In this document: positions 1-45,207 of the stretch, one piece after another
Position numbering within the stretch: the first letter of the stretch is position 1
Layout of the letters: each line of letters opens with the position of its first letter
Source of the DNA: a virus
Virus record (IMG/VR): IMGVR_UViG_3300022917_000005
Length of the DNA: 45,207 nt
Reading direction: 5' to 3' (one strand)
Made by a program: the position numbers and the translations under genes
Notes under the pieces: generated by a model
Seen by the model: the letters and a program-made list of their open reading frames with translations, nothing else
Told to the model about the DNA's origin: nothing
Databases searched by the model: none

Positions 1-127
1 AAAACCGGAGAAGCGGGAGATCCCTCCGTGGTGGTCTCCCAGAGCTGATATCCGGGACCTTCCGGAGGATCGATGCTCACCCACGCTTCGTAGAAGTTTT
101 CCTCCTCTTCCTCCGAAAGCCCGTCCG
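1..127. repeat. Terminal direct repeat copy 1 (circular-assembly overlap)
   Basis: Bases 1-127 recur exactly at 45081-45207. Unique length is 45080 bp and the contig closes into a circle. Confidence 0.9.
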
Positions 128-209
128 GCACTTCGGGGCAGTAGCCCCACCAGATTTCCCCGATGGGCTGATCGAAGTTGAGCGGCACCCTCTTAATCTC
201 GCGTCCCAT
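1..209 (-). CDS. Hypothetical protein, N-terminal part of a CDS that spans the circular junction (129 aa in total with 44900..45080)
   Basis: ATG at 209 (MGREIKRVPLNFDQPIGEIWWGYCPEV...) follows a GAGGGATGAG purine run. The frame runs off the window start and is continuous with ORF 44900..45160 through the overlap; 181+209 nt = 130 codons. Confidence 0.6.
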   Translation of the reverse strand, partial: MGREIKRVPLNFDQPIGEIWWGYCPEVPDGLSEEEEENFYEAWVSIDPPEGPGYQLWETTTEGSPASPV

Positions 210-289
210 TACTCATCCCTCATTCCGTCAACAATGACGAATCCCACCCAGTAGCTGAGCCACAGGATGGGAATCAACGTCAGAATCAT
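209..289 (-). CDS. Possible 26-aa hydrophobic micropeptide
   Basis: ATG at 289 overlaps the upstream stop (TGATG). It encodes MILTLIPILWLSYWVGFVIVDGMRDE, and its TAA overlaps the next ATG (TAATG). This is translational-coupling geometry only. Confidence 0.3.
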   Translation of the reverse strand: MILTLIPILWLSYWVGFVIVDGMRDE

Positions 290-498
290 CACTCAGGACC
301 GAAAGCCGCGTTTAGTGCTTCGCGGTCGCGCTTCTCCTTCAAGATCGAGCCCTTGCGCGTGAGCCCGAAGTTGAACCCGATCAGCCCCTCGCGCTTCAGC
401 TCCTCGCAGCCCGGCCCCTTGCGAACGGTTGCACCCTGCGCGCTGCCGGCCGCGGTGGCCAACCGATCCTCTGCGGTGGTGCTCAGCTTCTGTGTCAT
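289..498 (-). CDS. Hypothetical 69-aa protein, predicted leaderless
   Basis: ORF track. The ATG at 498 lies 6 nt downstream of the TAGACT -10 box of the motif promoter. Confidence 0.65.
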   Translation of the reverse strand: MTQKLSTTAEDRLATAAGSAQGATVRKGPGCEELKREGLIGFNFGLTRKGSILKEKRDREALNAAFGPE

Positions 499-536
499 GC
501 CATCAGTCTAAGCGCCCTCAGTCGAGATGTCAACTG
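499..536 (-). promoter_or_regulatory. Leaderless promoter with palindromic motif copy
   Basis: Minus strand reads CAGTTGACATCTCGACTG: TTGACA (533-528), 17-nt spacer, TAGACT (510-505), 6 nt, ATG (498). Confidence 0.65.
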
Positions 537-861
537 ACATTCCCGAGCACCGCCTACCGTTTTGTACCGCTTTGCAGTCTGCCCCGTGGAGCTTGCACCA
601 GCGAGGCGGAGAAGGCTCCACCCCCACCGAGGTATGCCCCCGACCCATTTCGCGCTCCAGCGCCTCGCTGAGGCGGCCGGCGAGCGCTTCTGCATCGGCC
701 AGGAGAGCAACCTCCTCCGCACCCTCCCGTTCCCTCAGGAAGTTGATGCAGATACGCACCCGACCCAGCGCCTGCTGCAACCGTCCTACGCGTCCCAACC
801 GCCCCAGGAACTCCGCGGGCGTCTCGTGCTTCAACTTCACGTCTCCAGTCATGCCGTCCAT
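508..861 (-). CDS. Hypothetical protein (117 aa; alternative start at 852)
   Basis: ORF track. The 3' end of the ORF contains the promoter of the next gene. The second ATG (852) is better spaced from the GAGAGGA run and the motif copy. Confidence 0.55.
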   Translation of the reverse strand: MDGMTGDVKLKHETPAEFLGRLGRVGRLQQALGRVRICINFLREREGAEEVALLADAEALAGRLSEALEREMGRGHTSVGVEPSPPRWCKLHGADCKAVQNGRRCSGMSVDISTEGA

Positions 862-892
862 CCTCTCAACTACTCAGTTCATATGTCAACTG
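862..892 (-). promoter_or_regulatory. Palindromic motif copy with a weaker -10; possible promoter
   Basis: Minus strand reads CAGTTGACATATGAACTG (892-875). TTGACA is followed after 18 nt by GAGGAT, then 7 nt to the ATG at 852. Confidence 0.4.
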
Positions 893-899
893 CCGCTCT

Positions 900-1125
900 C
901 TCTGCAAGATGTTCGCACCCCCCCGACGTACGCCACGTACCCCCCTAAGAGGGGGGGGTACTGTACGTGGCCTAGTTACGTGACTAGATGTTCGCAGCGT
1001 ACGCACCCGTTCGCACCGCAGGTCAGAGCCACGTACACAAGCGTACGTAGCGTACGCAGGGGGGTGTACGCACCCCCGTACGCAGCATGATCAACAAAGG
1101 GGGGTGCGTACACCCCCTGCGTACA
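900..1125. repeat. Iteron- and hairpin-rich non-coding region (candidate origin or regulatory array)
   Basis: At least 8 copies of (G/T)GTACGCA or CGTACG in both orientations. AGATGTTCGCA occurs twice. GC hairpins: GTACCCCCC-TAAGA-GGGGGGGGTAC (937-961), GGGGGTG-TACG-CACCCCC and GGGGGTG-CGTA-CACCCCC. C7 and G8 homopolymer runs. No convincing ORF. Confidence 0.6.
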
Positions 1126-3285
1126 TTAACCTTCAACCTTTTTTTCTCTGGATCTTGCCGAATCTTCCGCCTGATTCAGCTCCCCGAAGGCGAGCAGATC
1201 GAGCCCCCACCTCTGGCCGCCCAACGACACCGCCACCGCGTCCCCACCCGGCGCCCGCTTCTCCAGCACCTTCGTCCACGCCGTACTCCACGTGCTGCGT
1301 GCCAGCGCCTTCGAGTCGCCCCGATAGAAGCGCTCTACGACGCTCGCTCGCGCCTCAGACTTCGTGAGCCCCACCGAGCCACCCTGATCCCTCAGCACCT
1401 TCAGAAGGTGAACCTGAGCAGCCCCGTGGTGCGCCTCCCACGGCTCCACCTCTTCTGGCCGCCCCTCACCGGCCGCGATCTCGAAGGCATCGGAGATCAC
1501 CGCGAGCGAGGTGATGGGATCTCCGTCTTCGTCCACGCCCGTCACCACGCTCTTGAAGCGCAACGGGATGGGCGCCGCCTGCGGTAGATCCTTCTGCTTC
1601 TCCGTGCTCAGCGTGCCGGCGAGCCCCTCGCTCACCACCTTCAGCTCTGTGCTCTGTGCGCCATCGATCGCACTGCTGCCGCGAGCATCGCCGCCTTTGC
1701 GCCCCGTGTGGTGGACAGTCAGCACGCACGCGCCAGTCGCCTCCCTGGCCGCCCGCACCGCCTCGATGTAGATCCCCAGCTCCGTGGCGCTGTTCTCCTC
1801 CAATCCCACCGTCACCCGGGCCTGCGTATCGATCACCACCAGCACGGGCGCGATGCGCCGGCACGCTTCCACCAGTACCGCCCACGCTCCAATGTTCTTG
1901 GCCTGAACGGGCCGCGGGAGGATGTGCACGTTTTCCGGCATCACGCCGTGAAGCGACTCATATGCGGTGATTCGGTCTCCGATTCCACCAGCGCCCTCCG
2001 CTACGATGATCACCACCGCACCACCGTTGACCTTGCGCCCCTGCCACATTTTGCCGGCGGCTACGTGCCCCAGCATGTCCAGCGCCACGAACGACTTCTT
2101 GCTACCGGGCTCACCGATGATCCAGCTTTCGCTGTCCATGTTGAGCAGCCCTTTGATCAGGTAGCGGGGGCGCTCGCGCACCTTGATCTGCCCTGGCGTG
2201 AGCATCTCCGCCAGGAGTGCCTCCACCGCGTCTCCGGTCACCGGAGCACTCTCCACGCTCTCCGCCACCTGTACGGCCCGCCACGGGTCCCGCGGGGGCC
2301 TGGTGCCGTTTAGTACCGGCTTGAACTTCTCGGCGCTCCATGAGGCGTACGGGCCGTTTTCGTCATAGGCGGTATGTCCCAGATTGTCCCGCAGGATGGC
2401 ATATGCCACCTCCGCGCTCCAGAAGGTAGGCACGAAGTGCGAGAGCGCTACCGCGGCACGGTTGGCCCGCTCCTCGATCTCCCCCACGGGCGCCTCCCGC
2501 AGGGCATCGAGCGCGGGACGGAGAAACTCCTTCGCCTCCTCCTCCGTGAAGCTGCGCTCCTCGCGCACCGTGGCTGGCCCCGGCCCGAACAGGCTGCTCC
2601 CTCCGTCTCCCTCGCCGCTCACCTCCGGAGCGACTGCAGTCGGCGCGGGGAGTGGCTTCTCTGCCCGGGGAGACTTCGCCAGGATGCGGGCGCGGAGCAT
2701 CTCCCCCGAATCGTCTCCGTCTTCGTACTCCGCCACCTCCTCGAAATCGATCTCCTCCGCCCACGTGTACGGCACCAGCTCGCCCAACCGCGCCGGATCC
2801 TTGCTCCGGCGCACGGTGGGTGGAATCCACGCGAAGGCGCGTCCCTCTCCGTCCGCATCTCCGCCCTGATAGTCCAGTCCGGGCATGAATTTGTTGCACT
2901 CCCGCTCACGCAGGGGGGTGATGTAGAAGTGCTGCCCCCCGCCCGAGGTGAGCACGCGACCAAACACACGCGGCATGTGGCCGGCGTCGCGAATCTCCGC
3001 CAGCGACTCGTCTCCTCCGGCCCGGGGATCGTGATCGAGCACATCGAGGCGCCATCCACCGATGGCCGCGAGTGCCCACCCGGGACGCCAGCGATCCAGC
3101 TGCCTCAGTGAGGGAGTGATCTTCTGCCATGCCCGCGGCAGATGCCAGTCATTCTTGGCGTGCCCGGGTGTCTTGCATCCGTCCGGGCACGGGGCAGCGG
3201 CGAACACGGGAATCCCCGCCTCCACGAGAGCCCGCGCAATATCCAGCGCCTTGCGCTGCTCCGGGGTAACCTCTTCGTCGCTCAT
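1126..3285 (-). CDS. Bifunctional primase-polymerase / RepA-DnaB-like helicase
   Basis: 719-aa ORF. The N-terminus looks prim-pol-like (ALVEAGIPVFAAAP...HLPRAWQ). It has a P-loop GEPGSKKS and a Walker-B-like VLVVIDTQ. An SD-like AGGAGATAGGGGAA precedes the ATG. Confidence 0.8.
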   Translation of the reverse strand: MSDEEVTPEQRKALDIARALVEAGIPVFAAAPCPDGCKTPGHAKNDWHLPRAWQKITPSLRQLDRWRPGWALAAIGGWRLDVLDHDPRAGGDESLAEIRDAGHMPRVFGRVLTSGGGQHFYITPLRERECNKFMPGLDYQGGDADGEGRAFAWIPPTVRRSKDPARLGELVPYTWAEEIDFEEVAEYEDGDDSGEMLRARILAKSPRAEKPLPAPTAVAPEVSGEGDGGSSLFGPGPATVREERSFTEEEAKEFLRPALDALREAPVGEIEERANRAAVALSHFVPTFWSAEVAYAILRDNLGHTAYDENGPYASWSAEKFKPVLNGTRPPRDPWRAVQVAESVESAPVTGDAVEALLAEMLTPGQIKVRERPRYLIKGLLNMDSESWIIGEPGSKKSFVALDMLGHVAAGKMWQGRKVNGGAVVIIVAEGAGGIGDRITAYESLHGVMPENVHILPRPVQAKNIGAWAVLVEACRRIAPVLVVIDTQARVTVGLEENSATELGIYIEAVRAAREATGACVLTVHHTGRKGGDARGSSAIDGAQSTELKVVSEGLAGTLSTEKQKDLPQAAPIPLRFKSVVTGVDEDGDPITSLAVISDAFEIAAGEGRPEEVEPWEAHHGAAQVHLLKVLRDQGGSVGLTKSEARASVVERFYRGDSKALARSTWSTAWTKVLEKRAPGGDAVAVSLGGQRWGLDLLAFGELNQAEDSARSREKKVEG

Positions 3286-3337
3286 GCTATGATTCCCCTA
3301 TCTCCTGCTTGTGGTGAGCAGAGCGCTGTGACAAACG

Positions 3338-3367
3338 ATGGCCACCCTTCCGCCAGGGGGTGGCCAT
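3338..3367 (-). terminator. Hairpin downstream of CDS 3371..3625
   Basis: ATGGCCACCC / GGGTGGCCAT 10-bp stem followed on the minus strand by CGTTTGT. Confidence 0.45.
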
Positions 3368-3370
3368 TCG

Positions 3371-3625
3371 TCATTTCGGACCGAAGGTGAACGCGTAGCC
3401 GAGCATGGCACCCTGAAACACCTTCCCGTTCGGGCCACCATCGAGCATCGGCTTCCCGTCCTGCCATGCCACGACGCGATACGTCTCCCCCAGGTAGTTC
3501 GTGGCGTAGCACTGGCCGTAGCCCTGCACCTCGCCGCTCTGCTCCAGCCGCTTCACGAACCATCCCGCGGCGCGCAGCTTCTCCGCCATTTCAACTTCTG
3601 TCAGTTCCATTGCTCCCCATCTCAT
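3371..3625 (-). CDS. Hypothetical protein (84 aa; alternative start at 3610)
   Basis: ORF track; non-repetitive protein-like composition (MELTEVEMAEKLRAAGWFVKRLEQSG...). Confidence 0.6.
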   Translation of the reverse strand: MRWGAMELTEVEMAEKLRAAGWFVKRLEQSGEVQGYGQCYATNYLGETYRVVAWQDGKPMLDGGPNGKVFQGAMLGYAFTFGPK

Positions 3626-3681
3626 CTACTGACGAAGACGGCGCGAGCCGTAGCCCGCGCCGCACCCCTCCTGATCGAACG

Positions 3682-4038
3682 CTACGCCTTGCCCGGCTTC
3701 GCATCCGCGTGCCACGGGAACGAAGCACGCCACTTGCCTTCCGCTGTCTTCAGGTCTGCGATGCGCATCGGCCGGCGCGTGGGCTGCCCTTCGAGGAAGG
3801 GCCGCGTGCGCACGGTAGTCATCTCCTGAAGCGCCTCGAGACGCCCGACCTTCATCGCGTCGAGCGCGCCCCACAACTCGTTCAGGATCCCCGCGTGCCC
3901 CGCGTTCATCGCCGGCAACTGCGCCTCGATGAGCTGCCGCGCCACCTCCGCCTGCGCTTCCTGCCGCACCACCGCGAGCGCCAGCACGCCCTCCTTGGTG
4001 TGCGGAGAGAGCAGGATTTGCTGTCCGACTTTTGCCAT
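3682..4038 (-). CDS. Hypothetical protein (118 aa), first gene of the minus arm
   Basis: ATG at 4038 (MAKVGQQILLSPHTKEG...) follows GGAAAGGAAG. The ORF-track start at 4122 is a TTG inside the operator region. Confidence 0.6.
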   Translation of the reverse strand: MAKVGQQILLSPHTKEGVLALAVVRQEAQAEVARQLIEAQLPAMNAGHAGILNELWGALDAMKVGRLEALQEMTTVRTRPFLEGQPTRRPMRIADLKTAEGKWRASFPWHADAKPGKA

Positions 4039-4108
4039 GATCTTCCTTTCCATCACCCGGACAGCCCTTCCTGGCCGCCTCCCTGTGGCTGCAATCATGG
4101 CACGTAAC

Positions 4109-4162
4109 CAGTTGAGATACAACCTAGGTCGTGCTACCTTGACGTAGTCGAGATTTCAACTG
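4109..4162. promoter_or_regulatory. Divergent promoter/operator region with two motif copies
   Basis: Plus strand: TTGAGA (4112-4117), 17 nt, TACCTT (4135-4140). Minus strand: TTGAAA (4159-4154), 17 nt, TAGCAC (4136-4131). Motif copies at 4109-4126 and 4146-4162. Confidence 0.55.
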
Positions 4163-4176
4163 AAGGGAGCGCTCAG

Positions 4177-4416
4177 GTGGACTGGGTACGGAATGCGACT
4201 ACGGGGCATTACTACGCCCGTGACGATCAGGAGCGCCCCACGCGGATTTACAAGATCACGCGGCAGGCGTACGGCAAGACAGGATGGACGTTCACCGCGT
4301 ACTTCCGCGCCTTCGGCAAGATAAACGAGGAGTTCGAGCGCATCCCGCTCTCCTTCTCCAGCCGGCTGAAGGATGCGAAGGCGTACGCCGAAAAGCACCT
4401 GAAGGAGTCGAAGTGA
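4177..4416 (+). CDS. Hypothetical protein (79 aa), first gene of the plus arm
   Basis: GTG start follows GAAGGGAG; ORF track. Confidence 0.6.
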   Translation: MDWVRNATTGHYYARDDQERPTRIYKITRQAYGKTGWTFTAYFRAFGKINEEFERIPLSFSSRLKDAKAYAEKHLKESK

Positions 4417-4601
4417 ACTTCGAGAAGGCTACGGCGTGGGTGATGGTGGCGTTGCTGCTGTTCGTCTTCACGGCCGTCATCCTGTGCAAGGCCCTGTGGC
4501 AGAGCATGGGCGCGGACTTCCCGGCCAGCGATGCCGCGCTCGCGTGCGGCCCGCTCGGCGGGGGCATCGCGTGCCTGATCCACGCGGGGAGGCTGAAGTG
4601 A
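4413..4601 (+). CDS. Small membrane protein (62 aa)
   Basis: GTGA start/stop overlap. Hydrophobic segment WVMVALLLFVFTAVILC. Confidence 0.5.
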   Translation: MNFEKATAWVMVALLLFVFTAVILCKALWQSMGADFPASDAALACGPLGGGIACLIHAGRLK

Positions 4602-5272
4602 GCGAGCTTTCCGATTACCTCGCGGAGTACGCCGAAGGTGTGGTACAGGAGTGGATGCGCCTCATCGACATTCCTGATGACATTCAGGCGCGCGTGACGT
4701 GGCTTGGCGACGATGAGTTCCGGTTGGAGATGATGGATCGCGCGGAGATTGGGCACTTCCGCCTGAAGGTCACCGTGGAGCCCGTGGACGTTCCCCCGAT
4801 CGGCCCGGAGAATGATCCGGCGCAGATCGAGGAGATGAAGGATTCTTCCTGCTCGATCTGCGGGCGCATCCTCGCTCAGCCCGAAGATCCGCTTTCCGTG
4901 GACTGCGGCGGAGACTGTCTCGGTTGCATGATCGAAGCCGAGAAGCAGATGGACACCACCCCAGACGAGTGGGTGGCGAGCACGTGGGCCATGACGGCGC
5001 TGGGTGACCGGGTGCGCATCGGGGAGAGCGAAGCCGTCATCGAGGGTTTCTCGCGCCTCCCCTGGCACAGCATCATCGAGAAGTCTTTCCACAAGCCGGA
5101 TGGCAAGTGGTGGGACAGTGTGAAGCCGTTCGAGCACACTCAGATCCACGTGAAGCTCGCGCACCTTCCCGAGGTGCTCTCGCTGCCGGCGACCGGAGAG
5201 GTGGAGATTCTCTGTTCCGTGACGCGCAAGGCGATGCTCGCTTTGGGCGGCACGTTTCCTGCGTCAGAGTGA
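4598..5272 (+). CDS. Hypothetical protein with a Cys cluster
   Basis: GTGA overlap start (VSELSDYLAEYAEG...). Contains CSICG...CGGDCLGC. Confidence 0.6.
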   Translation: MSELSDYLAEYAEGVVQEWMRLIDIPDDIQARVTWLGDDEFRLEMMDRAEIGHFRLKVTVEPVDVPPIGPENDPAQIEEMKDSSCSICGRILAQPEDPLSVDCGGDCLGCMIEAEKQMDTTPDEWVASTWAMTALGDRVRIGESEAVIEGFSRLPWHSIIEKSFHKPDGKWWDSVKPFEHTQIHVKLAHLPEVLSLPATGEVEILCSVTRKAMLALGGTFPASE

Positions 5273-5282
5273 GAACGGTGGG

Positions 5283-5423
5283 GTGGAGTGCTGCGAACGC
5301 TTCTGCAAGGTTTGCGGCCCCACTCTCCTCGATCGAGAAAAGGGCATCACCGGTAGCCCTCTGGCGGATTACCGGGAGCATCAGCGCAAGGCGCTGGACT
5401 ACCGAAGGGCGAACAAGCTGTGA
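5283..5423 (+). CDS. Possible 46-aa Cys-rich protein
   Basis: GTG start; encodes VECCERFCKVCGPTLLDREKG...; its stop overlaps the Nudix GTG (GTGA). It fills an otherwise empty 147-nt gap. Confidence 0.45.
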   Translation: MECCERFCKVCGPTLLDREKGITGSPLADYREHQRKALDYRRANKL

Positions 5424-5902
5424 TCACCTCAAACACGCGCCACCTCACGGCATCGATGGTGGTGCTCGATCCCGATGCAGCTGCGGTGCTGCTCATCTGG
5501 CACAAGGCAACCGGCAAGTGGATGTTCCCCGGCGGCCACGTCGATGAGAACGAAACCCCCGCGGAGGCGGCTCTCCGCGAGGTGCGCGAGGAGACGGGGA
5601 TGATCCCGGGGCTCTCCGTCCCTTCCCTCATCCTCACCCCCGGGGCGAAGTGGTGCCCTGCTCCATGGCTCGTGGCCGAACACCCCGCGCCGGCGAAGCC
5701 ACACAAGGGTGAGCCGGCACATCACCATATCGATGAGCTGTTCATCGGGATCGCAGACTCGCGCATCCCGCTGCCCATCACCAACGATGAAGGCGCCCCC
5801 GAAGCAATGTGGGTTCCCATCGCTGATCTCCCATCCCTCAACACCCGCGCCGATGTCCCCCACCTCGCCCCCCTGGCGCTGCGTGAGGTGCTGACGCGAT
5901 GA
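5420..5902 (+). CDS. Nudix (MutT-like) hydrolase
   Basis: GGHVDENETPAEAALREVREETG matches the Nudix box GX5EX7REUXEEXGU. Confidence 0.85.
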   Translation: MITSNTRHLTASMVVLDPDAAAVLLIWHKATGKWMFPGGHVDENETPAEAALREVREETGMIPGLSVPSLILTPGAKWCPAPWLVAEHPAPAKPHKGEPAHHHIDELFIGIADSRIPLPITNDEGAPEAMWVPIADLPSLNTRADVPHLAPLALREVLTR

Positions 5903-6474
5903 GCGATGACATGTGGGAGAGGATGACGCGCCTTCTGGCGCCCCAGGATCGAGACGCCCGTTTCCCCCAGAGGTGCCACATCGGCAGCGAAGCGTGGGAT
6001 GCACTGCGTGAACACGCGAAGGTACCGGCGCAGCCCTTCGGCTACGTTAATCAGTTCTACGGCGTGCCCATCGTGCTGGACGAGAGCTATCCGCCTGACA
6101 TCTGGCGCATCCTCGATCAGCACGGCGAGGAGATGGCTAGCGGCTCCTCACGCTTCCTCCTCTCGAAGGCGGATCTCGATGCTCGTCTTCAGGATGCCGA
6201 TGAGCACGGTGGTGGACCGGAATATGATTGCTGGGGCGTGGGTAGTCCCGATGGCCCATGCGGTGGATGCGGGCGCTGCTTTCGGATGATGGAAAGCCAC
6301 TACTTCGAAAAGTCGCGAGTGGAGGCGGCGCACTATCACGCCGCGGGCTTCGAATGGGCGCCCTACGCCATCGACCTCGGCCACTTTCCCGGCTTCGGTG
6401 GATATCACGAGAGCTACGGGTGCGCGATGGCCAAGGAGCGCCCCTTCGGCATGTTCCCGTGGGAGAAGCTGTGA
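5899..6474 (+). CDS. Hypothetical protein (191 aa)
   Basis: ATGA overlap start; ORF track. Confidence 0.65.
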   Translation: MSDDMWERMTRLLAPQDRDARFPQRCHIGSEAWDALREHAKVPAQPFGYVNQFYGVPIVLDESYPPDIWRILDQHGEEMASGSSRFLLSKADLDARLQDADEHGGGPEYDCWGVGSPDGPCGGCGRCFRMMESHYFEKSRVEAAHYHAAGFEWAPYAIDLGHFPGFGGYHESYGCAMAKERPFGMFPWEKL

Positions 6475-8270
6475 GTGCTCTGCTCAAACTCCGTGATTAT
6501 CAGACGGAGACGATTCGCGCTCTGCATCAGCGGTGGGACGCTGGTGCGGGGCGCGTTCCCAGCGTGCTCGCCACGGGGCTCGGCAAAACGGTGATCTTCG
6601 CGCATCTCATCGCGGAGCACCTCGATGCGCATCCGCTCGATCGCGCGCTGGTGCTGGTGCACACGGACGAGCTGGCGCTTCAGGCTGCCAAGAAGATGCG
6701 CGAGGTTGCTCCGCATCTCTCCGTGGGCATCGTGAAGGCGGAGCGCAACGAGGTGGCCGCCCGGGTGCTCATCGGCAGCGTGCAGACGCTCCGCAATCCG
6801 AAGCGCCTCGCGCAGGTACGCCGCGTCTCCCTGATCGTGGTAGACGAATGCCATCACGCGGTGGCCACCACCTATCAGACGATCCTCCGTGGGCTCGATG
6901 CTCCAGGGCAACGCGTGGCCGGCTTCACGGCAACGCTGGCCCGCGGAGACAAGCTGAAGCTCTCCGACATCTGGGAGGAGCCCGCCGTCACCTACGGCAT
7001 CTCCTTCGGTATCCGCCGCGGCTATCTCCTCGATGTCCGGGGCAAGCGGATCGTGATCCCCGATCTCAACCTCTCCAACGTGCGCAAGCAAGGAGGAGAC
7101 TTCGCAGACGGAGCACTGGCCACGGAGATGGATCGGGCGCTCGCTCCGGAGAAGATCGCGGAGGGGTGGCTGGAGCACGCCAGCGACCGCAAGGGCATCG
7201 CCTTCTGGCCCACGGTGGAGATGGCGGAGCACGGGGAGAAAGCCTTCCTCAACCTTGGGATTCCCAGCGAGACCATTCACGGCAAGCTGGGGCGCGAGGA
7301 GCGTCGGGCCATGCTCCGGCGCCTGCGCTCCGGCGAGACGCAGGTAATCCACGGCGTGGGGGTGCTCACGGAGGGATTCGATGATCCCACCATCTCCTGC
7401 GTGGGGATCTTCCGCCCTACGCGCAGCGCTCCGCTGTATCAGCAGATGGTGGGACGCGGGCTCCGTCCGGATCTGGAGCTGCCGGCCGCGGAGCGCGGGG
7501 ATTGCCTGGTGCTCGAAGCGGTGGGCGCCGGCGCGCAGCACGATCTCCGTACTCTCGTGGATCTCTCCGAGCACAAGCCGGATGACGCGGTGGAGATGGA
7601 TGAGGAGCTGACGCTCCTCGGCATGGAGGAGATGTGGGAGGAGGAGGAGAAGGAGAGCGCGAGTGCGGGTGGGTGGCCAGAGGAGGAGGCGTGGGACGGA
7701 GACACGGAAACCGTTGATTTCGATCCTCTGGGGAGAACTACTCCCGGAGCGTGGCTGCATACCTTCGAGGGGCACTACTTCCTCCCCATCGGCCGCCGCG
7801 CCTACGCGCTCATCGTGCCTTCGGAGGAGCCCGGACGCTGGGATGTGGCGTGGATCGTCAAGGAGCCCGGGCAATACGGCTACCTCTCCTGTCCCGCGGC
7901 CACCAGCTACCCGAAGCGCTTCGGGCGCTCGCGCTGGTGCGGATGCGGGGAGAAGCACGAGGGGAGCATCGGCGCGCTCACGGAGCACCGCGGGCTCTCC
8001 TTGGAGATGGCGTGCAGTTGGGCGGAGGAGGTGATGGAGGAGGTGGCCGGCAAGGCGCTCGCAGCCAGGGTAGGGCACGCTGCCGCGGAGTGGCGCGGGC
8101 AGCGCCCGAACATCACCCTCTTGCGCGAAGCGTGGGATCTCTCCATCCCAGTCTCCACCACACGCGGGATGACCAAAGGGGAGTTGACTGATACAGTTGA
8201 GATATTGACTGCCAGCAAGCGCATTGATCCGGTAGTCCAGTTCATGATGATGAGCAGGGATGGGGAATGA
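6471..8270 (+). CDS. SF2 DEAD/DEAH-box DNA helicase
   Basis: GTGA overlap start. Motifs ATGLGKT (I), DECHH (II) and QQMVGRGLR (VI). Confidence 0.85.
   Translation: MSALLKLRDYQTETIRALHQRWDAGAGRVPSVLATGLGKTVIFAHLIAEHLDAHPLDRALVLVHTDELALQAAKKMREVAPHLSVGIVKAERNEVAARVLIGSVQTLRNPKRLAQVRRVSLIVVDECHHAVATTYQTILRGLDAPGQRVAGFTATLARGDKLKLSDIWEEPAVTYGISFGIRRGYLLDVRGKRIVIPDLNLSNVRKQGGDFADGALATEMDRALAPEKIAEGWLEHASDRKGIAFWPTVEMAEHGEKAFLNLGIPSETIHGKLGREERRAMLRRLRSGETQVIHGVGVLTEGFDDPTISCVGIFRPTRSAPLYQQMVGRGLRPDLELPAAERGDCLVLEAVGAGAQHDLRTLVDLSEHKPDDAVEMDEELTLLGMEEMWEEEEKESASAGGWPEEEAWDGDTETVDFDPLGRTTPGAWLHTFEGHYFLPIGRRAYALIVPSEEPGRWDVAWIVKEPGQYGYLSCPAATSYPKRFGRSRWCGCGEKHEGSIGALTEHRGLSLEMACSWAEEVMEEVAGKALAARVGHAAAEWRGQRPNITLLREAWDLSIPVSTTRGMTKGELTDTVEILTASKRIDPVVQFMMMSRDGE
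8194..8211. repeat. Palindromic motif copy inside the helicase CDS
   Basis: CAGTTGAGATATTGACTG. Confidence 0.5.
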
Positions 8271-8569
8271 TGTTGCGGCCATTGGACGAAATCGCCGGAG
8301 CGCTGTGGAAAAACAAGGTAGAGAAGGGATTCAACACCACGGATGTCCCGCTGGAGTTCTGCCTCCTGATTGCGGAGGTGGGCGAAGCTTTCGACGCATG
8401 GCGCAAAGGTGGAGACGTGGCGCCGGAGCTGGCGGATGTCCTCCTGTTCACGCTTTCGCTGGCGCACATGCTCGATGTGGATTTGGTGACCGCGGCTGAC
8501 GAGAAGATGCGCGTGAACGTGGCACGAACGTACGTGACCGGACCACAGGGTTTGAAGATCAAGGAGTAG
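8267..8569 (+). CDS. MazG-like nucleotide pyrophosphohydrolase
   Basis: 100 aa; EVGEAFDAWRK...ELADVLLFTLSLA is typical of MazG EXXE/EXXD helices. Confidence 0.7.
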   Translation: MMLRPLDEIAGALWKNKVEKGFNTTDVPLEFCLLIAEVGEAFDAWRKGGDVAPELADVLLFTLSLAHMLDVDLVTAADEKMRVNVARTYVTGPQGLKIKE

Positions 8570-8571
8570 GG

Positions 8572-8853
8572 ATGGATTTCGAGCAGAAGCACATGGATGC
8601 GTATACCAGCGGCGCTACGCGGGGCGGCGAAATCAACTGGGCGGAGCGCGAGGATAACAAGGGAGTGGCCGCCGTCCTGTCCATCATTGACCCCGCCCCC
8701 GCCGATGCCACGATCCTCGTGGATGGCGAAGGCAGCGAGTGGGTGCGCAACAACGAAGATCCAATGATGTGGTATTCCGTTTTCCCGCATGGGTCGCTGG
8801 CGCGCACCGCGGTCTACATCATCGAGAAGTGGGGGCTGAAGGAATGGAGCTGA
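8572..8853 (+). CDS. Hypothetical protein (93 aa)
   Basis: ORF track; tight spacing after the previous stop. Confidence 0.6.
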   Translation: MDFEQKHMDAYTSGATRGGEINWAEREDNKGVAAVLSIIDPAPADATILVDGEGSEWVRNNEDPMMWYSVFPHGSLARTAVYIIEKWGLKEWS

Positions 8854-9131
8854 CTCCGGAGGAGCGCTCAGACGTGCTCCGCGCTGAGGCGAACAGCGCC
8901 CCCATGCTCGCCGGCCAGCGATTCACGCGCCGGCCAGGGGAGGACCGCCTCAACGCCATCGCTGGCGTGATCGAGAAGATCGTGCTCAATCGGCCAGTAA
9001 GCGTGAAGATCACAAAGGGGATGGTGGAGGCTGCTCGATACGAAATGGGTAACGCCTCCCCCGAGGAGGCATGGCGCACGCTGGCTTGCGCGCTTCGTGC
9101 TGGTGGATATGGAGTGATCGAGAGTGAGTAG
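8844..9131 (+). CDS. Hypothetical protein (95 aa)
   Basis: ATG at 8844 (MELTPEERSDVL...) after GGGGGCTGAAGGA; overlaps the previous stop. Confidence 0.55.
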   Translation: MELTPEERSDVLRAEANSAPMLAGQRFTRRPGEDRLNAIAGVIEKIVLNRPVSVKITKGMVEAARYEMGNASPEEAWRTLACALRAGGYGVIESE

Positions 9132-10104
9132 CTTATTCCCGGACGCGAAGAACTTCGGCACGGTGAGCCCGAAAACTGGGCGATACGACATGCCGTTGCT
9201 CCCTGGCGAGCAGGGGGTGAAGAGTGGCGGAGACTGGGTGCCGCGAGGGATGCGGCGCACCACCAACCTCATCGGGGCGATCAGCGAGAGCAAGGCGCTG
9301 GGGATCTGGTTGCTGGAGCAAGCCCTGATCGGGCTGGTGCGTCAGCCATCCCTCTACGAAGAGTTGACGATGCTCGTGCACAATGGCGACCGCGCGGAGG
9401 TGAATTGGCTCGCGCTGCGCGACCACCCGGAGGTGCGCAAGGAGCTGAGCGGCACGTGGAAGAACGAGGATGACTGCATAGCGGGGCGCGCGCGCCACGC
9501 TGCCGGCGCGAATGAGGCTCGCCAGGCCGGCACCAACCGGCACAGCGCGTGGGAGGTGCGCGGGAAGACCGGGGAGCTGATCGGCACCCCGGAGATGAAG
9601 GAGCAGGTGCTCAGGCTGGAGGCTCTCCTGGCCGATGCAGGGCTTATGCGCGTGCCGGGCCTGAGCGAGCGTGTTATCCGCAACACCACCCTCAACTGCG
9701 CCGGCAAGTTCGATGACATCCTGATGGAGCTGGCAACCGGCAAACTTCTCATGGCAGACCTGAAGACGAAGCGTCGCCCGTTCTTCTCGTGGCTGGAGGT
9801 GGATGCGCAGCTCGCCACGTACGCCAGGGCAGAATGGATGCTGAGCGAGGATTGCCAGGGATATGAGCCTGGCCCGCTGCATCACGTGGATCTCACGCGC
9901 GGCGTAGTGCTGCACGTTCCCAGCGACGGCACGCCGGCCTTCCTGCGTCGCGCTCACCTTGACCGCGGATGGGAGATCGCACAGCTCTGCGCTCGAGTAC
10001 TCGATGAGCGTGCGTACGGCAAAGGGGCGGAGCGTCAGGCGCTCAGCGCGTGGCCGGGGGAAATCCTCCCGGAAGCAGTTGACATCTCGACTGACACCCA
10101 GTAA
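9124..10104 (+). CDS. PD-(D/E)XK RecB/Cas4-like exonuclease
   Basis: Has DDILMEL...ADLKTK (D...D/E-x-K) and the QLATY (QxxxY) motif. Confidence 0.65.
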   Translation: MSSLFPDAKNFGTVSPKTGRYDMPLLPGEQGVKSGGDWVPRGMRRTTNLIGAISESKALGIWLLEQALIGLVRQPSLYEELTMLVHNGDRAEVNWLALRDHPEVRKELSGTWKNEDDCIAGRARHAAGANEARQAGTNRHSAWEVRGKTGELIGTPEMKEQVLRLEALLADAGLMRVPGLSERVIRNTTLNCAGKFDDILMELATGKLLMADLKTKRRPFFSWLEVDAQLATYARAEWMLSEDCQGYEPGPLHHVDLTRGVVLHVPSDGTPAFLRRAHLDRGWEIAQLCARVLDERAYGKGAERQALSAWPGEILPEAVDISTDTQ

Positions 10105-10107
10105 TGT
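10076..10107 (+). promoter_or_regulatory. Near-consensus promoter with motif copy at the 3' end of the exonuclease gene
   Basis: CAGTTGACATCTCGACTG: TTGACA (10079-84), 17 nt, TAATGT (10102-07). Confidence 0.6.
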
Positions 10108-10358
10108 TCTTCTTGTCAGCGGGAAACAGCCACTGACTCCCCCGGAAGGCAGTTCTTAGAACACCCGGGGTACAGCACGGAGGCACGACGGAAGCCAGGC
10201 ACTACGGGAACGGCATTCGCAAGACTGGTGGAAAGCGTGAGTGGTCGAGAAGTGACAGGTTGCAGGAAGTCAGCACGCAGTGCTCTATTCCTGGGTATCG
10301 GCTTCTCGGCCACGCCCTAGCACTACTCACCATATTCACTGGCGGAAGGAGCCCCGGG

Positions 10359-10514
10359 ATGGGCTTGCACAGCAGGGATGCGAACGCAAACCACTCGCGC
10401 AAGGTGGACCGACTGAAGCGCATCGAGAGCGACGTTACCGCGGATGTCCGCGCCGGCGAACTCACCCCCAAAGAGGGCGCGGAGATCATCGCCGAGCACA
10501 GGGCGAAGGGCTGA
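10359..10514 (+). CDS. Hypothetical 51-aa protein
   Basis: ATG follows GGAAGGAG; ORF-track frame 10260..10514. Confidence 0.55.
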   Translation: MGLHSRDANANHSRKVDRLKRIESDVTADVRAGELTPKEGAEIIAEHRAKG

Positions 10515-10519
10515 GCGTC

Positions 10520-10735
10520 ATGGCGAAGAAGACATACGGCCACGCCGTGGAGTTCGGGCGCGATGGCGAACGCGTCAAGGGTACGAAGATCAAGACCGTT
10601 CAGATGCAGAAGCCACTCAAGCCCGGGCAGAAGGGCTACGACTTCGTGGAGCCTCAGGCGGGGCGCATCGCCAAGGCTGCGGGCGGTAAGATCGCGGATG
10701 GCATCGCCCGCGCCGTGTTCGGCAGAAAGCGGTGA
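10520..10735 (+). CDS. Hypothetical 71-aa basic protein
   Basis: ATG at 10520 (MAKKTYGHAVEFGRDGERVKG...). Confidence 0.55.
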   Translation: MAKKTYGHAVEFGRDGERVKGTKIKTVQMQKPLKPGQKGYDFVEPQAGRIAKAAGGKIADGIARAVFGRKR

Positions 10736-10887
10736 GTGGCAAGCCGGAGATGGTGCTGGTGAACGAGCTGGCGGACAAGGCGGCCCGCCGTATCATCTCC
10801 ACGCAGAAGCGCACTTCGCCGGCGCTGGACAAGCAGATGCGAGACTCGCAAGGTTCTGGCAACCGAGCCTCGCGTCACAGCAACTGA
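10732..10887 (+). CDS. Possible 51-aa protein
   Basis: GTGA overlap start (VSGKPEMVLVNELADKAARRIIS...). Confidence 0.4.
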   Translation: MSGKPEMVLVNELADKAARRIISTQKRTSPALDKQMRDSQGSGNRASRHSN

Positions 10888-10917
10888 TCTGATACGCTCA
10901 AATCTCAACTGAACATG

Positions 10918-10990
10918 GTTCCTCGTAGCTTAAGTTGGCAGAGCACCGGTATCCATCCCGGGGATGTGAGTTCGAGTCTCACGGAGGACA
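10918..10990 (+). tRNA. tRNA, Trp(CCA)-like, with non-canonical anticodon arm and acceptor stem
   Basis: D arm GCTT-AAGTTGGCA-GAGC. T arm GTGAG-TTCGAGT-CTCAC. GAGCACCGGT is identical to the bacterial tRNA-Trp D/anticodon junction. The anticodon arm CCGG-TATCCATC-CCGG is 16 nt, not 17. No encoded CCA. Confidence 0.7.
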
Positions 10991-11091
10991 CTAGCCACCA
11001 ACCGTGGCCGCGAGAATGACCCTCTGGGCACTCGCACACAACTTCATACGCAGTGCACACAGTTTTTCAACGTTGATCAAAGGGGAACGCA

Positions 11092-11664
11092 GTGACAGAC
11101 GCATTTGCGGCAGCGGCAGCAGCCGCGGCCGCGCAGCAGAACACCTCCGAGCCTGCGGGATCGGGGATGACGGATGAGGGGGATGGCGGTAGCTCGCTGT
11201 TCGGCGGGGAGAAGCTTCCCGGCCTGTTCCACAAGTTCGTGATGGCGGGCGAGTGGCGTGAGGGCATCATCACCAAGCCCCCGCGTGACGTGCAGTCGCG
11301 GGACATGGCCGGCAAGCCGAAGTTCTGGGACGAAGCCGCCAGCAAGCCCACCACGGAGAACACCGGCAAGCCGCTGAACGACACCCTGATCGTCGTTCAG
11401 ACGCAGTACATGTTCACGGAGCAGGAGATCTCCGATCGAGACATCGATCCTCTCGATGTGGAGGATTTCAAGGGTGTCCGCGGCATGTGGCTGAACGGCG
11501 AAGCCAAGCAGGCGTTCATCAAGGCCATCCGCAAGGCTCGGGTGCGCACCGAGAGCGAGCTGGTGGGCTACAAGGTTCGCGGCCGGCGCGGCAAGAAGGT
11601 GCCGGTTCCCGGCACCACGTTCCAAAAGTGGACGGACTGGGAATTCGAGCTGACCAAGCCGTAA
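11092..11664 (+). CDS. Hypothetical protein (190 aa) with an N-terminal poly-Ala tract
   Basis: GTG start after AAAGGGGAA; ORF track. Confidence 0.65.
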   Translation: MTDAFAAAAAAAAAQQNTSEPAGSGMTDEGDGGSSLFGGEKLPGLFHKFVMAGEWREGIITKPPRDVQSRDMAGKPKFWDEAASKPTTENTGKPLNDTLIVVQTQYMFTEQEISDRDIDPLDVEDFKGVRGMWLNGEAKQAFIKAIRKARVRTESELVGYKVRGRRGKKVPVPGTTFQKWTDWEFELTKP

Positions 11665-11672
11665 TCCTGTTT

Positions 11673-11696
11673 CGCGCACAGTCGGAGCTGTGCGCG
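11673..11696 (+). terminator. Hairpin after CDS 11092..11664
   Basis: CGCGCACAG-TCGGAG-CTGTGCGCG followed by TTGC; weak T tract. Confidence 0.35.
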
Positions 11697-11740
11697 TTGC
11701 AGGAGACCGGAACGTCCGGAATCTGGGAAGGGAACCAACC

Positions 11741-12034
11741 ATGAGCAACTTCGATCTCTCCATCACCCACGAGACCGATTCCGTCGAGGATGACGCCACT
11801 CTCGTTGTCTTCGTCACCGGTTCGCTGAACGTCGTGAACTACGCGGTGAACGACGTGGCCAAGCAGCTCACGGACGCGGGCGACGCGCAGTTCTCCGTGC
11901 GCCTCGCGCCGGCCGACGGCGGCAAGTCGCTGGTCTCCGTCACCGGTGACGGCGACACGGTCGTGACCCTGCTCAAGAGCAAGGTGGCGAAGGCCCGCAA
12001 GGCGGAGCGCGACGCGGCCACTCCGGCGGAGTAA
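11741..12034 (+). CDS. Hypothetical protein (97 aa)
   Basis: ATG after GGGAAGGGAA (MSNFDLSITHETDS...). Confidence 0.6.
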   Translation: MSNFDLSITHETDSVEDDATLVVFVTGSLNVVNYAVNDVAKQLTDAGDAQFSVRLAPADGGKSLVSVTGDGDTVVTLLKSKVAKARKAERDAATPAE

Positions 12035-12046
12035 CAGCGATCATCA

Positions 12047-12070
12047 GGCGGGGCTCGAAAGAGCCCCGCC
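12047..12070 (+). terminator. Intrinsic terminator-like hairpin
   Basis: GGCGGGGCTC-GAAA-GAGCCCCGCC followed by TTCGTCATATTC. Confidence 0.6.
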
Positions 12071-12096
12071 TTCGTCATATTCAGGGATGAGGGGCA

Positions 12097-12372
12097 ATGG
12101 ACGAGCTGAAGTGGACAACGGGTGCGGTGGGATCGCAGCATCGCGCCATCATGCGTGGTGGCCGCGTCATCGCCATCGCGGATGATATGCCCGCGGCGGC
12201 GCACATCGTGCGCACGATGAACGGCGTGGAGGCGGCCAGGGAAGACCGCCTCACCCTGAGCGTGGTGCGCGATGGGCTCGCGGCGCTGCGCGAGCGAATC
12301 ACCGCAACGGCGATGACAACGCAGGATCTCAGCGCAGAGATCGAGCGACTGATGAAGGTGGGGCAGGAGTGA
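12097..12372 (+). CDS. Hypothetical protein (91 aa)
   Basis: ORF track; GGATGAGGGG precedes the ATG. Confidence 0.6.
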   Translation: MDELKWTTGAVGSQHRAIMRGGRVIAIADDMPAAAHIVRTMNGVEAAREDRLTLSVVRDGLAALRERITATAMTTQDLSAEIERLMKVGQE

Positions 12373-12743
12373 ATATCGAGCAGATGTTGGCGGCGCTCGA
12401 AGAGGACGAGAAGCACCCGGAGATGTACGGCAGCGTCACTCGCTCGGAAGTGACTGCCACCGTGGCGAAGCATCTCGAAGCGCTGCACGAGCTTCGGGCG
12501 GAGCTGGCGCAGTACGGCGCCGGCTTCTCGCGCAAGGTGGATGAAGTGCTCGCGGTGGACACGGACGGCGCCGCTCCGAAGCACGTGGCCGTGAGCAGCG
12601 AGCGTGTGCGCATCACCCTGCGGGACGTGGAGGGATTCGAGGCGGGGCGCCCCAACGTCGTGATCATGAGCGATGGGGACGTTGGGCACGAATACCTCGA
12701 TCAGTTCCGCAACATCATGGTGCGAGCGGAGATCCTCCGGTGA
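12369..12743 (+). CDS. Hypothetical protein (124 aa)
   Basis: GTGA overlap start; ORF track. Confidence 0.6.
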   Translation: MNIEQMLAALEEDEKHPEMYGSVTRSEVTATVAKHLEALHELRAELAQYGAGFSRKVDEVLAVDTDGAAPKHVAVSSERVRITLRDVEGFEAGRPNVVIMSDGDVGHEYLDQFRNIMVRAEILR

Positions 12744-13321
12744 CGCAGCTGCGCGAGGGTGACATCATGTTCACCACGATCAGCGGGGGCGCCGGCCTGG
12801 TGGTGGCGGGGGGGCAGCTCCTCCTGGCCGCTGGCGAGCGTGGCCCCGTTTGGCGCGCTGGCGTGCGGAAGTGGTGGCGGCGCCGGCACACAGGCGTTGT
12901 GGTGCGCAAGCGCGAGGGGCTGGAGCTGTGCGTGGTGCAGGCGATGCCGGGTGGTGCGGAGATCGCGCCCCTGCGCTTCGACTCCGATACCGTCTACCTC
13001 CGCCCTCCGTATGACAACCTCACCGGTTTCGATCAGCTTCCGCAGAACATGAAGGTAGCGGAGGCGGCGAAGCGCTACGTGGGCACGCCGTATGACTTCG
13101 CTACGTACGGCGCTATCCCGCTGTGGCGCCGCGGGATTCGCACGGAGGGGCTGGAGCACATCATCAGTGACACGGACACCATGATGTGTTCGCGGCTGGT
13201 GGATGCGTCGCTTCAGGACGCACACTTCCATCTCTTCGATGACGGGCGCATCCCGGGGGATGTCACCCCCAGCGAGGCATACCGCAGACTTGTTCAGTTG
13301 GGATCTCAACTGATAGAGTGA
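12740..13321 (+). CDS. Permuted papain-fold (YiiX/NlpC-P60 superfamily-like) cysteine peptidase-like protein
   Basis: Order GDIMF ... RHTGVVV ... MMCSRLVDASL fits a His-then-Cys permuted NlpC/P60 arrangement. Judged by eye only. Confidence 0.45.
   Translation: MTQLREGDIMFTTISGGAGLVVAGGQLLLAAGERGPVWRAGVRKWWRRRHTGVVVRKREGLELCVVQAMPGGAEIAPLRFDSDTVYLRPPYDNLTGFDQLPQNMKVAEAAKRYVGTPYDFATYGAIPLWRRGIRTEGLEHIISDTDTMMCSRLVDASLQDAHFHLFDDGRIPGDVTPSEAYRRLVQLGSQLIE
13295..13312. repeat. Palindromic motif copy at a gene junction
   Basis: CAGTTGGGATCTCAACTG, perfect 6-bp arms, 14 nt before the ATG at 13326. Confidence 0.5.
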
Positions 13322-13325
13322 CGCC

Positions 13326-13508
13326 ATGGCGAAGCTGAAGCTCGAAGGCAAGGTGGCGACGGTGGAGTTCACCGTTGATCCCGAAGACGGGCAAATTCTC
13401 GGATCGTGCGTTCAGCATCCGGAAAAGCGCGGATGCCAGTGGGGCGAGCGATACGACGATTTGCGAGACGCGGCGGAGTATGCCGAAGATCATGCAGACA
13501 GGGGGTGA
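13326..13508 (+). CDS. Hypothetical protein (60 aa)
   Basis: ORF track. Confidence 0.5.
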   Translation: MAKLKLEGKVATVEFTVDPEDGQILGSCVQHPEKRGCQWGERYDDLRDAAEYAEDHADRG

Positions 13509-13561
13509 GGATCATGGGCGATTCGTTCGATTACGACTGGAGCTGAGCACGGCCGGCAAGC

Positions 13562-13594
13562 GGGCGCAACTCTGGGATTCCTGGGGTTGCGCCC
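13562..13594 (+). terminator. Hairpin in the 180-nt intergenic region
   Basis: GGGCGCAAC / GTTGCGCCC 9-bp stem followed by TTACC. Confidence 0.35.
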
Positions 13595-13597
13595 TTA

Positions 13598-13617
13598 CCA
13601 GTTCAGATGTAAACTGG
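13598..13617. repeat. Palindromic motif copy (intergenic)
   Basis: CCAGTTCAGATGTAAACTGG. Confidence 0.55.
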
Positions 13618-13689
13618 TGTTGAGCCACCCGGGCGGACAAAACACATAGCCAGTCCGGGTGGACTTCTAACCGAGAAGGGAACCATCTC

Positions 13690-13908
13690 ATGTTCGAGAA
13701 GATGCGAGCGCGCCGGCTTCGCCGTGCTCTCCTGAAGCAGGAGTACTCCTCCTGTCTGAACATGCTTCAGGCGTGCCTCGATGAGCGCTCACGCGTTTAC
13801 CGCACGTCTTCGCGTGAGGATTACCTCACGCAGCTTGCGGTGATTCGCAAGCAGGAAAACGAGACCCATGCCCGGATGCAGGAAGTCACTCAGGAGTTGG
13901 CGCGATGA
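13690..13908 (+). CDS. Hypothetical protein (72 aa)
   Basis: ATG after GAGAAGGGAA; ORF track. Confidence 0.6.
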   Translation: MFEKMRARRLRRALLKQEYSSCLNMLQACLDERSRVYRTSSREDYLTQLAVIRKQENETHARMQEVTQELAR

Positions 13909-14759
13909 AAATCCGTGGCCGCTGGGTGCTTGTCCCCATCCTGGTAGTTGTCAATGCTGCCGCTGTCTGGGGGCAGACCGGATGGGCGCTCGATCACATC
14001 GTGGACGAGCTGTGGATTTTCGCGGTACAGCTCACTCTCTCGCTCCTCTTCTCGTTCGCCATCGAGAGCATTGGCGTTTACCTCGCCATGATGGCGGATG
14101 CCGCGGAGGAGATGGGTCTACCGAGCGGCGGGAAGCGCCTCGCCTCCTACGCCGTGGGTCTGTTTTCCGGCACCCTGAACTTCTCGCACTTCCTCTCCGT
14201 CTCTTTCGCTGCCGCGGTGGCCTTCGGCTTCCTGAGCGCCATCTCCCCCTTTCTGTGGGGCATCTACGCCAGCGTGAAGCGCGGCCAGCCGGTAGCCCCC
14301 TCGCGGCGCTTCTGGCACCCGAAGCGGAGCATCGCACTCCTGCGCTACGCGGCATGGGAGGGCATCGCGGATGAGGACGAAGCTCTCCGTCTGATGCGCG
14401 TGGAGAGTGTGCGTCGCACCGAGCCGGCCATTCAGGCTCACGTTTCTACGGAGAATGCTCCGGCCTTCACGCTGGAGATGCTCACGGCGCCGGCTGAGCT
14501 GGCAGAGGCTCCGGTCTCCCCCGCTCCGATCGGGCGCGGCCCGCGGGCGAAGTGGGACGCGGCGAAGGTCATTCGCATGATCATGGATGGTGCGCCGAAG
14601 GGCGAGGTGCTGAGCGCCACGGGGATCTCCCCCGCCTCCTACGGTCGCCTCCTGAAGGTGTCGCGCATTCTCCGCGAAGACCCGCGCGCCGTCATCCTCC
14701 CTGAGGAGAAGGTCTCCGCGGAGCACGTCAGCATGATGCGCGAGCTGGTGGGGCGATGA
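13905..14759 (+). CDS. Polytopic membrane protein (DUF2637-like) with a C-terminal HTH-like segment
   Basis: About 4 hydrophobic helices in the first 130 aa. The C-terminus GEVLSATGISPASYGRLLKVSRIL looks HTH-like. ATGA overlap start. Confidence 0.55.
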   Translation: MKIRGRWVLVPILVVVNAAAVWGQTGWALDHIVDELWIFAVQLTLSLLFSFAIESIGVYLAMMADAAEEMGLPSGGKRLASYAVGLFSGTLNFSHFLSVSFAAAVAFGFLSAISPFLWGIYASVKRGQPVAPSRRFWHPKRSIALLRYAAWEGIADEDEALRLMRVESVRRTEPAIQAHVSTENAPAFTLEMLTAPAELAEAPVSPAPIGRGPRAKWDAAKVIRMIMDGAPKGEVLSATGISPASYGRLLKVSRILREDPRAVILPEEKVSAEHVSMMRELVGR

Positions 14760-14941
14760 GGGAAGTCACTCCGGAGATGGTGGCTTACGCCCGGAACAAA
14801 ATGCTCGCAATCCGCGAGCTGTTCCGGGCCGGCACCATCTCCATCGAGGAAGCACGCACGGGGGTTACCGCCTACATGGATTGGCTCGGTATTCACGGAG
14901 ATGTCATCCTGTTTCTCACGCGCCAGGATGACGCGCGATGA
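14756..14941 (+). CDS. Hypothetical protein (61 aa)
   Basis: ATGA overlap; ORF track. Confidence 0.55.
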   Translation: MREVTPEMVAYARNKMLAIRELFRAGTISIEEARTGVTAYMDWLGIHGDVILFLTRQDDAR

Positions 14942-15066
14942 GCTGGGTTTGGGTGATCGGCATCGGGGGTTACGGGGCGCTGGCGCTGGTGCTCGCAATG
15001 TGGAGCGCCACGGAGTTCGTGTGGAAGATCAGGGATAGGCGAGCACGAGGGAGACATCGGAGATGA
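14938..15066 (+). CDS. Possible 42-aa membrane peptide
   Basis: ATGA overlaps at both ends; encodes MSWVWVIGIGGYGALALVLAMW... Confidence 0.45.
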   Translation: MSWVWVIGIGGYGALALVLAMWSATEFVWKIRDRRARGRHRR

Positions 15067-16967
15067 AGAAGCTACGGCTGATCTGGCTTGCGATTCAGCT
15101 CACCTACCGCTTCTGGAGCGGGCGCCCGATGAACGGCCAGAGGAAGACGAACGCTACGTTCCGGCGCCGTGCCACACGTTCCCTCGATGAGAGCGGCACC
15201 GCACTGCGGTGGGAGATGCTCGCCGGCTACGAGCGTCTTCTCTGGCGCCTCTCCGTCTCCTACCTCACTCTCCTCTTCTTCGTGCTCCTGGTGCTCTATC
15301 CGTTCGGCAAGACGGATGAGGTACTCCTCCCGCATCTCCTCCTGGCCGCACTCCTCGGGAGCGTGATCCTCCTCCGCCGTCGCGTGAGGGATCACGGATA
15401 CCGCATCCCTCTCCCGATGCGCGTGGAGAAGGAGACGGAGGAGATGGCTACCGCGGAGAAGCATTGGAGCATCGAGTGGTTGGAGCGCGAGGGGCGCCTG
15501 CTGTGGGAGATGGAGAAGGTGTTTCCCGTGGGGCGCGCGGTGATGGCTCAGCTCTCCACCAGTTGGACGGAGAAGGAGATGCGGCAGCGCATCACCGTGC
15601 CTCGCAACTATAAGGAGGAGAACGGCGGCAAGGTGGAGATCCTCCTCCCCGCCAACTTCACCGGCGCGGATATCAACACACAGACGCGTCTGGTGAGCAC
15701 CGTGGCCCGGAAGCTGGGGATCACGGAGCCCGCAGCTAACTGGCAGATCGAGGGGAGTGCTCCTCGCGTGCTTATCGGGATGCCTCCGGCACCTCCGAAG
15801 CTGGTTCTGTTCCCGGAGGTGCGCCGCTACTTTGAGGCGGCGGAGCCCTTCAAGCCCTTCTACGGGATCATCGCCGGAGGAGAAGCGCTCCACATCGGGA
15901 TGCATAGCGACACTCCGCACATGGCCATCTCCGCGGGCAGCGGCGCCGGTAAGAGTGAGATGATCAAGGTTCTCATCATGCAAGCGCTTCATTGGGGATG
16001 GAGCGTGGTGATCCTCGATTGGAAGAACGAAAGCCAGGAGTGGGCGAAGGGTATCCACGGAGTGCGCTACTACTCCACGGAGGAGACGATCCACGATGCG
16101 CTCATCGCCATCGGGGAGGAGATCGATGCTCGCAAGAATGCCCCCGGGGGCACGGAGCATCATCCCTTCATCGTGGTGTGCGAGGAATGGAGCATGACTA
16201 GCGATCTCCTCTCCGAATACTGGGGAGCACTGCGGAGCACGGCGGAGCCCGAGGAGCGCAAGCTCATGCCCACGCGCTCGCCGGCGCTCACTGCGGCTAA
16301 GAAGGTGGTCTTCACCGGCCGCTCGCTTGGCATTTTCCAAATGTTGGTGGCCATTCGATTCAGTGCGCGGGTAACGGGTGGGAATGCGGATCTGCGCGAG
16401 TCATTCCAGGTGATCTTGATGGCTCGCTATAAGAGTCAGACCATTGCGATGCTGGCGAAGGGAATCAAGCCCTTCCCCGCAAACAAGCCCAAAGAGGTGG
16501 GTCGTTGGGTGGTGGTGGCCGGCGAGGAAGCGACCATTATGCGGGCGCCGCTGGTCACGGACATGGAGGCAATGGAGTGGGCAGCCTCAGGGGTTGAAGC
16601 ACCCATGAGCCCCTTCAGCGAGCGTTATACCCTCTCACCGGGGCAGCAGGGTAACACGCACGCTACCCTGCCGAACCATCCTGCCCCCGCGGTAGCTGGA
16701 GATAACTGGAATGGCCTTCCGGTATTGGAGGCTGAGGCAGTTGAGATTCAACCCAGGAAGCTCTCCGAAATGGTCGATGACTTGCATGACACGGTGGATG
16801 ACAAACTCACCCTGAAGATCCTTCAGAAGGCAGCGGGGGACAAAGACAGCGGCTTCCCCCTGCCTCAGGGAATGGGCGCGCATGGTGCCTATCTTTACGA
16901 TCCTGAGTCAGTTAGGATCTGGACTAGAAAGCGTTATGCCACGCGGATGGCTCGCGGTGCGCGATGA
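15063..16967 (+). CDS. FtsK/SpoIIIE (TraB-like) DNA translocase with N-terminal TM segments
   Basis: Walker A SAGSGAGKSE, Walker-B-like FIVVCEEW, and hydrophobic helices at aa 60-105. Confidence 0.8.
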   Translation: MKKLRLIWLAIQLTYRFWSGRPMNGQRKTNATFRRRATRSLDESGTALRWEMLAGYERLLWRLSVSYLTLLFFVLLVLYPFGKTDEVLLPHLLLAALLGSVILLRRRVRDHGYRIPLPMRVEKETEEMATAEKHWSIEWLEREGRLLWEMEKVFPVGRAVMAQLSTSWTEKEMRQRITVPRNYKEENGGKVEILLPANFTGADINTQTRLVSTVARKLGITEPAANWQIEGSAPRVLIGMPPAPPKLVLFPEVRRYFEAAEPFKPFYGIIAGGEALHIGMHSDTPHMAISAGSGAGKSEMIKVLIMQALHWGWSVVILDWKNESQEWAKGIHGVRYYSTEETIHDALIAIGEEIDARKNAPGGTEHHPFIVVCEEWSMTSDLLSEYWGALRSTAEPEERKLMPTRSPALTAAKKVVFTGRSLGIFQMLVAIRFSARVTGGNADLRESFQVILMARYKSQTIAMLAKGIKPFPANKPKEVGRWVVVAGEEATIMRAPLVTDMEAMEWAASGVEAPMSPFSERYTLSPGQQGNTHATLPNHPAPAVAGDNWNGLPVLEAEAVEIQPRKLSEMVDDLHDTVDDKLTLKILQKAAGDKDSGFPLPQGMGAHGAYLYDPESVRIWTRKRYATRMARGAR

Positions 16968-17158
16968 GCGGAGCACGCTATTGCAACGGCCCGGGTAAGA
17001 AGCTGATCTTTGATACGAAGCAGTCGGCCAGGGAGTGGCTGAGCTGGCCGGCGCCCGGGCGTGTGGCCGGCACGAAGCGCGGGCACGTCCACCGTTGCAC
17101 GTGGGGAGATCACTATCACGTCTCCAGCGGGAGACGAAAGAAGCGAGGAAGAGGGTAA
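16964..17158 (+). CDS. Hypothetical basic protein (64 aa)
   Basis: ATGA overlap; ORF track. Confidence 0.5.
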   Translation: MSGARYCNGPGKKLIFDTKQSAREWLSWPAPGRVAGTKRGHVHRCTWGDHYHVSSGRRKKRGRG

Positions 17159-17391
17159 TGGAGATGGACCTGATGAAGATCGGGCTGGAGGCGATTCTGG
17201 AGGAACTGGAGAGGCGCGGGGAGATTATCCGCGTGTTGAAGGAGGAGCCCCCGGTGGGCTCGCGCGTCTCCGACAATCAGGGGGATGTGTGGATGCGCAA
17301 GGAGGCCGGGTGGGGGATCGGAGACACCTCCGACTTCCGATGCACGTGGGCGAACCTGCTCCCCTACGCACCGCTGGTGCGTGTCCAGTGA
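17158..17391 (+). CDS. Hypothetical protein (77 aa), paralog of the next gene
   Basis: TAATG coupling. GEIIRVLKEEP...GDVWMRKEAGW aligns with GEIRIRVTEEP...GSVWEKTEHGW in the next ORF. Confidence 0.55.
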   Translation: MEMDLMKIGLEAILEELERRGEIIRVLKEEPPVGSRVSDNQGDVWMRKEAGWGIGDTSDFRCTWANLLPYAPLVRVQ

Positions 17392-17681
17392 TCCGGAATG
17401 AGACCGTGCTGGCCTTCTGGGATCACGTCCCCGATCCGGAAGCGGTAGACCTAAGCCATGACGACACGGCGCGTGCGATCGAGGCGGCGCTGAGGGAGAT
17501 GATGGAGCACGGGGAGATCCGCATCCGCGTGACGGAGGAGCCCCTCATTTTCGGAGCAGCGGTGATAGACATGCTTGGGAGCGTGTGGGAAAAGACGGAG
17601 CACGGCTGGCGCTCCGGATTCATGCGCGGAAGCTGGGATTTCGTCCGGAGCACTGGCGGAGAGCTGTGGAGGATTCGATGA
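17388..17681 (+). CDS. Hypothetical protein (97 aa), paralog of the previous gene
   Basis: GTGA overlap start; see the previous feature. Confidence 0.55.
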   Translation: MIRNETVLAFWDHVPDPEAVDLSHDDTARAIEAALREMMEHGEIRIRVTEEPLIFGAAVIDMLGSVWEKTEHGWRSGFMRGSWDFVRSTGGELWRIR

Positions 17682-18163
17682 GTAAGCGGAAGGGTGCGGG
17701 GGGGCTGTACGTGTGGCGCGTGGATAAGCCGCACGCGCTCCTCGGTTGGCCCATCATCGGCCGGCACTTCGGCTACGGGGGGATGACGAACAGCTTTTAT
17801 CACCGCGAACTACAGCACCTCGCCGGTAGCGTGAAGTACGGGCGCCTGCCTGCTTACTGGAGCGACCTTCGTCCGAAGTGCTATCGCATCCCACTGCCGA
17901 ACTTCATCCTTCACGGGCACTATCGGCGCAAGATCACGTTTGCGCTGGAGACTCTGCTTATCGGAGTACTCTGCCCCGTTTACAACGTGACGCAACAGCC
18001 TCCGTGGAATCTCCGCAAGATCTCACGTGGGCAGGCGGCAGCGCAACGGGCGGCCAGGGAGCAGTTCGGACAGGTGGCGAAGCTGGGGCGCGCGCTCCTG
18101 CGGTGGATCATCAATATCACGGTGATCTCCGTGCTTGTGGGGAGCTGGTGGCTGACGCGATGA
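17678..18163 (+). CDS. GIY-YIG-like domain protein with a C-terminal TM helix
   Basis: GLYVWRV...GYGGMT...RELQH...ETLLIGVLCPVYNV resembles the GIY / YIG / R..H / E / N motifs. The C-terminus INITVISVLVGSWWL is hydrophobic. Confidence 0.45.
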   Translation: MSKRKGAGGLYVWRVDKPHALLGWPIIGRHFGYGGMTNSFYHRELQHLAGSVKYGRLPAYWSDLRPKCYRIPLPNFILHGHYRRKITFALETLLIGVLCPVYNVTQQPPWNLRKISRGQAAAQRAAREQFGQVAKLGRALLRWIINITVISVLVGSWWLTR

Positions 18164-18474
18164 GCAAGCCTCTTCTTTACCCGGAGCGGCAGCGATGCAA
18201 GAAGTGTCGTCTGTACCTCGGAGGCTTCGCGGTATTAAAACGGCTGTACTGTTCGTACGATTGCGCTGGCGTGGCGATGCCTTCCGAGAATCCTGACGAT
18301 TGGCCACGCCAGCACTTCGCCCGCTATAAAGGCAGAAAGACCGCGAAGATTGCCTACGATTACCCGGAGCAGCCGGATGAACGGAAACAGCGATTTTCTG
18401 ACCTAGTGACCTATCTTTGCGAATACTGTCTCATGTACCATCTAGGCCACGAAGGGGTGCAATCCAATGACTAG
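18160..18474 (+). CDS. Cys-rich hypothetical protein (104 aa)
   Basis: ATGA overlap. Contains CKKC...CSYDC...CEYC. Confidence 0.55.
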   Translation: MSKPLLYPERQRCKKCRLYLGGFAVLKRLYCSYDCAGVAMPSENPDDWPRQHFARYKGRKTAKIAYDYPEQPDERKQRFSDLVTYLCEYCLMYHLGHEGVQSND

Positions 18475-19561
18475 GCCGAGCTGGACTATGAGGAGTGCTC
18501 TCCTGGCCGCTATCGATGGAGATGGCTTCGTTCCCGTGTTCGCCAGCAGTGCCAACGCGGTGATGCGCCGGAAGATGGTAGATGCCGGCTGGACGGAGAA
18601 GGATGGCCGAATTACTGCGGAGGGACGCTTCGCAGTGGCGCTGCGCCGAGGAGAGGGGCAATGGTACGTGCTCCCCGGCAACGGGCCGTGGAGGATCGAT
18701 GACGCTTGCTTGGCGAGCCACCACAACACCACGTACGCCATGCGCGGATACGTGTACGAGAACAACAGAATGCTCACCGGGCGTATCCGTTGCACGTGCC
18801 CGCGCGCGCTCGCACTGAAGGAGATCCACGCCAAGCAGCTCCGCGAATCGCAGCGCCGGCACTACCACAACCAACCTCCTGCGATGCCGTCATGGTGGAC
18901 AGGACCTTGGCGCATCTTGCCAGAGTGTCCGGCCGCGGGGCACAACGTGCTCACGCGCGCTCTGCGTGGCCACATCCTGAAGCGCTGCATTTGTCCGCGG
19001 GCGCTGGCGCTGGTGGCTCAGCACTGGCCCGCGGAGGCAGAGAAGAAGAAGGCGCGAGCGAAGGCAAAACCGAAGGCGAAGGCGAAGCGCGAGAAGCAGA
19101 TCCGGATCAATGCACCAACCAATGGAATCGGCGTAACGCTCTACAGGTCACCCGATTTCACTCGCGCACCATGCACTGATCATCGCGCACTGTTCGATCG
19201 CGCGATGGAGAACGATCCAAAAGCACGCGCAGGCGCGAAAAAGGTCTGTGAGGATTGCCCCCTCGCGGTGCAGTGCGGAGACTGGGTAATGCAGGAAGAG
19301 GGCACTAAGCCCGGTAGTTGGGGCGGTATCTGGGGTGGGCTCAGTCCGCAGGATCGAAGGAGGAGATATGAAGCAGCAGGAGCTGGTGCCGTACTCGCAG
19401 CCGAACATCCCGTTCAGCGTGATGCGGGGGCCGAAGTGGCAAACGCTCGCGGAGGCGAACCGACTGGAGAAGGCGGGGAAAATCCGGGTGCTGGGCAACG
19501 GAGTGCTCTATCAGGAAGGCGTGCGTATCCTCATCGCACTGCCGTACGAACCGCTCACTAA
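18467..19561 (+). CDS. WhiB-like domain fused to an N-terminal region of unknown function
   Basis: C-x24-CEDC-x5-C followed by GIWGG. The N-terminal part carries two RC(T/I)CPRALAL repeats. The last 195 nt overlap the next well-supported CDS. Confidence 0.65.
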   Translation: MTRPSWTMRSALLAAIDGDGFVPVFASSANAVMRRKMVDAGWTEKDGRITAEGRFAVALRRGEGQWYVLPGNGPWRIDDACLASHHNTTYAMRGYVYENNRMLTGRIRCTCPRALALKEIHAKQLRESQRRHYHNQPPAMPSWWTGPWRILPECPAAGHNVLTRALRGHILKRCICPRALALVAQHWPAEAEKKKARAKAKPKAKAKREKQIRINAPTNGIGVTLYRSPDFTRAPCTDHRALFDRAMENDPKARAGAKKVCEDCPLAVQCGDWVMQEEGTKPGSWGGIWGGLSPQDRRRRYEAAGAGAVLAAEHPVQRDAGAEVANARGGEPTGEGGENPGAGQRSALSGRRAYPHRTAVRTAH

Positions 19562-19799
19562 GCGCACGCCTGCGCAGGGCGTGACGTGGCGATACCGACT
19601 GCTGCGCTGGGGTGGCTTCGCGGTGATCGGGCTCGGCACGGTGACTGCTCTCCTGGCCGCCCTCTGGGATGCTCGCCACGTGATCATGATTGGCGTGGGG
19701 CTGGTGCTGCTGCCGGCTTCGCTCGTGTGGATCTACCGCCTGATTTCAACGGGTCACGCGTGCAAGGGGCTGCACTGCTCCAGGTGCCCCTCTCGCTAA
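19368..19799 (+). CDS. Membrane protein (143 aa)
   Basis: ATG after GAAGGAGGAG. Two hydrophobic helices. C-terminal CKGLHCSRC. Confidence 0.65.
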   Translation: MKQQELVPYSQPNIPFSVMRGPKWQTLAEANRLEKAGKIRVLGNGVLYQEGVRILIALPYEPLTKRTPAQGVTWRYRLLRWGGFAVIGLGTVTALLAALWDARHVIMIGVGLVLLPASLVWIYRLISTGHACKGLHCSRCPSR

Positions 19800-19816
19800 G
19801 GTTAGACCCTGTAACC

Positions 19817-19855
19817 CAGTTGACTTCTCGACTGAGGTACCGGTAAGCTCTGTGC
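19817..19855 (+). promoter_or_regulatory. Leaderless promoter with motif copy
   Basis: CAGTTGACTTCTCGACTG: TTGACT (19820-25), 18 nt, TAAGCT (19844-49), 6 nt, ATG (19856). Confidence 0.55.
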
Positions 19856-20002
19856 ATGAGCCACTTCAGGGGCAAGCGTCGGGTTTTCGTTGGGACGTTA
19901 TGCGGGGAACGACTCCCTGTCGGCGAGCGCAATATCCACGAAGCTTCTTGCGAAATCTGCAAGAAGCAGATTCAAATCATGAACGCACAGAGCAAGAGCT
20001 AA
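19856..20002 (+). CDS. Possible leaderless 48-aa Cys-containing protein
   Basis: Encodes MSHFRGKRRVFVGTLCGERLPVGERNIHEASCEICKKQIQ... The ATG is 6 nt after the -10 box. Confidence 0.4.
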   Translation: MSHFRGKRRVFVGTLCGERLPVGERNIHEASCEICKKQIQIMNAQSKS

Positions 20003-20019
20003 TCGAGAAGGAGCACGGG

Positions 20020-20157
20020 ATGTCGAAGATCAAGGCCGGGACGTACAAGGGTAAGGGTCGCGGGGATTCGTACGGGACGTGGCGCGATGGGCGCCAGATG
20101 AGCGCGGAGCAGATTGCCGGCCGCAAGATCGAGCGTCTCGTGCCGAAGAATGGCTAG
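20020..20157 (+). CDS. Hypothetical 45-aa basic protein
   Basis: ATG after GAGAAGGAGCA. Confidence 0.5.
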   Translation: MSKIKAGTYKGKGRGDSYGTWRDGRQMSAEQIAGRKIERLVPKNG

Positions 20158-20281
20158 GGGCACGTGCGCCAAGTGCGGACACGAGAGCGGCCACGACATG
20201 CAGCGCCCGTGTAAGCGGTGGGTGCGAGCGGAGAAGAGGGGACAGCGGCAACTCGACAGGCTGTGCAACTGCACTGGCTGA
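20150..20281 (+). CDS. Possible 43-aa Cys-rich protein
   Basis: Encodes MARGTCAKCGHESGHDMQRPCKRW...CNCTG and overlaps the previous stop. Confidence 0.4.
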   Translation: MARGTCAKCGHESGHDMQRPCKRWVRAEKRGQRQLDRLCNCTG

Positions 20282-20287
20282 TCTACG

Positions 20288-20324
20288 AAGAAGCGCCACG
20301 CTCGATCGGAGCGTGGCGCTTCTT
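20288..20324. terminator. Bidirectional terminator hairpin where the two arms converge
   Basis: AAGAAGCGCCACGCTC-GATCG-GAGCGTGGCGCTTCTT, a 16-bp perfect stem between convergent genes. Confidence 0.65.
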
Positions 20325-20339
20325 GCCGTGCTGGCGCAG

Positions 20340-20609
20340 TTAGATGCGCTTGCCCACTTCCTTGCGCGCCGCGTCGATGGTGCTCTGTGCGAGCTTGCCC
20401 ACCACGTTCTTCTTGACGTAGCCGGCCAGCCACGCCGCGCCGGCCGCGATGACGGAGTACGCGCCGACTTCGAGGAAGTCGGGCAGCTTCGGCACGAAGT
20501 CAGTCACGGTGCCGGCCAGGAGGGACTGGCCCACCAGGCTCACCACCAGTACCGCCAGCGCGCTCGCCTTCACCTTCGCCTCAGTCACGGTCTTCTTGAA
20601 ATCGCTCAT
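20340..20609 (-). CDS. Holin-like membrane protein (89 aa)
   Basis: Two hydrophobic helices; last gene of the lysis cassette. Confidence 0.55.
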   Translation of the reverse strand: MSDFKKTVTEAKVKASALAVLVVSLVGQSLLAGTVTDFVPKLPDFLEVGAYSVIAAGAAWLAGYVKKNVVGKLAQSTIDAARKEVGKRI

Positions 20610-20848
20610 CCCTGCTCCTTATCCGTGGCGCACTGGGTGTCCAGTATCGCCTGCTTCGAGTCGCGCTGTGCGCGCCCCGCGTCCGTGGTGGGCGGCGCAA
20701 TCACATACGCGTGAAGGTCGCTCCGCAATGCCTCGCAGAGCTTGCGCTCCGCGGTGACCCTGGCGTTTTCCGCCAGTAGGTAGGAGGTGAGTACAGAGAG
20801 AACGCACATACCCAGCATCGAAAGCCACAGTTTCCATCCTGGGTTCAT
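20606..20848 (-). CDS. N-terminally anchored membrane protein (80 aa)
   Basis: ATG at 20848 after AGGTGGTG; encodes MNPGWKLWLSMLGMCVLSVLTSYLL... Confidence 0.5.
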   Translation of the reverse strand: MNPGWKLWLSMLGMCVLSVLTSYLLAENARVTAERKLCEALRSDLHAYVIAPPTTDAGRAQRDSKQAILDTQCATDKEQG

Positions 20849-20867
20849 CGCACCACCTGAATGATGA

Positions 20868-21134
20868 TCACTGCCGCACCGAGGATTCCGGCGCTGGAGG
20901 CTGCGATGGCGAGGCGTCCGTACCACCCTGAGCGCGCGCCCGGAGAGCCAGGATTTCCCCGATTCCCGGTACTCCGATCAGACTGCCACCCAGAAGGAGA
21001 AACCACTCGTTCACCGTACCGGGCGGGACGAATAGGGCTTGATGGATAATAAGCCCCCACCCTCCCAAATAGGAAATCACGTCGCGCGCCATCGTGACCC
21101 ACGAAGGGAAACGGTTCGTGCTGTTCGCGCTCAC
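20868..21134 (-). CDS. Holin-like membrane protein (88 aa)
   Basis: Two hydrophobic helices; directly downstream of the endolysin. Confidence 0.55.
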   Translation of the reverse strand: MSANSTNRFPSWVTMARDVISYLGGWGLIIHQALFVPPGTVNEWFLLLGGSLIGVPGIGEILALRARAQGGTDASPSQPPAPESSVRQ

Positions 21135-21182
21135 TCATGCCTCGCCTTCCCGTCTTCATCCCGTAGATGATCGTAGATGGAC

Positions 21183-22724
21183 TTAGCCGAGCCCGCCGAG
21201 CACCTCGCGGAGACCAGCCTCCACTCGCTCCTGCACTTCCTCCGGAGTGACGTTCGTGTCCGGAAGGCCAGCCAGGATGAGCGCCGCGAGCTGCTGCACG
21301 TCCACCGCTTCGCGCATGGCGTTGGTGATGGCGGCGAGGATCTCCGCCTTATCGCCATCGTCCTGCGTCACCTTGACCAGCACCGCGTTTGAGGCTGTCT
21401 GCGATCCCGCGGCGTAGTTACGTGCGTTGATGCCGGCGCCGTACGTGTTGGTGACGTACGTCCGGAACAGCCATTTGCCGTCTTCGTCGTTACTGCCCGC
21501 TGGCGCCGGCATCGCGGCATCCGCGAACGCTGCCCCCAGCGCCGCCTTGCCGGCCGCACTCTTGGCCCATTCGGTCATCTCTGCTGGTGTCATGTCGTCC
21601 TCCACTAGTCCCCAGGGGGTGGTGATCTGCTCAGGGTTTCCGGGTGCGCTGCCGCTGCCGTAGCGACCGCTGAAATGCGCGTGCTTATTGTGAGGGTTGC
21701 TGCCCGTGTACGCCTTCTCTACCCATCCACTCGATGCGCTCCAGATGCGCCGGTTATAGATGATGTTCTGAAGGCGCTTCTCCTGGCCGGAACGGCAGCG
21801 CGTCAGGATCGTCTGCACGATCCTTTCCATACTCCAGCCCGGAAGCCACGGACCCTTGTCCGTGACGTCTTTCGCGTGCACTTCGTTGATGGTGTCCGGA
21901 TCTTCGTACGGAGTATTTCCCGTCTCGTCCGGATTGTGATCCGAGGAGTTTTCGGCGTGCTCGCCATCCCCGATCGAGCCATCGCTTTCTTTGCTCCGGT
22001 CCGGACCAACTCTATTGATCTCCGCCACGAGCGAATCGAGCGATGGAATGTTCACCCATGCCATTCGCGCTACTCCCGTCATGTCTGCCCACAGATCCGG
22101 CGAGCGCACCGCGCTCTGCGAGACCGGAATGCCGGCGATGGGGCTGACGCGATGTTGCATCACCGCGAGGCTCTCCCACCCCCCGTATCCAGCATCCCAC
22201 AGGTCAGACGTATCGCCAGGGTAGGTGGGCTGGTAGCCGTTGTTTGGGGCAGCCCACAGCCACGGTGAGCGCCCCGCGCTGGCCACCAGCCACCCGTGCG
22301 CCTGCTGCCACCAGTCGCCCGTGTACGTGATGATGGGGCGGCCAAGGAGGGCAGTCATCCGGGCCACGTACGCGTTATAGATCTCCTCTGTGGGCACGCC
22401 TCCCGTGCTGGTGCTGGTGGCTTCTATGTCGACCACCACCGCGACCCCACGCACGTTCAACCCTAATCGCGCCATTTGCCGATAGGCGTAATCCGCCTGC
22501 GCGGTCCCGCTGGCATCTCCGGTGAGCCAGTGAAAGCACGAGAGCTGCATCCCCGCGGCGCGCGCCTCGCGCACGTACTGATCGGCACGCTCGTGCACCG
22601 AATGCGACGTGAGCCCGTGCGAAGTCTTGACGTTGATTCCCGTCATGCCGGCGGCCAGGAGAGGCGCAACCGAAAGGTTTACCTGATAGCTCGCAATGTC
22701 CGCGATGAATTGAGTCACGATCAC
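21183..22724 (-). CDS. Endolysin with an N-terminal GH25-like muramidase domain
   Basis: DIASYQ ... INVKTSHG ... SCFHWL ... VVVDIE follows the GH25 pattern. The C-terminal 300 aa are unassigned (contain HAENSSDHNPD). Confidence 0.65.
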   Translation of the reverse strand: MIVTQFIADIASYQVNLSVAPLLAAGMTGINVKTSHGLTSHSVHERADQYVREARAAGMQLSCFHWLTGDASGTAQADYAYRQMARLGLNVRGVAVVVDIEATSTSTGGVPTEEIYNAYVARMTALLGRPIITYTGDWWQQAHGWLVASAGRSPWLWAAPNNGYQPTYPGDTSDLWDAGYGGWESLAVMQHRVSPIAGIPVSQSAVRSPDLWADMTGVARMAWVNIPSLDSLVAEINRVGPDRSKESDGSIGDGEHAENSSDHNPDETGNTPYEDPDTINEVHAKDVTDKGPWLPGWSMERIVQTILTRCRSGQEKRLQNIIYNRRIWSASSGWVEKAYTGSNPHNKHAHFSGRYGSGSAPGNPEQITTPWGLVEDDMTPAEMTEWAKSAAGKAALGAAFADAAMPAPAGSNDEDGKWLFRTYVTNTYGAGINARNYAAGSQTASNAVLVKVTQDDGDKAEILAAITNAMREAVDVQQLAALILAGLPDTNVTPEEVQERVEAGLREVLGGLG

Positions 22725-23278
22725 CCGATCTGATCAATGGCGAGATAGCTGCCAGAGTTGAGCTGAAGTGTCACCGCGCTGCTCACGTCCTGGCACCATT
22801 GCAGCGTGAGGTTTCCCGGGGCCGTGACGGTGAGCACGCCATCCTCGAGAATTTGCTGTCCGAAGTTGTCATTCAGACCGTAGGTGATGGAGGAGGTGAA
22901 TGCGCTCGTGCTCGCCATGCGAATGAGCGAACGAATGGAGGTGGTGTTTACGTGCGCGCCGTTGAAATACTGGTTAACACCCACGCCGGTATCCATACCC
23001 ATTGTCATGCGCGCACCCGTGGCAGTACCGGAGAACGTCCACGCGATGCGGATATCCACACCTGGAGTGTTAGCGGTACCCAACTGAGTGAAATAGCGCC
23101 CACGTACGTAGTACGTACCCACCGCGAGCGCGATGCCCGCAAGTTCGGGATCATCGTTCAGGGTGTTGTCTGAGGCGATGACGGTAGCCGTTCCCTTGAC
23201 ATACCAGTCCGGACGCGAGCTGTTCCAAAAGTCTGCGGTGATGGGCTGGCCCACGTACGCGACTGGGAATCTAGCCAT
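22721..23278 (-). CDS. Minor tail / possible receptor-binding protein (185 aa)
   Basis: Position between the tail-tip protein and the endolysin; beta-rich composition. Confidence 0.45.
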   Translation of the reverse strand: MARFPVAYVGQPITADFWNSSRPDWYVKGTATVIASDNTLNDDPELAGIALAVGTYYVRGRYFTQLGTANTPGVDIRIAWTFSGTATGARMTMGMDTGVGVNQYFNGAHVNTTSIRSLIRMASTSAFTSSITYGLNDNFGQQILEDGVLTVTAPGNLTLQWCQDVSSAVTLQLNSGSYLAIDQIG

Positions 23279-23284
23279 TGTTCT

Positions 23285-26116
23285 CTACCTTCCGAAGGTC
23301 GCGGTGCGATAGAACTTCACTAGCGGATTGCCAGAGATTGCCTTCTGAACGCCATTGACGGAGCGGGTAACCGTTGCAGTCTGCGCCGTGCCCGTTCCTG
23401 TGATGTTTGTGAGCGTCATTCGCTCGCCTGCAATCATAAGGTCGAATGCTACGAACACTCCACCCGGCATCTCTGCTGCGGTAGCCCACCGTGCGCTCGT
23501 GGCCACCGTGTTGAAGGTGAGCGAAGTGGCGGTAGCGGTGGCCGCGGAAACGGTGGTGACTACCGGAGCGAAGCGCGGGGGGAAGATGAAATCCTCGATC
23601 ACGCCAGCTCGATACGGCCCGTACGGCGTGCCGTTGAAGACAATGCTCCAGATGTCATTATCGAGCACCTCGCGGTATCCCTGCGCGATCTGCTCCACGG
23701 GGCCCGGCTTCTGTCCCGCGGGCATGTTGGTGATCTCGATCCAGCGTCCCACATCCGTAACCAGGATCTGCTGTCCGAGCGTGCTGGCGAACAACGTCTC
23801 CGGACGGTTGAGTTGCACCGCGATTTCAGGGAAACGCGCATCTGGCCACGTTCCCACGTAACCGAGCCAGGAGGCGATATCGGAGGTGTCCTCATCCGTC
23901 ACTACATCGTATTCGCCACCACCCGGAACGGGGCCGATGGAGTCTGTGCCGTAGCGTCCATCCGTCACAACGTATCGGGAGAAGCCTCCTCCTGGCCGAC
24001 TCACCGTGATGTCATTCGCCACGCCAGTTGTGTCCTTCACCGGCTTTGGAGTCTGCGAGAGGTGAGATCCGGTATTGTGCTGCAAGGTGATGGCGTACGG
24101 TGCGAGCTGGAGCCGACGCCGCGTGATGTAGGTGATGGTGTTTCCCTGGCGCCGCGAGCCCACCAGGATGCCGCCGTCTACGTCCGCACCGCGCTGAAGG
24201 TTGTTCAAGAGTGTGTCAACGCGCTGGCGCCCCACTAGGTCAGTGTCATCCTCCCAACCGTCCAGATCCGGAGTGATGCCCGCGGCGAGGCAGAGTCTCC
24301 GGAATCGATCAGCGAAACGCTCCCCGATGTAGCCGTTGGCTGCCTGCGCAAAGTCGAAGTTCACGAAGTCAACGGTGTTGGTATCGAGCATCATGTGTGC
24401 GAGGTACATATCTGTGTTCGATGCGCTGCCGTTCACAGTGAATCCGGAGAATCGGCCAGGGGAGGACAGGACAATCGAGCCACTTCCCCCTAGGAAGTTC
24501 TGCGATCCCACCTGAAACCACGCTAGTGCCCAATCTACGTTCGCGCCGTTATCCGTCAGCTCCAGCCGCATCGCCACCCATTCGCCAAGGTCGATACTGC
24601 CGGTGAGGATGGAGCTGGAGAGGAGCGAGCCGCCATCGAGATCGAAGGCGCGCACGGTGAAGCTGGATCCGTCTGTCTCGATGCGCCACCACAGTGCAGG
24701 AGAGCCCGCGGTGGTGAAGCTGGCAATCTGTACCGTAGTGATGGGGAGCGTGCCGAACTTGAAGAAGAACGATGCGCCGGCTACCCCCGTGATCGAGGTG
24801 ATGCGCGCCTTGCCGCGGATGAAGGCGCCGCCGTTCTGAAACCCCAGTGAGCCATTCGATCCGGGGAGCGTGTCGTCAGCCTTGAAGCGCGCGTTGCTCA
24901 CCGTGGCTGGCTGCGTCAGTGTGCTGGCCGCGCCCGCCTGCGTGGCGTCGCTGCCGTCTTCGAACGTCCAGTAGCCGGAGGGATCGAGCGCGATGCGATT
25001 GGCGTAGATAGGCGATTCAAGCTGCTGCTGACTGGTTTGCAAGCGCTGAAACAGGTCTGCCGCGTGCACGCGCGCGAGCATGTCTTTTCCCGTGCTATCC
25101 CACTCTTGAGGGAAGGCTTCAATCTCTCCCCAGAATCGGACGGCATCAGAGGTGACGTATGCCTGATTCTGTACACTCCACGTATTACCGAGCCCATCAG
25201 CCCATCCTGTGGTGCCCACGCCGAGTCCGCGGAAATTCGCTTCTGCAACCAGCGTGCCGCCGCTGCCGAAGAATCCATTGTAAAGGCGGAAGCAGTAGAT
25301 CTTTCCGCTCCACGTGTTGTAATTGCTGAAGATCCGGGTGCCGCCCACTCCGGAGCCAATCTCCAGATTCCCGGTACCGCTGTAGACGCTCGTGACGCCA
25401 GCCTGAGAAACCGTCCCAATCGACGTCCACGTGCCATCAATCGACGGGGCTGTGTAGAAGGTGACAGTCCAGCCACCCCCGCCGTTGTTCACGTCTAGTC
25501 GCACGCGGATAGCCATTCGATCCGTTTGCACGAAGGGCTGCGAGCGCACGTTGAAGCCAGCGTTGCTATCGCCGGTTGCGCTCCAGATGATGAACATGCG
25601 CTGATTCGAGGTGATGCCGAAAGTCCACGAATACTGGGAGCTGATCACTCCCGTTTTCGATGCGATGACGGCGCCAGCGATTCCGCCTGTGGTGCTATTA
25701 CTTGGCACTGTCCAGCTCGCTGGAGAGATCTCCGCCATGATGTCGATGTCGCCGGTGATATCGAGCTGTGCCTTATCGGCGGTGAAGGCGTAATCGGTCG
25801 TGTCGTATCCGGGCGCGTAGTAGTAGCCATCGGCTGAGCCTGGCACCACCACCCGGAACGGGGTATAGATGGGCAGCTTCTCGAAGTACGGAGACATTGG
25901 GTTGTCATCCGTCCAGCGCCCACGATTGGCAGCCACCTCGCCACCGTTGTTCAGCGTGAAGTCGCACATTGTCGGAGGCATGCGCCCCTGAATGTCGCGG
26001 CGTCCGCGCTGAATGGAGATGGCCTGCGATCCCCGGATATCGCTCGTGGCATCCACCCACGCGCCATCGACGAAGATTTGCCCGAGAACCGGGTTAGCGT
26101 CCGCGGGGAAACTCAT
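23285..26116 (-). CDS. Large tail-tip protein (Dit-like N-terminus with inserted lectin-like domains)
   Basis: 943 aa; ATGA overlap with the tape measure stop. Two segments look like LamG/concanavalin-type beta sandwiches, judged by eye only. Confidence 0.55.
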   Translation of the reverse strand: MSFPADANPVLGQIFVDGAWVDATSDIRGSQAISIQRGRRDIQGRMPPTMCDFTLNNGGEVAANRGRWTDDNPMSPYFEKLPIYTPFRVVVPGSADGYYYAPGYDTTDYAFTADKAQLDITGDIDIMAEISPASWTVPSNSTTGGIAGAVIASKTGVISSQYSWTFGITSNQRMFIIWSATGDSNAGFNVRSQPFVQTDRMAIRVRLDVNNGGGGWTVTFYTAPSIDGTWTSIGTVSQAGVTSVYSGTGNLEIGSGVGGTRIFSNYNTWSGKIYCFRLYNGFFGSGGTLVAEANFRGLGVGTTGWADGLGNTWSVQNQAYVTSDAVRFWGEIEAFPQEWDSTGKDMLARVHAADLFQRLQTSQQQLESPIYANRIALDPSGYWTFEDGSDATQAGAASTLTQPATVSNARFKADDTLPGSNGSLGFQNGGAFIRGKARITSITGVAGASFFFKFGTLPITTVQIASFTTAGSPALWWRIETDGSSFTVRAFDLDGGSLLSSSILTGSIDLGEWVAMRLELTDNGANVDWALAWFQVGSQNFLGGSGSIVLSSPGRFSGFTVNGSASNTDMYLAHMMLDTNTVDFVNFDFAQAANGYIGERFADRFRRLCLAAGITPDLDGWEDDTDLVGRQRVDTLLNNLQRGADVDGGILVGSRRQGNTITYITRRRLQLAPYAITLQHNTGSHLSQTPKPVKDTTGVANDITVSRPGGGFSRYVVTDGRYGTDSIGPVPGGGEYDVVTDEDTSDIASWLGYVGTWPDARFPEIAVQLNRPETLFASTLGQQILVTDVGRWIEITNMPAGQKPGPVEQIAQGYREVLDNDIWSIVFNGTPYGPYRAGVIEDFIFPPRFAPVVTTVSAATATATSLTFNTVATSARWATAAEMPGGVFVAFDLMIAGERMTLTNITGTGTAQTATVTRSVNGVQKAISGNPLVKFYRTATFGR

Positions 26117-28113
26117 CGAGTCCGCCCCTGCTGGCCAAATGCCACCTGCACATCTCCTCCACCGTAGTTCTTGACGTAGAGCCGAATGCTGCCGGCGAGC
26201 GCATCGAGCACCTGATCTCCACTCTTCACCCAGTGCGCTTCGAGCACAGTGTTATCGGCCAGGGAGAGCCCACCCCCGCCACCCTCCCTGGCCATGCGCT
26301 GGGAGTCGCCCGCGCTGTGCACGCGCGTGCCCGGAGGGAGATCGAGCAACTCCGCCCCATTCTCGCCTGTCCACGTGAGTCCATCCCTCACGCCCCCGCT
26401 GGCCGCCTGTCCCGTGATCCCGCCGTGTGCGTACTGCTTGCGCACCGCTGCCGCTGCCGCGCTGACGTTTGTGACTCCGGTGATTCGCATGGCAATGGTG
26501 ACGGCACGGGGGATGGCGTTCGCCGCGTCACGTACCCCGTAAAGCGCATTGCGTGCCGCCGCCGTTCCCTCCGCCTTCGCGGTAGCCTTATACGTCTTGG
26601 CGAAGCTATTTCCAGCCTTCTGCGCGTCGCGAAACTGCTTCTCCAGATCGTTGATGGCATCATCGGTCATGCCCGCGGCGCGGAGGGTGGCGCGCAGCGC
26701 CGGAGTCATCTTGCCGTTGAACGTCGCACCCAGCTTGCCCACGTTACTCTCCAGCGAGAGCGCGGCCATGGCCTGCTTCTGGAGCGCCGCCTTCGTCTCC
26801 TCGCTGTTCTCCCCGTGCTTCTTAGTGGCGTCCGCGGTTTCCTTCTGTGCCTTCCGCAGATCGTTCTGAGCCTTGATCACGCCGAAGACCGGATCCGTCT
26901 GCGCCTTCAGCTCATCGCTCAGTCCCGCCAGCGCACTCTGCTCCCCCCTGGCCGCCTTCTCCGCGTTGCTCATCGCTTCGGCTGCGTTGGTGGTGCTGCC
27001 AGCCATATCGTCGCTCTCGTCAGCAACGTCTTTGTAGTGCTGCTTCAGGAGGGGAAGCAGTGGACCGGTGATCCACGGATTGTTGGCGAGCTTGCCCATC
27101 TGATCGAGCGCAACGCCCGTATACCGCAGAAGGTCACCCAGGGCGCCGGCCACCAGGCGGAGGTTATCTGCCGCTGCTGGGCCACCGTCCGCGAGCGTCT
27201 CCACCATGTCGCCCACGCCATCGGAGATCAGGCGCAAGGAATCGCCCAATCCATCGAGCGCGGGACCTGAGTCGCCGGCTACGTTGGTCATCATGTCGCT
27301 CAGGCGCTCGCCCGCCTGCGTGATGTTCCGGGTGAACGGGACTACGTCGTCGGAGAGGGCATCGAACGCCTTGCCCCACTTCACGGAGATGCGATCGCCT
27401 GCGTCTTCGAGGATCCCCAGCGAGTCACGGACCGGGCCGGCGAACACCTTCGCCTCACGCTGCATCGAGCCCATAAACTTCTTGGCCGCTTGTCCACCGG
27501 CGTATTCAAGATCCTTGTCACCCTTGACCGCGAGCATCACGCCAGCGCCGATCACGCCCGCGCCGATACCTCCGGAGAGTGCTGATCCGAGCGCCTGAAT
27601 CAGCACAGGTCCGGCCACGGCGCCGGCGCTGGCGCCCACGATGAGCCCCACCTGATTACCGGCCGCGGCAGCGATGGGTTTGCCTGCCGTCATCAGGCCA
27701 TCACCCAGCTTCGCCATGAAGCCGATGGCAACCTTCGGATCGGGCGTGAGATCCAGCATCTCCGAAAGCTTGATCTTATGCGCCTTCTGCGAGGCGCTCA
27801 GATCAGACTGAATCTTGCTCATTGCCTTGCGGATATCGATGCGCTGCGCCGCATCATCCGTGTTCGCCAGCGCGTGCGCGAGCTGCCCCAGCGCCGCCTT
27901 ACTGGTCATAATCGCAGTATCGAGCTTTGCGAGATCAGCCTTCAGGTCAGAGCTGCTCCGCCCCATTTTCGTGAGGGCGTTGCCAGCTTTGTCACTGGCG
28001 GTTTCTACGTCGTGAAGCTCAGCCTTCGTCTCCTTGAAACCCTGCGTCTCGTTCTCCGCCTTGACCCTGATGACGATTTCGTTACCAGCCATCGCCGCGT
28101 ACCTCCTGCTCAA
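26113..28113 (-). CDS. Tape measure protein
   Basis: 666 aa, Ala/Gly/Lys-rich with long helical stretches and a Gly-rich hydrophobic core; directly after the G/GT chaperone. Confidence 0.8.
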   Translation of the reverse strand: MSRRYAAMAGNEIVIRVKAENETQGFKETKAELHDVETASDKAGNALTKMGRSSSDLKADLAKLDTAIMTSKAALGQLAHALANTDDAAQRIDIRKAMSKIQSDLSASQKAHKIKLSEMLDLTPDPKVAIGFMAKLGDGLMTAGKPIAAAAGNQVGLIVGASAGAVAGPVLIQALGSALSGGIGAGVIGAGVMLAVKGDKDLEYAGGQAAKKFMGSMQREAKVFAGPVRDSLGILEDAGDRISVKWGKAFDALSDDVVPFTRNITQAGERLSDMMTNVAGDSGPALDGLGDSLRLISDGVGDMVETLADGGPAAADNLRLVAGALGDLLRYTGVALDQMGKLANNPWITGPLLPLLKQHYKDVADESDDMAGSTTNAAEAMSNAEKAARGEQSALAGLSDELKAQTDPVFGVIKAQNDLRKAQKETADATKKHGENSEETKAALQKQAMAALSLESNVGKLGATFNGKMTPALRATLRAAGMTDDAINDLEKQFRDAQKAGNSFAKTYKATAKAEGTAAARNALYGVRDAANAIPRAVTIAMRITGVTNVSAAAAAVRKQYAHGGITGQAASGGVRDGLTWTGENGAELLDLPPGTRVHSAGDSQRMAREGGGGGLSLADNTVLEAHWVKSGDQVLDALAGSIRLYVKNYGGGDVQVAFGQQGRTR

Positions 28114-28599
28114 TCGCTAGCATTTGCATCAGGGCCGCGTCTTCCTTCAGTAATTGCGATGGCAGGCAGTGAAAGCGCTCGCACTGAGCGAGCACCCACA
28201 TTGCCGTTACTGCGTCTCGAGGGAGGGTGATTGCGTTTCCATCGGAATCGATAGCTCCACGTTCTCCACCTCCGGTGACGACTCGCCAGCGTCGGATCTC
28301 CGATCTAAAGGGGCGGTAATCCCACGCGAGGCGCGCATCCACTCCTTGATGATCAGATTCTTGCCGGCAGGCTCCAGCGTGTTGAAGATGGCTTCCTGCG
28401 AAATCTCGATCGGCTTCCCGTAGTGCTCCAGATTCCACTCCGCCACGTACTCCGCGAGAAGCTCAGCCTCACGCGTGAGATCGCATTCGCCCATCTCCAG
28501 AATGACGGCGATGGGGGCGGCGCGAACCTTAACGATCGCGCCTTCCCAATCCGTGTCGCTGAAATCGAGCGTGAATGCGCGTGATACTTCGAATCCCAT
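28082..28599 (-). CDS. Tail assembly chaperone -1 frameshift product (GT-like)
   Basis: The zero-frame codons GCC CCT TTA give the heptamer C CCT TTA at 28312-28306. The -1 frame stays open to 28082 and overlaps the tape measure start. Confidence 0.7.
28207..28599 (-). CDS. Tail assembly chaperone (G-like)
   Basis: ATG at 28599 after GAGAGGAA; acidic 130-aa product; position before the tape measure gene. Confidence 0.7.
   Translation of the reverse strand: MGFEVSRAFTLDFSDTDWEGAIVKVRAAPIAVILEMGECDLTREAELLAEYVAEWNLEHYGKPIEISQEAIFNTLEPAGKNLIIKEWMRASRGITAPLDRRSDAGESSPEVENVELSIPMETQSPSLETQ
28306..28312 (-). promoter_or_regulatory. Slippery heptamer CCCTTTA (X XXY YYZ)
   Basis: Codon phase checked against both ORFs: 28599-28311 and 28438-28312 are both multiples of 3. 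Confidence 0.7.
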
Positions 28600-28613
28600 C
28601 CCGGAATTCCTCT

Positions 28614-28829
28614 CTACTCTTTCGGCGGGAGTGCGGCCCGGACGAAGCAATCCTTGGCTTCGAGGAGCTTGCGTACTCCCGCGGTCTTTTCGGCGCTGGC
28701 GGGAAGCGTTGCCATGAGGTGAATATAGAGCACCTCGAAGTTCTGAGAGATCGTCCGGAGATGCTCCGGAAGGTGGGCGCTCTCAAAGTAGCGCCCCATG
28801 CGTGCCGCGGGATCGGAGTTTACGACCAT
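28614..28829 (-). CDS. Hypothetical protein (71 aa)
   Basis: ORF track. Confidence 0.5.
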   Translation of the reverse strand: MVVNSDPAARMGRYFESAHLPEHLRTISQNFEVLYIHLMATLPASAEKTAGVRKLLEAKDCFVRAALPPKE

Positions 28830-29227
28830 GTTGGCACCGTGCCGTCCGCGAGCACCATCGGCACGGTGGTAGTGAGGCTGCCGTCAGCGCCGCGCGAGAG
28901 CTGGTAATCGGTGGGGAGCAGCTCTGCGGTGAGCGACTGGCCGGAGATGGCGAGCACGGTGGTGCGCGCCACGCTCGTGCTGCTCACCGTCTTGAAGACC
29001 GCGTGGCTCATGTTCGCGGCATCGTTGAAGGCGGCCAGGGAGAGAGTCGCACTCATGTCCGCCAGGAGGAGCTGCCGCTCGATGGCGCTCTTGTCCACGC
29101 CGGTGATGTCCTGCACGCCGCGGGGGGTGGCGAATTGGAGCGAGTTGACATCGTTGCTGATGATGCGCGGCGTACCGGAGGAATCGTCCACCGTCACCGC
29201 GAACGGAAAGCCTGCTTCTTTCGCCAT
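28820..29227 (-). CDS. Tail tube-like protein (135 aa), paralog of 29667..30419
   Basis: NDVNSLQFATPRGVQDITGVDKSAIERQ and ADGSLT align with DINSIQIASPMTVQAVAGINRSAEER and ADGSLT in the 250-aa protein. Confidence 0.55.
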   Translation of the reverse strand: MAKEAGFPFAVTVDDSSGTPRIISNDVNSLQFATPRGVQDITGVDKSAIERQLLLADMSATLSLAAFNDAANMSHAVFKTVSSTSVARTTVLAISGQSLTAELLPTDYQLSRGADGSLTTTVPMVLADGTVPTWS

Positions 29228-29230
29228 GAT

Positions 29231-29674
29231 CTAGCCTTTCTCTCTTGATGCCTTGATGGAGAGCTGGTGCTCCCCGAAGCTGTCCAGCCAATCGGCGGGG
29301 CGGAGGCGCTGGGTGGGGAGACCCAGGGGGTTGCCGCGCCAATCCCCACCGATGATGCGAAACAGGGGCTCGCGCTGGAGCGACACGCGATGCTCCGAAA
29401 AGCACGTCTGCCCCGGGGAGAAGACGAAGGTGACGATCGTCCCCGCCTGAGTGTGCGAGTACGCGCGCCCGCTGTGCATCCGGATGTACTGAGCCTGCTT
29501 CTTCCCCAGCTCTGTCGAAACGTCGACAACCGTCTTCCATCCGCGCTCGCGGTTAGCGCAGTTCACCTCCGCGCACGTGCCCGGACGCGTGTGCGTGCGC
29601 TTAGGCTGCGCTACTTCGTAAGTCTTGTACGCCTCCGCGGGCGCCTTCGGGATGATGCGGAACGGCTCAGGCAT
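29231..29674 (-). CDS. Hypothetical protein (147 aa) between the two tube paralogs
   Basis: ORF track; basic; contains CAEVNC. Confidence 0.55.
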   Translation of the reverse strand: MPEPFRIIPKAPAEAYKTYEVAQPKRTHTRPGTCAEVNCANRERGWKTVVDVSTELGKKQAQYIRMHSGRAYSHTQAGTIVTFVFSPGQTCFSEHRVSLQREPLFRIIGGDWRGNPLGLPTQRLRPADWLDSFGEHQLSIKASREKG

Positions 29675-30419
29675 GGCCGGCTCCTTCGTAGCGCACGAAG
29701 TTCACCGCGAAGATGGCATTGCTGAAGGTGCCGCTCGATACGATGCGCGCATACCGGCGCACGGTCGCGGTACTGGTGGCGCCGGCAGAGATGCGCTGCG
29801 CCCCCGTGGTGGTGGCCGCCGCGAAGGTGGCGCTCGCCAGATCGAGCCACGCCGCGTTGTCCGCGCTGTCCTGAATCTTCACCGTGATGCTCGTTCCGGT
29901 GAAGGCGAACACGTGGAGGTAGGCAGCCCACCCGAACGCGTAGCTGATCGGCAGCGCCCCCAGATCCACGCCAGTGCCGTTGGCCGCGGCACCCTGCGTC
30001 AGTTTGCCGGGAGTGAGGAGCGCGCCCCAATCGATGCCGTAGCCGTTGCCGTTCGTGGTGACTCCGAAGGTGAGCGAGCCATCCGCGGCGCGGGCGCCGT
30101 CATAGTTGATCTGCTTCACCGGACCGCTAGCCGCGGCGCTCCCGAGCGTTGTCCCGCGGCAGTACGTGGCGAGCCGATCCGTCAGCGGCAACGTCTTCAG
30201 CATGGAATGCGCAGTGTCGGCAGCGGCGCCGGGATTCCAATACGCGGTCCATGCCATCGAGCCATCGTGCACCAGACCGATGCGCTCCTCCGCGCTGCGA
30301 TTGATGCCGGCCACGGCCTGAACGGTCATGGGCGAAGCGATCTGAATGCTGTTAATGTCTCCGGAGACATCCCCACCATCAAGGTAGAAGTTGTCTCCCA
30401 TTCCTGACTGCTTGGCCAT
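29667..30419 (-). CDS. Major tail (tube) protein
   Basis: 250 aa; position after the neck genes; Gly/Ala/Thr-rich. Confidence 0.6.
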   Translation of the reverse strand: MAKQSGMGDNFYLDGGDVSGDINSIQIASPMTVQAVAGINRSAEERIGLVHDGSMAWTAYWNPGAAADTAHSMLKTLPLTDRLATYCRGTTLGSAAASGPVKQINYDGARAADGSLTFGVTTNGNGYGIDWGALLTPGKLTQGAAANGTGVDLGALPISYAFGWAAYLHVFAFTGTSITVKIQDSADNAAWLDLASATFAAATTTGAQRISAGATSTATVRRYARIVSSGTFSNAIFAVNFVRYEGAGHA

Positions 30420-30877
30420 TACGCCACCAAATCCAATTCATCGTTGAGAAGTAGCGGAATCATCAGATCCATGACGCGGTAAACCTTCTTGTCCTGCTCC
30501 ATGTATCCGGCCGTGGCGTTCAGTTTGTCGCCATCCATGCCGAACATGTCCACGCACCGCACCAACCCACCCAGCGTGAACGCACCAGCGAGCTTGCGCA
30601 GATACACGAGCGTTGCGTTGACAATGGCGGGATCGATGTCATCCGCGGGCTCAGTGAAAGCGGAGAGGAAAATGCGCCCATCGATCTGCCACCGCATTGA
30701 GGCGCTCGCCAGGCCAGAGCTATTGATGGTGGTGACGGGGCCGGAGAACAGCGCGAGGGTGCACGCATTTCCCAGTGCCGGCGCACTCTTCGGCTCGTGT
30801 CCGTTCACGCTATCAAACAAGCCGGTTTCGAGCCCCATCGTGATGAGCGCCTGCATGATTGCCTTCGTGTCAGCCAT
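30419..30877 (-). CDS. Tail terminator / neck protein (152 aa)
   Basis: Called from synteny only. Confidence 0.4.
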   Translation of the reverse strand: MADTKAIMQALITMGLETGLFDSVNGHEPKSAPALGNACTLALFSGPVTTINSSGLASASMRWQIDGRIFLSAFTEPADDIDPAIVNATLVYLRKLAGAFTLGGLVRCVDMFGMDGDKLNATAGYMEQDKKVYRVMDLMIPLLLNDELDLVA

Positions 30878-31254
30878 CAGCCCATTGCCCCCAGATACTT
30901 CACCACTACGCCCTCAGCGATGACTCCGGCGCGATCATCGATCTTCTGCACCATGAAGCGATACGTCTTGTATCCCTTGAATCGAGTGGTCTTATTGCGC
31001 GAGCCGATACCTTCGAGCCAGTAGCCATAAATGACTTCCTGATCCCAGATCTTCCATCCGGGCGCCTCTTTCGCGGCCACGTTCTTCAGCCGATAGAAAG
31101 GCGTCTGCGTCTTGAAGACTTCGCCCATGCGCGTGCGGATCATCGAGGCGCCCACAATGGCCACCTTGTATTCGACCTCATCGCACGCGTCAGCAACGGC
31201 CTTCTCTGCGCGCCCATCGAAGAGTGGGCCAGTCTTCACCACGGTAACGCTCAT
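30877..31254 (-). CDS. HK97 gp10-like head-tail joining protein
   Basis: 125 aa; the WLEGIGSRNKTTRFKGY segment and synteny. Confidence 0.5.
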   Translation of the reverse strand: MSVTVVKTGPLFDGRAEKAVADACDEVEYKVAIVGASMIRTRMGEVFKTQTPFYRLKNVAAKEAPGWKIWDQEVIYGYWLEGIGSRNKTTRFKGYKTYRFMVQKIDDRAGVIAEGVVVKYLGAMG

Positions 31255-32285
31255 ACGGCACGCGTCCGGACCTTGCGCCGATAGTCAGGCGAAATGCGAT
31301 CCTGACACGCCTTGATGCCGGCGCCGCTCACCGGGCGCTCATACTCGCCGCTGCCCGAGGTGCGTGCGTAGCCTGCGTTTTGCTGGAGAAACTCATCCTC
31401 CGCGTACGCCTGCGCGAGCGCGCGCACGGGCGAGGGACACTCCCAGCGCCACACGGTCGCGCCGTTGAGCGCGGTGGCCGCGGTGGTGCCAAGCGCCCCA
31501 CGCTCCACCAGGAGGCGATGCTGCCAGAAGATCGCAGTGCCAGCTGTGTGAGCGGCCAGGGAGGAGCCGTCCACGGCACGCCTGACAACCATCGTGTTGC
31601 CGGCGATGTCCTGCACTTCCATGCGCTCTCCGTCGATGAGGATGCGCTCCCCCGGAGTGAACAGCCCTGCGTCCGTGGTGGAGATGGTGGTCGCTGCCGC
31701 GGAGGAGGCGAGCGTGGAGGTGGTGGCCGGCGAGGTGATCCAGTTCTTTTCGTAGACCTGCAGTCTCTCCTGGCCGATCCGGAGCACCGCGCCTACTCCT
31801 CCAACGGGAGCGGTCACGTCGATGGAGGTGGCGCTGGTGGTGCCGATGGCGCCGGCCAGCGTGGTGACTGCGGTCTCCGTGTTGGAGTATCCCCAGAGTC
31901 CGGTAATGGAGATGGCCCGTTGTGGCCCGCCTGCGAAGGAGTAGCTCCCATCGCGGTTGATCTCCACCTGATCGAATGGGGGGCCGATGTCCGGACGGAG
32001 GAGATATCCCGTGCCCGCGGGGATGCTCACGCCATCGCTCGTGATCGAGGTGGCGGAGATCAGCTCCTGGTTATCGAGCCACAGACGGAGGGAGGTGGAG
32101 CGCGACCCTGGGTAGTCAAAGGTGCGCGTGCCCGTCCACGGGTAGAAGATGCGGTGACAGAAACCCTCAGCCGCGCGCGAGCCTGAACGACATGCGCGAT
32201 CGAGCTGCAATGCCATGTAGGCATTGGGTTTCACGTCCAGCGCGGACATGATGTCCTCACGCCAGACGTACATGGTCTCTGCCAC
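31251..32285 (-). CDS. Head-tail connector (gp6-like N-terminus) with a long C-terminal extension
   Basis: The N-terminal 100 aa resemble gp6-type adaptors (LDRACRSGSRAAEGFCHRIFYP...LWLDNQELISATSIT). Confidence 0.45.
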   Translation of the reverse strand: MAETMYVWREDIMSALDVKPNAYMALQLDRACRSGSRAAEGFCHRIFYPWTGTRTFDYPGSRSTSLRLWLDNQELISATSITSDGVSIPAGTGYLLRPDIGPPFDQVEINRDGSYSFAGGPQRAISITGLWGYSNTETAVTTLAGAIGTTSATSIDVTAPVGGVGAVLRIGQERLQVYEKNWITSPATTSTLASSAAATTISTTDAGLFTPGERILIDGERMEVQDIAGNTMVVRRAVDGSSLAAHTAGTAIFWQHRLLVERGALGTTAATALNGATVWRWECPSPVRALAQAYAEDEFLQQNAGYARTSGSGEYERPVSGAGIKACQDRISPDYRRKVRTRAV

Positions 32286-32346
32286 CGTTAGACTCGCTTT
32301 CTGGTCAGATGCTCAAGGCATCCGGTGACGTGCTGTGAAGTTGTGA

Positions 32347-32399
32347 CTCGCGGCGCTGCCCGCGTGGGGAGTTCTCCCTGACTGCAACAGCGCCGCGAG
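32347..32399 (-). terminator. Long hairpin after CDS 32417..32737
   Basis: CTCGCGGCGCTG / CAGCGCCGCGAG 12-bp stem with an inner GGGAG-AA-CTCCC; no U tract. Confidence 0.35.
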
Positions 32400-32416
32400 G
32401 TTGTGATCAGCGTACC

Positions 32417-32737
32417 CTACCGGGCCTTACGCTCCTGATCGAAGCGCGTGACCGCTGCTGCGAAGTTGTCCGGCGCGGACGGGGGGAGCTGCGTGGGAGG
32501 GGCGGGCGGAGCGCTCTCCACCTCCTGCGCTTGCACCACCATCACCACATGGGCGGCCGGCACGAAGTACCGGTTACCGCCCACGGTGACGAGGAGCCCG
32601 TCCGTTTCCCGCTCCGCGGCGCCGCCATCGATTTCGAATGGGCCAGGGGCGCCCACCACCGTGGCGAATTCGGGAGAGACGTGCAGCAGCACGGGATTCT
32701 CCGTGTCGGTAAAACCTCGCATCAGAACGGTCTCCAT
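32417..32737 (-). CDS. Hypothetical protein (106 aa)
   Basis: ORF track. Confidence 0.55.
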   Translation of the reverse strand: METVLMRGFTDTENPVLLHVSPEFATVVGAPGPFEIDGGAAERETDGLLVTVGGNRYFVPAAHVVMVVQAQEVESAPPAPPTQLPPSAPDNFAAAVTRFDQERKAR

Positions 32738-32804
32738 CCATCGAAGGGGCAGAAGAGTTTGCCATCCGGCCCGGTATCGAGCGGCTCACCATCGTTCGGG
32801 CAGG

Positions 32805-33164
32805 CTACCGGGGCTTTGTCGTCTTGTTCTTGCTCGCGTTGGTACTCGCGCTGTTCGGCTGCGATGCTGACGAGTTGTTCCCAGGAGATGACGCCACCTC
32901 CTTCGTGTCCGAATCGGGCATCCGCGCGTCGCTCGCGGGCACGTCGTTGTGATCGCGGCCGAGAAGGCGTGGCTCGTTGTCGCCGGGCGCGCGCTCCTCC
33001 TCCTCCGAGATGTCCCGCTCATCGCTCTCGAATTCGGGGTAAACCTCGCCGTCCACGTCCTTCGACGGATCCAGCTCCGAAAGCTTGCCCGTGGCGTGGG
33101 TGACGATACCCTCCATGCCGTCCGCGCTGGCGTTGCTATCCGGGTTGATCTTCGGCATGATCAC
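32805..33164 (-). CDS. Acidic low-complexity protein (119 aa)
   Basis: ORF track; Asp/Glu/Ser-rich. Confidence 0.5.
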   Translation of the reverse strand: MIMPKINPDSNASADGMEGIVTHATGKLSELDPSKDVDGEVYPEFESDERDISEEEERAPGDNEPRLLGRDHNDVPASDARMPDSDTKEVASSPGNNSSASQPNSASTNASKNKTTKPR

Positions 33165-33458
33165 TCACCATTCCGTGCAACGGGCGAAGCCGTTAGCGCT
33201 CGCCCAAATGGCCCGCACTTCGCCTCCGTAGAAGCGTCCTGCGGTGGGGAATTCGTAGTACGCCCCGGGTGCGATCTGCGTCGTATAGCTGGTGACGCTG
33301 GCCGCGGGCGTGGGACCGAACGCAATATAGAGAATCGCGCTCGATTCGTTGAATACGGTGCGACCCCCCGCACTTCCGTTAGCGGCGAAGAGAACACCAT
33401 CGCTGGCGCTACTTGCCACGGAAGTGCGGGTTGCCGTCTGATCCGAAACTGTGGGCAT
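33165..33458 (-). CDS. Hypothetical protein (97 aa)
   Basis: ORF track; tightly packed with its neighbours. Confidence 0.55.
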   Translation of the reverse strand: MPTVSDQTATRTSVASSASDGVLFAANGSAGGRTVFNESSAILYIAFGPTPAASVTSYTTQIAPGAYYEFPTAGRFYGGEVRAIWASANGFARCTEW

Positions 33459-33931
33459 TACGCCACCGTCACATACGCGCCGTCATCGAGCGGCACATAC
33501 GTCAGGACCCACTTGATTGTCCCCGTTGCCGCCGATCCCGTGGTCACGAGGTCAATGGTGCCGACCTGCCCCACGAAACCCTGCCCAAAAACGGCATTGC
33601 CGGCGCCGGCATTGGCCACGATCAGCGCGCCGCCCGCGGTGACGGGCAGCGAGATGACGGCGCCCACCTCCTTGGAGGCGGTAGAAGTTGCCGTTGTCCA
33701 GTCCACATCGGTACCCGAGGTGGGGTTACCCGTCACCTTGAGCGTGTTGGTGGTGGCAGGCGTGGCCACGACAACCTCCCCGATGAGGGAAGTCACCATG
33801 ACCTTTCCGCCCACCACGTTGAAGATGGCCGCCTGCGCGGTCTGGGGCTGGAGTGCCGCGGCGCGCGCCGCGCGCGCACCGAGCACCAGAGTTCGTGCCT
33901 GATTGCCCTGAAGGAAGTTCGGCATCGTCAT
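33458..33931 (-). CDS. Hypothetical structural protein (157 aa)
   Basis: ORF track; Gly/Ala/Thr/Val-rich. Confidence 0.55.
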   Translation of the reverse strand: MTMPNFLQGNQARTLVLGARAARAAALQPQTAQAAIFNVVGGKVMVTSLIGEVVVATPATTNTLKVTGNPTSGTDVDWTTATSTASKEVGAVISLPVTAGGALIVANAGAGNAVFGQGFVGQVGTIDLVTTGSAATGTIKWVLTYVPLDDGAYVTVA

Positions 33932-33938
33932 GCCCCCC

Positions 33939-34352
33939 TTACGCTGCGTTCACAGCGCGGAGGTTGGCCGGCTTGCGCTGCACCAGACCCTCCGAGATGT
34001 AGACGAAACTGCCGGAGGCGTGCGAAGCAGCGATCCACTTGAAGCCGTCGCTCAGCGCGCCCGGAGGGATGTAGATCGCGGTGAGCGACTGCGCGAGCGT
34101 CACCGTGCCGTTGGATCCGGCCAGGAGGCGGGCACTCCACGTACCGGACGTCTGCTCGTAGTAGTACGGCCGGTAGGGGATCGTCTGCGAGGTGCCGCCG
34201 GTGTTGGCGTTCGCCTCCGTGATGGTGACGGCGCCGGCCGATGCGCCGATGACGACGATCGTCAGGCCCGCGCTGTCCTTCATGTTAAAACGCAGCGCGG
34301 CGGTGGTGGCGCTGGTGGCCAGGTTGACCTGGCCAAGAAGCTCAGTGAACAC
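33939..34352 (-). CDS. Hypothetical structural protein (137 aa)
   Basis: GTG start after GAAGGGAA; ORF track. Confidence 0.55.
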   Translation of the reverse strand: MFTELLGQVNLATSATTAALRFNMKDSAGLTIVVIGASAGAVTITEANANTGGTSQTIPYRPYYYEQTSGTWSARLLAGSNGTVTLAQSLTAIYIPPGALSDGFKWIAASHASGSFVYISEGLVQRKPANLRAVNAA

Positions 34353-34406
34353 GACGTATTCCCTTCGTAGGGTGCCAGGGTGTCAATGCTGGCTGACATT
34401 TGGGAC

Positions 34407-34447
34407 GGGGCGCCGTTCGCTGGGGATGGGGGCAGGAACGGCGCCCC
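34407..34447 (-). terminator. Hairpin immediately after the capsid gene
   Basis: GGGGCGCCGTTC / GAACGGCGCCCC 12-bp stem; no U tract. Confidence 0.4.
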
Positions 34448-34462
34448 TGTTCAGGTGGGGGA

Positions 34463-35815
34463 TTACGCGCGCGTCGCGAGCTGGACGAACGGGCTCAGGG
34501 TCGAGCCGCCGTTCTTCGGCGCGATCGCACTCTGGAGCCACGGCCGGCCATCGAGACGCTCGATGACGCGGTACGAGGTGACATCGTTGCCGAACTTGTA
34601 GTGGGGCGAAGTCATCGCCGTCATCGCCATCCGGTCGCCGATCAGGTAATAGCTGAAGTCCACGAAGGAGATGTCCGACTGAGTACCCAGCAAGCCCACC
34701 TTCTCCGTGATGATGACCGGGCGCCCCAGAATGGTCATGGGCGGGCCAGCCGCGCCGTTGTTCAACCAGATGGCCGAGCCACCCGTGCCCACGCTCAGGC
34801 TCATGGTGGCGAGCTGCGTGAACACGTCCGGCGAGATGACCCACACCGCGCGCCCGAGCGACGCGGGGAGCATGCGGGCGTACATCTTCACGATGTTCTC
34901 CCACACGATGGTGGCCGCCGTCTGGCCACCCTCCGCGCCCACCGCGATGACGCTGGGGTTGGTCGCGCTCAGCGCACCCAGGGGCTCACCCTCGCCCGTG
35001 CCGGCGAGGAAGGCTGCATCCTCGTACCATGCCGCCGCCTCCGGGAACGCCTCCGCGAGGAAAGCCTCCAGCGAGATCGCGCTGTCGTCACCCAGCTCGT
35101 TCGGAATGTCGCTGTAGAGCGTGAGCTTCTTGGCGTCCAGCACCACCTTCGAGAAGGTGGGCGAGGAGTCCACCAGCGCGGCAGCCTCCTCCGTCCAGTA
35201 GGCGATGACGCCGCCGAACACGCTCGACGCGTTGGACGTGCTGTCCAGCATCGGGAGCGCCACCCTGGCCGAAGCCATCGGGATTACGCGCGCCCGCGGG
35301 CGAACGATCGCAGTCTCCAGCGCCACGCGCAGCAACTCGCTGCGGAACTCCTCCGGGATCAGGAAGCCGCCATCGCTGGGGACGTTGGAGCTGAGCGCGT
35401 TGCGGAGCTTGCCGATCCGCTCCGCCACCGCTTCCTCGCGGCGATCGGTGCGGTGGTTGATCGTGCCGAAGAAATCCTCCATGCTGGAGAACTCCCCATC
35501 GAGCACGGCGCCGGCAGCCTTGGCGTTGTACGCCGCGCCGGTCTGCTTCATCTCGCGCACGTCGCGCGCGGTGGCAGCAGTCTTCCCCTTGCGGATCTGC
35601 GAACCGGTTTCGCGCTCGAAGCTGGCCAGGCCAGCCTGAAGACGCTCATCCACGATCCGCTCGATGTCCTGTGACTTGTTCGTCGCCGCGGCGTAGTTGT
35701 TCAGGAATTCCACGTACTGGACGGGATCGCCGTAGACCGCATCCATGCGCTTCTTGTCAGAGATCAGCTCCATCAGCTCATCGGAGCTGGTGGGGATGGC
35801 CGTTTTGGTAGCCAT
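34463..35815 (-). CDS. Major capsid protein (HK97-type)
   Basis: 450 aa; strong SD GAGGAGGCAA; N-terminal helical delta-like region; follows the protease. Confidence 0.8.
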   Translation of the reverse strand: MATKTAIPTSSDELMELISDKKRMDAVYGDPVQYVEFLNNYAAATNKSQDIERIVDERLQAGLASFERETGSQIRKGKTAATARDVREMKQTGAAYNAKAAGAVLDGEFSSMEDFFGTINHRTDRREEAVAERIGKLRNALSSNVPSDGGFLIPEEFRSELLRVALETAIVRPRARVIPMASARVALPMLDSTSNASSVFGGVIAYWTEEAAALVDSSPTFSKVVLDAKKLTLYSDIPNELGDDSAISLEAFLAEAFPEAAAWYEDAAFLAGTGEGEPLGALSATNPSVIAVGAEGGQTAATIVWENIVKMYARMLPASLGRAVWVISPDVFTQLATMSLSVGTGGSAIWLNNGAAGPPMTILGRPVIITEKVGLLGTQSDISFVDFSYYLIGDRMAMTAMTSPHYKFGNDVTSYRVIERLDGRPWLQSAIAPKNGGSTLSPFVQLATRA

Positions 35816-35828
35816 AGGGTTTGCCTCC

Positions 35829-36953
35829 TCAGGCTCTCGATGTGCTGTGTGCTAGCGCGACCTTCAAGGCCCACGCTCGATCTTCGTCCCCATCCACATC
35901 TTCTTGCGGAATGCCGTTGTGCTCGCAATTGGGAGCGTCGGGGCACTCGCAGAGCACATCTTCCACAGGCTCGGGGATCACTGGCGCGGGCGCTTCGGCG
36001 CGGCCGGCGAAGTTGAAGGCGGCCAAGGAGAGCCGATTCATGGGGGGCTCCTCCGGACCGGGAACGCTCTCCTCCTCATCGGGGGAGGTGATCTCATCGA
36101 CCAACCCCAGCGCTAGCGCCTCCTGGCCGGTATACCAGGTCTCCGCCTCCATACGCGCCATCCACTCTTCGATGGTGCCGCCGGCCTGAAGGGAGTACAT
36201 GTCCGCGATGTTGTTATCCAGCTTGTCCAGAAGCTCCATCTGCTTCTTGCAATCGCGCTTGTTTCCCCACACGAGCCCGCTGGCTTCGTGAATCATCATG
36301 GTGGCGTTGCGTGCCATCACGATGTTGTCGCCGGCCATGGCGATGAAGGAGGCGGCGCTGGCCGCGATGCCATCGATGTAGACGGTGACGTGCGCCTTGC
36401 TCGCCATGAGCGCACTGTGGATGGCCACGCCGTCGAAAACGTCCCCGCCCGGCGAGTTGATGTGGATGTTCAGCTTTGGCGTGGAGATGGCGTTGAGCTG
36501 CTCCACGAATCCCGCGGCGCTGGTGCCCCAGAAGCCAATCTCATCGTAGATGTAGACCGAAGCCTCTTCGGCGCTCACATTCTCGATCCGGAACCAATCC
36601 GCGGGATAGCTGTCACGGATAACCGGCGCGCGTCGGTTTGCAGTCAACTGCGCGAGAATGGATGCGTTGGACGCGAGGAGGTTGGAAACGTGCGCCGTCA
36701 GCTTGCTCATCGAATCCCCTTGATTCTCCGCACCGCGGCGCTTGACCAACCGCCCACGGCACGAATTGCCAAACTTCGCGCCGATGCAGTCTTTGTACCC
36801 AACTCCGTTGGGATAGTCTTTCCACGCGTCTTCGCGGTTTCGGTAGGTTGTTCCGTCGATTTTGGCGCACGGTTCACATGCATTGTCGTCATCCTCCTCA
36901 ACGGCCACCCACCTGCGTGCCATTATGCATGATCCTTGCAGCGATGCCCGCAC
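35829..36953 (-). CDS. ClpP/S49-like prohead protease with an in-frame N-terminal MuF-like Cys motif
   Basis: IHINSPGGDV...AASAASFIAMAG. The N-terminal 70 aa contain CEPCAKIDGTTY...CIGAKFGNSCRG. Likely start at 36923; an internal SD AAGGGGA plus ATG lies near 36713. Confidence 0.75.
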   Translation of the reverse strand: MRASLQGSCIMARRWVAVEEDDDNACEPCAKIDGTTYRNREDAWKDYPNGVGYKDCIGAKFGNSCRGRLVKRRGAENQGDSMSKLTAHVSNLLASNASILAQLTANRRAPVIRDSYPADWFRIENVSAEEASVYIYDEIGFWGTSAAGFVEQLNAISTPKLNIHINSPGGDVFDGVAIHSALMASKAHVTVYIDGIAASAASFIAMAGDNIVMARNATMMIHEASGLVWGNKRDCKKQMELLDKLDNNIADMYSLQAGGTIEEWMARMEAETWYTGQEALALGLVDEITSPDEEESVPGPEEPPMNRLSLAAFNFAGRAEAPAPVIPEPVEDVLCECPDAPNCEHNGIPQEDVDGDEDRAWALKVALAHSTSRA

Positions 36954-37043
36954 CTCTTGCCACCTGAAGGCGGGGACGCTGGCGCAGTCGATGGACGCGC
37001 GGGACGCATCACCTTCGGAGCCTGCTCCTGGCCGTAGCGCCGC

Positions 37044-37208
37044 TCAGCCATCGCTGCCCTCCACGATCTCCGGACCGCTCTCGCCCACGATGTGCGGCTT
37101 GCCGGGAATGACCGGAGCACGCACGAAGCCAAGGTCACAGACAGGGCAGATGAGCACGCCGTTCTTCTCCGCGCGCACACCACCACAACATGAGCACTTC
37201 CTACGCAT
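37044..37208 (-). CDS. Zinc-ribbon-like 54-aa protein
   Basis: ATGCGTAG overlap with the portal stop. Contains CSCCG...CPVC. Confidence 0.5.
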   Translation of the reverse strand: MRRKCSCCGGVRAEKNGVLICPVCDLGFVRAPVIPGKPHIVGESGPEIVEGSDG

Positions 37209-38481
37209 CCCCGCCCACCTTCTCCTTCGCAGTGCCGGCGCCCGGAGGAGCAACGATCGTGGGGGGCTCCGGCTTCGTGTACTTCAGCGCCGGCAGACCG
37301 AGGTACTCCAGCACGTCCGTTGCCTCGAAACCCTTCTCCGTGAGGAGCGCGAGCGCGGTGGTGCGCGCGGTGATGCCCTGATTCTCCTGCTCGCTGTTCT
37401 TCGGCACGGGGGAGTCGAAGTCCCACTCCAGCCCCTCCGCGGTGTTGCCGTACTGCGGAAGGATCTCGAAGTTGAGGAAGTCGCGCCAGCGATCGAGACG
37501 CTCGCTCACAATCCATTGCTCGAAGAGGTACTCCACGCCCTCCATCGAGGAGCGGTTTACGTCCTCCACGATGCCGAGCATCCCCTTCGGGAATCCCCAC
37601 GCTTCGAGGATGACATCGCGCCCGATCGTGCGCATTTCTGCAAACTGCATCTCGCGGTGCGTGATGGAGTTTGAGACCCACTTGGCGTCAGATTCGAGGA
37701 TGGCCACGCGATGCGCCTTGCTCACACCCTTGTGGTCCTGATCCCATTGCGAGCGCAGGCGATCGAACTCCGTGTCATTCAGGGCAATGGGCACCTGAAT
37801 GACACCACCGGGCTCAGCGCTGTTTTCGAAGAAAGCGGCATTCCACGCGCTGGAATACTTCACGTTGTCGATATCCATGAGAATCGACTGAACCGGCCCC
37901 AAGCCGCGGTAAGGGTCGGTGGGGTTAGGCATCACGATGCGCCCCACCTCGTCAGGCTCCAGCGGCATCGGCACGCCATCCGGCGAGGTGTAGACGTAGC
38001 CCTTGATGAAATCGTACGGATCGGGCGTGATCGTGATGCGATCCGGGCGAACGGGCCACATCTCGATAGGAAGTTTCCATTTCCCGACGTTCGCGTGCGC
38101 GGTGATGAGCGCGTTCTCGCCCACCAGCTCGATGTGCTGCCCTGCCGCCTCCATGAATCTGCGACGATTCATGAATTTGTTCGGCATTTCCCAGAAGTCG
38201 ATGCAAGCGTGCTTCGTAACCTCGGTGCGGTCCTCTTTGAGCCCGCTCGCAGCCTTGCGGTAGAGATGCCAATCCGGCTTGGCAACCGCGGTGGTGATGC
38301 GATTCACGATGGCGAAGACCGTACCCACGGATTCCATCGTTTTCAGCAGGCGATCATCACGGTTGCGCCCGAACAGGCGCAGGAACGGGGAGTTCGATGG
38401 TGCACGCAGCGCGGTGAGCGGAACCGGCGAGCGGTTCACGACTGGCCCGAGGAGACTACGCACTCTCCACCACTTCACCAT
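37201..38481 (-). CDS. Portal protein
   Basis: 426 aa; size and position upstream of the protease and capsid genes. The start may be a downstream GTG (38463). Confidence 0.75.
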   Translation of the reverse strand: MVKWWRVRSLLGPVVNRSPVPLTALRAPSNSPFLRLFGRNRDDRLLKTMESVGTVFAIVNRITTAVAKPDWHLYRKAASGLKEDRTEVTKHACIDFWEMPNKFMNRRRFMEAAGQHIELVGENALITAHANVGKWKLPIEMWPVRPDRITITPDPYDFIKGYVYTSPDGVPMPLEPDEVGRIVMPNPTDPYRGLGPVQSILMDIDNVKYSSAWNAAFFENSAEPGGVIQVPIALNDTEFDRLRSQWDQDHKGVSKAHRVAILESDAKWVSNSITHREMQFAEMRTIGRDVILEAWGFPKGMLGIVEDVNRSSMEGVEYLFEQWIVSERLDRWRDFLNFEILPQYGNTAEGLEWDFDSPVPKNSEQENQGITARTTALALLTEKGFEATDVLEYLGLPALKYTKPEPPTIVAPPGAGTAKEKVGGDA

Positions 38482-38662
38482 CGATGGTGCGAGACGCGAG
38501 GTAAACGGGGGCGCTGATCAATCCGCAAGGAGATCCAACGCCAGAGCCACCGATCATCATGCGCGCGAAGTTGTCATCGAAGTCGCTGTGCATCCGCTGT
38601 GCGTACGTCAGGCCGAACGGGTCGGCAGGGTCGCGCTCAGCGAGGTACTCAGTATCCCTCAT
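38456..38662 (-). CDS. Hypothetical protein (68 aa)
   Basis: ATGA overlap start (MRDTEYLAERDPADPFGL...). Confidence 0.5.
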   Translation of the reverse strand: MRDTEYLAERDPADPFGLTYAQRMHSDFDDNFARMMIGGSGVGSPCGLISAPVYLASRTIDGEVVESA

Positions 38663-38838
38663 CGCCTTGCCCCTCCTGGCCGATCCGGGCCTGTCAACGC
38701 TTCGAGCAGCAGCAGCAGCACGCCGAGCACCGCGAAGCCTGCCACCGTGTGCACCAGGAAGGCGGCCAGGGAGAGGCAGGCAAAGCCGGCGAGCGTGAGA
38801 ACGAGGGTACGCACCGCTGCCAACCGCTCCCACCGCAT
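38659..38838 (-). CDS. Membrane protein (59 aa), possibly leaderless
   Basis: Two hydrophobic helices. TGCTACCAT (extended -10) lies 7 nt upstream of the ATG. Confidence 0.5.
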   Translation of the reverse strand: MRWERLAAVRTLVLTLAGFACLSLAAFLVHTVAGFAVLGVLLLLLEALTGPDRPGGARR

Positions 38839-38865
38839 GATCGTGATGGTAGCACCCGGACAGCG

Positions 38866-38891
38866 AAAAGCCGGCGCACCCGGCGCCGGCT
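38866..38891 (-). terminator. Intrinsic terminator
   Basis: Minus strand reads AGCCGGCGC-CGGGT-GCGCCGGCT followed by TTTCG. Confidence 0.7.
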
Positions 38892-38905
38892 TCCGCTTGT
38901 GATGA

Positions 38906-39034
38906 TCAGACGAGATCGGTGCGTACCCACCCCCTGCCATCGCAGGCAGGGCATTTGAGATCGTTCTTTTTGGTGCGTTCGTTCCACACCTTGCCCTCAC
39001 CCATGCAGTTGGAGCAAGTCTTCGTCTTCGCCAT
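38906..39034 (-). CDS. 42-aa protein with two DnaJ-type CxxCxGxG motifs
   Basis: Encodes MAKTKTCSNCMGEGKVWNERTKKNDLKCPACDGRGWV; ATG after GCGGAAGGCA. Confidence 0.55.
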   Translation of the reverse strand: MAKTKTCSNCMGEGKVWNERTKKNDLKCPACDGRGWVRTDLV

Positions 39035-39050
39035 CAGTTGTGCCTTCCGC

Positions 39051-39209
39051 TCACGAGATCTTCCCCGTCTTGTAGCAGTAGTGACTCTTCGTGTCGCCGT
39101 ACGGAGCGCCGCAACACTTCCCCGGCGCTGGCACTCTTCCCGTAGTGCAGTAGTGCGCCTCGATCCCGCCGTACTCGCGGTCACACTTCAGGCACGGGTG
39201 ACGCTTCAC
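39051..39209 (-). CDS. 52-aa Cys-rich protein
   Basis: GTGA overlap start. Contains CLKC...HYC...CC...HYC. Confidence 0.5.
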   Translation of the reverse strand: MKRHPCLKCDREYGGIEAHYCTTGRVPAPGKCCGAPYGDTKSHYCYKTGKIS

Positions 39210-39349
39210 GAGCGCCCACTCTCCTTACGCGCCTTGATGTTGGCCTTCGCCTGCTGCGCGGCAGCGGCGAGGTAGTTGCGGTCTCCGAGGCTGAGCGGCT
39301 TGCCGGCCGCCTTGCGGGCTCGGATCTGCTCGATACGAGCATCGGTCAT
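39206..39349 (-). CDS. 47-aa helical basic protein
   Basis: ATGA overlap start (MTDARIEQIRARKAAGKPLSLGDRNYL...). Confidence 0.45.
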   Translation of the reverse strand: MTDARIEQIRARKAAGKPLSLGDRNYLAAAAQQAKANIKARKESGRS

Positions 39350-39432
39350 GATCGCTTCCTTCCCTTGCGTTCGGGTGGATCTTCGGGTGGTGTTTCGGGG
39401 GGCGGGGGGTAATCCTCGCCTTCCTTCGCCAT
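39346..39432 (-). CDS. Possible 28-aa Pro/Glu-rich peptide
   Basis: Coupled at both ends but low complexity. Confidence 0.25.
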   Translation of the reverse strand: MAKEGEDYPPPPETPPEDPPERKGRKRS

Positions 39433-39587
39433 CAGTCGTTGTCGGCGCTGTCTGCCTGACCCCACGTCCCGCACGTCCCGCAGCGCTTGTCCGCGGGAGC
39501 GGGGACGTGCCTGCCTGCGCACGACGTGTCGACGTCCGCAGGGTTGGTCGGGGGAACCGGCTGGATGGGGCGTGGCGTCTTCTTCAT
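39432..39587 (-). CDS. Leaderless 51-aa protein with CxxC
   Basis: The ATG at 39587 is 6 nt after the TAGTCT -10 box; encodes MKKTPRPIQ...CGTCGTWGQ. Confidence 0.5.
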   Translation of the reverse strand: MKKTPRPIQPVPPTNPADVDTSCAGRHVPAPADKRCGTCGTWGQADSADND

Positions 39588-39626
39588 ACCACCAGACTAG
39601 CCATGATCAGTCGAGATGTCAACTGG
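39588..39626 (-). promoter_or_regulatory. Leaderless promoter with motif copy
   Basis: TTGACA (39622-17), 17 nt, TAGTCT (39599-94), 6 nt, ATG. Confidence 0.65.
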
Positions 39627-39645
39627 TCTGTGGTAGGCTGTAGGC
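39611..39645 (+). promoter_or_regulatory. Divergent plus-strand leaderless promoter sharing the same palindrome
   Basis: TCGAGA (39611-16), 17 nt, TAGGCT (39634-39), 6 nt, ATG (39646). Confidence 0.45.
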
Positions 39646-39816
39646 ATGACAGAGACCTGCGCAGTAAAGATCCAGAACGAGGGCAACCGCCCGTGCGGCA
39701 AGGCGGTGGTCTACTGCACGGCGAACAGCGAGCGCGGCGAGTATTCCGGGTGGCGCCACGCCGATCCGGCACACGACGTGCCTCACAGTGCCGTACCGAA
39801 ATCCTGGGTGCGCTGA
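39646..39816 (+). CDS. Possible leaderless 56-aa Cys/His protein, antisense to the late operon
   Basis: Encodes MTETCAVKIQNEGNRPCGKAVVYCTANSERGEYSGWRHADPAHDVPH...; converges on the terL stop. Confidence 0.4.
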   Translation: MTETCAVKIQNEGNRPCGKAVVYCTANSERGEYSGWRHADPAHDVPHSAVPKSWVR

Positions 39817-39817
39817 G

Positions 39818-41203
39818 CTACATACGGCGCGCGCGTGGGGCTTGGCGAAGATCGAGGTAGCCGCCCACGTAGCGCGCCGTATCCATGCTGTGATCGTTCA
39901 GCTTCAGGGGCTCATCCGGCGCCGGCTTGTCCTGTGTCGTGCCAGAGCTGTTCGGCTTAGCTTTCCACACATAGCCCGTCACCTCGCCCGCGAAGCCGAT
40001 CGGCAGCGATGCGTCAGTGAGGCGCGGGTCACGCTCCACCAGTGAATCGCGACACACGAAGAGGCGATTCTCCGCCATCCGCTTCTGCATCGCCTGAATG
40101 CCCGGGCTCACGTCTTTAATGGCCGGCACGGTGCGCAGCCCGCTGTGCTTCTCGAAGGTGGCGCGGTCCTCTGCGTCGTGATCCGTGATGATCCAGTCGG
40201 GCTTTGGATACTTCCACGTCTCGCCATCCTGCTTCGTGATGCAGGGCTTGATCTTCTGCTTCCATATGTCCTCCACGAGCATCTGTGTCTGGTAGATCTC
40301 CTTCTCCAGCCACATACGCCCATCCGGATCGATCGCCCACATCTGCCACACGAACGGGTTGACGTACCCGAAGTCAATGCCCCAGATGCGTTGCCAGTCC
40401 TTCGGCAGCACCTTGCGATCCACGAGATGTACGGCGGGATTCCACCGTTCGTAGATGACACCCTCCGCGGCAGCCCATATCCCACCTTGAAGGCGCAACT
40501 TGCGAACGCCCGTCAAATTGTTAAGTTTCTTCAGATATGACTCGCCGCGCTCGGTTGCTTGGCCGGCTGCATCGAACAGGATCGGATTGTCCTGATGCAG
40601 CGAATACAGCATGACTGTCTTACCTTCGTCACATCTGAGCTTGAGCCAGTGATCCGGACCTTCTGGGTTGCAGTCTGCGAGGATCTGCTGAAATGAGATG
40701 CGCCCGTTACGCAGGCGCGAAGTGAGCTTTTCCCAGTCAGTGATGCTCAACTCTGTAGCTTCCTGCACAAAGATCACATCGTACTCAGATGACATGATCT
40801 TCGTGGCGTTGTCCATCCCGCCCACGATGATCTGTGATCCGTTACCGTAGATAAACTGCGCCGGATCCGCGCCCGATCCCCCGTACCACTTCAGCAAGCC
40901 CATTGAGAGCGCTTCTACCGCTACGTGCTGCTTGAACGTCACCAAACCCGTGGATGTGAGGGAGTTGTGAGTCTTGCGCACGATGAGAGCGCGCATCCCG
41001 CGATCGTGGTGCTCGTGCTCGATCTTGCATCCACGCACACACGCGCCGTTCTTCAGGCACATCATGTGGATCTTCCACAGCGCGCCGAAGCTCTTGCCCG
41101 TGCCCGCGGCGCCACAGATCAGCACCTCATCCTCGCGCCGGCTGAACAGCTCACGCGATGCCCCGCGCAGCTCCAGCCGCTTCGTCAGTACGTCGGTAGA
41201 CAT
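39818..41203 (-). CDS. terL: Terminase large subunit
   Basis: 461 aa; Walker A GAAGTGKS; Walker-B-like VIFVQEATE; C-terminal nuclease-size domain. Confidence 0.85.
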   Translation of the reverse strand: MSTDVLTKRLELRGASRELFSRREDEVLICGAAGTGKSFGALWKIHMMCLKNGACVRGCKIEHEHHDRGMRALIVRKTHNSLTSTGLVTFKQHVAVEALSMGLLKWYGGSGADPAQFIYGNGSQIIVGGMDNATKIMSSEYDVIFVQEATELSITDWEKLTSRLRNGRISFQQILADCNPEGPDHWLKLRCDEGKTVMLYSLHQDNPILFDAAGQATERGESYLKKLNNLTGVRKLRLQGGIWAAAEGVIYERWNPAVHLVDRKVLPKDWQRIWGIDFGYVNPFVWQMWAIDPDGRMWLEKEIYQTQMLVEDIWKQKIKPCITKQDGETWKYPKPDWIITDHDAEDRATFEKHSGLRTVPAIKDVSPGIQAMQKRMAENRLFVCRDSLVERDPRLTDASLPIGFAGEVTGYVWKAKPNSSGTTQDKPAPDEPLKLNDHSMDTARYVGGYLDLRQAPRARRM

Positions 41204-41209
41204 GGATCA

Positions 41210-41237
41210 CCCCCGCGCCCATCGTACGGCGCGGGGG
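41210..41237 (-). promoter_or_regulatory. GC hairpin abutting the terL ribosome-binding region
   Basis: CCCCCGCGCC-8 nt-GGCGCGGGGG. The 3' arm ends 6 nt before the terL ATG. Confidence 0.4.
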
Positions 41238-41246
41238 TCGGGTTGA

Positions 41247-41486
41247 TCAGGCGATGCGGTAACCGCCGAGTGAGCGCCGGTTGATGATCAGATCCTGGTC
41301 ACGGGCGCCGTCGCCAACCTCGCGCACCGTGATGGACTTCGGGGAGCCACTCTTGCCCACCAGCGAAATGACCTTCGAGGCACCCATGTGCGGGTACTTG
41401 ACGTCCATCAGGATCGTCCCGATCTCAAGCTGAGCGTCGATGGCGGCAGCGGCGGGGCTGAGTTTCGGAGCTTCGTTCTTCGTCAT
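41247..41486 (-). CDS. Leaderless hypothetical protein (79 aa)
   Basis: ORF track; ATG 6 nt after the TACACT -10 box. Confidence 0.6.
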   Translation of the reverse strand: MTKNEAPKLSPAAAAIDAQLEIGTILMDVKYPHMGASKVISLVGKSGSPKSITVREVGDGARDQDLIINRRSLGGYRIA

Positions 41487-41534
41487 ACCAGAAGTGTAGC
41501 CCCACCCAGTTCAGATGTCAACTGGGTGGGGCTA
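41487..41534 (-). promoter_or_regulatory. Leaderless promoter cassette inside a 38-bp perfect-arm palindrome
   Basis: TTGACA, 17 nt, TACACT, 6 nt, ATG. Arms TAGCCCCACCCAGTT / AACTGGGTGGGGCTA span 41497-41534. Confidence 0.7.
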
Positions 41535-41540
41535 GGTGGA

Positions 41541-41768
41541 TCAGGCCACCCGGTAGAAGCGCCCCGGCATGATCTCCGGGCCGGAGAAAAACAGCTCGTT
41601 CAGGAAGTCGCGCGTCTCGCCGATGATCAGGCCCTTGCGCTCCAGCGAGTCAATCGCGTTACCGTTCGCGCCCGCGAGCTGAAATGCGGTGCGCTCCAGC
41701 TCGCCGGCCGCGGTGAGGATCTCCAGCGCCTTCGCCTGCGTCTTCGGGAGGTTCTGCGTCATCGTCAT
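41541..41768 (-). CDS. Leaderless 75-aa protein, possibly winged-helix-like
   Basis: ORF track. The first 5 codons (MTMTQ) are identical at nucleotide level to those of 43308..43583. Confidence 0.6.
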   Translation of the reverse strand: MTMTQNLPKTQAKALEILTAAGELERTAFQLAGANGNAIDSLERKGLIIGETRDFLNELFFSGPEIMPGRFYRVA

Positions 41769-41807
41769 ACCAGAAGTGTAGCCCCACTCAGTTCAGATGT
41801 CAACTGG
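41769..41807 (-). promoter_or_regulatory. Leaderless promoter cassette
   Basis: The 46 nt upstream of the ATG differ at 1 position from cassette 41487-41525. Confidence 0.7.
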
Positions 41808-41957
41808 CTACCAGCGAGGCAGGCGAGAGATCAAATACAGCAGTGCGCCGGCCAGGGGAGCAACCCCCTGAGACAAGCCCGCATCCCGAATCTTCTCGAT
41901 GAGGCGGGCTGCCTCGCGCTCAGCCCCGGTCGTTGAACGTGCCCGCCTGCTTGTCAC
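41808..41957 (-). CDS. Possible 49-aa tail-anchored peptide (paralog of the post-terS extension)
   Basis: GTG start; ends ...GLSQGVAPLAGALLYLISRLPRW*. Differs from 42193..42261 mainly at synonymous positions. Confidence 0.35.
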   Translation of the reverse strand: MTSRRARSTTGAEREAARLIEKIRDAGLSQGVAPLAGALLYLISRLPRW

Positions 41958-42153
41958 TGGCTTTCCGCCAGCCGTTTCCACGGCGGTTGTTTATGTTACC
42001 GAAAAGCCGAAACTCGATGCGGGTCTCGGTAACCTCGCGCATCGATGCGCCACCGTCTACCTGGACCATGTGACGATACGTATTCCGGTACGCTTCACGG
42101 CTGGTTCCGTCCGCCATCTCGACCGTGCCCTTGATGCTCTCCATCAGCTTCAT
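41920..42153 (-). CDS. Leaderless hypothetical protein (77 aa)
   Basis: ORF track; ATG 6 nt after the TACGCT -10 box. Confidence 0.6.
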   Translation of the reverse strand: MKLMESIKGTVEMADGTSREAYRNTYRHMVQVDGGASMREVTETRIEFRLFGNINNRRGNGWRKASDKQAGTFNDRG

Positions 42154-42192
42154 ACCAACAGCGTAGTCTTACCCAGTTCAGATGTCAACTGG
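42154..42192 (-). promoter_or_regulatory. Leaderless promoter cassette
   Basis: TTGACA, 17 nt, TACGCT, 6 nt, ATG. Confidence 0.65.
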
Positions 42193-42252
42193 TTACCAGC
42201 GAGGAAGCCGAGAAATCAAGTACAGCAGTGCGCCGGCCAGGAGAGCAATCCC

Positions 42253-42759
42253 CTACGACAGGTCCTCAGGGTCGATGCCTACCAGCTCGTAGCGCACGCT
42301 GCCCTGAATCTCCAGCTTGCCGGCAGCGTCGAGCCCCATGAGCTTCCTGGTCTCCGCGTCCATCTTCGCCGCCGTCTCGATCGCGCGCAGCTTGCCGGTG
42401 TAGTCGCGCACCACCTCGCCGTTCTCGTCATAGAAGATCGAGCCATCCTTGCCCACCGCCACGGGGGCAGCCGCGAGATCTGCGATCTCGAGCGCGCGCT
42501 CAGTCAGCTCCGCGTACAGCCCCAGACTCTGCTGCCGCATCTCATCGAGGTCCGGCGCGGGGATGTTGGCACGAACTTCGCGGATAATCTCAGAAACGCG
42601 CTGCTGCGAAATTCCGAGATCATCCGCGATCTGCTCTTGATTCTGGCGATAGACCGTGTACAGGCGCCAAACCTGGCCGTTGCGCCCTTCGTAGCGAGCT
42701 GCGCCCCGTTGTCCACGGCGCTCCCTCATGGCACGGGCAAGCTCATCGCCGGCACTCAT
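42253..42759 (-). CDS. terS: Terminase small subunit (sigma-70 region-4-like HTH)
   Basis: QEQIADDLGISQQRVSEIIREV HTH. ATG at 42759 after GGGAG; alternative start at 42828. Ends in TAG at 42255-42253. Confidence 0.65.
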   Translation of the reverse strand: MSAGDELARAMRERRGQRGAARYEGRNGQVWRLYTVYRQNQEQIADDLGISQQRVSEIIREVRANIPAPDLDEMRQQSLGLYAELTERALEIADLAAAPVAVGKDGSIFYDENGEVVRDYTGKLRAIETAAKMDAETRKLMGLDAAGKLEIQGSVRYELVGIDPEDLS

Positions 42760-42957
42760 GATGATCAACTCCCACGGGGGCTCACTAGACAGGTCTGTCT
42801 GCCAGGGTAGCTTATGGAGGGGCGCCATCGCTTCCGGTACGCCCTGTCAGCCGATCATAGATCGCGCGCCCCAGCACAGCCATCTGACGTACTCGCGTGT
42901 TCAGCGCAGCTACTCGATGCAAACGCTGAACGCCTTCTGTTAAGAAGGTTTACAACT

Positions 42958-43215
42958 CTACGCCCCGCGCCCCGCCACCTTGCCAGCCTTGTGCGTCGCG
43001 CGCCGGATCTGCGCGGGGGTGAGCTTCACGCTGCCGTTCTGCGCCCGGTACGCAGCCTCACGCTTGCCGTTGCCCATCGGCGTGGGCGCGCTCTGTGTGG
43101 CCTTGCGCACAGCCTCGCTCAGCTCCTTGACGCTCATCTTCGAGCGGCCGGCGATGGAGCGCTCCGCGGCCACCTTGCCGAGTTGGGTCTTGTTCATGCC
43201 CTTGTAGTTCGCCAT
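42958..43215 (-). CDS. Basic protein with a Rho_N/HeH (SAP-like) motif
   Basis: MNKTQLGKVAAERSIAGRSKMSVKELSEAV resembles the HeH/Rho-N fold motif. SD GGGGAAAAG. Confidence 0.5.
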   Translation of the reverse strand: MANYKGMNKTQLGKVAAERSIAGRSKMSVKELSEAVRKATQSAPTPMGNGKREAAYRAQNGSVKLTPAQIRRATHKAGKVAGRGA

Positions 43216-43260
43216 GATCTTTTCCCCTATCCCTGATCTGATAACCCGATTGAAACGTGT

Positions 43261-43277
43261 CAGTTGATATCTGAACT
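43261..43277. repeat. Palindromic motif copy
   Basis: CAGTTGATATCTGAACT. Confidence 0.45.
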
Positions 43278-43309
43278 AAAGAGGGGCGCCCCCGCGCCCC
43301 CGCCCCCTC
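43274..43309 (-). terminator. Terminator after CDS 43308..43583
   Basis: Minus strand reads GAGGGGGCG...CGCCCCTC followed by TTTAGTT. Confidence 0.5.
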
Positions 43310-43583
43310 ACTCCTCGAAAGCGGCAACCTCCGCTGCGATCATCTCCGCGGTCCACACGATCTGGCACTCGCACTTGCGGGTGCCCTCCGCCAGCTCGCG
43401 GAACATCTGCACCTCCATCGCCACACCCGAGGTGGTGATCTCCCCCAGCTCGCCATCCTCGATCAAGCCCTGCTCGATCATCACCTCCGCGTTCGCCTCG
43501 AAGCACCCCAGGTCGTGACCTGCCTCGGCAGCGATCATGCGCTCGATCTCGGCCCGCTCTGTGTGCTCCTGCGTCATCGTCAT
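43308..43583 (-). CDS. Leaderless acidic hypothetical protein (91 aa)
   Basis: ORF track; ATG 6 nt after the TAGACT -10 box. Confidence 0.6.
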   Translation of the reverse strand: MTMTQEHTERAEIERMIAAEAGHDLGCFEANAEVMIEQGLIEDGELGEITTSGVAMEVQMFRELAEGTRKCECQIVWTAEMIAAEVAAFEE

Positions 43584-43622
43584 ACCAGTAGTCTAGCCAC
43601 ACCCAGTTCAGATGTCAACTGG
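43584..43622 (-). promoter_or_regulatory. Leaderless promoter cassette
   Basis: TTGACA, 17 nt, TAGACT, 6 nt, ATG. Confidence 0.65.
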
Positions 43623-43648
43623 TCTCCACCAGAAAGGTTTGTTAACGG

Positions 43649-44422
43649 TTAGCGTGCTCCCTCCTTCGTCTTCCTCTCCTTGATCTTGAATAACTCATAC
43701 AACTCCGGGATCTCCAGCTCCAGCCCGAAGGAGCGCACAGCCTCCGCCATCCCCAGCTCGCGCACCAGCTTCACGGCAGCGGCGTGCTCCTCCTTCGCCT
43801 CCGCCACCTCGGCCACGCGCTGCTCCACGCCGGCATACCAGTCCACACCCACGCCAGCGAGCCACTCCCCGAGGTCCGCCAGCGTGGGCACGCTCCAGAA
43901 GGTCCGGCGCTTCCCCCAGATCCACATGCTCCCCCACCCTCCCGGCACGGAGTACGCCGCGCACGCCTGCTCCCCACGCTCCGGGTGCCGGCCGAAGCCG
44001 AGCTGCCAGATCTCCCGGATGCTGGTGGGTTTCCCCGTGGTGCCGTGCATCCCCGTGCCACGGGAGTGCGACACGCGCACCTCCCAGCCACCACCCTTCG
44101 CGGCCACCACCAGCTTCTCCACCACCTTCGGTATGGCGTGCTCCCTCGACTCGCACCAGTGCCCCGGGAGTTCCGGCGCCGGGTGCTCCAACTTTGCTCC
44201 CAGCTCCTCCCGACGCTGGGAGGAGCGCGGGTAGCCCACGACGGGCGAGTAGGCACCCAGCACTCCCACGGCGCCTCCGCCCCGGCACGGGCCGCACAGG
44301 GCATCCGCAACGTGCTCCGGAGTGGCCAGCGTGCCAGTGCCACAGCCGCGGCACTGGCAGCTCATGAGGTGCGACGCCTCCACCTCCGCGGGCTCCTCCC
44401 ATTCCCACGCCACCTCAGCCAC
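43649..44422 (-). CDS. Hypothetical protein (about 257 aa) with an N-terminal Cys cluster
   Basis: A GTG at 44422 overlaps the RusA stop (GTGGCTGA); the ORF-track start is 44440. Contains CQCRGCG...CGPC. Confidence 0.6.
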   Translation of the reverse strand: MAEVAWEWEEPAEVEASHLMSCQCRGCGTGTLATPEHVADALCGPCRGGGAVGVLGAYSPVVGYPRSSQRREELGAKLEHPAPELPGHWCESREHAIPKVVEKLVVAAKGGGWEVRVSHSRGTGMHGTTGKPTSIREIWQLGFGRHPERGEQACAAYSVPGGWGSMWIWGKRRTFWSVPTLADLGEWLAGVGVDWYAGVEQRVAEVAEAKEEHAAAVKLVRELGMAEAVRSFGLELEIPELYELFKIKERKTKEGAR

Positions 44423-44903
44423 AGGAAACAACCTTAACAATTACGCCAGGCAACTCACGCCCGATGCACCAGCGCTTGCCTTCACCCGGCCAGGAGAGGA
44501 CCTGCCTGTCATTCGCCAGCAAACCGCTCTGCTCCAGCGCATCCCCGATATTGCGATACAGCTTGTCCGTATCCCCGATATCGGTGGCATCCTCGATCCC
44601 ACCGCGATGCATCTCGATAATCGAGCCATCTGCCCCCACGCGACGCTCGAAGCGACATTCCGCGTAGACGCGCACCGCGCCAGTATATGGCTCCCAGCGC
44701 CCCATGCCGTCTTCCCACCCGATGATCTTGTTTCCCGCCTTGACGGGCACAATCCCCGTAACGCGCCGGATCTGCCGGATCATCTCCAGTTTCCACGGCT
44801 TCGAGGCGGGATTGTCTTCGATCATGTGGTGCTGCCGGCCACCTTGGCAAACCATCGATCCCTTCGGACGTGGCTTGCCAAGCACCTCAAACGTCAAAAT
44901 CAC
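44415..44903 (-). CDS. rusA: RusA-like Holliday junction resolvase
   Basis: GTG at 44903 (GTGA overlap). LGKPRPKGS ... DIGDTDKLYRNIGDALEQSGLLANDRQV matches RusA acidic motifs. Confidence 0.7.
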   Translation of the reverse strand: MILTFEVLGKPRPKGSMVCQGGRQHHMIEDNPASKPWKLEMIRQIRRVTGIVPVKAGNKIIGWEDGMGRWEPYTGAVRVYAECRFERRVGADGSIIEMHRGGIEDATDIGDTDKLYRNIGDALEQSGLLANDRQVLSWPGEGKRWCIGRELPGVIVKVVSCG

Positions 44904-45207
44904 TGCTCCCGCCCCACATACTCCGCGCCGCTCTCCAACCCACGCTCGGGCGAAGAAACCATCGAAGGCGACCACCCTGCCTCGATGAAGCGCATCCCCG
45001 CCTCGAAGCTGGACATCATTGAGCCTGCGAACATGCAGGGATTCTCCGTCATCCACCGCACCAGCTCCCCCGCAGTCTGAAAAACCGGAGAAGCGGGAGA
45101 TCCCTCCGTGGTGGTCTCCCAGAGCTGATATCCGGGACCTTCCGGAGGATCGATGCTCACCCACGCTTCGTAGAAGTTTTCCTCCTCTTCCTCCGAAAGC
45201 CCGTCCG
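44900..45207 (-). CDS. C-terminal part of the junction-spanning hypothetical CDS (see 1..209)
   Basis: The ORF-track ORF 44900..45160 continues upstream in frame through the window end. Confidence 0.6.
   Translation of the reverse strand, partial: DGLSEEEEENFYEAWVSIDPPEGPGYQLWETTTEGSPASPVFQTAGELVRWMTENPCMFAGSMMSSFEAGMRFIEAGWSPSMVSSPERGLESGAEYVGREQ
45081..45207. repeat. Terminal direct repeat copy 2
   Basis: Identical to 1-127. Confidence 0.9.

Follow-up and report, generated by a model that had tools for sequence, protein, structure and literature searches.

A palindrome shared by predicted promoters across an uncultivated actinobacterial phage genome: a candidate operator in the -35 region and a predicted ribbon-helix-helix regulator

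Introduction

In Streptomyces phage phiC31, the conserved inverted repeats (CIRs) of ~17 bp occur at many intergenic places and are the multi-site target of the c repressor, a helix-turn-helix protein of a temperate phage, and the early promoters, which do not follow the sigma-70 consensus, are separate from the CIRs. The small ribbon-helix-helix (RHH) proteins Arc and Mnt of P22 and CopG of pMV158 are autoregulatory, and their dimers pair up on a symmetric operator (~13-21 bp) overlapping the -35 box or the spacer of a promoter. The repeated site of mycobacteriophage L5 includes a TTGACA-like sequence that overlaps the -35 box of Pleft. Cluster A mycobacteriophages (L5, Bxb1, TipsytheTRex) carry more than 20 copies of one short stoperator/operator site genome-wide, in promoters and short intergenic gaps, with an orientation that tracks transcription, and one phage protein controls all of them (PMC9283540). 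The Cluster O mycobacteriophages (Corndog) carry over 30 copies of a 17-bp dyad-symmetric repeat, TGTTCGGNNNCCGAACA, across the genome, and have predicted SigA-like promoters giving leaderless mRNAs (PMC4351075). In the lytic mycobacteriophage D29, which is devoid of lysogeny, the phage-encoded repressor Gp36 tunes early and late expression (PMC12266134).

Here, we describe an uncultivated actinobacterial phage, known from metagenomes only, with 14-16 genome-wide copies of a short palindrome. As in Cluster A, a short site is present in multiple copies, at promoters and in intergenic regions, with an orientation tied to transcription; however, the Cluster A sites are asymmetric 13-mers to which a monomer containing two helix-turn-helix-type domains binds, in temperate phages that have an integrase, whereas our phage has an 18-bp palindrome, predicted to form a full promoter in most of its copies, and a candidate binder of the RHH type, and a search of its genome for an integrase or other lysogeny functions found none. 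The likeness to the phiC31 CIRs consists in an inverted repeat at many intergenic places of an actinophage genome. With Cluster O, the phage shares the combination of a many-copy palindrome and predicted leaderless SigA-like promoters in one actinophage genome. The 8-9 promoters of Cluster O, however, stand apart from the repeats, many of which are intragenic, whereas in our phage a single element combines palindrome and -35 box, and no copy is away from a gene boundary. The fold of the 118-aa candidate regulator matches, among others, the CopG-DNA and Arc structures, but Arc, Mnt and CopG act at one or two operators, and the candidate has an extra C-terminal domain and misses the sequence-family thresholds. 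The likeness to D29 is a phage-encoded repressor, here a candidate only, in a phage without lysogeny; Gp36, however, is of the MerR type, and its binding sites are GC-rich direct repeats, not a multi-copy palindrome fused to promoters.

Distribution of the palindrome

The DNA that was analysed (hereinafter, the window) is 45,207 nucleotides long and its end repeats its start as a 127-bp direct repeat; the phage genome, circularly assembled, is 45,080 bp, the length given in an earlier sequence-only reading. The conserved core of the palindrome is 18 bp, CAGTTGAcATCTsrACTG, and the 20-mer CCAGTTGACATCTGAACTGG has only three exact matches, at 41506, 42173 and 43603. The genome contains 14 strong copies (26-33 bits with a position weight matrix) and two weak ones, 4109-4126 and 16909-16926; the 15 palindromes listed in the sequence-only reading all exist, to within 1 nt. 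The shuffled control named in that reading sets the motif well apart: CAGT-N10-ACTG has 12 matches compared with 0.48 expected and at most 2 in shuffled sequences, and the degenerate 18-mer with up to one mismatch has 14 loci compared with 0.00 expected. All copies, and not only most of them, are at gene boundaries, either intergenic or no more than ~60 nt from a gene end:

519..536, minus strand: putative operator/promoter copy, -35 TTGACA 533-528, -10 TAGACT 510-505, leaderless ATG 498; predicted to drive the conserved 69-aa gene 289-498 (minus strand), the orthologue of which is preceded by the same arrangement in at least 8 relatives
875..892, minus strand: motif copy with TTGACA, TAnnnT absent at 17 nt; followed by Shine-Dalgarno-like GAGAGGA and ATG 861, adjoining the iteron-like region 900-1125
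4109..4126, plus strand: weak site of the divergent control region; only one of its arms is good
4145..4162, minus strand: second putative operator of the divergent region, on the side of the RHH gene
8194..8211, plus strand: motif copy within the final 60 nt of the helicase gene, just 5' of gene 8267, with no recognisable -10
10076..10093, plus strand: motif copy where gene 9124-10104 ends, TTGACA-17-TAATGT with its -10 box at 10102-10107
13295..13312, minus strand: copy of almost full symmetry, where gene 12740-13321 ends
13599..13616, minus strand: non-promoter copy that opposes local transcription, directly behind a terminator-like hairpin
16909..16926, plus strand: extra weak copy near the end of gene 15063-16967, absent from the earlier list
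19817..19834, plus strand: copy in the layout TTGACT-18-TAAGCT-6-ATG 19856, where the rightward gene block ends
39608..39625, minus strand: putative operator common to two divergent predicted leaderless promoters, heading the portal and structural operon
41507..41524, minus strand: putative promoter/operator with ATG 41486; the terminase gene lies downstream
41789..41806, minus strand: putative promoter/operator, leaderless ATG 41768
42174..42191, minus strand: putative promoter/operator, leaderless ATG 42153
43261..43278, plus strand: non-promoter copy that opposes local transcription
43604..43621, minus strand: putative promoter/operator, leaderless ATG 43583

The regions that harbour copies are those of replication and of the small genes, along with the start of the packaging operon. 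A scan of 19,835-39,607, the whole 19.8-kb structural/lysis module, found 0 copies, so that the earlier placement of the sites mostly in the packaging/late region does not hold; sigma-70-like promoters also number 0 in this module compared with 3.8 expected.

Promoter geometry

The layout TTGACA-17-TAnnnT-6-ATG, which the sequence-only reading had attributed to six minus-strand copies, is exact at 519, 39608, 41507, 41789, 42174 and 43604, and its variant with an 18-nt spacer at 19817 is present as described. In a genome-wide promoter scan, the four best matches (10/12) are all motif copies. At 39608..39625, the predicted minus-strand promoter is TTGACA-17-TAGTCT-6-ATG 39587 and the plus-strand one, previously noticed at 39611-39645, is TCGAGA-17-TAGGCT-6-ATG 39646, a divergent arrangement that is kept in L016. 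The syntenic counterpart of the 19817 copy in L006 is predicted to drive a 134-aa leaderless ORF. The predicted transcript of the 10076..10093 copy is leadered, and a hairpin with a conserved loop comes next; on the plus strand, 13295..13312 is flanked by TTGTTC and TAGAGT-6-ATG 13326. The syntenic counterparts of 875..892 in relatives have GAGACT, AAGACT or GGAGGA in the -10 position, and the 43261..43278 copy has a terminator hairpin (43282-43301) on one side and a conserved ACACGTTTCAAT box on the other.

These observations could be taken to mean that the element is a promoter module only, that is, a ~60-bp cassette (extended -35 region, spacer, -10 box and first codons) spread by duplication and recombination, whose dyad symmetry would be fortuitous or else due to a pair of -35 boxes placed back to back for use in both directions. 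The copies at 41507, 41789 and 43604 are alike through the -10 box and the first 5 codons (MTKNE, MTMTQ), even before unrelated genes, the 39608 copy does serve two predicted divergent promoters, and the direction of the TTGACA arm is that of local transcription at 13 of the 16 sites, although both directions are used at two places only. Among the copies at 41.5-43.6 kb, identity reaches through the -10 box into the first codons, and their similarity is partly the result of recent duplication.

Conservation in related phages

The motif and the leaderless -35/17/-10/6/ATG layout recur in at least 11 diverged related metagenomic phage genomes (L009, L014, L017, L019, L024, L025, L028, L067, L080, L083, L086, L088), where the sequence-only reading had proposed to look for the motif; the more distant relatives examined have neither. 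Protein identity with the motif-bearing relatives is just 35-60%, and the flanks are unrelated while the arms stay. Both arms are kept in the non-promoter copies 875, 8194, 13599 and 43261, and core positions 7/12 and 9/10 are conserved symmetrically. In L028, all three sites are TAGT...ACTA, with both outer bases changed together, and in L080 the palindrome of the divergent region lacks TTGACA (e.g. CAGTTGCGATCGCAACTG), as do the divergent sites of other relatives. The retention of both arms without a -10 box or TTGACA, together with the paired change of the outer bases, points to a dyad-symmetric protein-binding operator and hence to an element that is more than a promoter; the same observations, along with the conservation of the arms between unrelated flanks, make the promoter module alone clearly unlikely. 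The operator-plus-promoter part of the sequence-only reading is thereby strengthened, and what had to be given up are its statements on location and on the absence of a regulator.

A different explanation of the symmetry is a nucleic acid structure, an RNA hairpin or DNA cruciform that would end transcription, mark a site of RNA processing or insulate neighbouring transcription units from each other. At 7 of 76 sites, the palindrome is extended by 7-11 more complementary flanking bases of unrelated sequence, which is far above chance and represents true covariation. In the window, 10-bp GC-rich flanks lengthen the 41507 copy into a hairpin with a 15-bp stem (-38.3 kcal/mol, z = -5.9), possibly a terminator-plus-promoter module, and the 13599 and 43261 copies adjoin terminator-like hairpins. 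However, the core by itself gives no more than a weak, internally mismatched stem of 5-7 bp in ~90% of the copies, folding at 41789, 42174 and 519 is no better than that of shuffled sequence, and a U-tract is absent. Given this weak folding and a core that is conserved rather than covarying, the hairpin extension seems to have been added at some of the sites only, and a structural role as such appears very unlikely.

The palindrome might also be a recombination linker, a boundary repeat that promotes the exchange of small gene cassettes among related phages: relatives lack homologues of the genes that separate consecutive motif copies (41247-42153) and carry different genes in the equivalent slots behind the same promoter unit. 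Cassette exchange, however, is a side effect of any repeated sequence, and the dyad symmetry, the fixed -35/-10/ATG geometry and the site pair in the control region would be left unexplained, so we consider such a primary role highly improbable.

The divergent control region and candidate regulators

In the divergent control region, TTGAGA (4112-4117) of the 4109..4126 site is the -35 box of a predicted rightward promoter, with the -10 box TACCTT 4135-4140 followed by Shine-Dalgarno GGGAG and GTG 4177, and TTGAAA (4159-4154) of the 4145..4162 site is the -35 box of a predicted leftward promoter (-10 TAGCAC 4136-4131) that points to the RHH gene. Each site also overlies the predicted start point of the opposing promoter, and a site pair 36-43 bp apart is found in the divergent region of every relative that covers it. 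The sequence-only reading had recognised no repressor gene, but a candidate lies beside these paired sites:

3682..4038, minus strand: candidate regulator, 118 aa, with a predicted N-terminal RHH domain

The gene, with Shine-Dalgarno AAAGGAAG and ATG 4038, directly adjoins the paired sites and opens the leftward primase operon, and there is a terminator-like hairpin 3' of it. In the AlphaFold2 model of the protein (pLDDT 86.8), an extended strand is followed by two helices, and a C-terminal extra domain spans ~70 residues. The best Foldseek matches are all RHH proteins (CdbA, PutA, MatP, CopG-DNA and Arc; for CdbA, probability 0.98, TM 0.83, rmsd 1.0 A), with E-values that are not significant (>= 0.5), as expected for a 45-residue domain. 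The named viral matches are likewise of the RHH type, the top three matches in a PDB profile search are CopG-family proteins (E-value 0.25), and no member of the family reaches the Pfam RHH_1 threshold. The RHH assignment is thus a prediction from the modelled fold. The strand K-V-G/S-T-Q-L-L-V is nearly invariant across 112 homologues.

The RHH gene and the motif co-occur in all 11 relatives checked, and this gene is the first beside the paired sites in the window (W), L009, L019, L024, L025, L067, L080, L083, L086, L087 and L088; it was looked for in the motif-less L020 and L030 and is absent there. Two RHH family members in which the DNA-contacting strand is altered, KVSSHLQVS (L084, L085), belong to genomes that lack CAGT-N10-ACTG and instead have another repeated palindrome, with ACTGGTTGACTTGTCCACCAGT plus repeated CACGAATACGTG at promoters; this covariation of protein and motif is one lineage event, given that L084 and L085 are closely related.

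An equal operator-plus-promoter arrangement could be served by another binder, namely a 69-aa protein, the 191-aa protein (42253-42828) or a host regulator:

289..498, minus strand: conserved 69-aa gene, always with its own motif promoter; second, weaker candidate binder

The 69-aa family also co-occurs with the motif, and because its pattern is equal, co-occurrence cannot choose between this protein and the RHH protein. The 69-aa model is confident (pLDDT 89.8) but has no significant match to DNA-binding folds, only scattered weak winged-helix matches (E > 5). The sequence-only reading had proposed as binders both this conserved protein and the product of 41541-41768, for which no homologue was found in any relative. 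A weak match of the 191-aa protein to Sigma70_r4/HTH_3 is indicative of a sigma-70 region-4-like helix-turn-helix, the TTGACA-reading domain, and the protein's L067 homologue has a recorded Sigma70_r4 match; however, this protein is also kept in the motif-less relatives L020-23, L030 and L034, and its gene occupies the position expected for the small terminase subunit. To our knowledge, the palindrome corresponds to no actinobacterial regulator box. On balance, a binder other than the RHH protein seems rather unlikely, albeit a realistic prospect.

A tentative scheme of genome-wide control

We favour, with moderate confidence, an operator in the -35 region of host-type promoters that would provide genome-wide control, with the RHH protein as the likeliest repressor; the analysis establishes the motif with its statistics, geometry and conservation, together with the co-occurrence and the predicted fold of the protein, and promoter activity, RHH binding and repression by this binding are what we infer. 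The 18-bp element would be a dyad-symmetric operator inside the -35 region of promoters of the host housekeeping-sigma type, and in most copies the left arm would provide TTGACA, with the TAnnnT box 17 nt on. The ATG coincides with the predicted transcription start, which would make the mRNA leaderless, and because the right arm is in the spacer, a protein on both arms would block RNA polymerase from the promoter. The element is on nearly every strong predicted promoter, including those heading the terminase and structural operon, and a few copies are non-promoters adjoining terminators; with this near-universal coverage and the terminator-side copies, a single factor could govern the entire programme of transcription. 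At 4109-4162, the divergent region, each of the two operators would overlap one promoter's -35 box as well as the point where transcription from the opposing promoter begins, and the 118-aa RHH protein, presumably transcribed from this region, would be the most likely factor. It would probably bind as two dimers per site, one per arm, with arm centres 11 bp apart, and would repress its own promoter plus all others. Counting against a repressor that is made early, the structural operon would have to be expressed late, yet its only predicted promoters carry the operator, which strains this version of the scheme.

Control of the whole genome by a single small phage DNA-binding protein would be the most likely purpose of the shared palindrome. 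Rather than revealing a new principle, the system would then be a tidy new example of a classical strategy of phage control.

Copies of the palindrome and their placement

All 15 copies of the palindrome listed in the sequence-only reading are present in the window. A weight-matrix scan recovers 14 strong sites, with 4109 weak and retaining a single good arm, and adds another weak site at 16909, for 16 sites in all. The motif is far rarer in shuffled controls, the comparison proposed in that reading: the 20-mer with up to three mismatches occurs at 7 places compared with 0 in shuffles, CAGT-N10-ACTG at 12 places compared with 0.48 expected, and the degenerate 18-mer with up to one mismatch at 14 places compared with 0.00 expected. 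The conserved core is CAGTTGAcATCTsrACTG, with seven of the nine pairs symmetric; in the pooled matrix, positions 2-4 and 15-17 are fixed by construction, so that only the remaining positions are cited from it. Searched for the motif sequence, the literature gave nothing but unrelated primer matches.

The genome is a circularly assembled molecule of 45 080 bp, the first 127 bp of which are repeated as the last 127 of the window, with a G+C content of ∼63%. The exact contig comes from an ENA metagenome assembly. GC3-guided ORF calling combined with PHROGs and Pfam scans yields the following gene map.

From 4122 downwards (leftward): leftward block, via the primase/polymerase gene (1126-3285) and over the assembly junction into the small-gene run 45160-41247
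Continuing leftward: terminase (39818-41203), portal, protease, major capsid, tail and lysin genes, ending near 20340
4177 to ∼19800 (rightward): rightward block, including the helicase gene 6258-8270

All copies of the motif are intergenic or lie no more than ∼60 nt from a gene end, and none is found between 19 835 and 39 607, that is, in the entire structural and lysis module. The TTGACA arm is oriented with local transcription at 13 of the 16 sites. The reversed copies are 13295, 13599 and 43261; none of these is a promoter, and two of the three adjoin terminator-like hairpins. The reversed copy 43261, which follows a terminator hairpin, is directly adjoined by a conserved box, ATTGAAACGTRT (43246-43260), which stands beside a reversed motif in five genomes, namely the window and the metagenomic phage contigs L019 (8047), L009 (12100), L017 (8587) and L014 (9329).

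Predicted promoters and leaderless layout

The promoter geometry claimed for six minus-strand copies (519, 39608, 41507, 41789, 42174 and 43604) is exact: TTGACA is followed by a 17-nt spacer, a -10 hexamer of the form TA(G/C)(A/G/T)CT, 6 nt and ATG. Site 19817 has the 18-nt spacer ascribed to it, and the weaker reverse promoter at 39611-39645 is also present and leads to an ATG at 39646. Site 10076 reads TTGACA-17-TAATGT. The promoter copies combine a TTGACA-like -35 box, a spacer within the 16-18 nt range and a TAnnnT -10 box, as in promoters of the housekeeping sigma factor, and this layout is kept in the relatives; it is missing at 875, 8194, 13599 and 43261. The four best matches of a genome-wide promoter scan are all copies of the motif, and there are no sigma-70-like promoters in 19 835-39 607, compared with 3.8 expected.

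The ATG is located exactly 6 nt past the -10 box at seven sites of the window and at most of the orthologous sites of the relatives, and the ORFs behind these ATGs have GC3 values of 0.76-0.92. By their sequence layout, the copies with an ATG at the predicted +1 and no Shine-Dalgarno sequence correspond to leaderless actinobacterial mRNAs. Between the terminase and portal genes, two small genes for Cys/His-rich proteins of 56 and 51 amino acids (39646-39816 (+) and 39432-39587 (-), respectively) diverge from the single operator 39608, and both are kept in the contig L016.

Relatives and conservation

The phage has no close isolated relative by megablast of 7 kb against isolated phages. For the large terminase, the nearest isolates, including Thermobifida phage P1312 and several Streptomyces phages, are 40-48% identical, 48% being the maximum. 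No prophage relatives were detected in GTDB genomes, the terminase query yielding unrelated Clostridia hits only. The Pfam and PHROGs scans of ∼70 ORFs revealed no integrase, partition gene, Cluster-A-type repressor or other known repressor family. Relatives were gathered from metagenomic data by scanning IMG/VR for the exact pattern, by scanning with the terminase and by looking up individual proteins. They share the gene order, with protein identities of 35-90% (tblastx, tblastn). The same gene order occurs in L067 (JGI 3300072492), close to an end of a 124 888-bp contig that is much longer than the other genomes (40-46 kb); this may represent integration or an assembly error.

The search of related genomes proposed in the sequence-only reading gives a positive result: multiple copies are present in at least 11 distinct relatives, nearly all with the leaderless geometry. 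The motif-bearing relatives are L009 (with L005 and L015), L019, L014, L017, L024, L025, L028, L067, L080, L083, L086 and L088. Their consensus variants include ...CTGCACTG, ...CCGAACTG and CAGTTGACTTC-N3-ACTG. In L028, all three sites have the form TAGT...ACTA, a paired change of the outer bases that preserves the symmetry. Some of the divergent-region sites of the relatives lack TTGACA and form palindromes that are good or even perfect, such as CAGTTGCGATCGCAACTG in L080. The distant relatives L020-23, L026 and L029-34 have neither the palindrome nor leaderless promoters of the TTGACA type.

The symmetry of the motif exceeds what a promoter needs: seven of the nine pairs are symmetric, both arms are retained at non-promoter copies and at copies without TTGACA, and the outer bases in L028 change as a pair. 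Taken together, the recurrence in relatives, the paired change in L028, the TTGACA-free palindromes and the absence from the distant relatives argue for selection on the dyad symmetry as well as on the promoter geometry.

The divergent control region and the candidate regulator

Between the two gene blocks, there are two sites, 4109-4126 and 4145-4162, spaced 36 bp apart. In the rightward reading, the TTGAGA of the 4109 site is followed by 17 nt and TACCTT, and the predicted start point is covered by the 4145 site; in the leftward reading, the TTGAAA of the 4145 site is followed by 17 nt and TAGCAC, and the predicted start point is covered by the 4109 site. From this arrangement we infer paired opposing promoters with cross-covering operators, the leftward -10 box being poor. 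All relatives that cover the divergent region have two sites at this position, with a spacing of 36-43 bp.

On the primase side of the paired sites lies a gene (3682-4038 (-)) with a good Shine-Dalgarno sequence that encodes a protein of 118 amino acids, the candidate regulator. Homologues are found at the same position in the window, L009, L019, L024, L025, L067, L080, L083, L086, L087 and L088, and there is none in the motif-less L020 and L030, both of which cover the region. The family has more than 120 members, the few automatic labels among which are uninformative or evidently spurious, the rest being unannotated; neither this protein nor a 191-aa protein of the window (42253-42828) has a tblastn match among isolated phages.

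The AlphaFold2 model of the 118-aa protein (112 homologues, pLDDT 86.8) has an extended segment at residues 1-11, helices at 12-25 and 29-47 and an extra C-terminal domain, so that its N-terminal part shows the beta strand and two helices of a ribbon-helix-helix protein. The best Foldseek match in the PDB is CdbA (probability 0.98, TM 0.83, rmsd 1.0 A), and the other top matches, PutA, MatP, CopG on DNA, Arc and SvtR, are all ribbon-helix-helix proteins, as are the named viral matches by type. The target-normalised TM of these matches is 0.74-0.83 and the rmsd is 1.0-1.9 A, with E-values of at least 0.2 because the domain is short. In a PDB profile search, CopG-family proteins take the top three places at a non-significant E = 0.25. 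The window's protein has no Pfam match and no family member scores above the ribbon-helix-helix threshold; below the cut-off, 2 of the 112 homologues touch RHH_1 and 4 touch an Rv0623-like family.

The strand that would contact DNA, K-V-G/S-T-Q-L-L-V, hardly varies in the family. A changed strand, KVSSHLQVS, is present in only two members, from L084 and L085, and both of these genomes entirely lack the motif; instead, their divergent region has ACTGGTTGACTTGTCCACCAGT, and their promoters carry a recurring CACGAATACGTG. The two are close relatives of each other, so that this covariation of strand and motif counts as one event.

Other candidate DNA-binding proteins

Two small proteins had been proposed as binders in the sequence-only reading. 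The one encoded at 41541-41768 was discarded as a conserved binder because it has no homologue in any relative of the set. The other, a 69-aa protein (289-498 (-)), has its own motif promoter in every case and belongs to a family of at least 224 members, which is found together with that of the ribbon-helix-helix protein. By eye it resembles a winged helix, and the model is confident (pLDDT 89.8), but there is no significant Foldseek match; a PDB profile search with the protein gave a chance-level match only.

The 191-aa protein has a weak Pfam match to a sigma-70 region-4-like helix-turn-helix, and its PHROGs family carries the label ‘Rnase E'. It was rejected as the operator binder because it is conserved in the motif-less relatives too, and is probably the small terminase subunit or another DNA-binding protein.

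A WhiB-like domain (Pfam E = 4e-9) is located at 19166-19360, inside the ORF 18467-19561 (+), and is found in only one relative, with 29% identity. Judging by the domain, this protein is possibly a second transcription factor, of the kind that contacts the housekeeping sigma factor. Also within the rightward block, a 634-aa protein (15063-16967 (+)) has weak matches to HerA, AAA_10 and T4SS-DNA-transfer ATPases and may be an FtsK- or TraB-like DNA translocase.

Hairpins, duplication and other repeats

In the window and relatives pooled, 7 of the 76 sites have 7-11 further complementary bases per side, of unrelated sequences. The window contributes one extended copy, 41507 (-38.3 kcal/mol, z = -5.9), the other six being in relatives; ordinary copies fold no better than shuffles. 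No U-tract follows the extended hairpins. We read the extension as a possible terminator-like function added at a subset of sites, not as the primary role of the motif.

In copies 41507, 41789 and 43604, the shared sequence extends past the -10 box to the first codons, so that some of the likeness among the copies of this genome comes from recent duplication. Unrelated genes of the relatives start with the same MTKNE or MTMTQ, and the promoter unit behaves like a portable promoter cassette placed before variable small genes.

Several other elements were noticed. After motif 10076, there is a hairpin (10088-10118) whose loop, GTAATGTTCTTCTT, is identical in the diverged L015 (around 4860-4895); the stems differ with complementarity kept, CTGACA/TGTCAG in the window and CTCCCG/CGGGAG in L015, and ∼150 nt of non-coding sequence follow. 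At 10918-10991 (+), ARAGORN predicts a tRNA-like gene whose anticodon loop is abnormal, and Rfam reports nothing there; Rfam detects no RNA families in the window. In the gap after the primase gene, adjoining motif 875, the region 900-1125 contains iteron-like direct repeats, GTWCGCASC and CGTACGCA, in 4-5 copies each, and tighter arrays occupy the same position in L080 (5256-5443), L086 (10906-11017), L087 (5962-6135) and L088 (10769-10833); this region is probably a replication origin.

An exact 10-mer unrelated to the palindrome, CTCCTGGCCG, occurs in 17 copies in the window compared with 0.29 expected, with unrelated flanks (for example, 9625-9634, 12821-12830, 23989-23998 and 38673-38682 (+); 696-705, 42234-42243 and 44487-44496 (-)). 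The copies are mainly intragenic, the structural module included; between 9.6 and 38.7 kb, 11 of the 14 are on the plus strand, and all three outside that range are on the minus strand. This word, or its variant CTCCCTGGCC, is also present in the relatives. Possible roles are a Chi- or KOPS-type polar sequence or a modification target.

A proposed model of regulation and comparison with known systems

In the model with the best support, a single ribbon-helix-helix protein would bind each operator, which overlaps the -35 box and the spacer, as two dimers, and would repress its own promoter along with all the others. The only predicted promoters of the structural operon carry the operator, so that a simple ‘early repressor' fails to explain late expression. 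Operators of graded affinity, read-through or a part played in a carrier state might account for it.

The closest known systems include the conserved inverted repeats of phiC31 and the operators of Arc, Mnt and CopG, with Arc and CopG structures among the Foldseek matches. The 17-bp palindrome of Cluster O phages also belongs here (PMC4351075). The L5-type stoperator is an asymmetric site of 13-14 bp bound by a monomer (PMC9283540), whereas the site in the window is an 18-bp palindrome. As with stoperators, there are many sites at promoters and gene boundaries, mostly oriented with transcription (13/16); unlike the L5-type system, which involves a temperate-phage immunity repressor and an integrase, no integrase or Cluster-A-type repressor was found here. 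The system of the window is placed outside the stoperator family, although it would work similarly, because its site has dyad symmetry and lysogeny genes were not detected.

The general principles of phage regulation are unchanged by this finding. What it provides for this phage group, which is known from metagenomes alone, is a testable circuit: an 18-bp site, a candidate regulator and some ten predicted promoters, each with an exact start. The promoter-operator unit together with the regulator could find use in high-GC Gram-positive bacteria as compact, repressible parts for expression. A bolder and rather doubtful extension is that this uncultivated actinophage clade, with more than 100 contigs carrying the family, might run its whole transcription programme through one ribbon-helix-helix operator fused into each promoter's -35 box, bidirectional and sometimes terminator-extended, the small genes being swappable units of promoter, operator, leaderless ORF and terminator. 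Such wiring of all promoters to a single operator, if true, would be a minimal and modular design of a kind that is not known from any studied phage, and a ready-made set of parts for actinobacterial synthetic biology. The circuit itself, if confirmed, would mean that multi-site global repression, known from L5 and phiC31, arose also with a different fold and with an operator merged into a consensus leaderless promoter.

Follow-up and report, generated by a model that had tools for sequence, protein, structure and literature searches.

The window analyzed here, a 45,207-nt circular and complete genome of an uncultured phage, carries four short genes of 91, 77, 75, and 79 amino acids (g91, g77, g75, and g79) close to its terminase genes, each opened by its own copy of a near-identical promoter cassette that leads directly into the ATG. 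We consider it likely that these cassettes are resident promoter-operator units that double as homology arms for the swapping of ORFs, with promoter starts, strength, and timing as we infer them. At the level of sequence, the insertion, deletion, and replacement of ORFs between cassettes could be seen directly by comparison with three related contigs (L072, L006, and L075). All genes concerned lie on the minus strand, and the contigs used for comparison were metagenomic, from JGI, ENA, and Logan. Three features point to an actinobacterial host, namely a WhiB domain, a GC content of 63% (0.632, SD 0.038), and a terL with relatives in Thermobifida and Streptomyces phages; terL, portal, and further proteins were of the actinophage type and not of the type of T4-like myoviruses. 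The genes and the boundary element of the region are as follows.

39818..41203, minus strand: terL, large terminase (Pfam Terminase_3, E 1e-9; phrog_2, E 2e-32)
41204..41249, minus strand: conserved element bounding the slot on the right, TGATCAACCC with a GC hairpin of -29 kcal/mol (z -3.45)
41247..41486, minus strand: g79, 79 aa; no family match; homologues in quite different genomic contexts
41541..41768, minus strand: g75, 75 aa, begins MTMTQ; no family match; homologues in L072 (99%) and L066 (65%)
41920..42153, minus strand: g77, 77 aa; no family match
42253..42759, minus strand: terS-like gene, N-terminal HTH of Sigma70_r4/KorA type; phrog_645
42958..43215, minus strand: g85, 85 aa; Shine-Dalgarno leader, without a class I cassette; weak match to a Rho_N/SAP-like N-terminus
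43308..43583, minus strand: g91, 91 aa, acidic, begins MTMTQ; no family match; 80% homologue at the same place in L006

The assignment of terL, made earlier in a sequence-only reading, was borne out by these family matches. That of 42253..42759 as terS is probable only: an HTH gene of phrog_645 stands upstream of terL (0 to 1.4 kb) in 13 related loci, but no small-terminase family was matched by its protein, for which Pfam gave a generic HTH only, a PDB sequence search came back empty, and a PDB profile search returned HTH domains only. The label of phrog_645 is "Rnase E," and in L066 to L068, homologues of the terS-like protein (42 to 44% identity) have at a distance of 2 kb a terL that is unrelated and belongs to phrog_38. 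The sequence-only reading had also held that terS and terL are usually adjacent, with the small units inserted between them, and relatives agreed: the two genes overlap by GTGA in L009 and are adjacent in L011, and in Streptomyces phage Geonosis a phrog_645 gene directly adjoins terL. The synteny comparison that it had proposed revealed varying content, from nothing (L009 and L011) to a DNA methyltransferase (L006 and L004; phrog_363, E 2e-13), a g77 homologue (L075), and others, and the same genes were not found in relatives as one promoterless operon, which it had named as one contrary outcome. Judged from these sequences, the slot that lies between the terS-like gene and terL is variable and hyperplastic; in the window it holds g77, g75, and g79. 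At its right boundary, the Shine-Dalgarno sequence of terL lies in the 3' arm of the hairpin, and the window, L072, and L075 have different ORFs there, all ending on one common TGA. The unit of g91 was present upstream of the terS-like gene, as claimed, but g85, which had not been counted, intervenes.

All four cassettes follow the pattern CCAGTTGACATCTGAACTG-N8-TAnnCT-N6-ATG, with ATGs at 43583, 42153, 41768, and 41486 on the minus strand, so that the claim of one cassette for each ORF stands. Read as a promoter, each gene has TTGACA-17 nt-TA(C/G)(A/G)CT-6 nt-ATG in front of it, and the exact 18-mer CAGTTGACATCTGAACTG occurs at 43604, 42174, 41789, and 41507. Another cassette was found just 3' of terL.

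43584..43622, minus strand: cassette c91; dyad box 43604-43621, -35 TTGACA 43618-43613, -10 TAGACT 43595-43590, 6 nt, ATG 43583
42154..42192, minus strand: cassette c77; -35 42188-42183, -10 TACGCT 42165-42160, ATG 42153
41769..41807, minus strand: cassette c75; -35 41803-41798, -10 TACACT 41780-41775, ATG 41768
41487..41534, minus strand: cassette c79; -35 41521-41516, -10 41498-41493, ATG 41486; sits in an inverted repeat
39588..39626, minus strand: extra class I cassette 3' of terL; drives a 51-aa gene (39432-39587)

The dyad box of the last of these apparently also serves a leaderless ORF of 56 aa that runs divergently, on the plus strand (39646-39816). In the full cassettes, the distance from the -10 to the ATG was 6 nt in 7/7 and the spacer was 17 nt in 6/7, and an independent sigma-70 scan chose three of the four cassettes, each with 10/12 matches. 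No Shine-Dalgarno sequence precedes the ATGs of g91, g77, g75, and g79, and none is held in the 6 nt between -10 and ATG. The cassettes thus combine what marks primary-sigma promoters of this kind, i.e., hexamers at 16 to 18 nt spacing, an ATG ~7 nt past the -10, and the lack of a Shine-Dalgarno sequence. With a consensus -35 and a -10 set 17 nt apart and the ATG placed exactly 6 nt past the -10, they are therefore predicted to be SigA/HrdB-type promoters giving leaderless mRNAs, the start following from the spacing. In Streptomyces coelicolor, ~21% of transcripts are leaderless mRNAs that share this -10/-35 consensus (PMC4895711).

The likeness among the cassettes forms a patchwork. The one-base difference reported between 41487-41525 and 41769-41807 (c79 and c75) was reproduced, with 45/46 nt identical and the identity reaching 7 nt into the coding sequence (ATGACGA), while c75 shares its 5' flank with c77 and the first five codons with c91. 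The identical opening of g75 and g91 was likewise found, and ATGACGATGACGCAG in fact opens three unrelated ORFs, the third being a 49-aa ORF of L072. Of the proposal that the cassette is a portable promoter-plus-start module, one part holds, in that the repeat includes start codons on these three ORFs; the cassette itself, however, is resident and spread over the genome, and it is the ORF body that is portable.

Across the genome, the full cassette pattern occurs 7 times, versus 0 in 300 resamples, with four of the copies inside 2.1 kb, and the 18-bp dyad box CAGTTGACATCT(C/G)(G/A)ACTG occurs 14 times, versus 0.28 expected. Box positions 1 to 5 (CAGTT) and 15 to 17 (ACT) are invariant at 14/14 sites. 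Boxes and cassettes also precede conserved genes, not just the small genes of the slot; the box with its -10, 6 nt, and ATG recurs in L004, L005, L006, L011, and L012, whose terL genes are 57 to 88% identical, and the architecture was seen in >10 independent contigs from the three sources. Because of these 7 cassettes and 14 boxes, their place before conserved genes, and the retention of the box in relatives, the cassette reads at the sequence level as the phage's own genome-wide promoter and dyad box, not as a foreign module traveling with morons. Inverted boxes were found inside the spacer of promoters with a TAGACA -35 (L006, 5073; L005, 3057; L012, 5793; L075, 1326 and 1705; window, 13295) and behind terminator hairpins (window, 43261 and 13599), with constant arms and a degenerate inner hexamer. 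The same half-site was thus present at all copies, independent of promoter orientation, as expected of an operator. Other lineages have different dyads embedded in the -35, the forms by lineage being CAGTT-N8-AACTG, CCTGT-N10-ACAGG, and TTGAC-N9-GTCAA. Candidates for the regulator of the dyad are the terS-like HTH protein, g69, g75, and the WhiB-domain ORF. Against the operator reading, perfect consensus promoters need no activator, and neither an integrase nor a classical repressor was found in the genome.

The small genes have the appearance of typical coding sequence at 63% GC (GC3 of 0.76 to 0.92 for g91, g77, g75, and g79), and their GC content of 0.59 to 0.65 is not deviant from that of the genome. 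Homologues of g77, g75, and g79 were few; those found elsewhere were conserved, with many invariant columns. For g77, they lie in other slots at 67 to 84% identity, in L075 (directly before terL) and L074. The structure model of g75 was poor (pLDDT 55), and that of g79, modeled with confidence (pLDDT 88), is a small SH3/KOW-like beta-barrel for which no specific structural match was obtained. In other lineages, the homologues of g79, g75, and g77 carry the promoter type of the resident genome, i.e., lineage-specific cassettes. By this comparison, the portable part is the ORF body between fixed arms.

The comparison of L072 with the window is part of the evidence for exchange. The two are 100% identical over 43183-42284 and 99.7% identical (1 mismatch in 300 nt) over 41798-41499, and between these stretches L072 lacks a unit bounded by a direct repeat. 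This 157-nt repeat (41727-41883 and 42112-42268) is 78% identical between its copies with a period of 385 nt, and the missing segment is exactly one period; the further ~60 nt that c77 and c75 share upstream are part of it. The c79 cassette is identical in L072 and is followed there by ATGACGATGACGCAG joined to the different 49-aa ORF, which begins MTMTQ and takes the place of g79; homology to the window resumes at the common TGATCAACCC stop element. The breakpoints of both indel and replacement thus fell at cassettes. The terL of L072 is 80% identical to that of the window and 95.6% identical to that of L006. L072 is a single 2.4-kb metagenomic contig, and its recombinant structure therefore rests on one assembly; independent support came from L006, L004, and L075, the first two of which share a methyltransferase-terL junction independently. 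The elements bearing on the repeat and on the region upstream are as follows.

41884..42268, minus strand: 385-bp unit (repeat copy 1, c77, g77, and tail), absent from L072
42193..42252, minus strand: mini-ORF remnant, copy 1, GIALLAGALLYLISRLPRW followed by a stop; in frame right after the TAG stop of terS; left part of the 157-nt repeat
41808..41867, minus strand: mini-ORF remnant, copy 2, GVAPLAGALLYLISRLPRW followed by a stop
43261..43301, minus strand: element between g91 and g85, a GC-rich terminator-like hairpin (43282-43301), then an inverted 18-bp box (43261-43278)

An L006 ORF encoding a 29-aa membrane peptide has in its 3' part the homologue of mini-ORF copy 1, and the two mini-ORF copies differ at 7/60 nt, comprising four synonymous changes, one stop-to-stop change, and two amino-acid changes. 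The arrangement of hairpin and inverted box between g91 and g85 is kept in L006. Hairpins were found 3' of g91, g75, and g79, and none 3' of g77. The c79 cassette is embedded in an inverted repeat with perfectly paired 15-bp arms (41497-41511 and 41520-41534; RNA fold of -32.3 kcal/mol, z -5.9), and for the c75, c77, and c91 regions the folds did not surpass those of shuffled sequence (z +0.2 to -0.4). As a separate observation, the lengthening of the c79 dyad to a 15-bp hairpin and the variable arm spacing and G-U-compatible changes in L066 to L068 fit an RNA stem-loop better than a protein site.

In the mechanism we favor, the unit would consist of an 18-bp dyad box with the -35 TTGACA in its left half, a 17-nt spacer, a -10 TAnnnT, and an ATG exactly 6 nt later. 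Host RNA polymerase of the SigA/HrdB type would start at or next to the A of the ATG, as the spacing suggests, and yield a leaderless mRNA, and a dimeric regulator on the invariant arms (CAGTT...ACTG) would most likely switch the whole promoter set together. The ~50-nt repeat, which stands before many genes and sometimes includes their first 2 to 5 codons, would act as a homology arm, and the conserved stop-plus-hairpin before terL as a further one. Recombination between cassettes, in one genome or between co-infecting relatives, would insert, delete, or replace the intervening ORF, and the outcome would be a slot filled with the individually promoted small accessory genes g77, g75, and g79. 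More tentatively, and less likely than not in our view, the slot may be a dedicated docking site for gene cassettes in this actinophage group. Its left arm (box, promoter, ATG, and up to 5 codons) and right arm (TGA, hairpin, and terL ribosome-binding site) would be fixed, and ORF bodies would be swapped between co-infecting phages by plain homologous recombination without an integrase. The dyads that differ among lineages would then be operators co-evolving with a lineage-specific regulator, so defining which phages share and co-regulate cassettes.

Other explanations account for parts of these data. The dyad could be an RNA stem-loop, i.e., a terminator, attenuator, or 3'-end stabilizer of the upstream gene that overlaps the next promoter and involves no regulator protein. 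The perfect stem at c79 speaks for this, as do the arms in L066 to L068, which differ in sequence from those of the window, enclose loops of 4 or 10 nt, and in part have G-U-compatible changes; the stem-loops of T4-type phages, which may overlap the -35 box (PMC2839356), offer the same arrangement. We nevertheless find it unlikely, since 13 of the 14 sites in the window have arms of only 4 to 6 bp and loops of 8 to 10 nt, c75, c77, and c91 do not fold beyond shuffles, the arm sequence is identical at all 14 sites beyond what complementarity asks, as a sequence-specific protein site predicts, and loop positions are kept even in the inverted copies. That the cassettes are simply independent strong promoters, alike through functional constraint plus one local tandem duplication and with no role in recombination, the slot varying by ordinary illegitimate recombination, seems to us distinctly improbable. 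The consensus alone imposes likeness at 12 positions, and no role in recombination is known for the start-associated repeats conserved in Cluster K and Cluster EF phages. Mosaicism in actinophages is, moreover, commonly put down to illegitimate recombination. The identity here, however, reaches past the hexamers (45/46 nt, first five codons, 60-nt 5' flank), the g77 indel is exactly one repeat period, and the replacement of g79 by the 49-aa ORF runs from inside a cassette to the common stop element, with the left side 100% identical.

We give very little weight to the idea that the four exact 18-mers and one inverted copy are a binding array for an HTH TerS, a pac-like region overlapping promoters by chance. 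The HTH type of the terS-like protein and the presence of five boxes within 2.4 kb around its gene fit such an array, and the pac region of SPP1 overlaps terminase promoters; but another nine boxes, found on both strands and all in phase with a -10 and a start codon, are scattered through the early and replication regions, and in L066 to L068 the dyads differ even though the terS-like proteins, 42 to 44% identical, have a similar recognition helix. Hardly credible, finally, is an origin of the repeats and of the L072 recombinant as assembly artifacts, with strains joined chimerically at repeats. Every sequence is a metagenomic contig, and related samples do contain close strains side by side, but the shared cassette of ~50 to 60 nt is shorter than the assembler's final k-mer, whose size is suggested by the label k141 in contig names and by an overlap of 127 nt at the window's termini, and both the recurrence of the architecture in >10 contigs and the junction common to L004 and L006 are independent of any one assembly.

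Exchange at resident cassettes bears on an old question, whether phage mosaicism arises by recombination at short conserved boundaries or whether genomes are joined illegitimately at random and then sorted by selection. In the present pair of natural genomes, the sequence to one side of a 50-nt promoter cassette is 100% identical and that to the other side encodes different genes, and the same small genes stand behind other cassettes elsewhere. Its four near-identical promoters, single dyad box, and defined slot make the region a compact system for the study of promoter-mediated gene exchange and coordinated control of accessory genes, and the cassettes are candidate strong leaderless promoters for actinobacterial synthetic biology.

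Morons, known from lambdoid and other temperate phages, are extra genes with their own promoter and terminator between genes that are adjacent in relatives. The small genes had been called moron-like, and they do resemble morons as single promoter-led genes between two otherwise adjacent genes, g91 and g75 having a 3' hairpin as well; they differ in that the promoter is the phage's own genome-wide type, the GC content is unremarkable, and no integrase was found. The SAS/ESAS elements of Cluster K mycobacteriophages and Cluster EF Microbacterium phages (PMC3203893, PMC7302621) are also conserved repeats directly before many start codons of genes of different families, some with upstream inverted repeats. 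They occupy the position of the ribosome-binding site, however, and are thought to be translational, whereas the repeat here has no ribosome-binding site and is a -35/-10 promoter phased to the ATG. Cluster O mycobacteriophages have 8 to 9 strongly predicted SigA-like promoters, three of them predicted leaderless, and a separate multi-copy 17-bp dyad motif, the predicted site of a dimeric protein (PMC4351075). Both systems thus have SigA-like promoters predicted to start at the first base of the start codon and a multi-copy dyad; the Cluster O dyads are mostly apart from promoters and not involved in indels (PMC4351075), whereas in the present phage the dyad incorporates the -35, and cassettes lie at breakpoints.

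Promoter-early stem-loops (PeSLs) of T4-type phages have been described as "mobile regulatory cassettes" (Arbiol et al. 2010, PMC2839356; Comeau et al. 2014, PMC4122927). Both systems have many near-identical promoters of host-sigma consensus with a dyad or stem-loop able to overlap the -35, copies that precede small ORFans in a hyperplastic region, and indel or replacement breakpoints between close relatives at the cassettes. In our case, both promoter and terminator activity are putative. The present phage is actinophage-like, its closest terL kin being Thermobifida and Streptomyces phages, whereas PeSLs come from T4-like myoviruses. A PeSL has a Shine-Dalgarno sequence and a start codon at its 3' end; here there is no Shine-Dalgarno sequence, and the cassette leads directly into the ATG with up to 5 codons within the repeat. 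One fixed operator-like dyad sequence is found at all sites, with a strong hairpin in one copy only, and the slot has a fixed right arm of stop codon, hairpin, and terL ribosome-binding site. The present case would thus carry the idea of PeSLs beyond T4-like coliphages, into high-GC actinophage genomes with predicted leaderless transcripts, as a clear though not unprecedented instance of gene shuffling.

The sequence-only reading had described four small minus-strand genes, here named by the length of their products in amino acids (g91, g77, g75, and g79), each led by a cassette of its own (c91, c77, c75, and c79). All four ORFs were found, with coding-like GC3 values of 0.76 to 0.92, and each is preceded by one cassette consisting of CCAGTTGACATCTGAACTG, 8 nt, TA(C/G)(A/G)CT, 6 nt, and ATG. 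The reported single-base difference between c79 and c75 was also recovered (45 of 46 nt identical, including the first 7 coding bases), as were the identical first codons of g75 and g91, both of which carry ATGACGATGACGCAG. An independent sigma-70 scan, for which 0.9 promoter-like sites were expected in the region, scored 10/12 matches for three of these cassettes. The cassette feature is real and far beyond chance. A further small gene of 85 aa (g85), located between g91 and the terS-like gene (42253 to 42759, minus strand), has a leader with a normal Shine-Dalgarno sequence, and no convincing promoter was found for g85-terS. On the 3' side of g91, a terminator-like hairpin is followed by an inverted copy of the 18-bp dyad contained in the cassettes (the box). 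Upstream, c77 and c75 have a further 60 nt in common, part of a 157-nt direct repeat with 78% identical copies and a period of 385 nt, while c79 is situated inside a perfect 15-bp inverted repeat (fold of -32.3 kcal/mol, z -5.9).

The box is a near-palindrome, CAGTTGA-N4-TC(A/G)ACTG, and was found in three contexts and before further genes, as follows (L numbers are related metagenomic contigs).

Class I: the left half of the box supplies the -35 element.
Class II: inverted box in the spacer, -35 element TAGACA; L006 at 5073, L005 at 3057, L012 at 5793, and L075 at 1326 and 1705.
Class II: window 13295, with a weak -35 element.
Class III: inverted box directly behind a terminator hairpin and before a leadered gene; window 43261 and 13599.
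Full cassette: 39622, before a 51-aa gene just downstream of terL (39818 to 41203, minus strand).
Full cassette: 533, before a conserved 69-aa gene (g69).
Full cassette: 19820, plus strand, before a 48-aa gene.

With up to three mismatches, the 18-mer occurs 13 times in the window (0.03 expected), and the palindromic consensus with up to four mismatches gave 14 sites (0.28 expected), all of which share positions 1 to 5 (CAGTT) and 15 to 17 (ACT). The full pattern, TTGAC(A/T)-17/18-TAnnnT-6-ATG followed by an ORF, was observed at seven window sites and in none of 300 resamples; none of the seven falls in the structural block at 20.3 to 38.5 kb. The same box, -10 element, and 6-nt spacing were present in the IMG/VR relatives L004, L005, L006, L011, and L012, whose terL is 57 to 88% identical. 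Since it is found genome-wide and in relatives, the cassette represents the promoter type native to this group of phages and not a foreign attachment to the small genes. Boxes also lie at 4145 to 4162 and 8194 to 8211, one in a divergent intergenic region between leftward and rightward early genes and the other within the DEAD-helicase gene, at its 3' end. The box downstream of terL (39608 to 39625, in the region 39588 to 39816) looks bidirectional: its minus-strand side would drive the 51-aa gene, and on the plus strand TCGAGA-17-TAGGCT-6-ATG leads into a 56-aa ORF (39646 to 39816, GC3 0.81) that converges on the terL 3' end, an arrangement with an equivalent in L004.

Because the distance from the -10 element to the ATG is constant at 6 nt, the predicted transcription start is the A of the start codon, and no Shine-Dalgarno sequence precedes the cassette-led ATGs. 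We infer from these sequence features that the cassettes are transcribed and very probably act as promoters giving leaderless mRNAs. Such transcripts have precedents: about 21% of the primary transcripts of Streptomyces coelicolor are leaderless, with the same -10/-35 consensus and a preference for AUG (PMC4895711), and in Cluster O mycobacteriophages some strongly predicted SigA-like promoters are predicted to yield leaderless mRNAs (PMC4351075). Leaderless starts in the window and in L004 to L075 are mostly ATGAC (Met-Thr; MTMTQ, MTKNE, MTQKL, and MTENQ), a bias pointing to selection on the bases that are transcribed or translated first.

We then considered whether the box is recognized as DNA or works as a structure. 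The inverted copies keep the arms CAGT...ACTG, while the inner hexamer varies (TTGATA, TTTACA, TTGAAA, and TTCACA). As the arm sequence is constant at all sites and in either orientation, a constancy that a mere stem would not require, a sequence-specific dimeric protein is indicated, and on balance we favor the box as a putative operator for such a protein. The main rival, in which the dyad works as a stem-loop, is unlikely, although it would share with the operator one line of support: dyads embedded in the -35 element differ among lineages, being gACCTGTTGACGCAtCgACAGGTc (CCTGT...ACAGG type) in L066-68, TTGACACTTCACAGTCAA in L073, and CGTTGACATCTGGATGAG in L074, which would fit operator-regulator co-evolution but also conservation of structure. 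An RNA hairpin as the general role of the dyad was rejected because the stems are too short at most sites, mostly 4 to 6 bp; for the c75, c77, and c91 regions, folding was no better than that of shuffled sequences. In the entire window, no Rfam family reached its gathering score. As a separate observation, a conserved 66-69-aa protein (MxKLSxxAE...GLTRKGSIERE), encoded at window 289 to 498 (minus strand; g69) and in L006, L011, L012, L015, and L074, is preceded by a class I cassette in every case and is a candidate small regulator.

The interval between the terS-like gene and terL, the slot that holds g77, g75, and g79, was compared by searching 21 loci and later contigs with the window proteins (tblastn). 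In L009 the terS-like gene and terL overlap (GTGA), and in L011 the two are directly adjacent; in the remaining relatives, they are separated by about 180 bp to 1.4 kb. Gene order in L006 (terL 88% identical), RusA-g263-g91-g85-terS, is that of the window (g263 being the neighbor of g91); its gap is occupied by a hydrophobic mini-ORF of 29 aa, a class II cassette, and a gene for a DNA methyltransferase of 297 aa (phrog_363, E 2e-13), with no homologues of g77, g75, or g79 in this contig. The methyltransferase-terL junction is common to L006 and L004. Immediately upstream of terL, L075 has a g77 homologue (67%) and its class II cassette, and in L012 and L015 the gap is filled by other small cassette-led genes. 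The L006 mini-ORF (4986 to 5075, MNAWFWVGVGGVGALLAALIYLIARLPRW) overlaps the terS stop by GTGA; the window has two copies of its last 19 codons only (42193 to 42252 and 41808 to 41867), one of them in frame right after the terS TAG, and the changes between copies are mostly synonymous, so that they may be either a remnant or a still-translated micropeptide. A terS read-through extension, which the in-frame position of this 60-nt repeat upstream of c77 and c75 could imply, was rejected as the main reading because in L006 the repeat corresponds to the 3' portion of a 29-aa ORF that is separate and in a different frame.

The most direct evidence on how the slot changes came from L072, a 2.4-kb ENA contig reached via its 99% g75 homologue. 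It is 100% identical to window 43183 to 42284 (g85 and terS) and 99.7% identical to 41798 to 41499 (c75, g75, and c79; one mismatch in 300 nt). Between these stretches, the terS stop is followed by a single 60-nt copy of the mini-ORF remnant and a cassette leading directly into g75; the 385-bp g77 unit is missing, a size of exactly one period of the 157-nt repeat. At the other end, the c79 cassette is that of the window but continues as ATGACGATGACGCAG-ATGGCGAAG... into a 49-aa ORF unrelated to g79, with an MTMTQ start, as in g91 and g75, fused before its apparent own ATG. Homology restarts at the stop codon. This codon is part of a conserved element, cTGATCAACCC-hairpin-GGTGAnnATG, which precedes terL in the window, L005, and L075 and lacks the hairpin 3' arm in L072; beyond it, the L072 terL is 80% identical to that of the window, 95.6% to L006, and 92.7% to L004. 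One cassette flank is therefore perfectly identical between L072 and the window, while the other carries a different ORF and a different terL allele. The window cassettes are themselves a patchwork, c79 and c75 sharing the core, c75 and c77 the 5' flank, and c75 and c91 the first codons. The L072 junction and this patchwork similarity argue that homologous recombination or gene conversion has taken place at the cassettes, and the slot is likely a recombination site where ORFs are swapped between cassettes.

The element before terL has features of its own. It comprises TGATCAACCC and a GC hairpin (window 41204 to 41249, L005 1632 to 1682, and L075 1959 to 2008), and the unrelated ORFs upstream all end at its TGA. 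The terL Shine-Dalgarno sequence lies within the 3' arm, and the stem sequence of the window differs from that of L005 and L075 with pairing preserved; the hairpin could gate terL translation or terminate upstream transcripts.

Homologues of the small genes were found in varied settings. Those of g79 (64 to 82%) in L069-71 are in the early region near a DEAD helicase and follow TTGCCT-17-TAGACT-6-ATG without a dyad box, and that in L073 has a leadered promoter and another dyad. The g79 homologues in L067 and L068 and the g75 homologue in L066 lie upstream of an unrelated terL (phrog_38), with a CCTGT...ACAGG-type cassette, and g91 has an 80% homologue in L006. The GC of g77, g75, and g79 (0.59 to 0.65) is within about one standard deviation of the genome. 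The varied contexts and undeviating GC indicate that the small genes circulate in a common actinophage gene pool, and by sequence each bears the promoter type of its resident genome, the ORF bodies being portable. The sequence-only reading, which proposed a duplicated, portable promoter-plus-start module carrying moron-like genes, was right in substance, but it is the ORF bodies and not the promoter that are portable. Two corrections apply: the module is a genome-wide promoter-operator, the operator part putative, and its evolutionary role is probably that of a docking arm for ORF-swapping recombination.

That the small genes are real follows from their conservation, with 36 to 49 invariant columns in small alignments of homologues. 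Pfam, PHROGs, and PADLOC gave no match for g79, g75, g77, or g91, IMG/VR scans gave none with g75, g79, or g77, and a PDB sequence search gave none with g75. The g79 model was confident (pLDDT 88), with a helix and a five-stranded SH3/KOW-like barrel; its fold search returned generic SH3/KOW-like barrels only, all with E >0.05 (best 0.06) and no specific neighbor. The AlphaFold model of g75 was unreliable (pLDDT 55) and was left out of the fold search. A short motif common to g75 and the leaderless g69 (pairwise E 6e-4, weak local similarity) may hint at a related small DNA-binding fold.

Positions 1 to 127 of the window are identical to 45081 to 45207, so the contig is complete and closes into a circle, with about 45,080 unique bp and a GC of 63%. 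It encodes terL (Pfam Terminase_3 and phrog_2), a portal protein, a GH25 endolysin, a Prim-Pol/AAA_25 primase-helicase, a DEAD helicase, NUDIX, MazG, and a RusA-like resolvase; no integrase was found in the window. A WhiB-like domain (Pfam E 4e-9, residues 234 to 298 of the ORF at 18467 to 19561, plus strand) favors a host among the actinobacteria. Proteins of the WhiB-like family bind the primary sigma factor at its region 4, which reads the -35 element. The window terL shares 40 to 48% identity with the terL of Thermobifida phage P1312 and of Streptomyces phages. A megablast search of 50,697 phage records with the region gave no nucleotide match, and a scan of GTDB genomes with terL gave distant Clostridia prophage matches only and no prophage copy. 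We take the window to be an uncultured actinophage. It also encodes a 634-aa protein (15063 to 16967, plus strand) with an FtsK/HerA/T4SS-coupling-type ATPase motif (DUF87, AAA_10), unusual for a phage of this size. In L021, the terL match is in two pieces (4762 to 5250 and 6001 to 7008), about 750 nt apart with overlapping query ranges, which suggests an insertion (intein or homing element) or a partial terL duplication.

The terS-like protein, a 168-aa member of phrog_645, has an HTH related to Sigma70_r4, KorA, and Mor. In Streptomyces phages, phrog_645 members directly precede terL, and the terS-like gene is upstream of terL in 13 of 13 related loci covering the region; we treat it as a probable terS. 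The assignment is in doubt because homologues 42 to 44% identical (L066 3330 to 3821, L067 3452 to 4003, and L068 3528 to 4025) are followed, about 2 kb downstream, by a terL (phrog_38) and a portal (phrog_104) of families unrelated to those of the window. These homologues score above the Sigma70_r4 and KorA thresholds of Pfam. The protein may instead be a transcription regulator. No small-terminase family or structure was matched in Pfam or PDB; a PDB sequence search and tblastn against phages gave no match, and a PDB profile search with 16 terS-like sequences returned HTH domains only.

Among known systems, the moron concept fits the window units in insertion and own promoter but not in composition and prophage expression. 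The SAS/ESAS motifs of Cluster K and EF phages are located at the RBS position. Cluster O mycobacteriophages combine SigA-like promoters, some predicted leaderless, with a separate 17-bp dyad repeat, which, unlike the window box, is mostly away from promoters and not at indel boundaries (PMC4351075). The closest functional analogue is the PeSL of T4-type phages, present at about 50 copies per genome and consisting of a sigma-70 early promoter and a stem-loop that can overlap the -35 element; PeSLs are found before ORFans in hyperplastic regions, and recombination between PeSL copies accounts for the indels and replacements seen among close relatives (PMC2839356, PMC4122927). Like PeSLs, the window cassettes are copies of a promoter and dyad before ORFans, with likely recombination at the cassettes in a variable region. 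Unlike PeSLs, they are predicted to be leaderless, their repeat runs into coding sequence, the dyad sequence is fixed and operator-like, the right arm of the slot is conserved, and the phage is an actinophage. The terS-terL slot is an unusually clean natural example of cassette-bounded exchange, and its cassettes suggest a defined system in which modular exchange mediated by promoters, and the coordinated control of leaderless accessory genes, could be tested in actinophages.

Follow-up and report, generated by a model that had tools for sequence, protein, structure and literature searches.

A hydrophobic tail behind a putative phage small terminase gene as a likely remnant of a separate small gene duplicated at a moron junction

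We analyzed a 45,207-nt stretch of viral DNA (IMG/VR virus record IMGVR_UViG_3300022917_000005, hereafter the window), in which the frame of a putative small terminase gene, terS, continues past its amber stop into a short hydrophobic tail that recurs a few hundred nucleotides away. Judged from the nucleotide sequence and its relatives, this tail is likely to be a 5'-truncated pseudogene remnant of a 29-codon small gene that was duplicated at a moron junction, rather than an extension of TerS. The arrangement is an ordinary product of phage mosaic evolution. The initial annotation had offered three explanations: leaky amber readthrough, truncation of a tailed TerS, and mosaic recombination beside the conserved promoter with a coding relic left behind. 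The last of these was essentially right, the relic being the 3' part of the 29-codon ORF and the joint corresponding to the gain or loss of a 77-aa gene cassette.

The window is a 45,080-bp genome assembled as a circle, with positions 1-127 recurring at 45081-45207. Its GC content is 63%, its long ORFs are intact under the standard code, and the nearest known TerL proteins are those of Thermobifida and Streptomyces phages at 45-48% identity. Nucleotide and protein searches among the INPHARED phages gave no match to the terS region. Every gene near the tail copies lies on the minus strand. The features of this region are as follows.

42253-42759, minus strand: putative small terminase gene terS from the ORF list, 168 aa from the ATG at 42759, ending ...VGIDPEDLS and TAG.
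42253-42255, minus strand: the terS stop codon TAG.
42193-42252, minus strand: tail copy A, 19 sense codons (GIALLAGALLYLISRLPRW) and TAA, startless, homologous to a small ORF of two relatives (L001 and L003).
42150-42192, minus strand: promoter copy A, a consensus match with CCAGTTGACATCTGAACTGG, a 17-nt spacer, TACGCT, 6 nt and ATG.
41920-42153, minus strand: 77-aa gene from the ORF list, a moron-like cassette that two sister strains (L010 and L011) lack.
41877-41919, minus strand: spacer from the 77-aa gene stop to copy B, open in the tail frame (AEREAARLIEKIRDAG), with no homologue anywhere.
41808-41876, minus strand: tail copy B, LSQGVAPLAGALLYLISRLPRW and TAG; to the right of and including 41856 it is identical in sequence to the one tail copy that L010 and L011 have.
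41765-41807, minus strand: promoter copy B, with TTGACA, a 17-nt spacer, TACACT, 6 nt and ATG, serving the 75-aa gene.
41541-41768, minus strand: 75-aa gene from the ORF list, directly after terS in L010 and L011.
41727-41883, minus strand: direct repeat unit with its partner at 42112-42268, 157 nt, 78% identity, 385-nt spacing.

The name terS rests on an N-terminal HTH, the size of the protein and its position upstream of TerL, and on these grounds the assignment of the 168-aa protein is reasonable. The protein combines an N-terminal HTH with a helical oligomerisation region, falls within the range of about 150-180 aa and is encoded upstream of TerL; its AF2 model has a mean pLDDT of 87 and shows the HTH followed by long helices. 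The longest ORF of this frame begins at 42828. Family searches gave Sigma70_r4/HTH matches below the cut-off in Pfam, phrog_645 (labelled 'Rnase E') in PHROGs and nothing above the cut-off in NCBIfam. A sequence search of the PDB gave no match, and Foldseek of the model against the PDB matched the HTH region alone, with all E values above 0.3. The label given in the initial annotation is reasonable when drawn from HTH, size and place, and does not hold as a family match, none being found.

A protein search with TerS returned 70 homologues, and about 65 of them, those examined, share the conserved C-terminus ...VG[VI]DxxDL[S/T]. The homologous gene lies directly upstream of TerL in one relative (L020) and one gene away in another (L008). 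Gene 002 of Thermobifida phage P1312 overlaps TerL and has its C-terminal half in common with the window TerS. Scanning with the terS alignment produced no match in metagenome_contigs and a single match in genome_contigs, an uninformative one at 30% identity in an alphaproteobacterial MAG.

Translation of the minus strand gives LS, a stop, GIALLAGALLYLISRLPRW and a stop from 42261 to 42193, and LSQGVAPLAGALLYLISRLPRW and a stop from 41876 to 41808. Alignment reproduced exactly the two hydrophobic copies and the count of differences reported at the outset: 10 of 69 positions differ, seven of them synonymously (TAA/TAG included), with the remainder being I/V, L/P and TAG/CAG. Copy B opens with a degenerate version of the last terS codons (TTG TCT CAG versus CTG TCG TAG). 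Copies A and B are both part of the 157-nt direct repeat, which contains the tail, a conserved promoter and the first codons of the downstream gene; their similarity is not chance. The A-type tail sequence reads …TACTTGATTTCTCGGCTTCCTCGCTGGTAA.

In the promoter motif, CCAGTTGACATCTGAACTGG precedes a -10 hexamer (TACACT, TAGACT or TACGCT), 6 nt and ATG. The motif occurs eight times on the minus strand, and the tail lies upstream of two of the eight copies only. Promoter copy A apparently drives the 77-aa gene as a leaderless transcript. Copy B is in the +1 frame relative to the 77-aa gene, as had been noted. The GTG at 41957 had also been named as the only candidate start of this frame; this needs correction, since a GTG at 41981 opens a 57-aa ORF and copy B itself begins with TTG (41876-41874). 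Searches of 5.8 billion proteins and 1.84 billion cluster representatives found no homologue of the 57-aa frame, which argues against its being the end of some longer conserved protein.

The two closest sampled relatives are L001 (IMG/VR UViG 3300023275_000071), with a TerS 77% identical to that of the window, and L003 (JGI Ga0247761_1000003), at 80%. In both genomes the tail sequence forms the 3' two-thirds of a separate 29-codon ORF, MNAWFWVG..LIYLIARLPRW, with the full pattern MNAWFWVG-x-G-x-VG-x-LLAALIYLIARLPRW. Their terS ends in TGA, this stop overlaps the start of the small ORF, and the small ORF runs in the +2 frame. The junction is TC-ATG-A in L003 (an ATGA overlap, giving MNAWFWVGMGVVGTLLAALIYLIARLPRW and a stop) and TC-GTG-A in L001 (a GTGA overlap, giving (M)NAWFWVGVGGVGALLAALIYLIARLPRW and a stop). 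A gene caller had already called the L003 ORF as a 29-aa gene. The protein collection holds four distinct variants on separate contigs, all of 29 aa and differing by conservative changes only.

Translationally coupled small ORFs with 4-nt ATGA or GTGA stop-start overlaps occur in phage late operons. The 29-codon ORF of L001 and L003 resembles them in starting within the terS stop and in having its Shine-Dalgarno sequence in the 3' end of terS, where GAGGA lies 6 nt upstream of the start within the codons for P-E-D; by this architecture it would be translated by coupling to terS. The window differs in having no overlapping start and in retaining no more than the 3' two-thirds of the ORF. In the intact peptide, 22 uncharged residues in a row precede RLPRW, and it looks like a single-pass membrane micro-protein. 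It has no Pfam family, and its sole PHROG match is not significant (E 0.47). In more distant relatives, at 63-71% TerS identity, terS is followed variously by an HNH gene, by small genes of no relation to this one, by a promoter or by TerL. A degenerate DNA pattern for YLIxRLPRW-stop, applied to viral and metagenome contigs, recovered the L001 and L003 contigs and three AT-rich chance matches only.

The window lineage has lost the start codon and ten codons of this ORF (29-30 nt). In a MAFFT alignment against the intact ORF, the gap is 30 nt in L010 and 29 nt in copies A and B, and the same alignment contains a further one-codon indel beyond the deletion. The MNAWFWVG segment is absent from the window copies, which have uncharged runs of 14 (A) and 10 (B) residues. 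Neither the window copies nor L010 have ATG or GTG at the position of the small-ORF start; L010 has GTA. The window tails keep the family C-terminus ...LLA.ALxYLI[SA]RLPRW and stop, directly upstream of the promoter.

The sister strains L010 (ERZ27228596) and L011 (ERZ27228476) are independent assemblies with a TerS 100% identical to that of the window. Their gene order is terS, one tail, promoter, 75-aa gene, 79-aa gene and TerL, and they lack the 385-nt unit that carries the 77-aa gene. Their tail lies in the +2 frame relative to terS, as the intact small ORF does; a TGA precedes it by five codons, and ATG, GTG and TTG are lacking. They have GTA at the former start codon because terS stops with TAG instead of TGA. 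Their junction, TCGTAGGGG-TTGCCCTCC, has one base less than that of window copy A (TCGTAGGGGATTGCTCTCC). The window is identical to L010 at every base from 44526 to 42250 (2.28 kb), and again beyond a single block of differences until 41118, except at 41788. The two features that define this junction are as follows.

42249, minus strand: single extra A relative to L010 and L011, the first difference after 2.28 kb, which shifts the remnant into the terS frame.
41857-42249, minus strand: block with every window-L010 difference but one (41788), ending inside copies A and B.

A tail in frame with terS is therefore found in window copy A alone, and it arises exactly at the breakpoint 42249/42250.

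The substitution pattern had been read as selection on the tail peptide. With random placement of changes, the synonymous excess is modestly significant, with a P of about 0.016 between copies A and B and of about 0.004-0.007 between copy A and the tail of L010; read in either of the two remaining frames, no more than 0-1 of 6 changes are synonymous. Compared with L001, third codon positions of the window tails hold 8-11 of 13-17 differences. Divergence of the tail from L001 (dN 0.16-0.20, dS 0.7-1.1) is the same as that of terS (dN 0.17, dS 0.98), so that, through most of the period after the lineages of L001 and the window parted, the tail stretch was evolving as coding sequence in step with terS. 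An antisense frame was considered as the source of this pattern and rejected; the third positions of the tail are the first positions of an open antisense frame.

Polarized against L001, 4-5 of the 7 positions at which copy A and L010 differ are assigned to the copy-A branch, all of them synonymous. The terS flank has zero substitutions relative to L010. A substituted copy A next to an unchanged terS flank indicates that the changes in copy A predate its place beside this terS, so that they provide no evidence of selection on a readthrough product. Selection on the peptide thus stands as a historical signal and cannot be assigned to the present startless copies.

One alternative is that the shortened peptide of about 19-22 aa is itself a functional micro-ORF, starting at TTG 41876 in copy B or at ATT or CTG in copy A. 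The low dN/dS among the truncated copies (about 0.07-0.2) is consistent with this, as is the deletion in L010 and L011, which is in frame and exactly ten codons (30 nt) long, with few amino-acid changes in the truncated copies. A TTG heads copy B, where a 22-codon ORF is possible in principle, and both copy A and the tail of L010 still have the GAGGA Shine-Dalgarno sequence ahead of them. However, copies A, B and that of L010 share no start codon, and the start position in L010 is GTA. A proline lies in the hydrophobic run of copy B, runs of 10-14 residues are too short for a membrane span, and the copies are called by no gene caller and absent from the protein collection. We consider a functional micro-ORF unlikely.

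Related readings may be separated from it. That there was once a functional short form of the peptide that still had its start, or that copy B is now translated at a low level from its TTG, is rather improbable even when the two are taken together. It is quite improbable that the 29-aa terS-coupled peptide is a functional membrane micro-protein of packaging or the late operon whose 19-22-aa forms are still made, either by amber readthrough in copy A or from TTG or a non-canonical start in copy B. If true, this would explain the near absence of amino-acid changes since truncation.

A second alternative is that the tail stretch is conserved as DNA or RNA in its own right, serving for instance as UP element of the promoter, as operator, as terminator or as packaging site. 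The tail always abuts the promoter, each copy has a weak 5-bp terminator-like hairpin (CGGCGCACTGCTG and then a T-rich run), and the folds of both copies include a small GGGGRTTGCTCYCC hairpin. Predicted folds are, however, no stabler than those of shuffled sequences (z 0.0 to 0.6), six other promoter copies lack the tail stretch, and in L001 and L003 the tail lies upstream of a differently spaced promoter. Third-position substitutions and indels in multiples of three across the clade are a protein-coding signature, and an element of this kind appears very unlikely.

Readthrough of the terS amber stop, giving a fraction of TerS with a hydrophobic C-terminal tail kept by selection, was the first explanation offered. 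The Qbeta A1 protein is made in a comparable way, by UGA readthrough of the coat gene, and the window has in common with it an open frame past the stop, 19 codons long, and coding-type conservation; most synonymous changes also fall on the copy-A branch. The window differs in that the frame relation varies among strains with identical TerS and that the peptide of the relatives is a separate gene. The in-frame state hangs on the A at 42249, which is absent in L010 and L011, where the same TerS is followed by an out-of-frame tail. The left flank shows no difference from L010 over 2.28 kb, so the junction postdates the substitutions that readthrough must explain. In L001 and L003, terS stops with TGA and the peptide is encoded separately, by an ORF that has a start of its own. 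Among the approximately 65 homologues examined the C-terminus of TerS does not vary in length, the hydrophobic run is only 14 residues long, and no suppressor tRNA was found. Taken together, these observations make readthrough highly improbable.

TAG is not recoded either. Phages with genetic code 15 reassign TAG to glutamine, and the alignment of TAG in copy A with CAG in copy B recalls this. The window differs in that table 11 leaves its long genes unbroken (ORFs of 943, 719, 670, 666, 634, 513 and 461 aa) and that TAG ends TerL and the 943-aa gene. ARAGORN reported one aberrant tRNA-like match in the window and no CUA anticodon. A programmed -1 or +1 frameshift from terS into the tail was rejected, there being no slippery heptamer in the five codons after TGA.

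Least probable of all is a tailed ancestral TerS with CAG as in copy B, recently cut by a CAG-to-TAG nonsense mutation: copy B does have CAG at the homologous codon, preceded by L-S like the end of TerS, but L001 and L003 stop at that codon and have the tail in another frame with its own start, the roughly 65 TerS homologues examined end in DL[S/T] without a hydrophobic extension, no terS lies upstream of copy B, and its copied last terS codons (3 of 9 nt differ) are more degenerate than the tail. The conserved TerS ends and the position of the stop in the outgroups rule out such an ancestor. The proposed test of whether related terS 3' ends have CAG or TAG gave neither CAG nor a uniform stop, the stop and following base being TAG-G in the window, L010 and L011 and TGA-A in L001 and L003.

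The preferred reading, a remnant duplicated at a moron junction, can be set out as a series of events. A deletion of about 30 nt in the window lineage removed ten codons of the small gene, and a change of the terS stop from TGA to TAG turned the overlapping start position into GTA. What remained is a startless remnant of 19-20 codons abutting the conserved promoter, and remnant and promoter together make up the repeat of about 100-157 nt on either side of the 77-aa moron. The cassette was probably gained or lost by recombination within this repeat, since L010 and L011 are shorter by precisely one 385-nt unit. The body of copy A would derive from a more diverged lineage and would have been joined to this terS at 42249/42250, a join that by chance placed it in frame behind TAG. 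The third-position excess would then date back to a stage at which both parental lineages had a working small gene. The donor of copy A probably carried an intact small gene, and the remnants are presumably not translated.

The 77-aa cassette sits between terS and the 75-aa gene, which are adjacent in L010 and L011, and accounts for an extra 385 nt. It probably came in through recombination between homologous tail and promoter sequences. Insertion is favoured over deletion as the direction of the event because one contiguous block explains all differences but one. Had the exact sequence of the window simply lost the unit, some three additional changes in a span of 12 nt would be required; loss from an ancestor that differed a little is possible. 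Elsewhere, homologues of the 77-aa gene are found in different genomic surroundings and bring promoters of their own, one of them (in L023) with a promoter of the same type as the consensus match that serves the window gene. The donor of copy A was sought via these homologues and not found, no tail being near them. A terminator search of the cassette detected the weak 5-bp hairpin inside the tail only.

The concept of morons and mosaic junctions reportedly goes back to Hendrix and colleagues. Morons of phages, and mosaic junctions located at short boundary sequences that are conserved, have been summarized (PMC3029335). The cassette resembles such morons in being a single ORF, the 77-aa gene, with its own promoter between genes that are adjacent in sister genomes, in having its junctions in a short repeat beside conserved promoters and in having homologues in other contexts. 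It differs in that the boundary repeat includes a coding remnant and not regulatory DNA alone. The region thus provides a base-resolved case of moron gain or loss with breakpoints in a promoter-adjacent repeat. It also illustrates that a codon-like substitution pattern can outlast the gene in a pseudogene and mislead the reading of a single genome. The claim of a membrane-anchored fraction of TerS made by amber readthrough, attractive but unsupported, is removed.

A by-product of the comparison is an unannotated, conserved 29-aa hydrophobic ORF that is apparently coupled to terS, a minor lead for small-protein catalogues. Small micro-proteins of phages and microbiomes have been catalogued (PMC11364881). 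Like hydrophobic micro-proteins of this kind, the intact 29-aa peptide is a conserved single helix without family assignment; it differs in being found in a narrow clade of uncultivated actinophage-like genomes only.

A possible third copy of the tail, inside a 117-aa ORF at 691-719, was also considered and rejected, the 29-nt match (79-83% identity) being within the range of chance families. The protein of the 117-aa ORF at this match is conserved in L001 as ...ALLADA...

Eight near-identical predicted promoters on the minus strand of the window form one family, with members at the following positions:

518-537, minus, promoter
874-893, minus, promoter
13598-13617, minus, promoter
39607-39626, minus, promoter
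41506-41525, minus, promoter
41788-41807, minus, promoter
42173-42192, minus, promoter
43603-43622, minus, promoter

The family has a palindrome, CCAGTT-N8-AACTGG, that contains TTGACA. Next come a spacer of 17 nt and a -10 hexamer (TACACT, TAGACT or TACGCT), and after a further 6 nt a small gene begins with ATG. The layout suggests that the transcripts are leaderless and that the eight promoters share a common operator. Related motifs were also detected in three relatives (L019, L023 and L004).

A short match to the start of the two tails, the related stretches at 42193-42261 and 41808-41876, was found in another small ORF:

508-861, minus, 117-aa ORF holding the tail-like stretch 691-719

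These 29 nt are 79-83% identical to the tails in the same reading frame (EEVALLADA...), and CCTCGCTGGT is located nearby, at approximately 598-607 of the same ORF. The likeness is probably due to chance, because the homologue in the close relative L001 keeps this protein segment as ...ALLADA...

The 117-aa ORF borders an intergenic region:

900-1100, GCGTACG cluster between a 719-aa primase/helicase-like gene and the 117-aa ORF

GCGTACG has 20 matches genome-wide compared to 4.9 expected, seven of which are packed into 160 nt of this region, together with a long palindrome that has C8/G6 runs: CCACGTACAGTACCCCCCCCTCTTAGGGGGGTACGTGG. Candidate roles for this region are an origin, a set of iterons or regulation. 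The window carries an exact terminal direct repeat of 127 nt (1-127 = 45081-45207), and it is therefore a 45,080 bp genome, circularly assembled or permuted.

Comparison with the sister strains revealed localized divergence. Approximately 200 nt at 43278-43472 differ from L011 (9-203) by 27 mismatches while the strains are near-identical elsewhere, and L010 matches the window throughout this part. The stretch forms a second mosaic patch, and its mismatches fall in one gene:

43308-43583, 91-aa gene

Differences from L010 in the large terminase (TerL) are bunched at 40498-40532 and 40902-40988 rather than evenly spread, which is consistent with short recombination tracts within this gene. In the relative L008 (NCBI GCA_040384205.1), TerL is 784 aa long (3926-6280) and has a weak intein-splicing Pfam match, suggesting that it may contain an intein.

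The top PHROG match of the TerS-like HTH protein (42253-42759, minus) is phrog_645, labeled "Rnase E", which looks like a misannotation propagated onto a putative small terminase and its homologues. In Streptomyces phage Geonosis, a neighbor of TerL carries this label too. ARAGORN reported a tRNA-like structure at 10918-10991 (plus) whose "anticodon" is aberrant, at 2 nt; the hit is likely either spurious or a degenerate tRNA.
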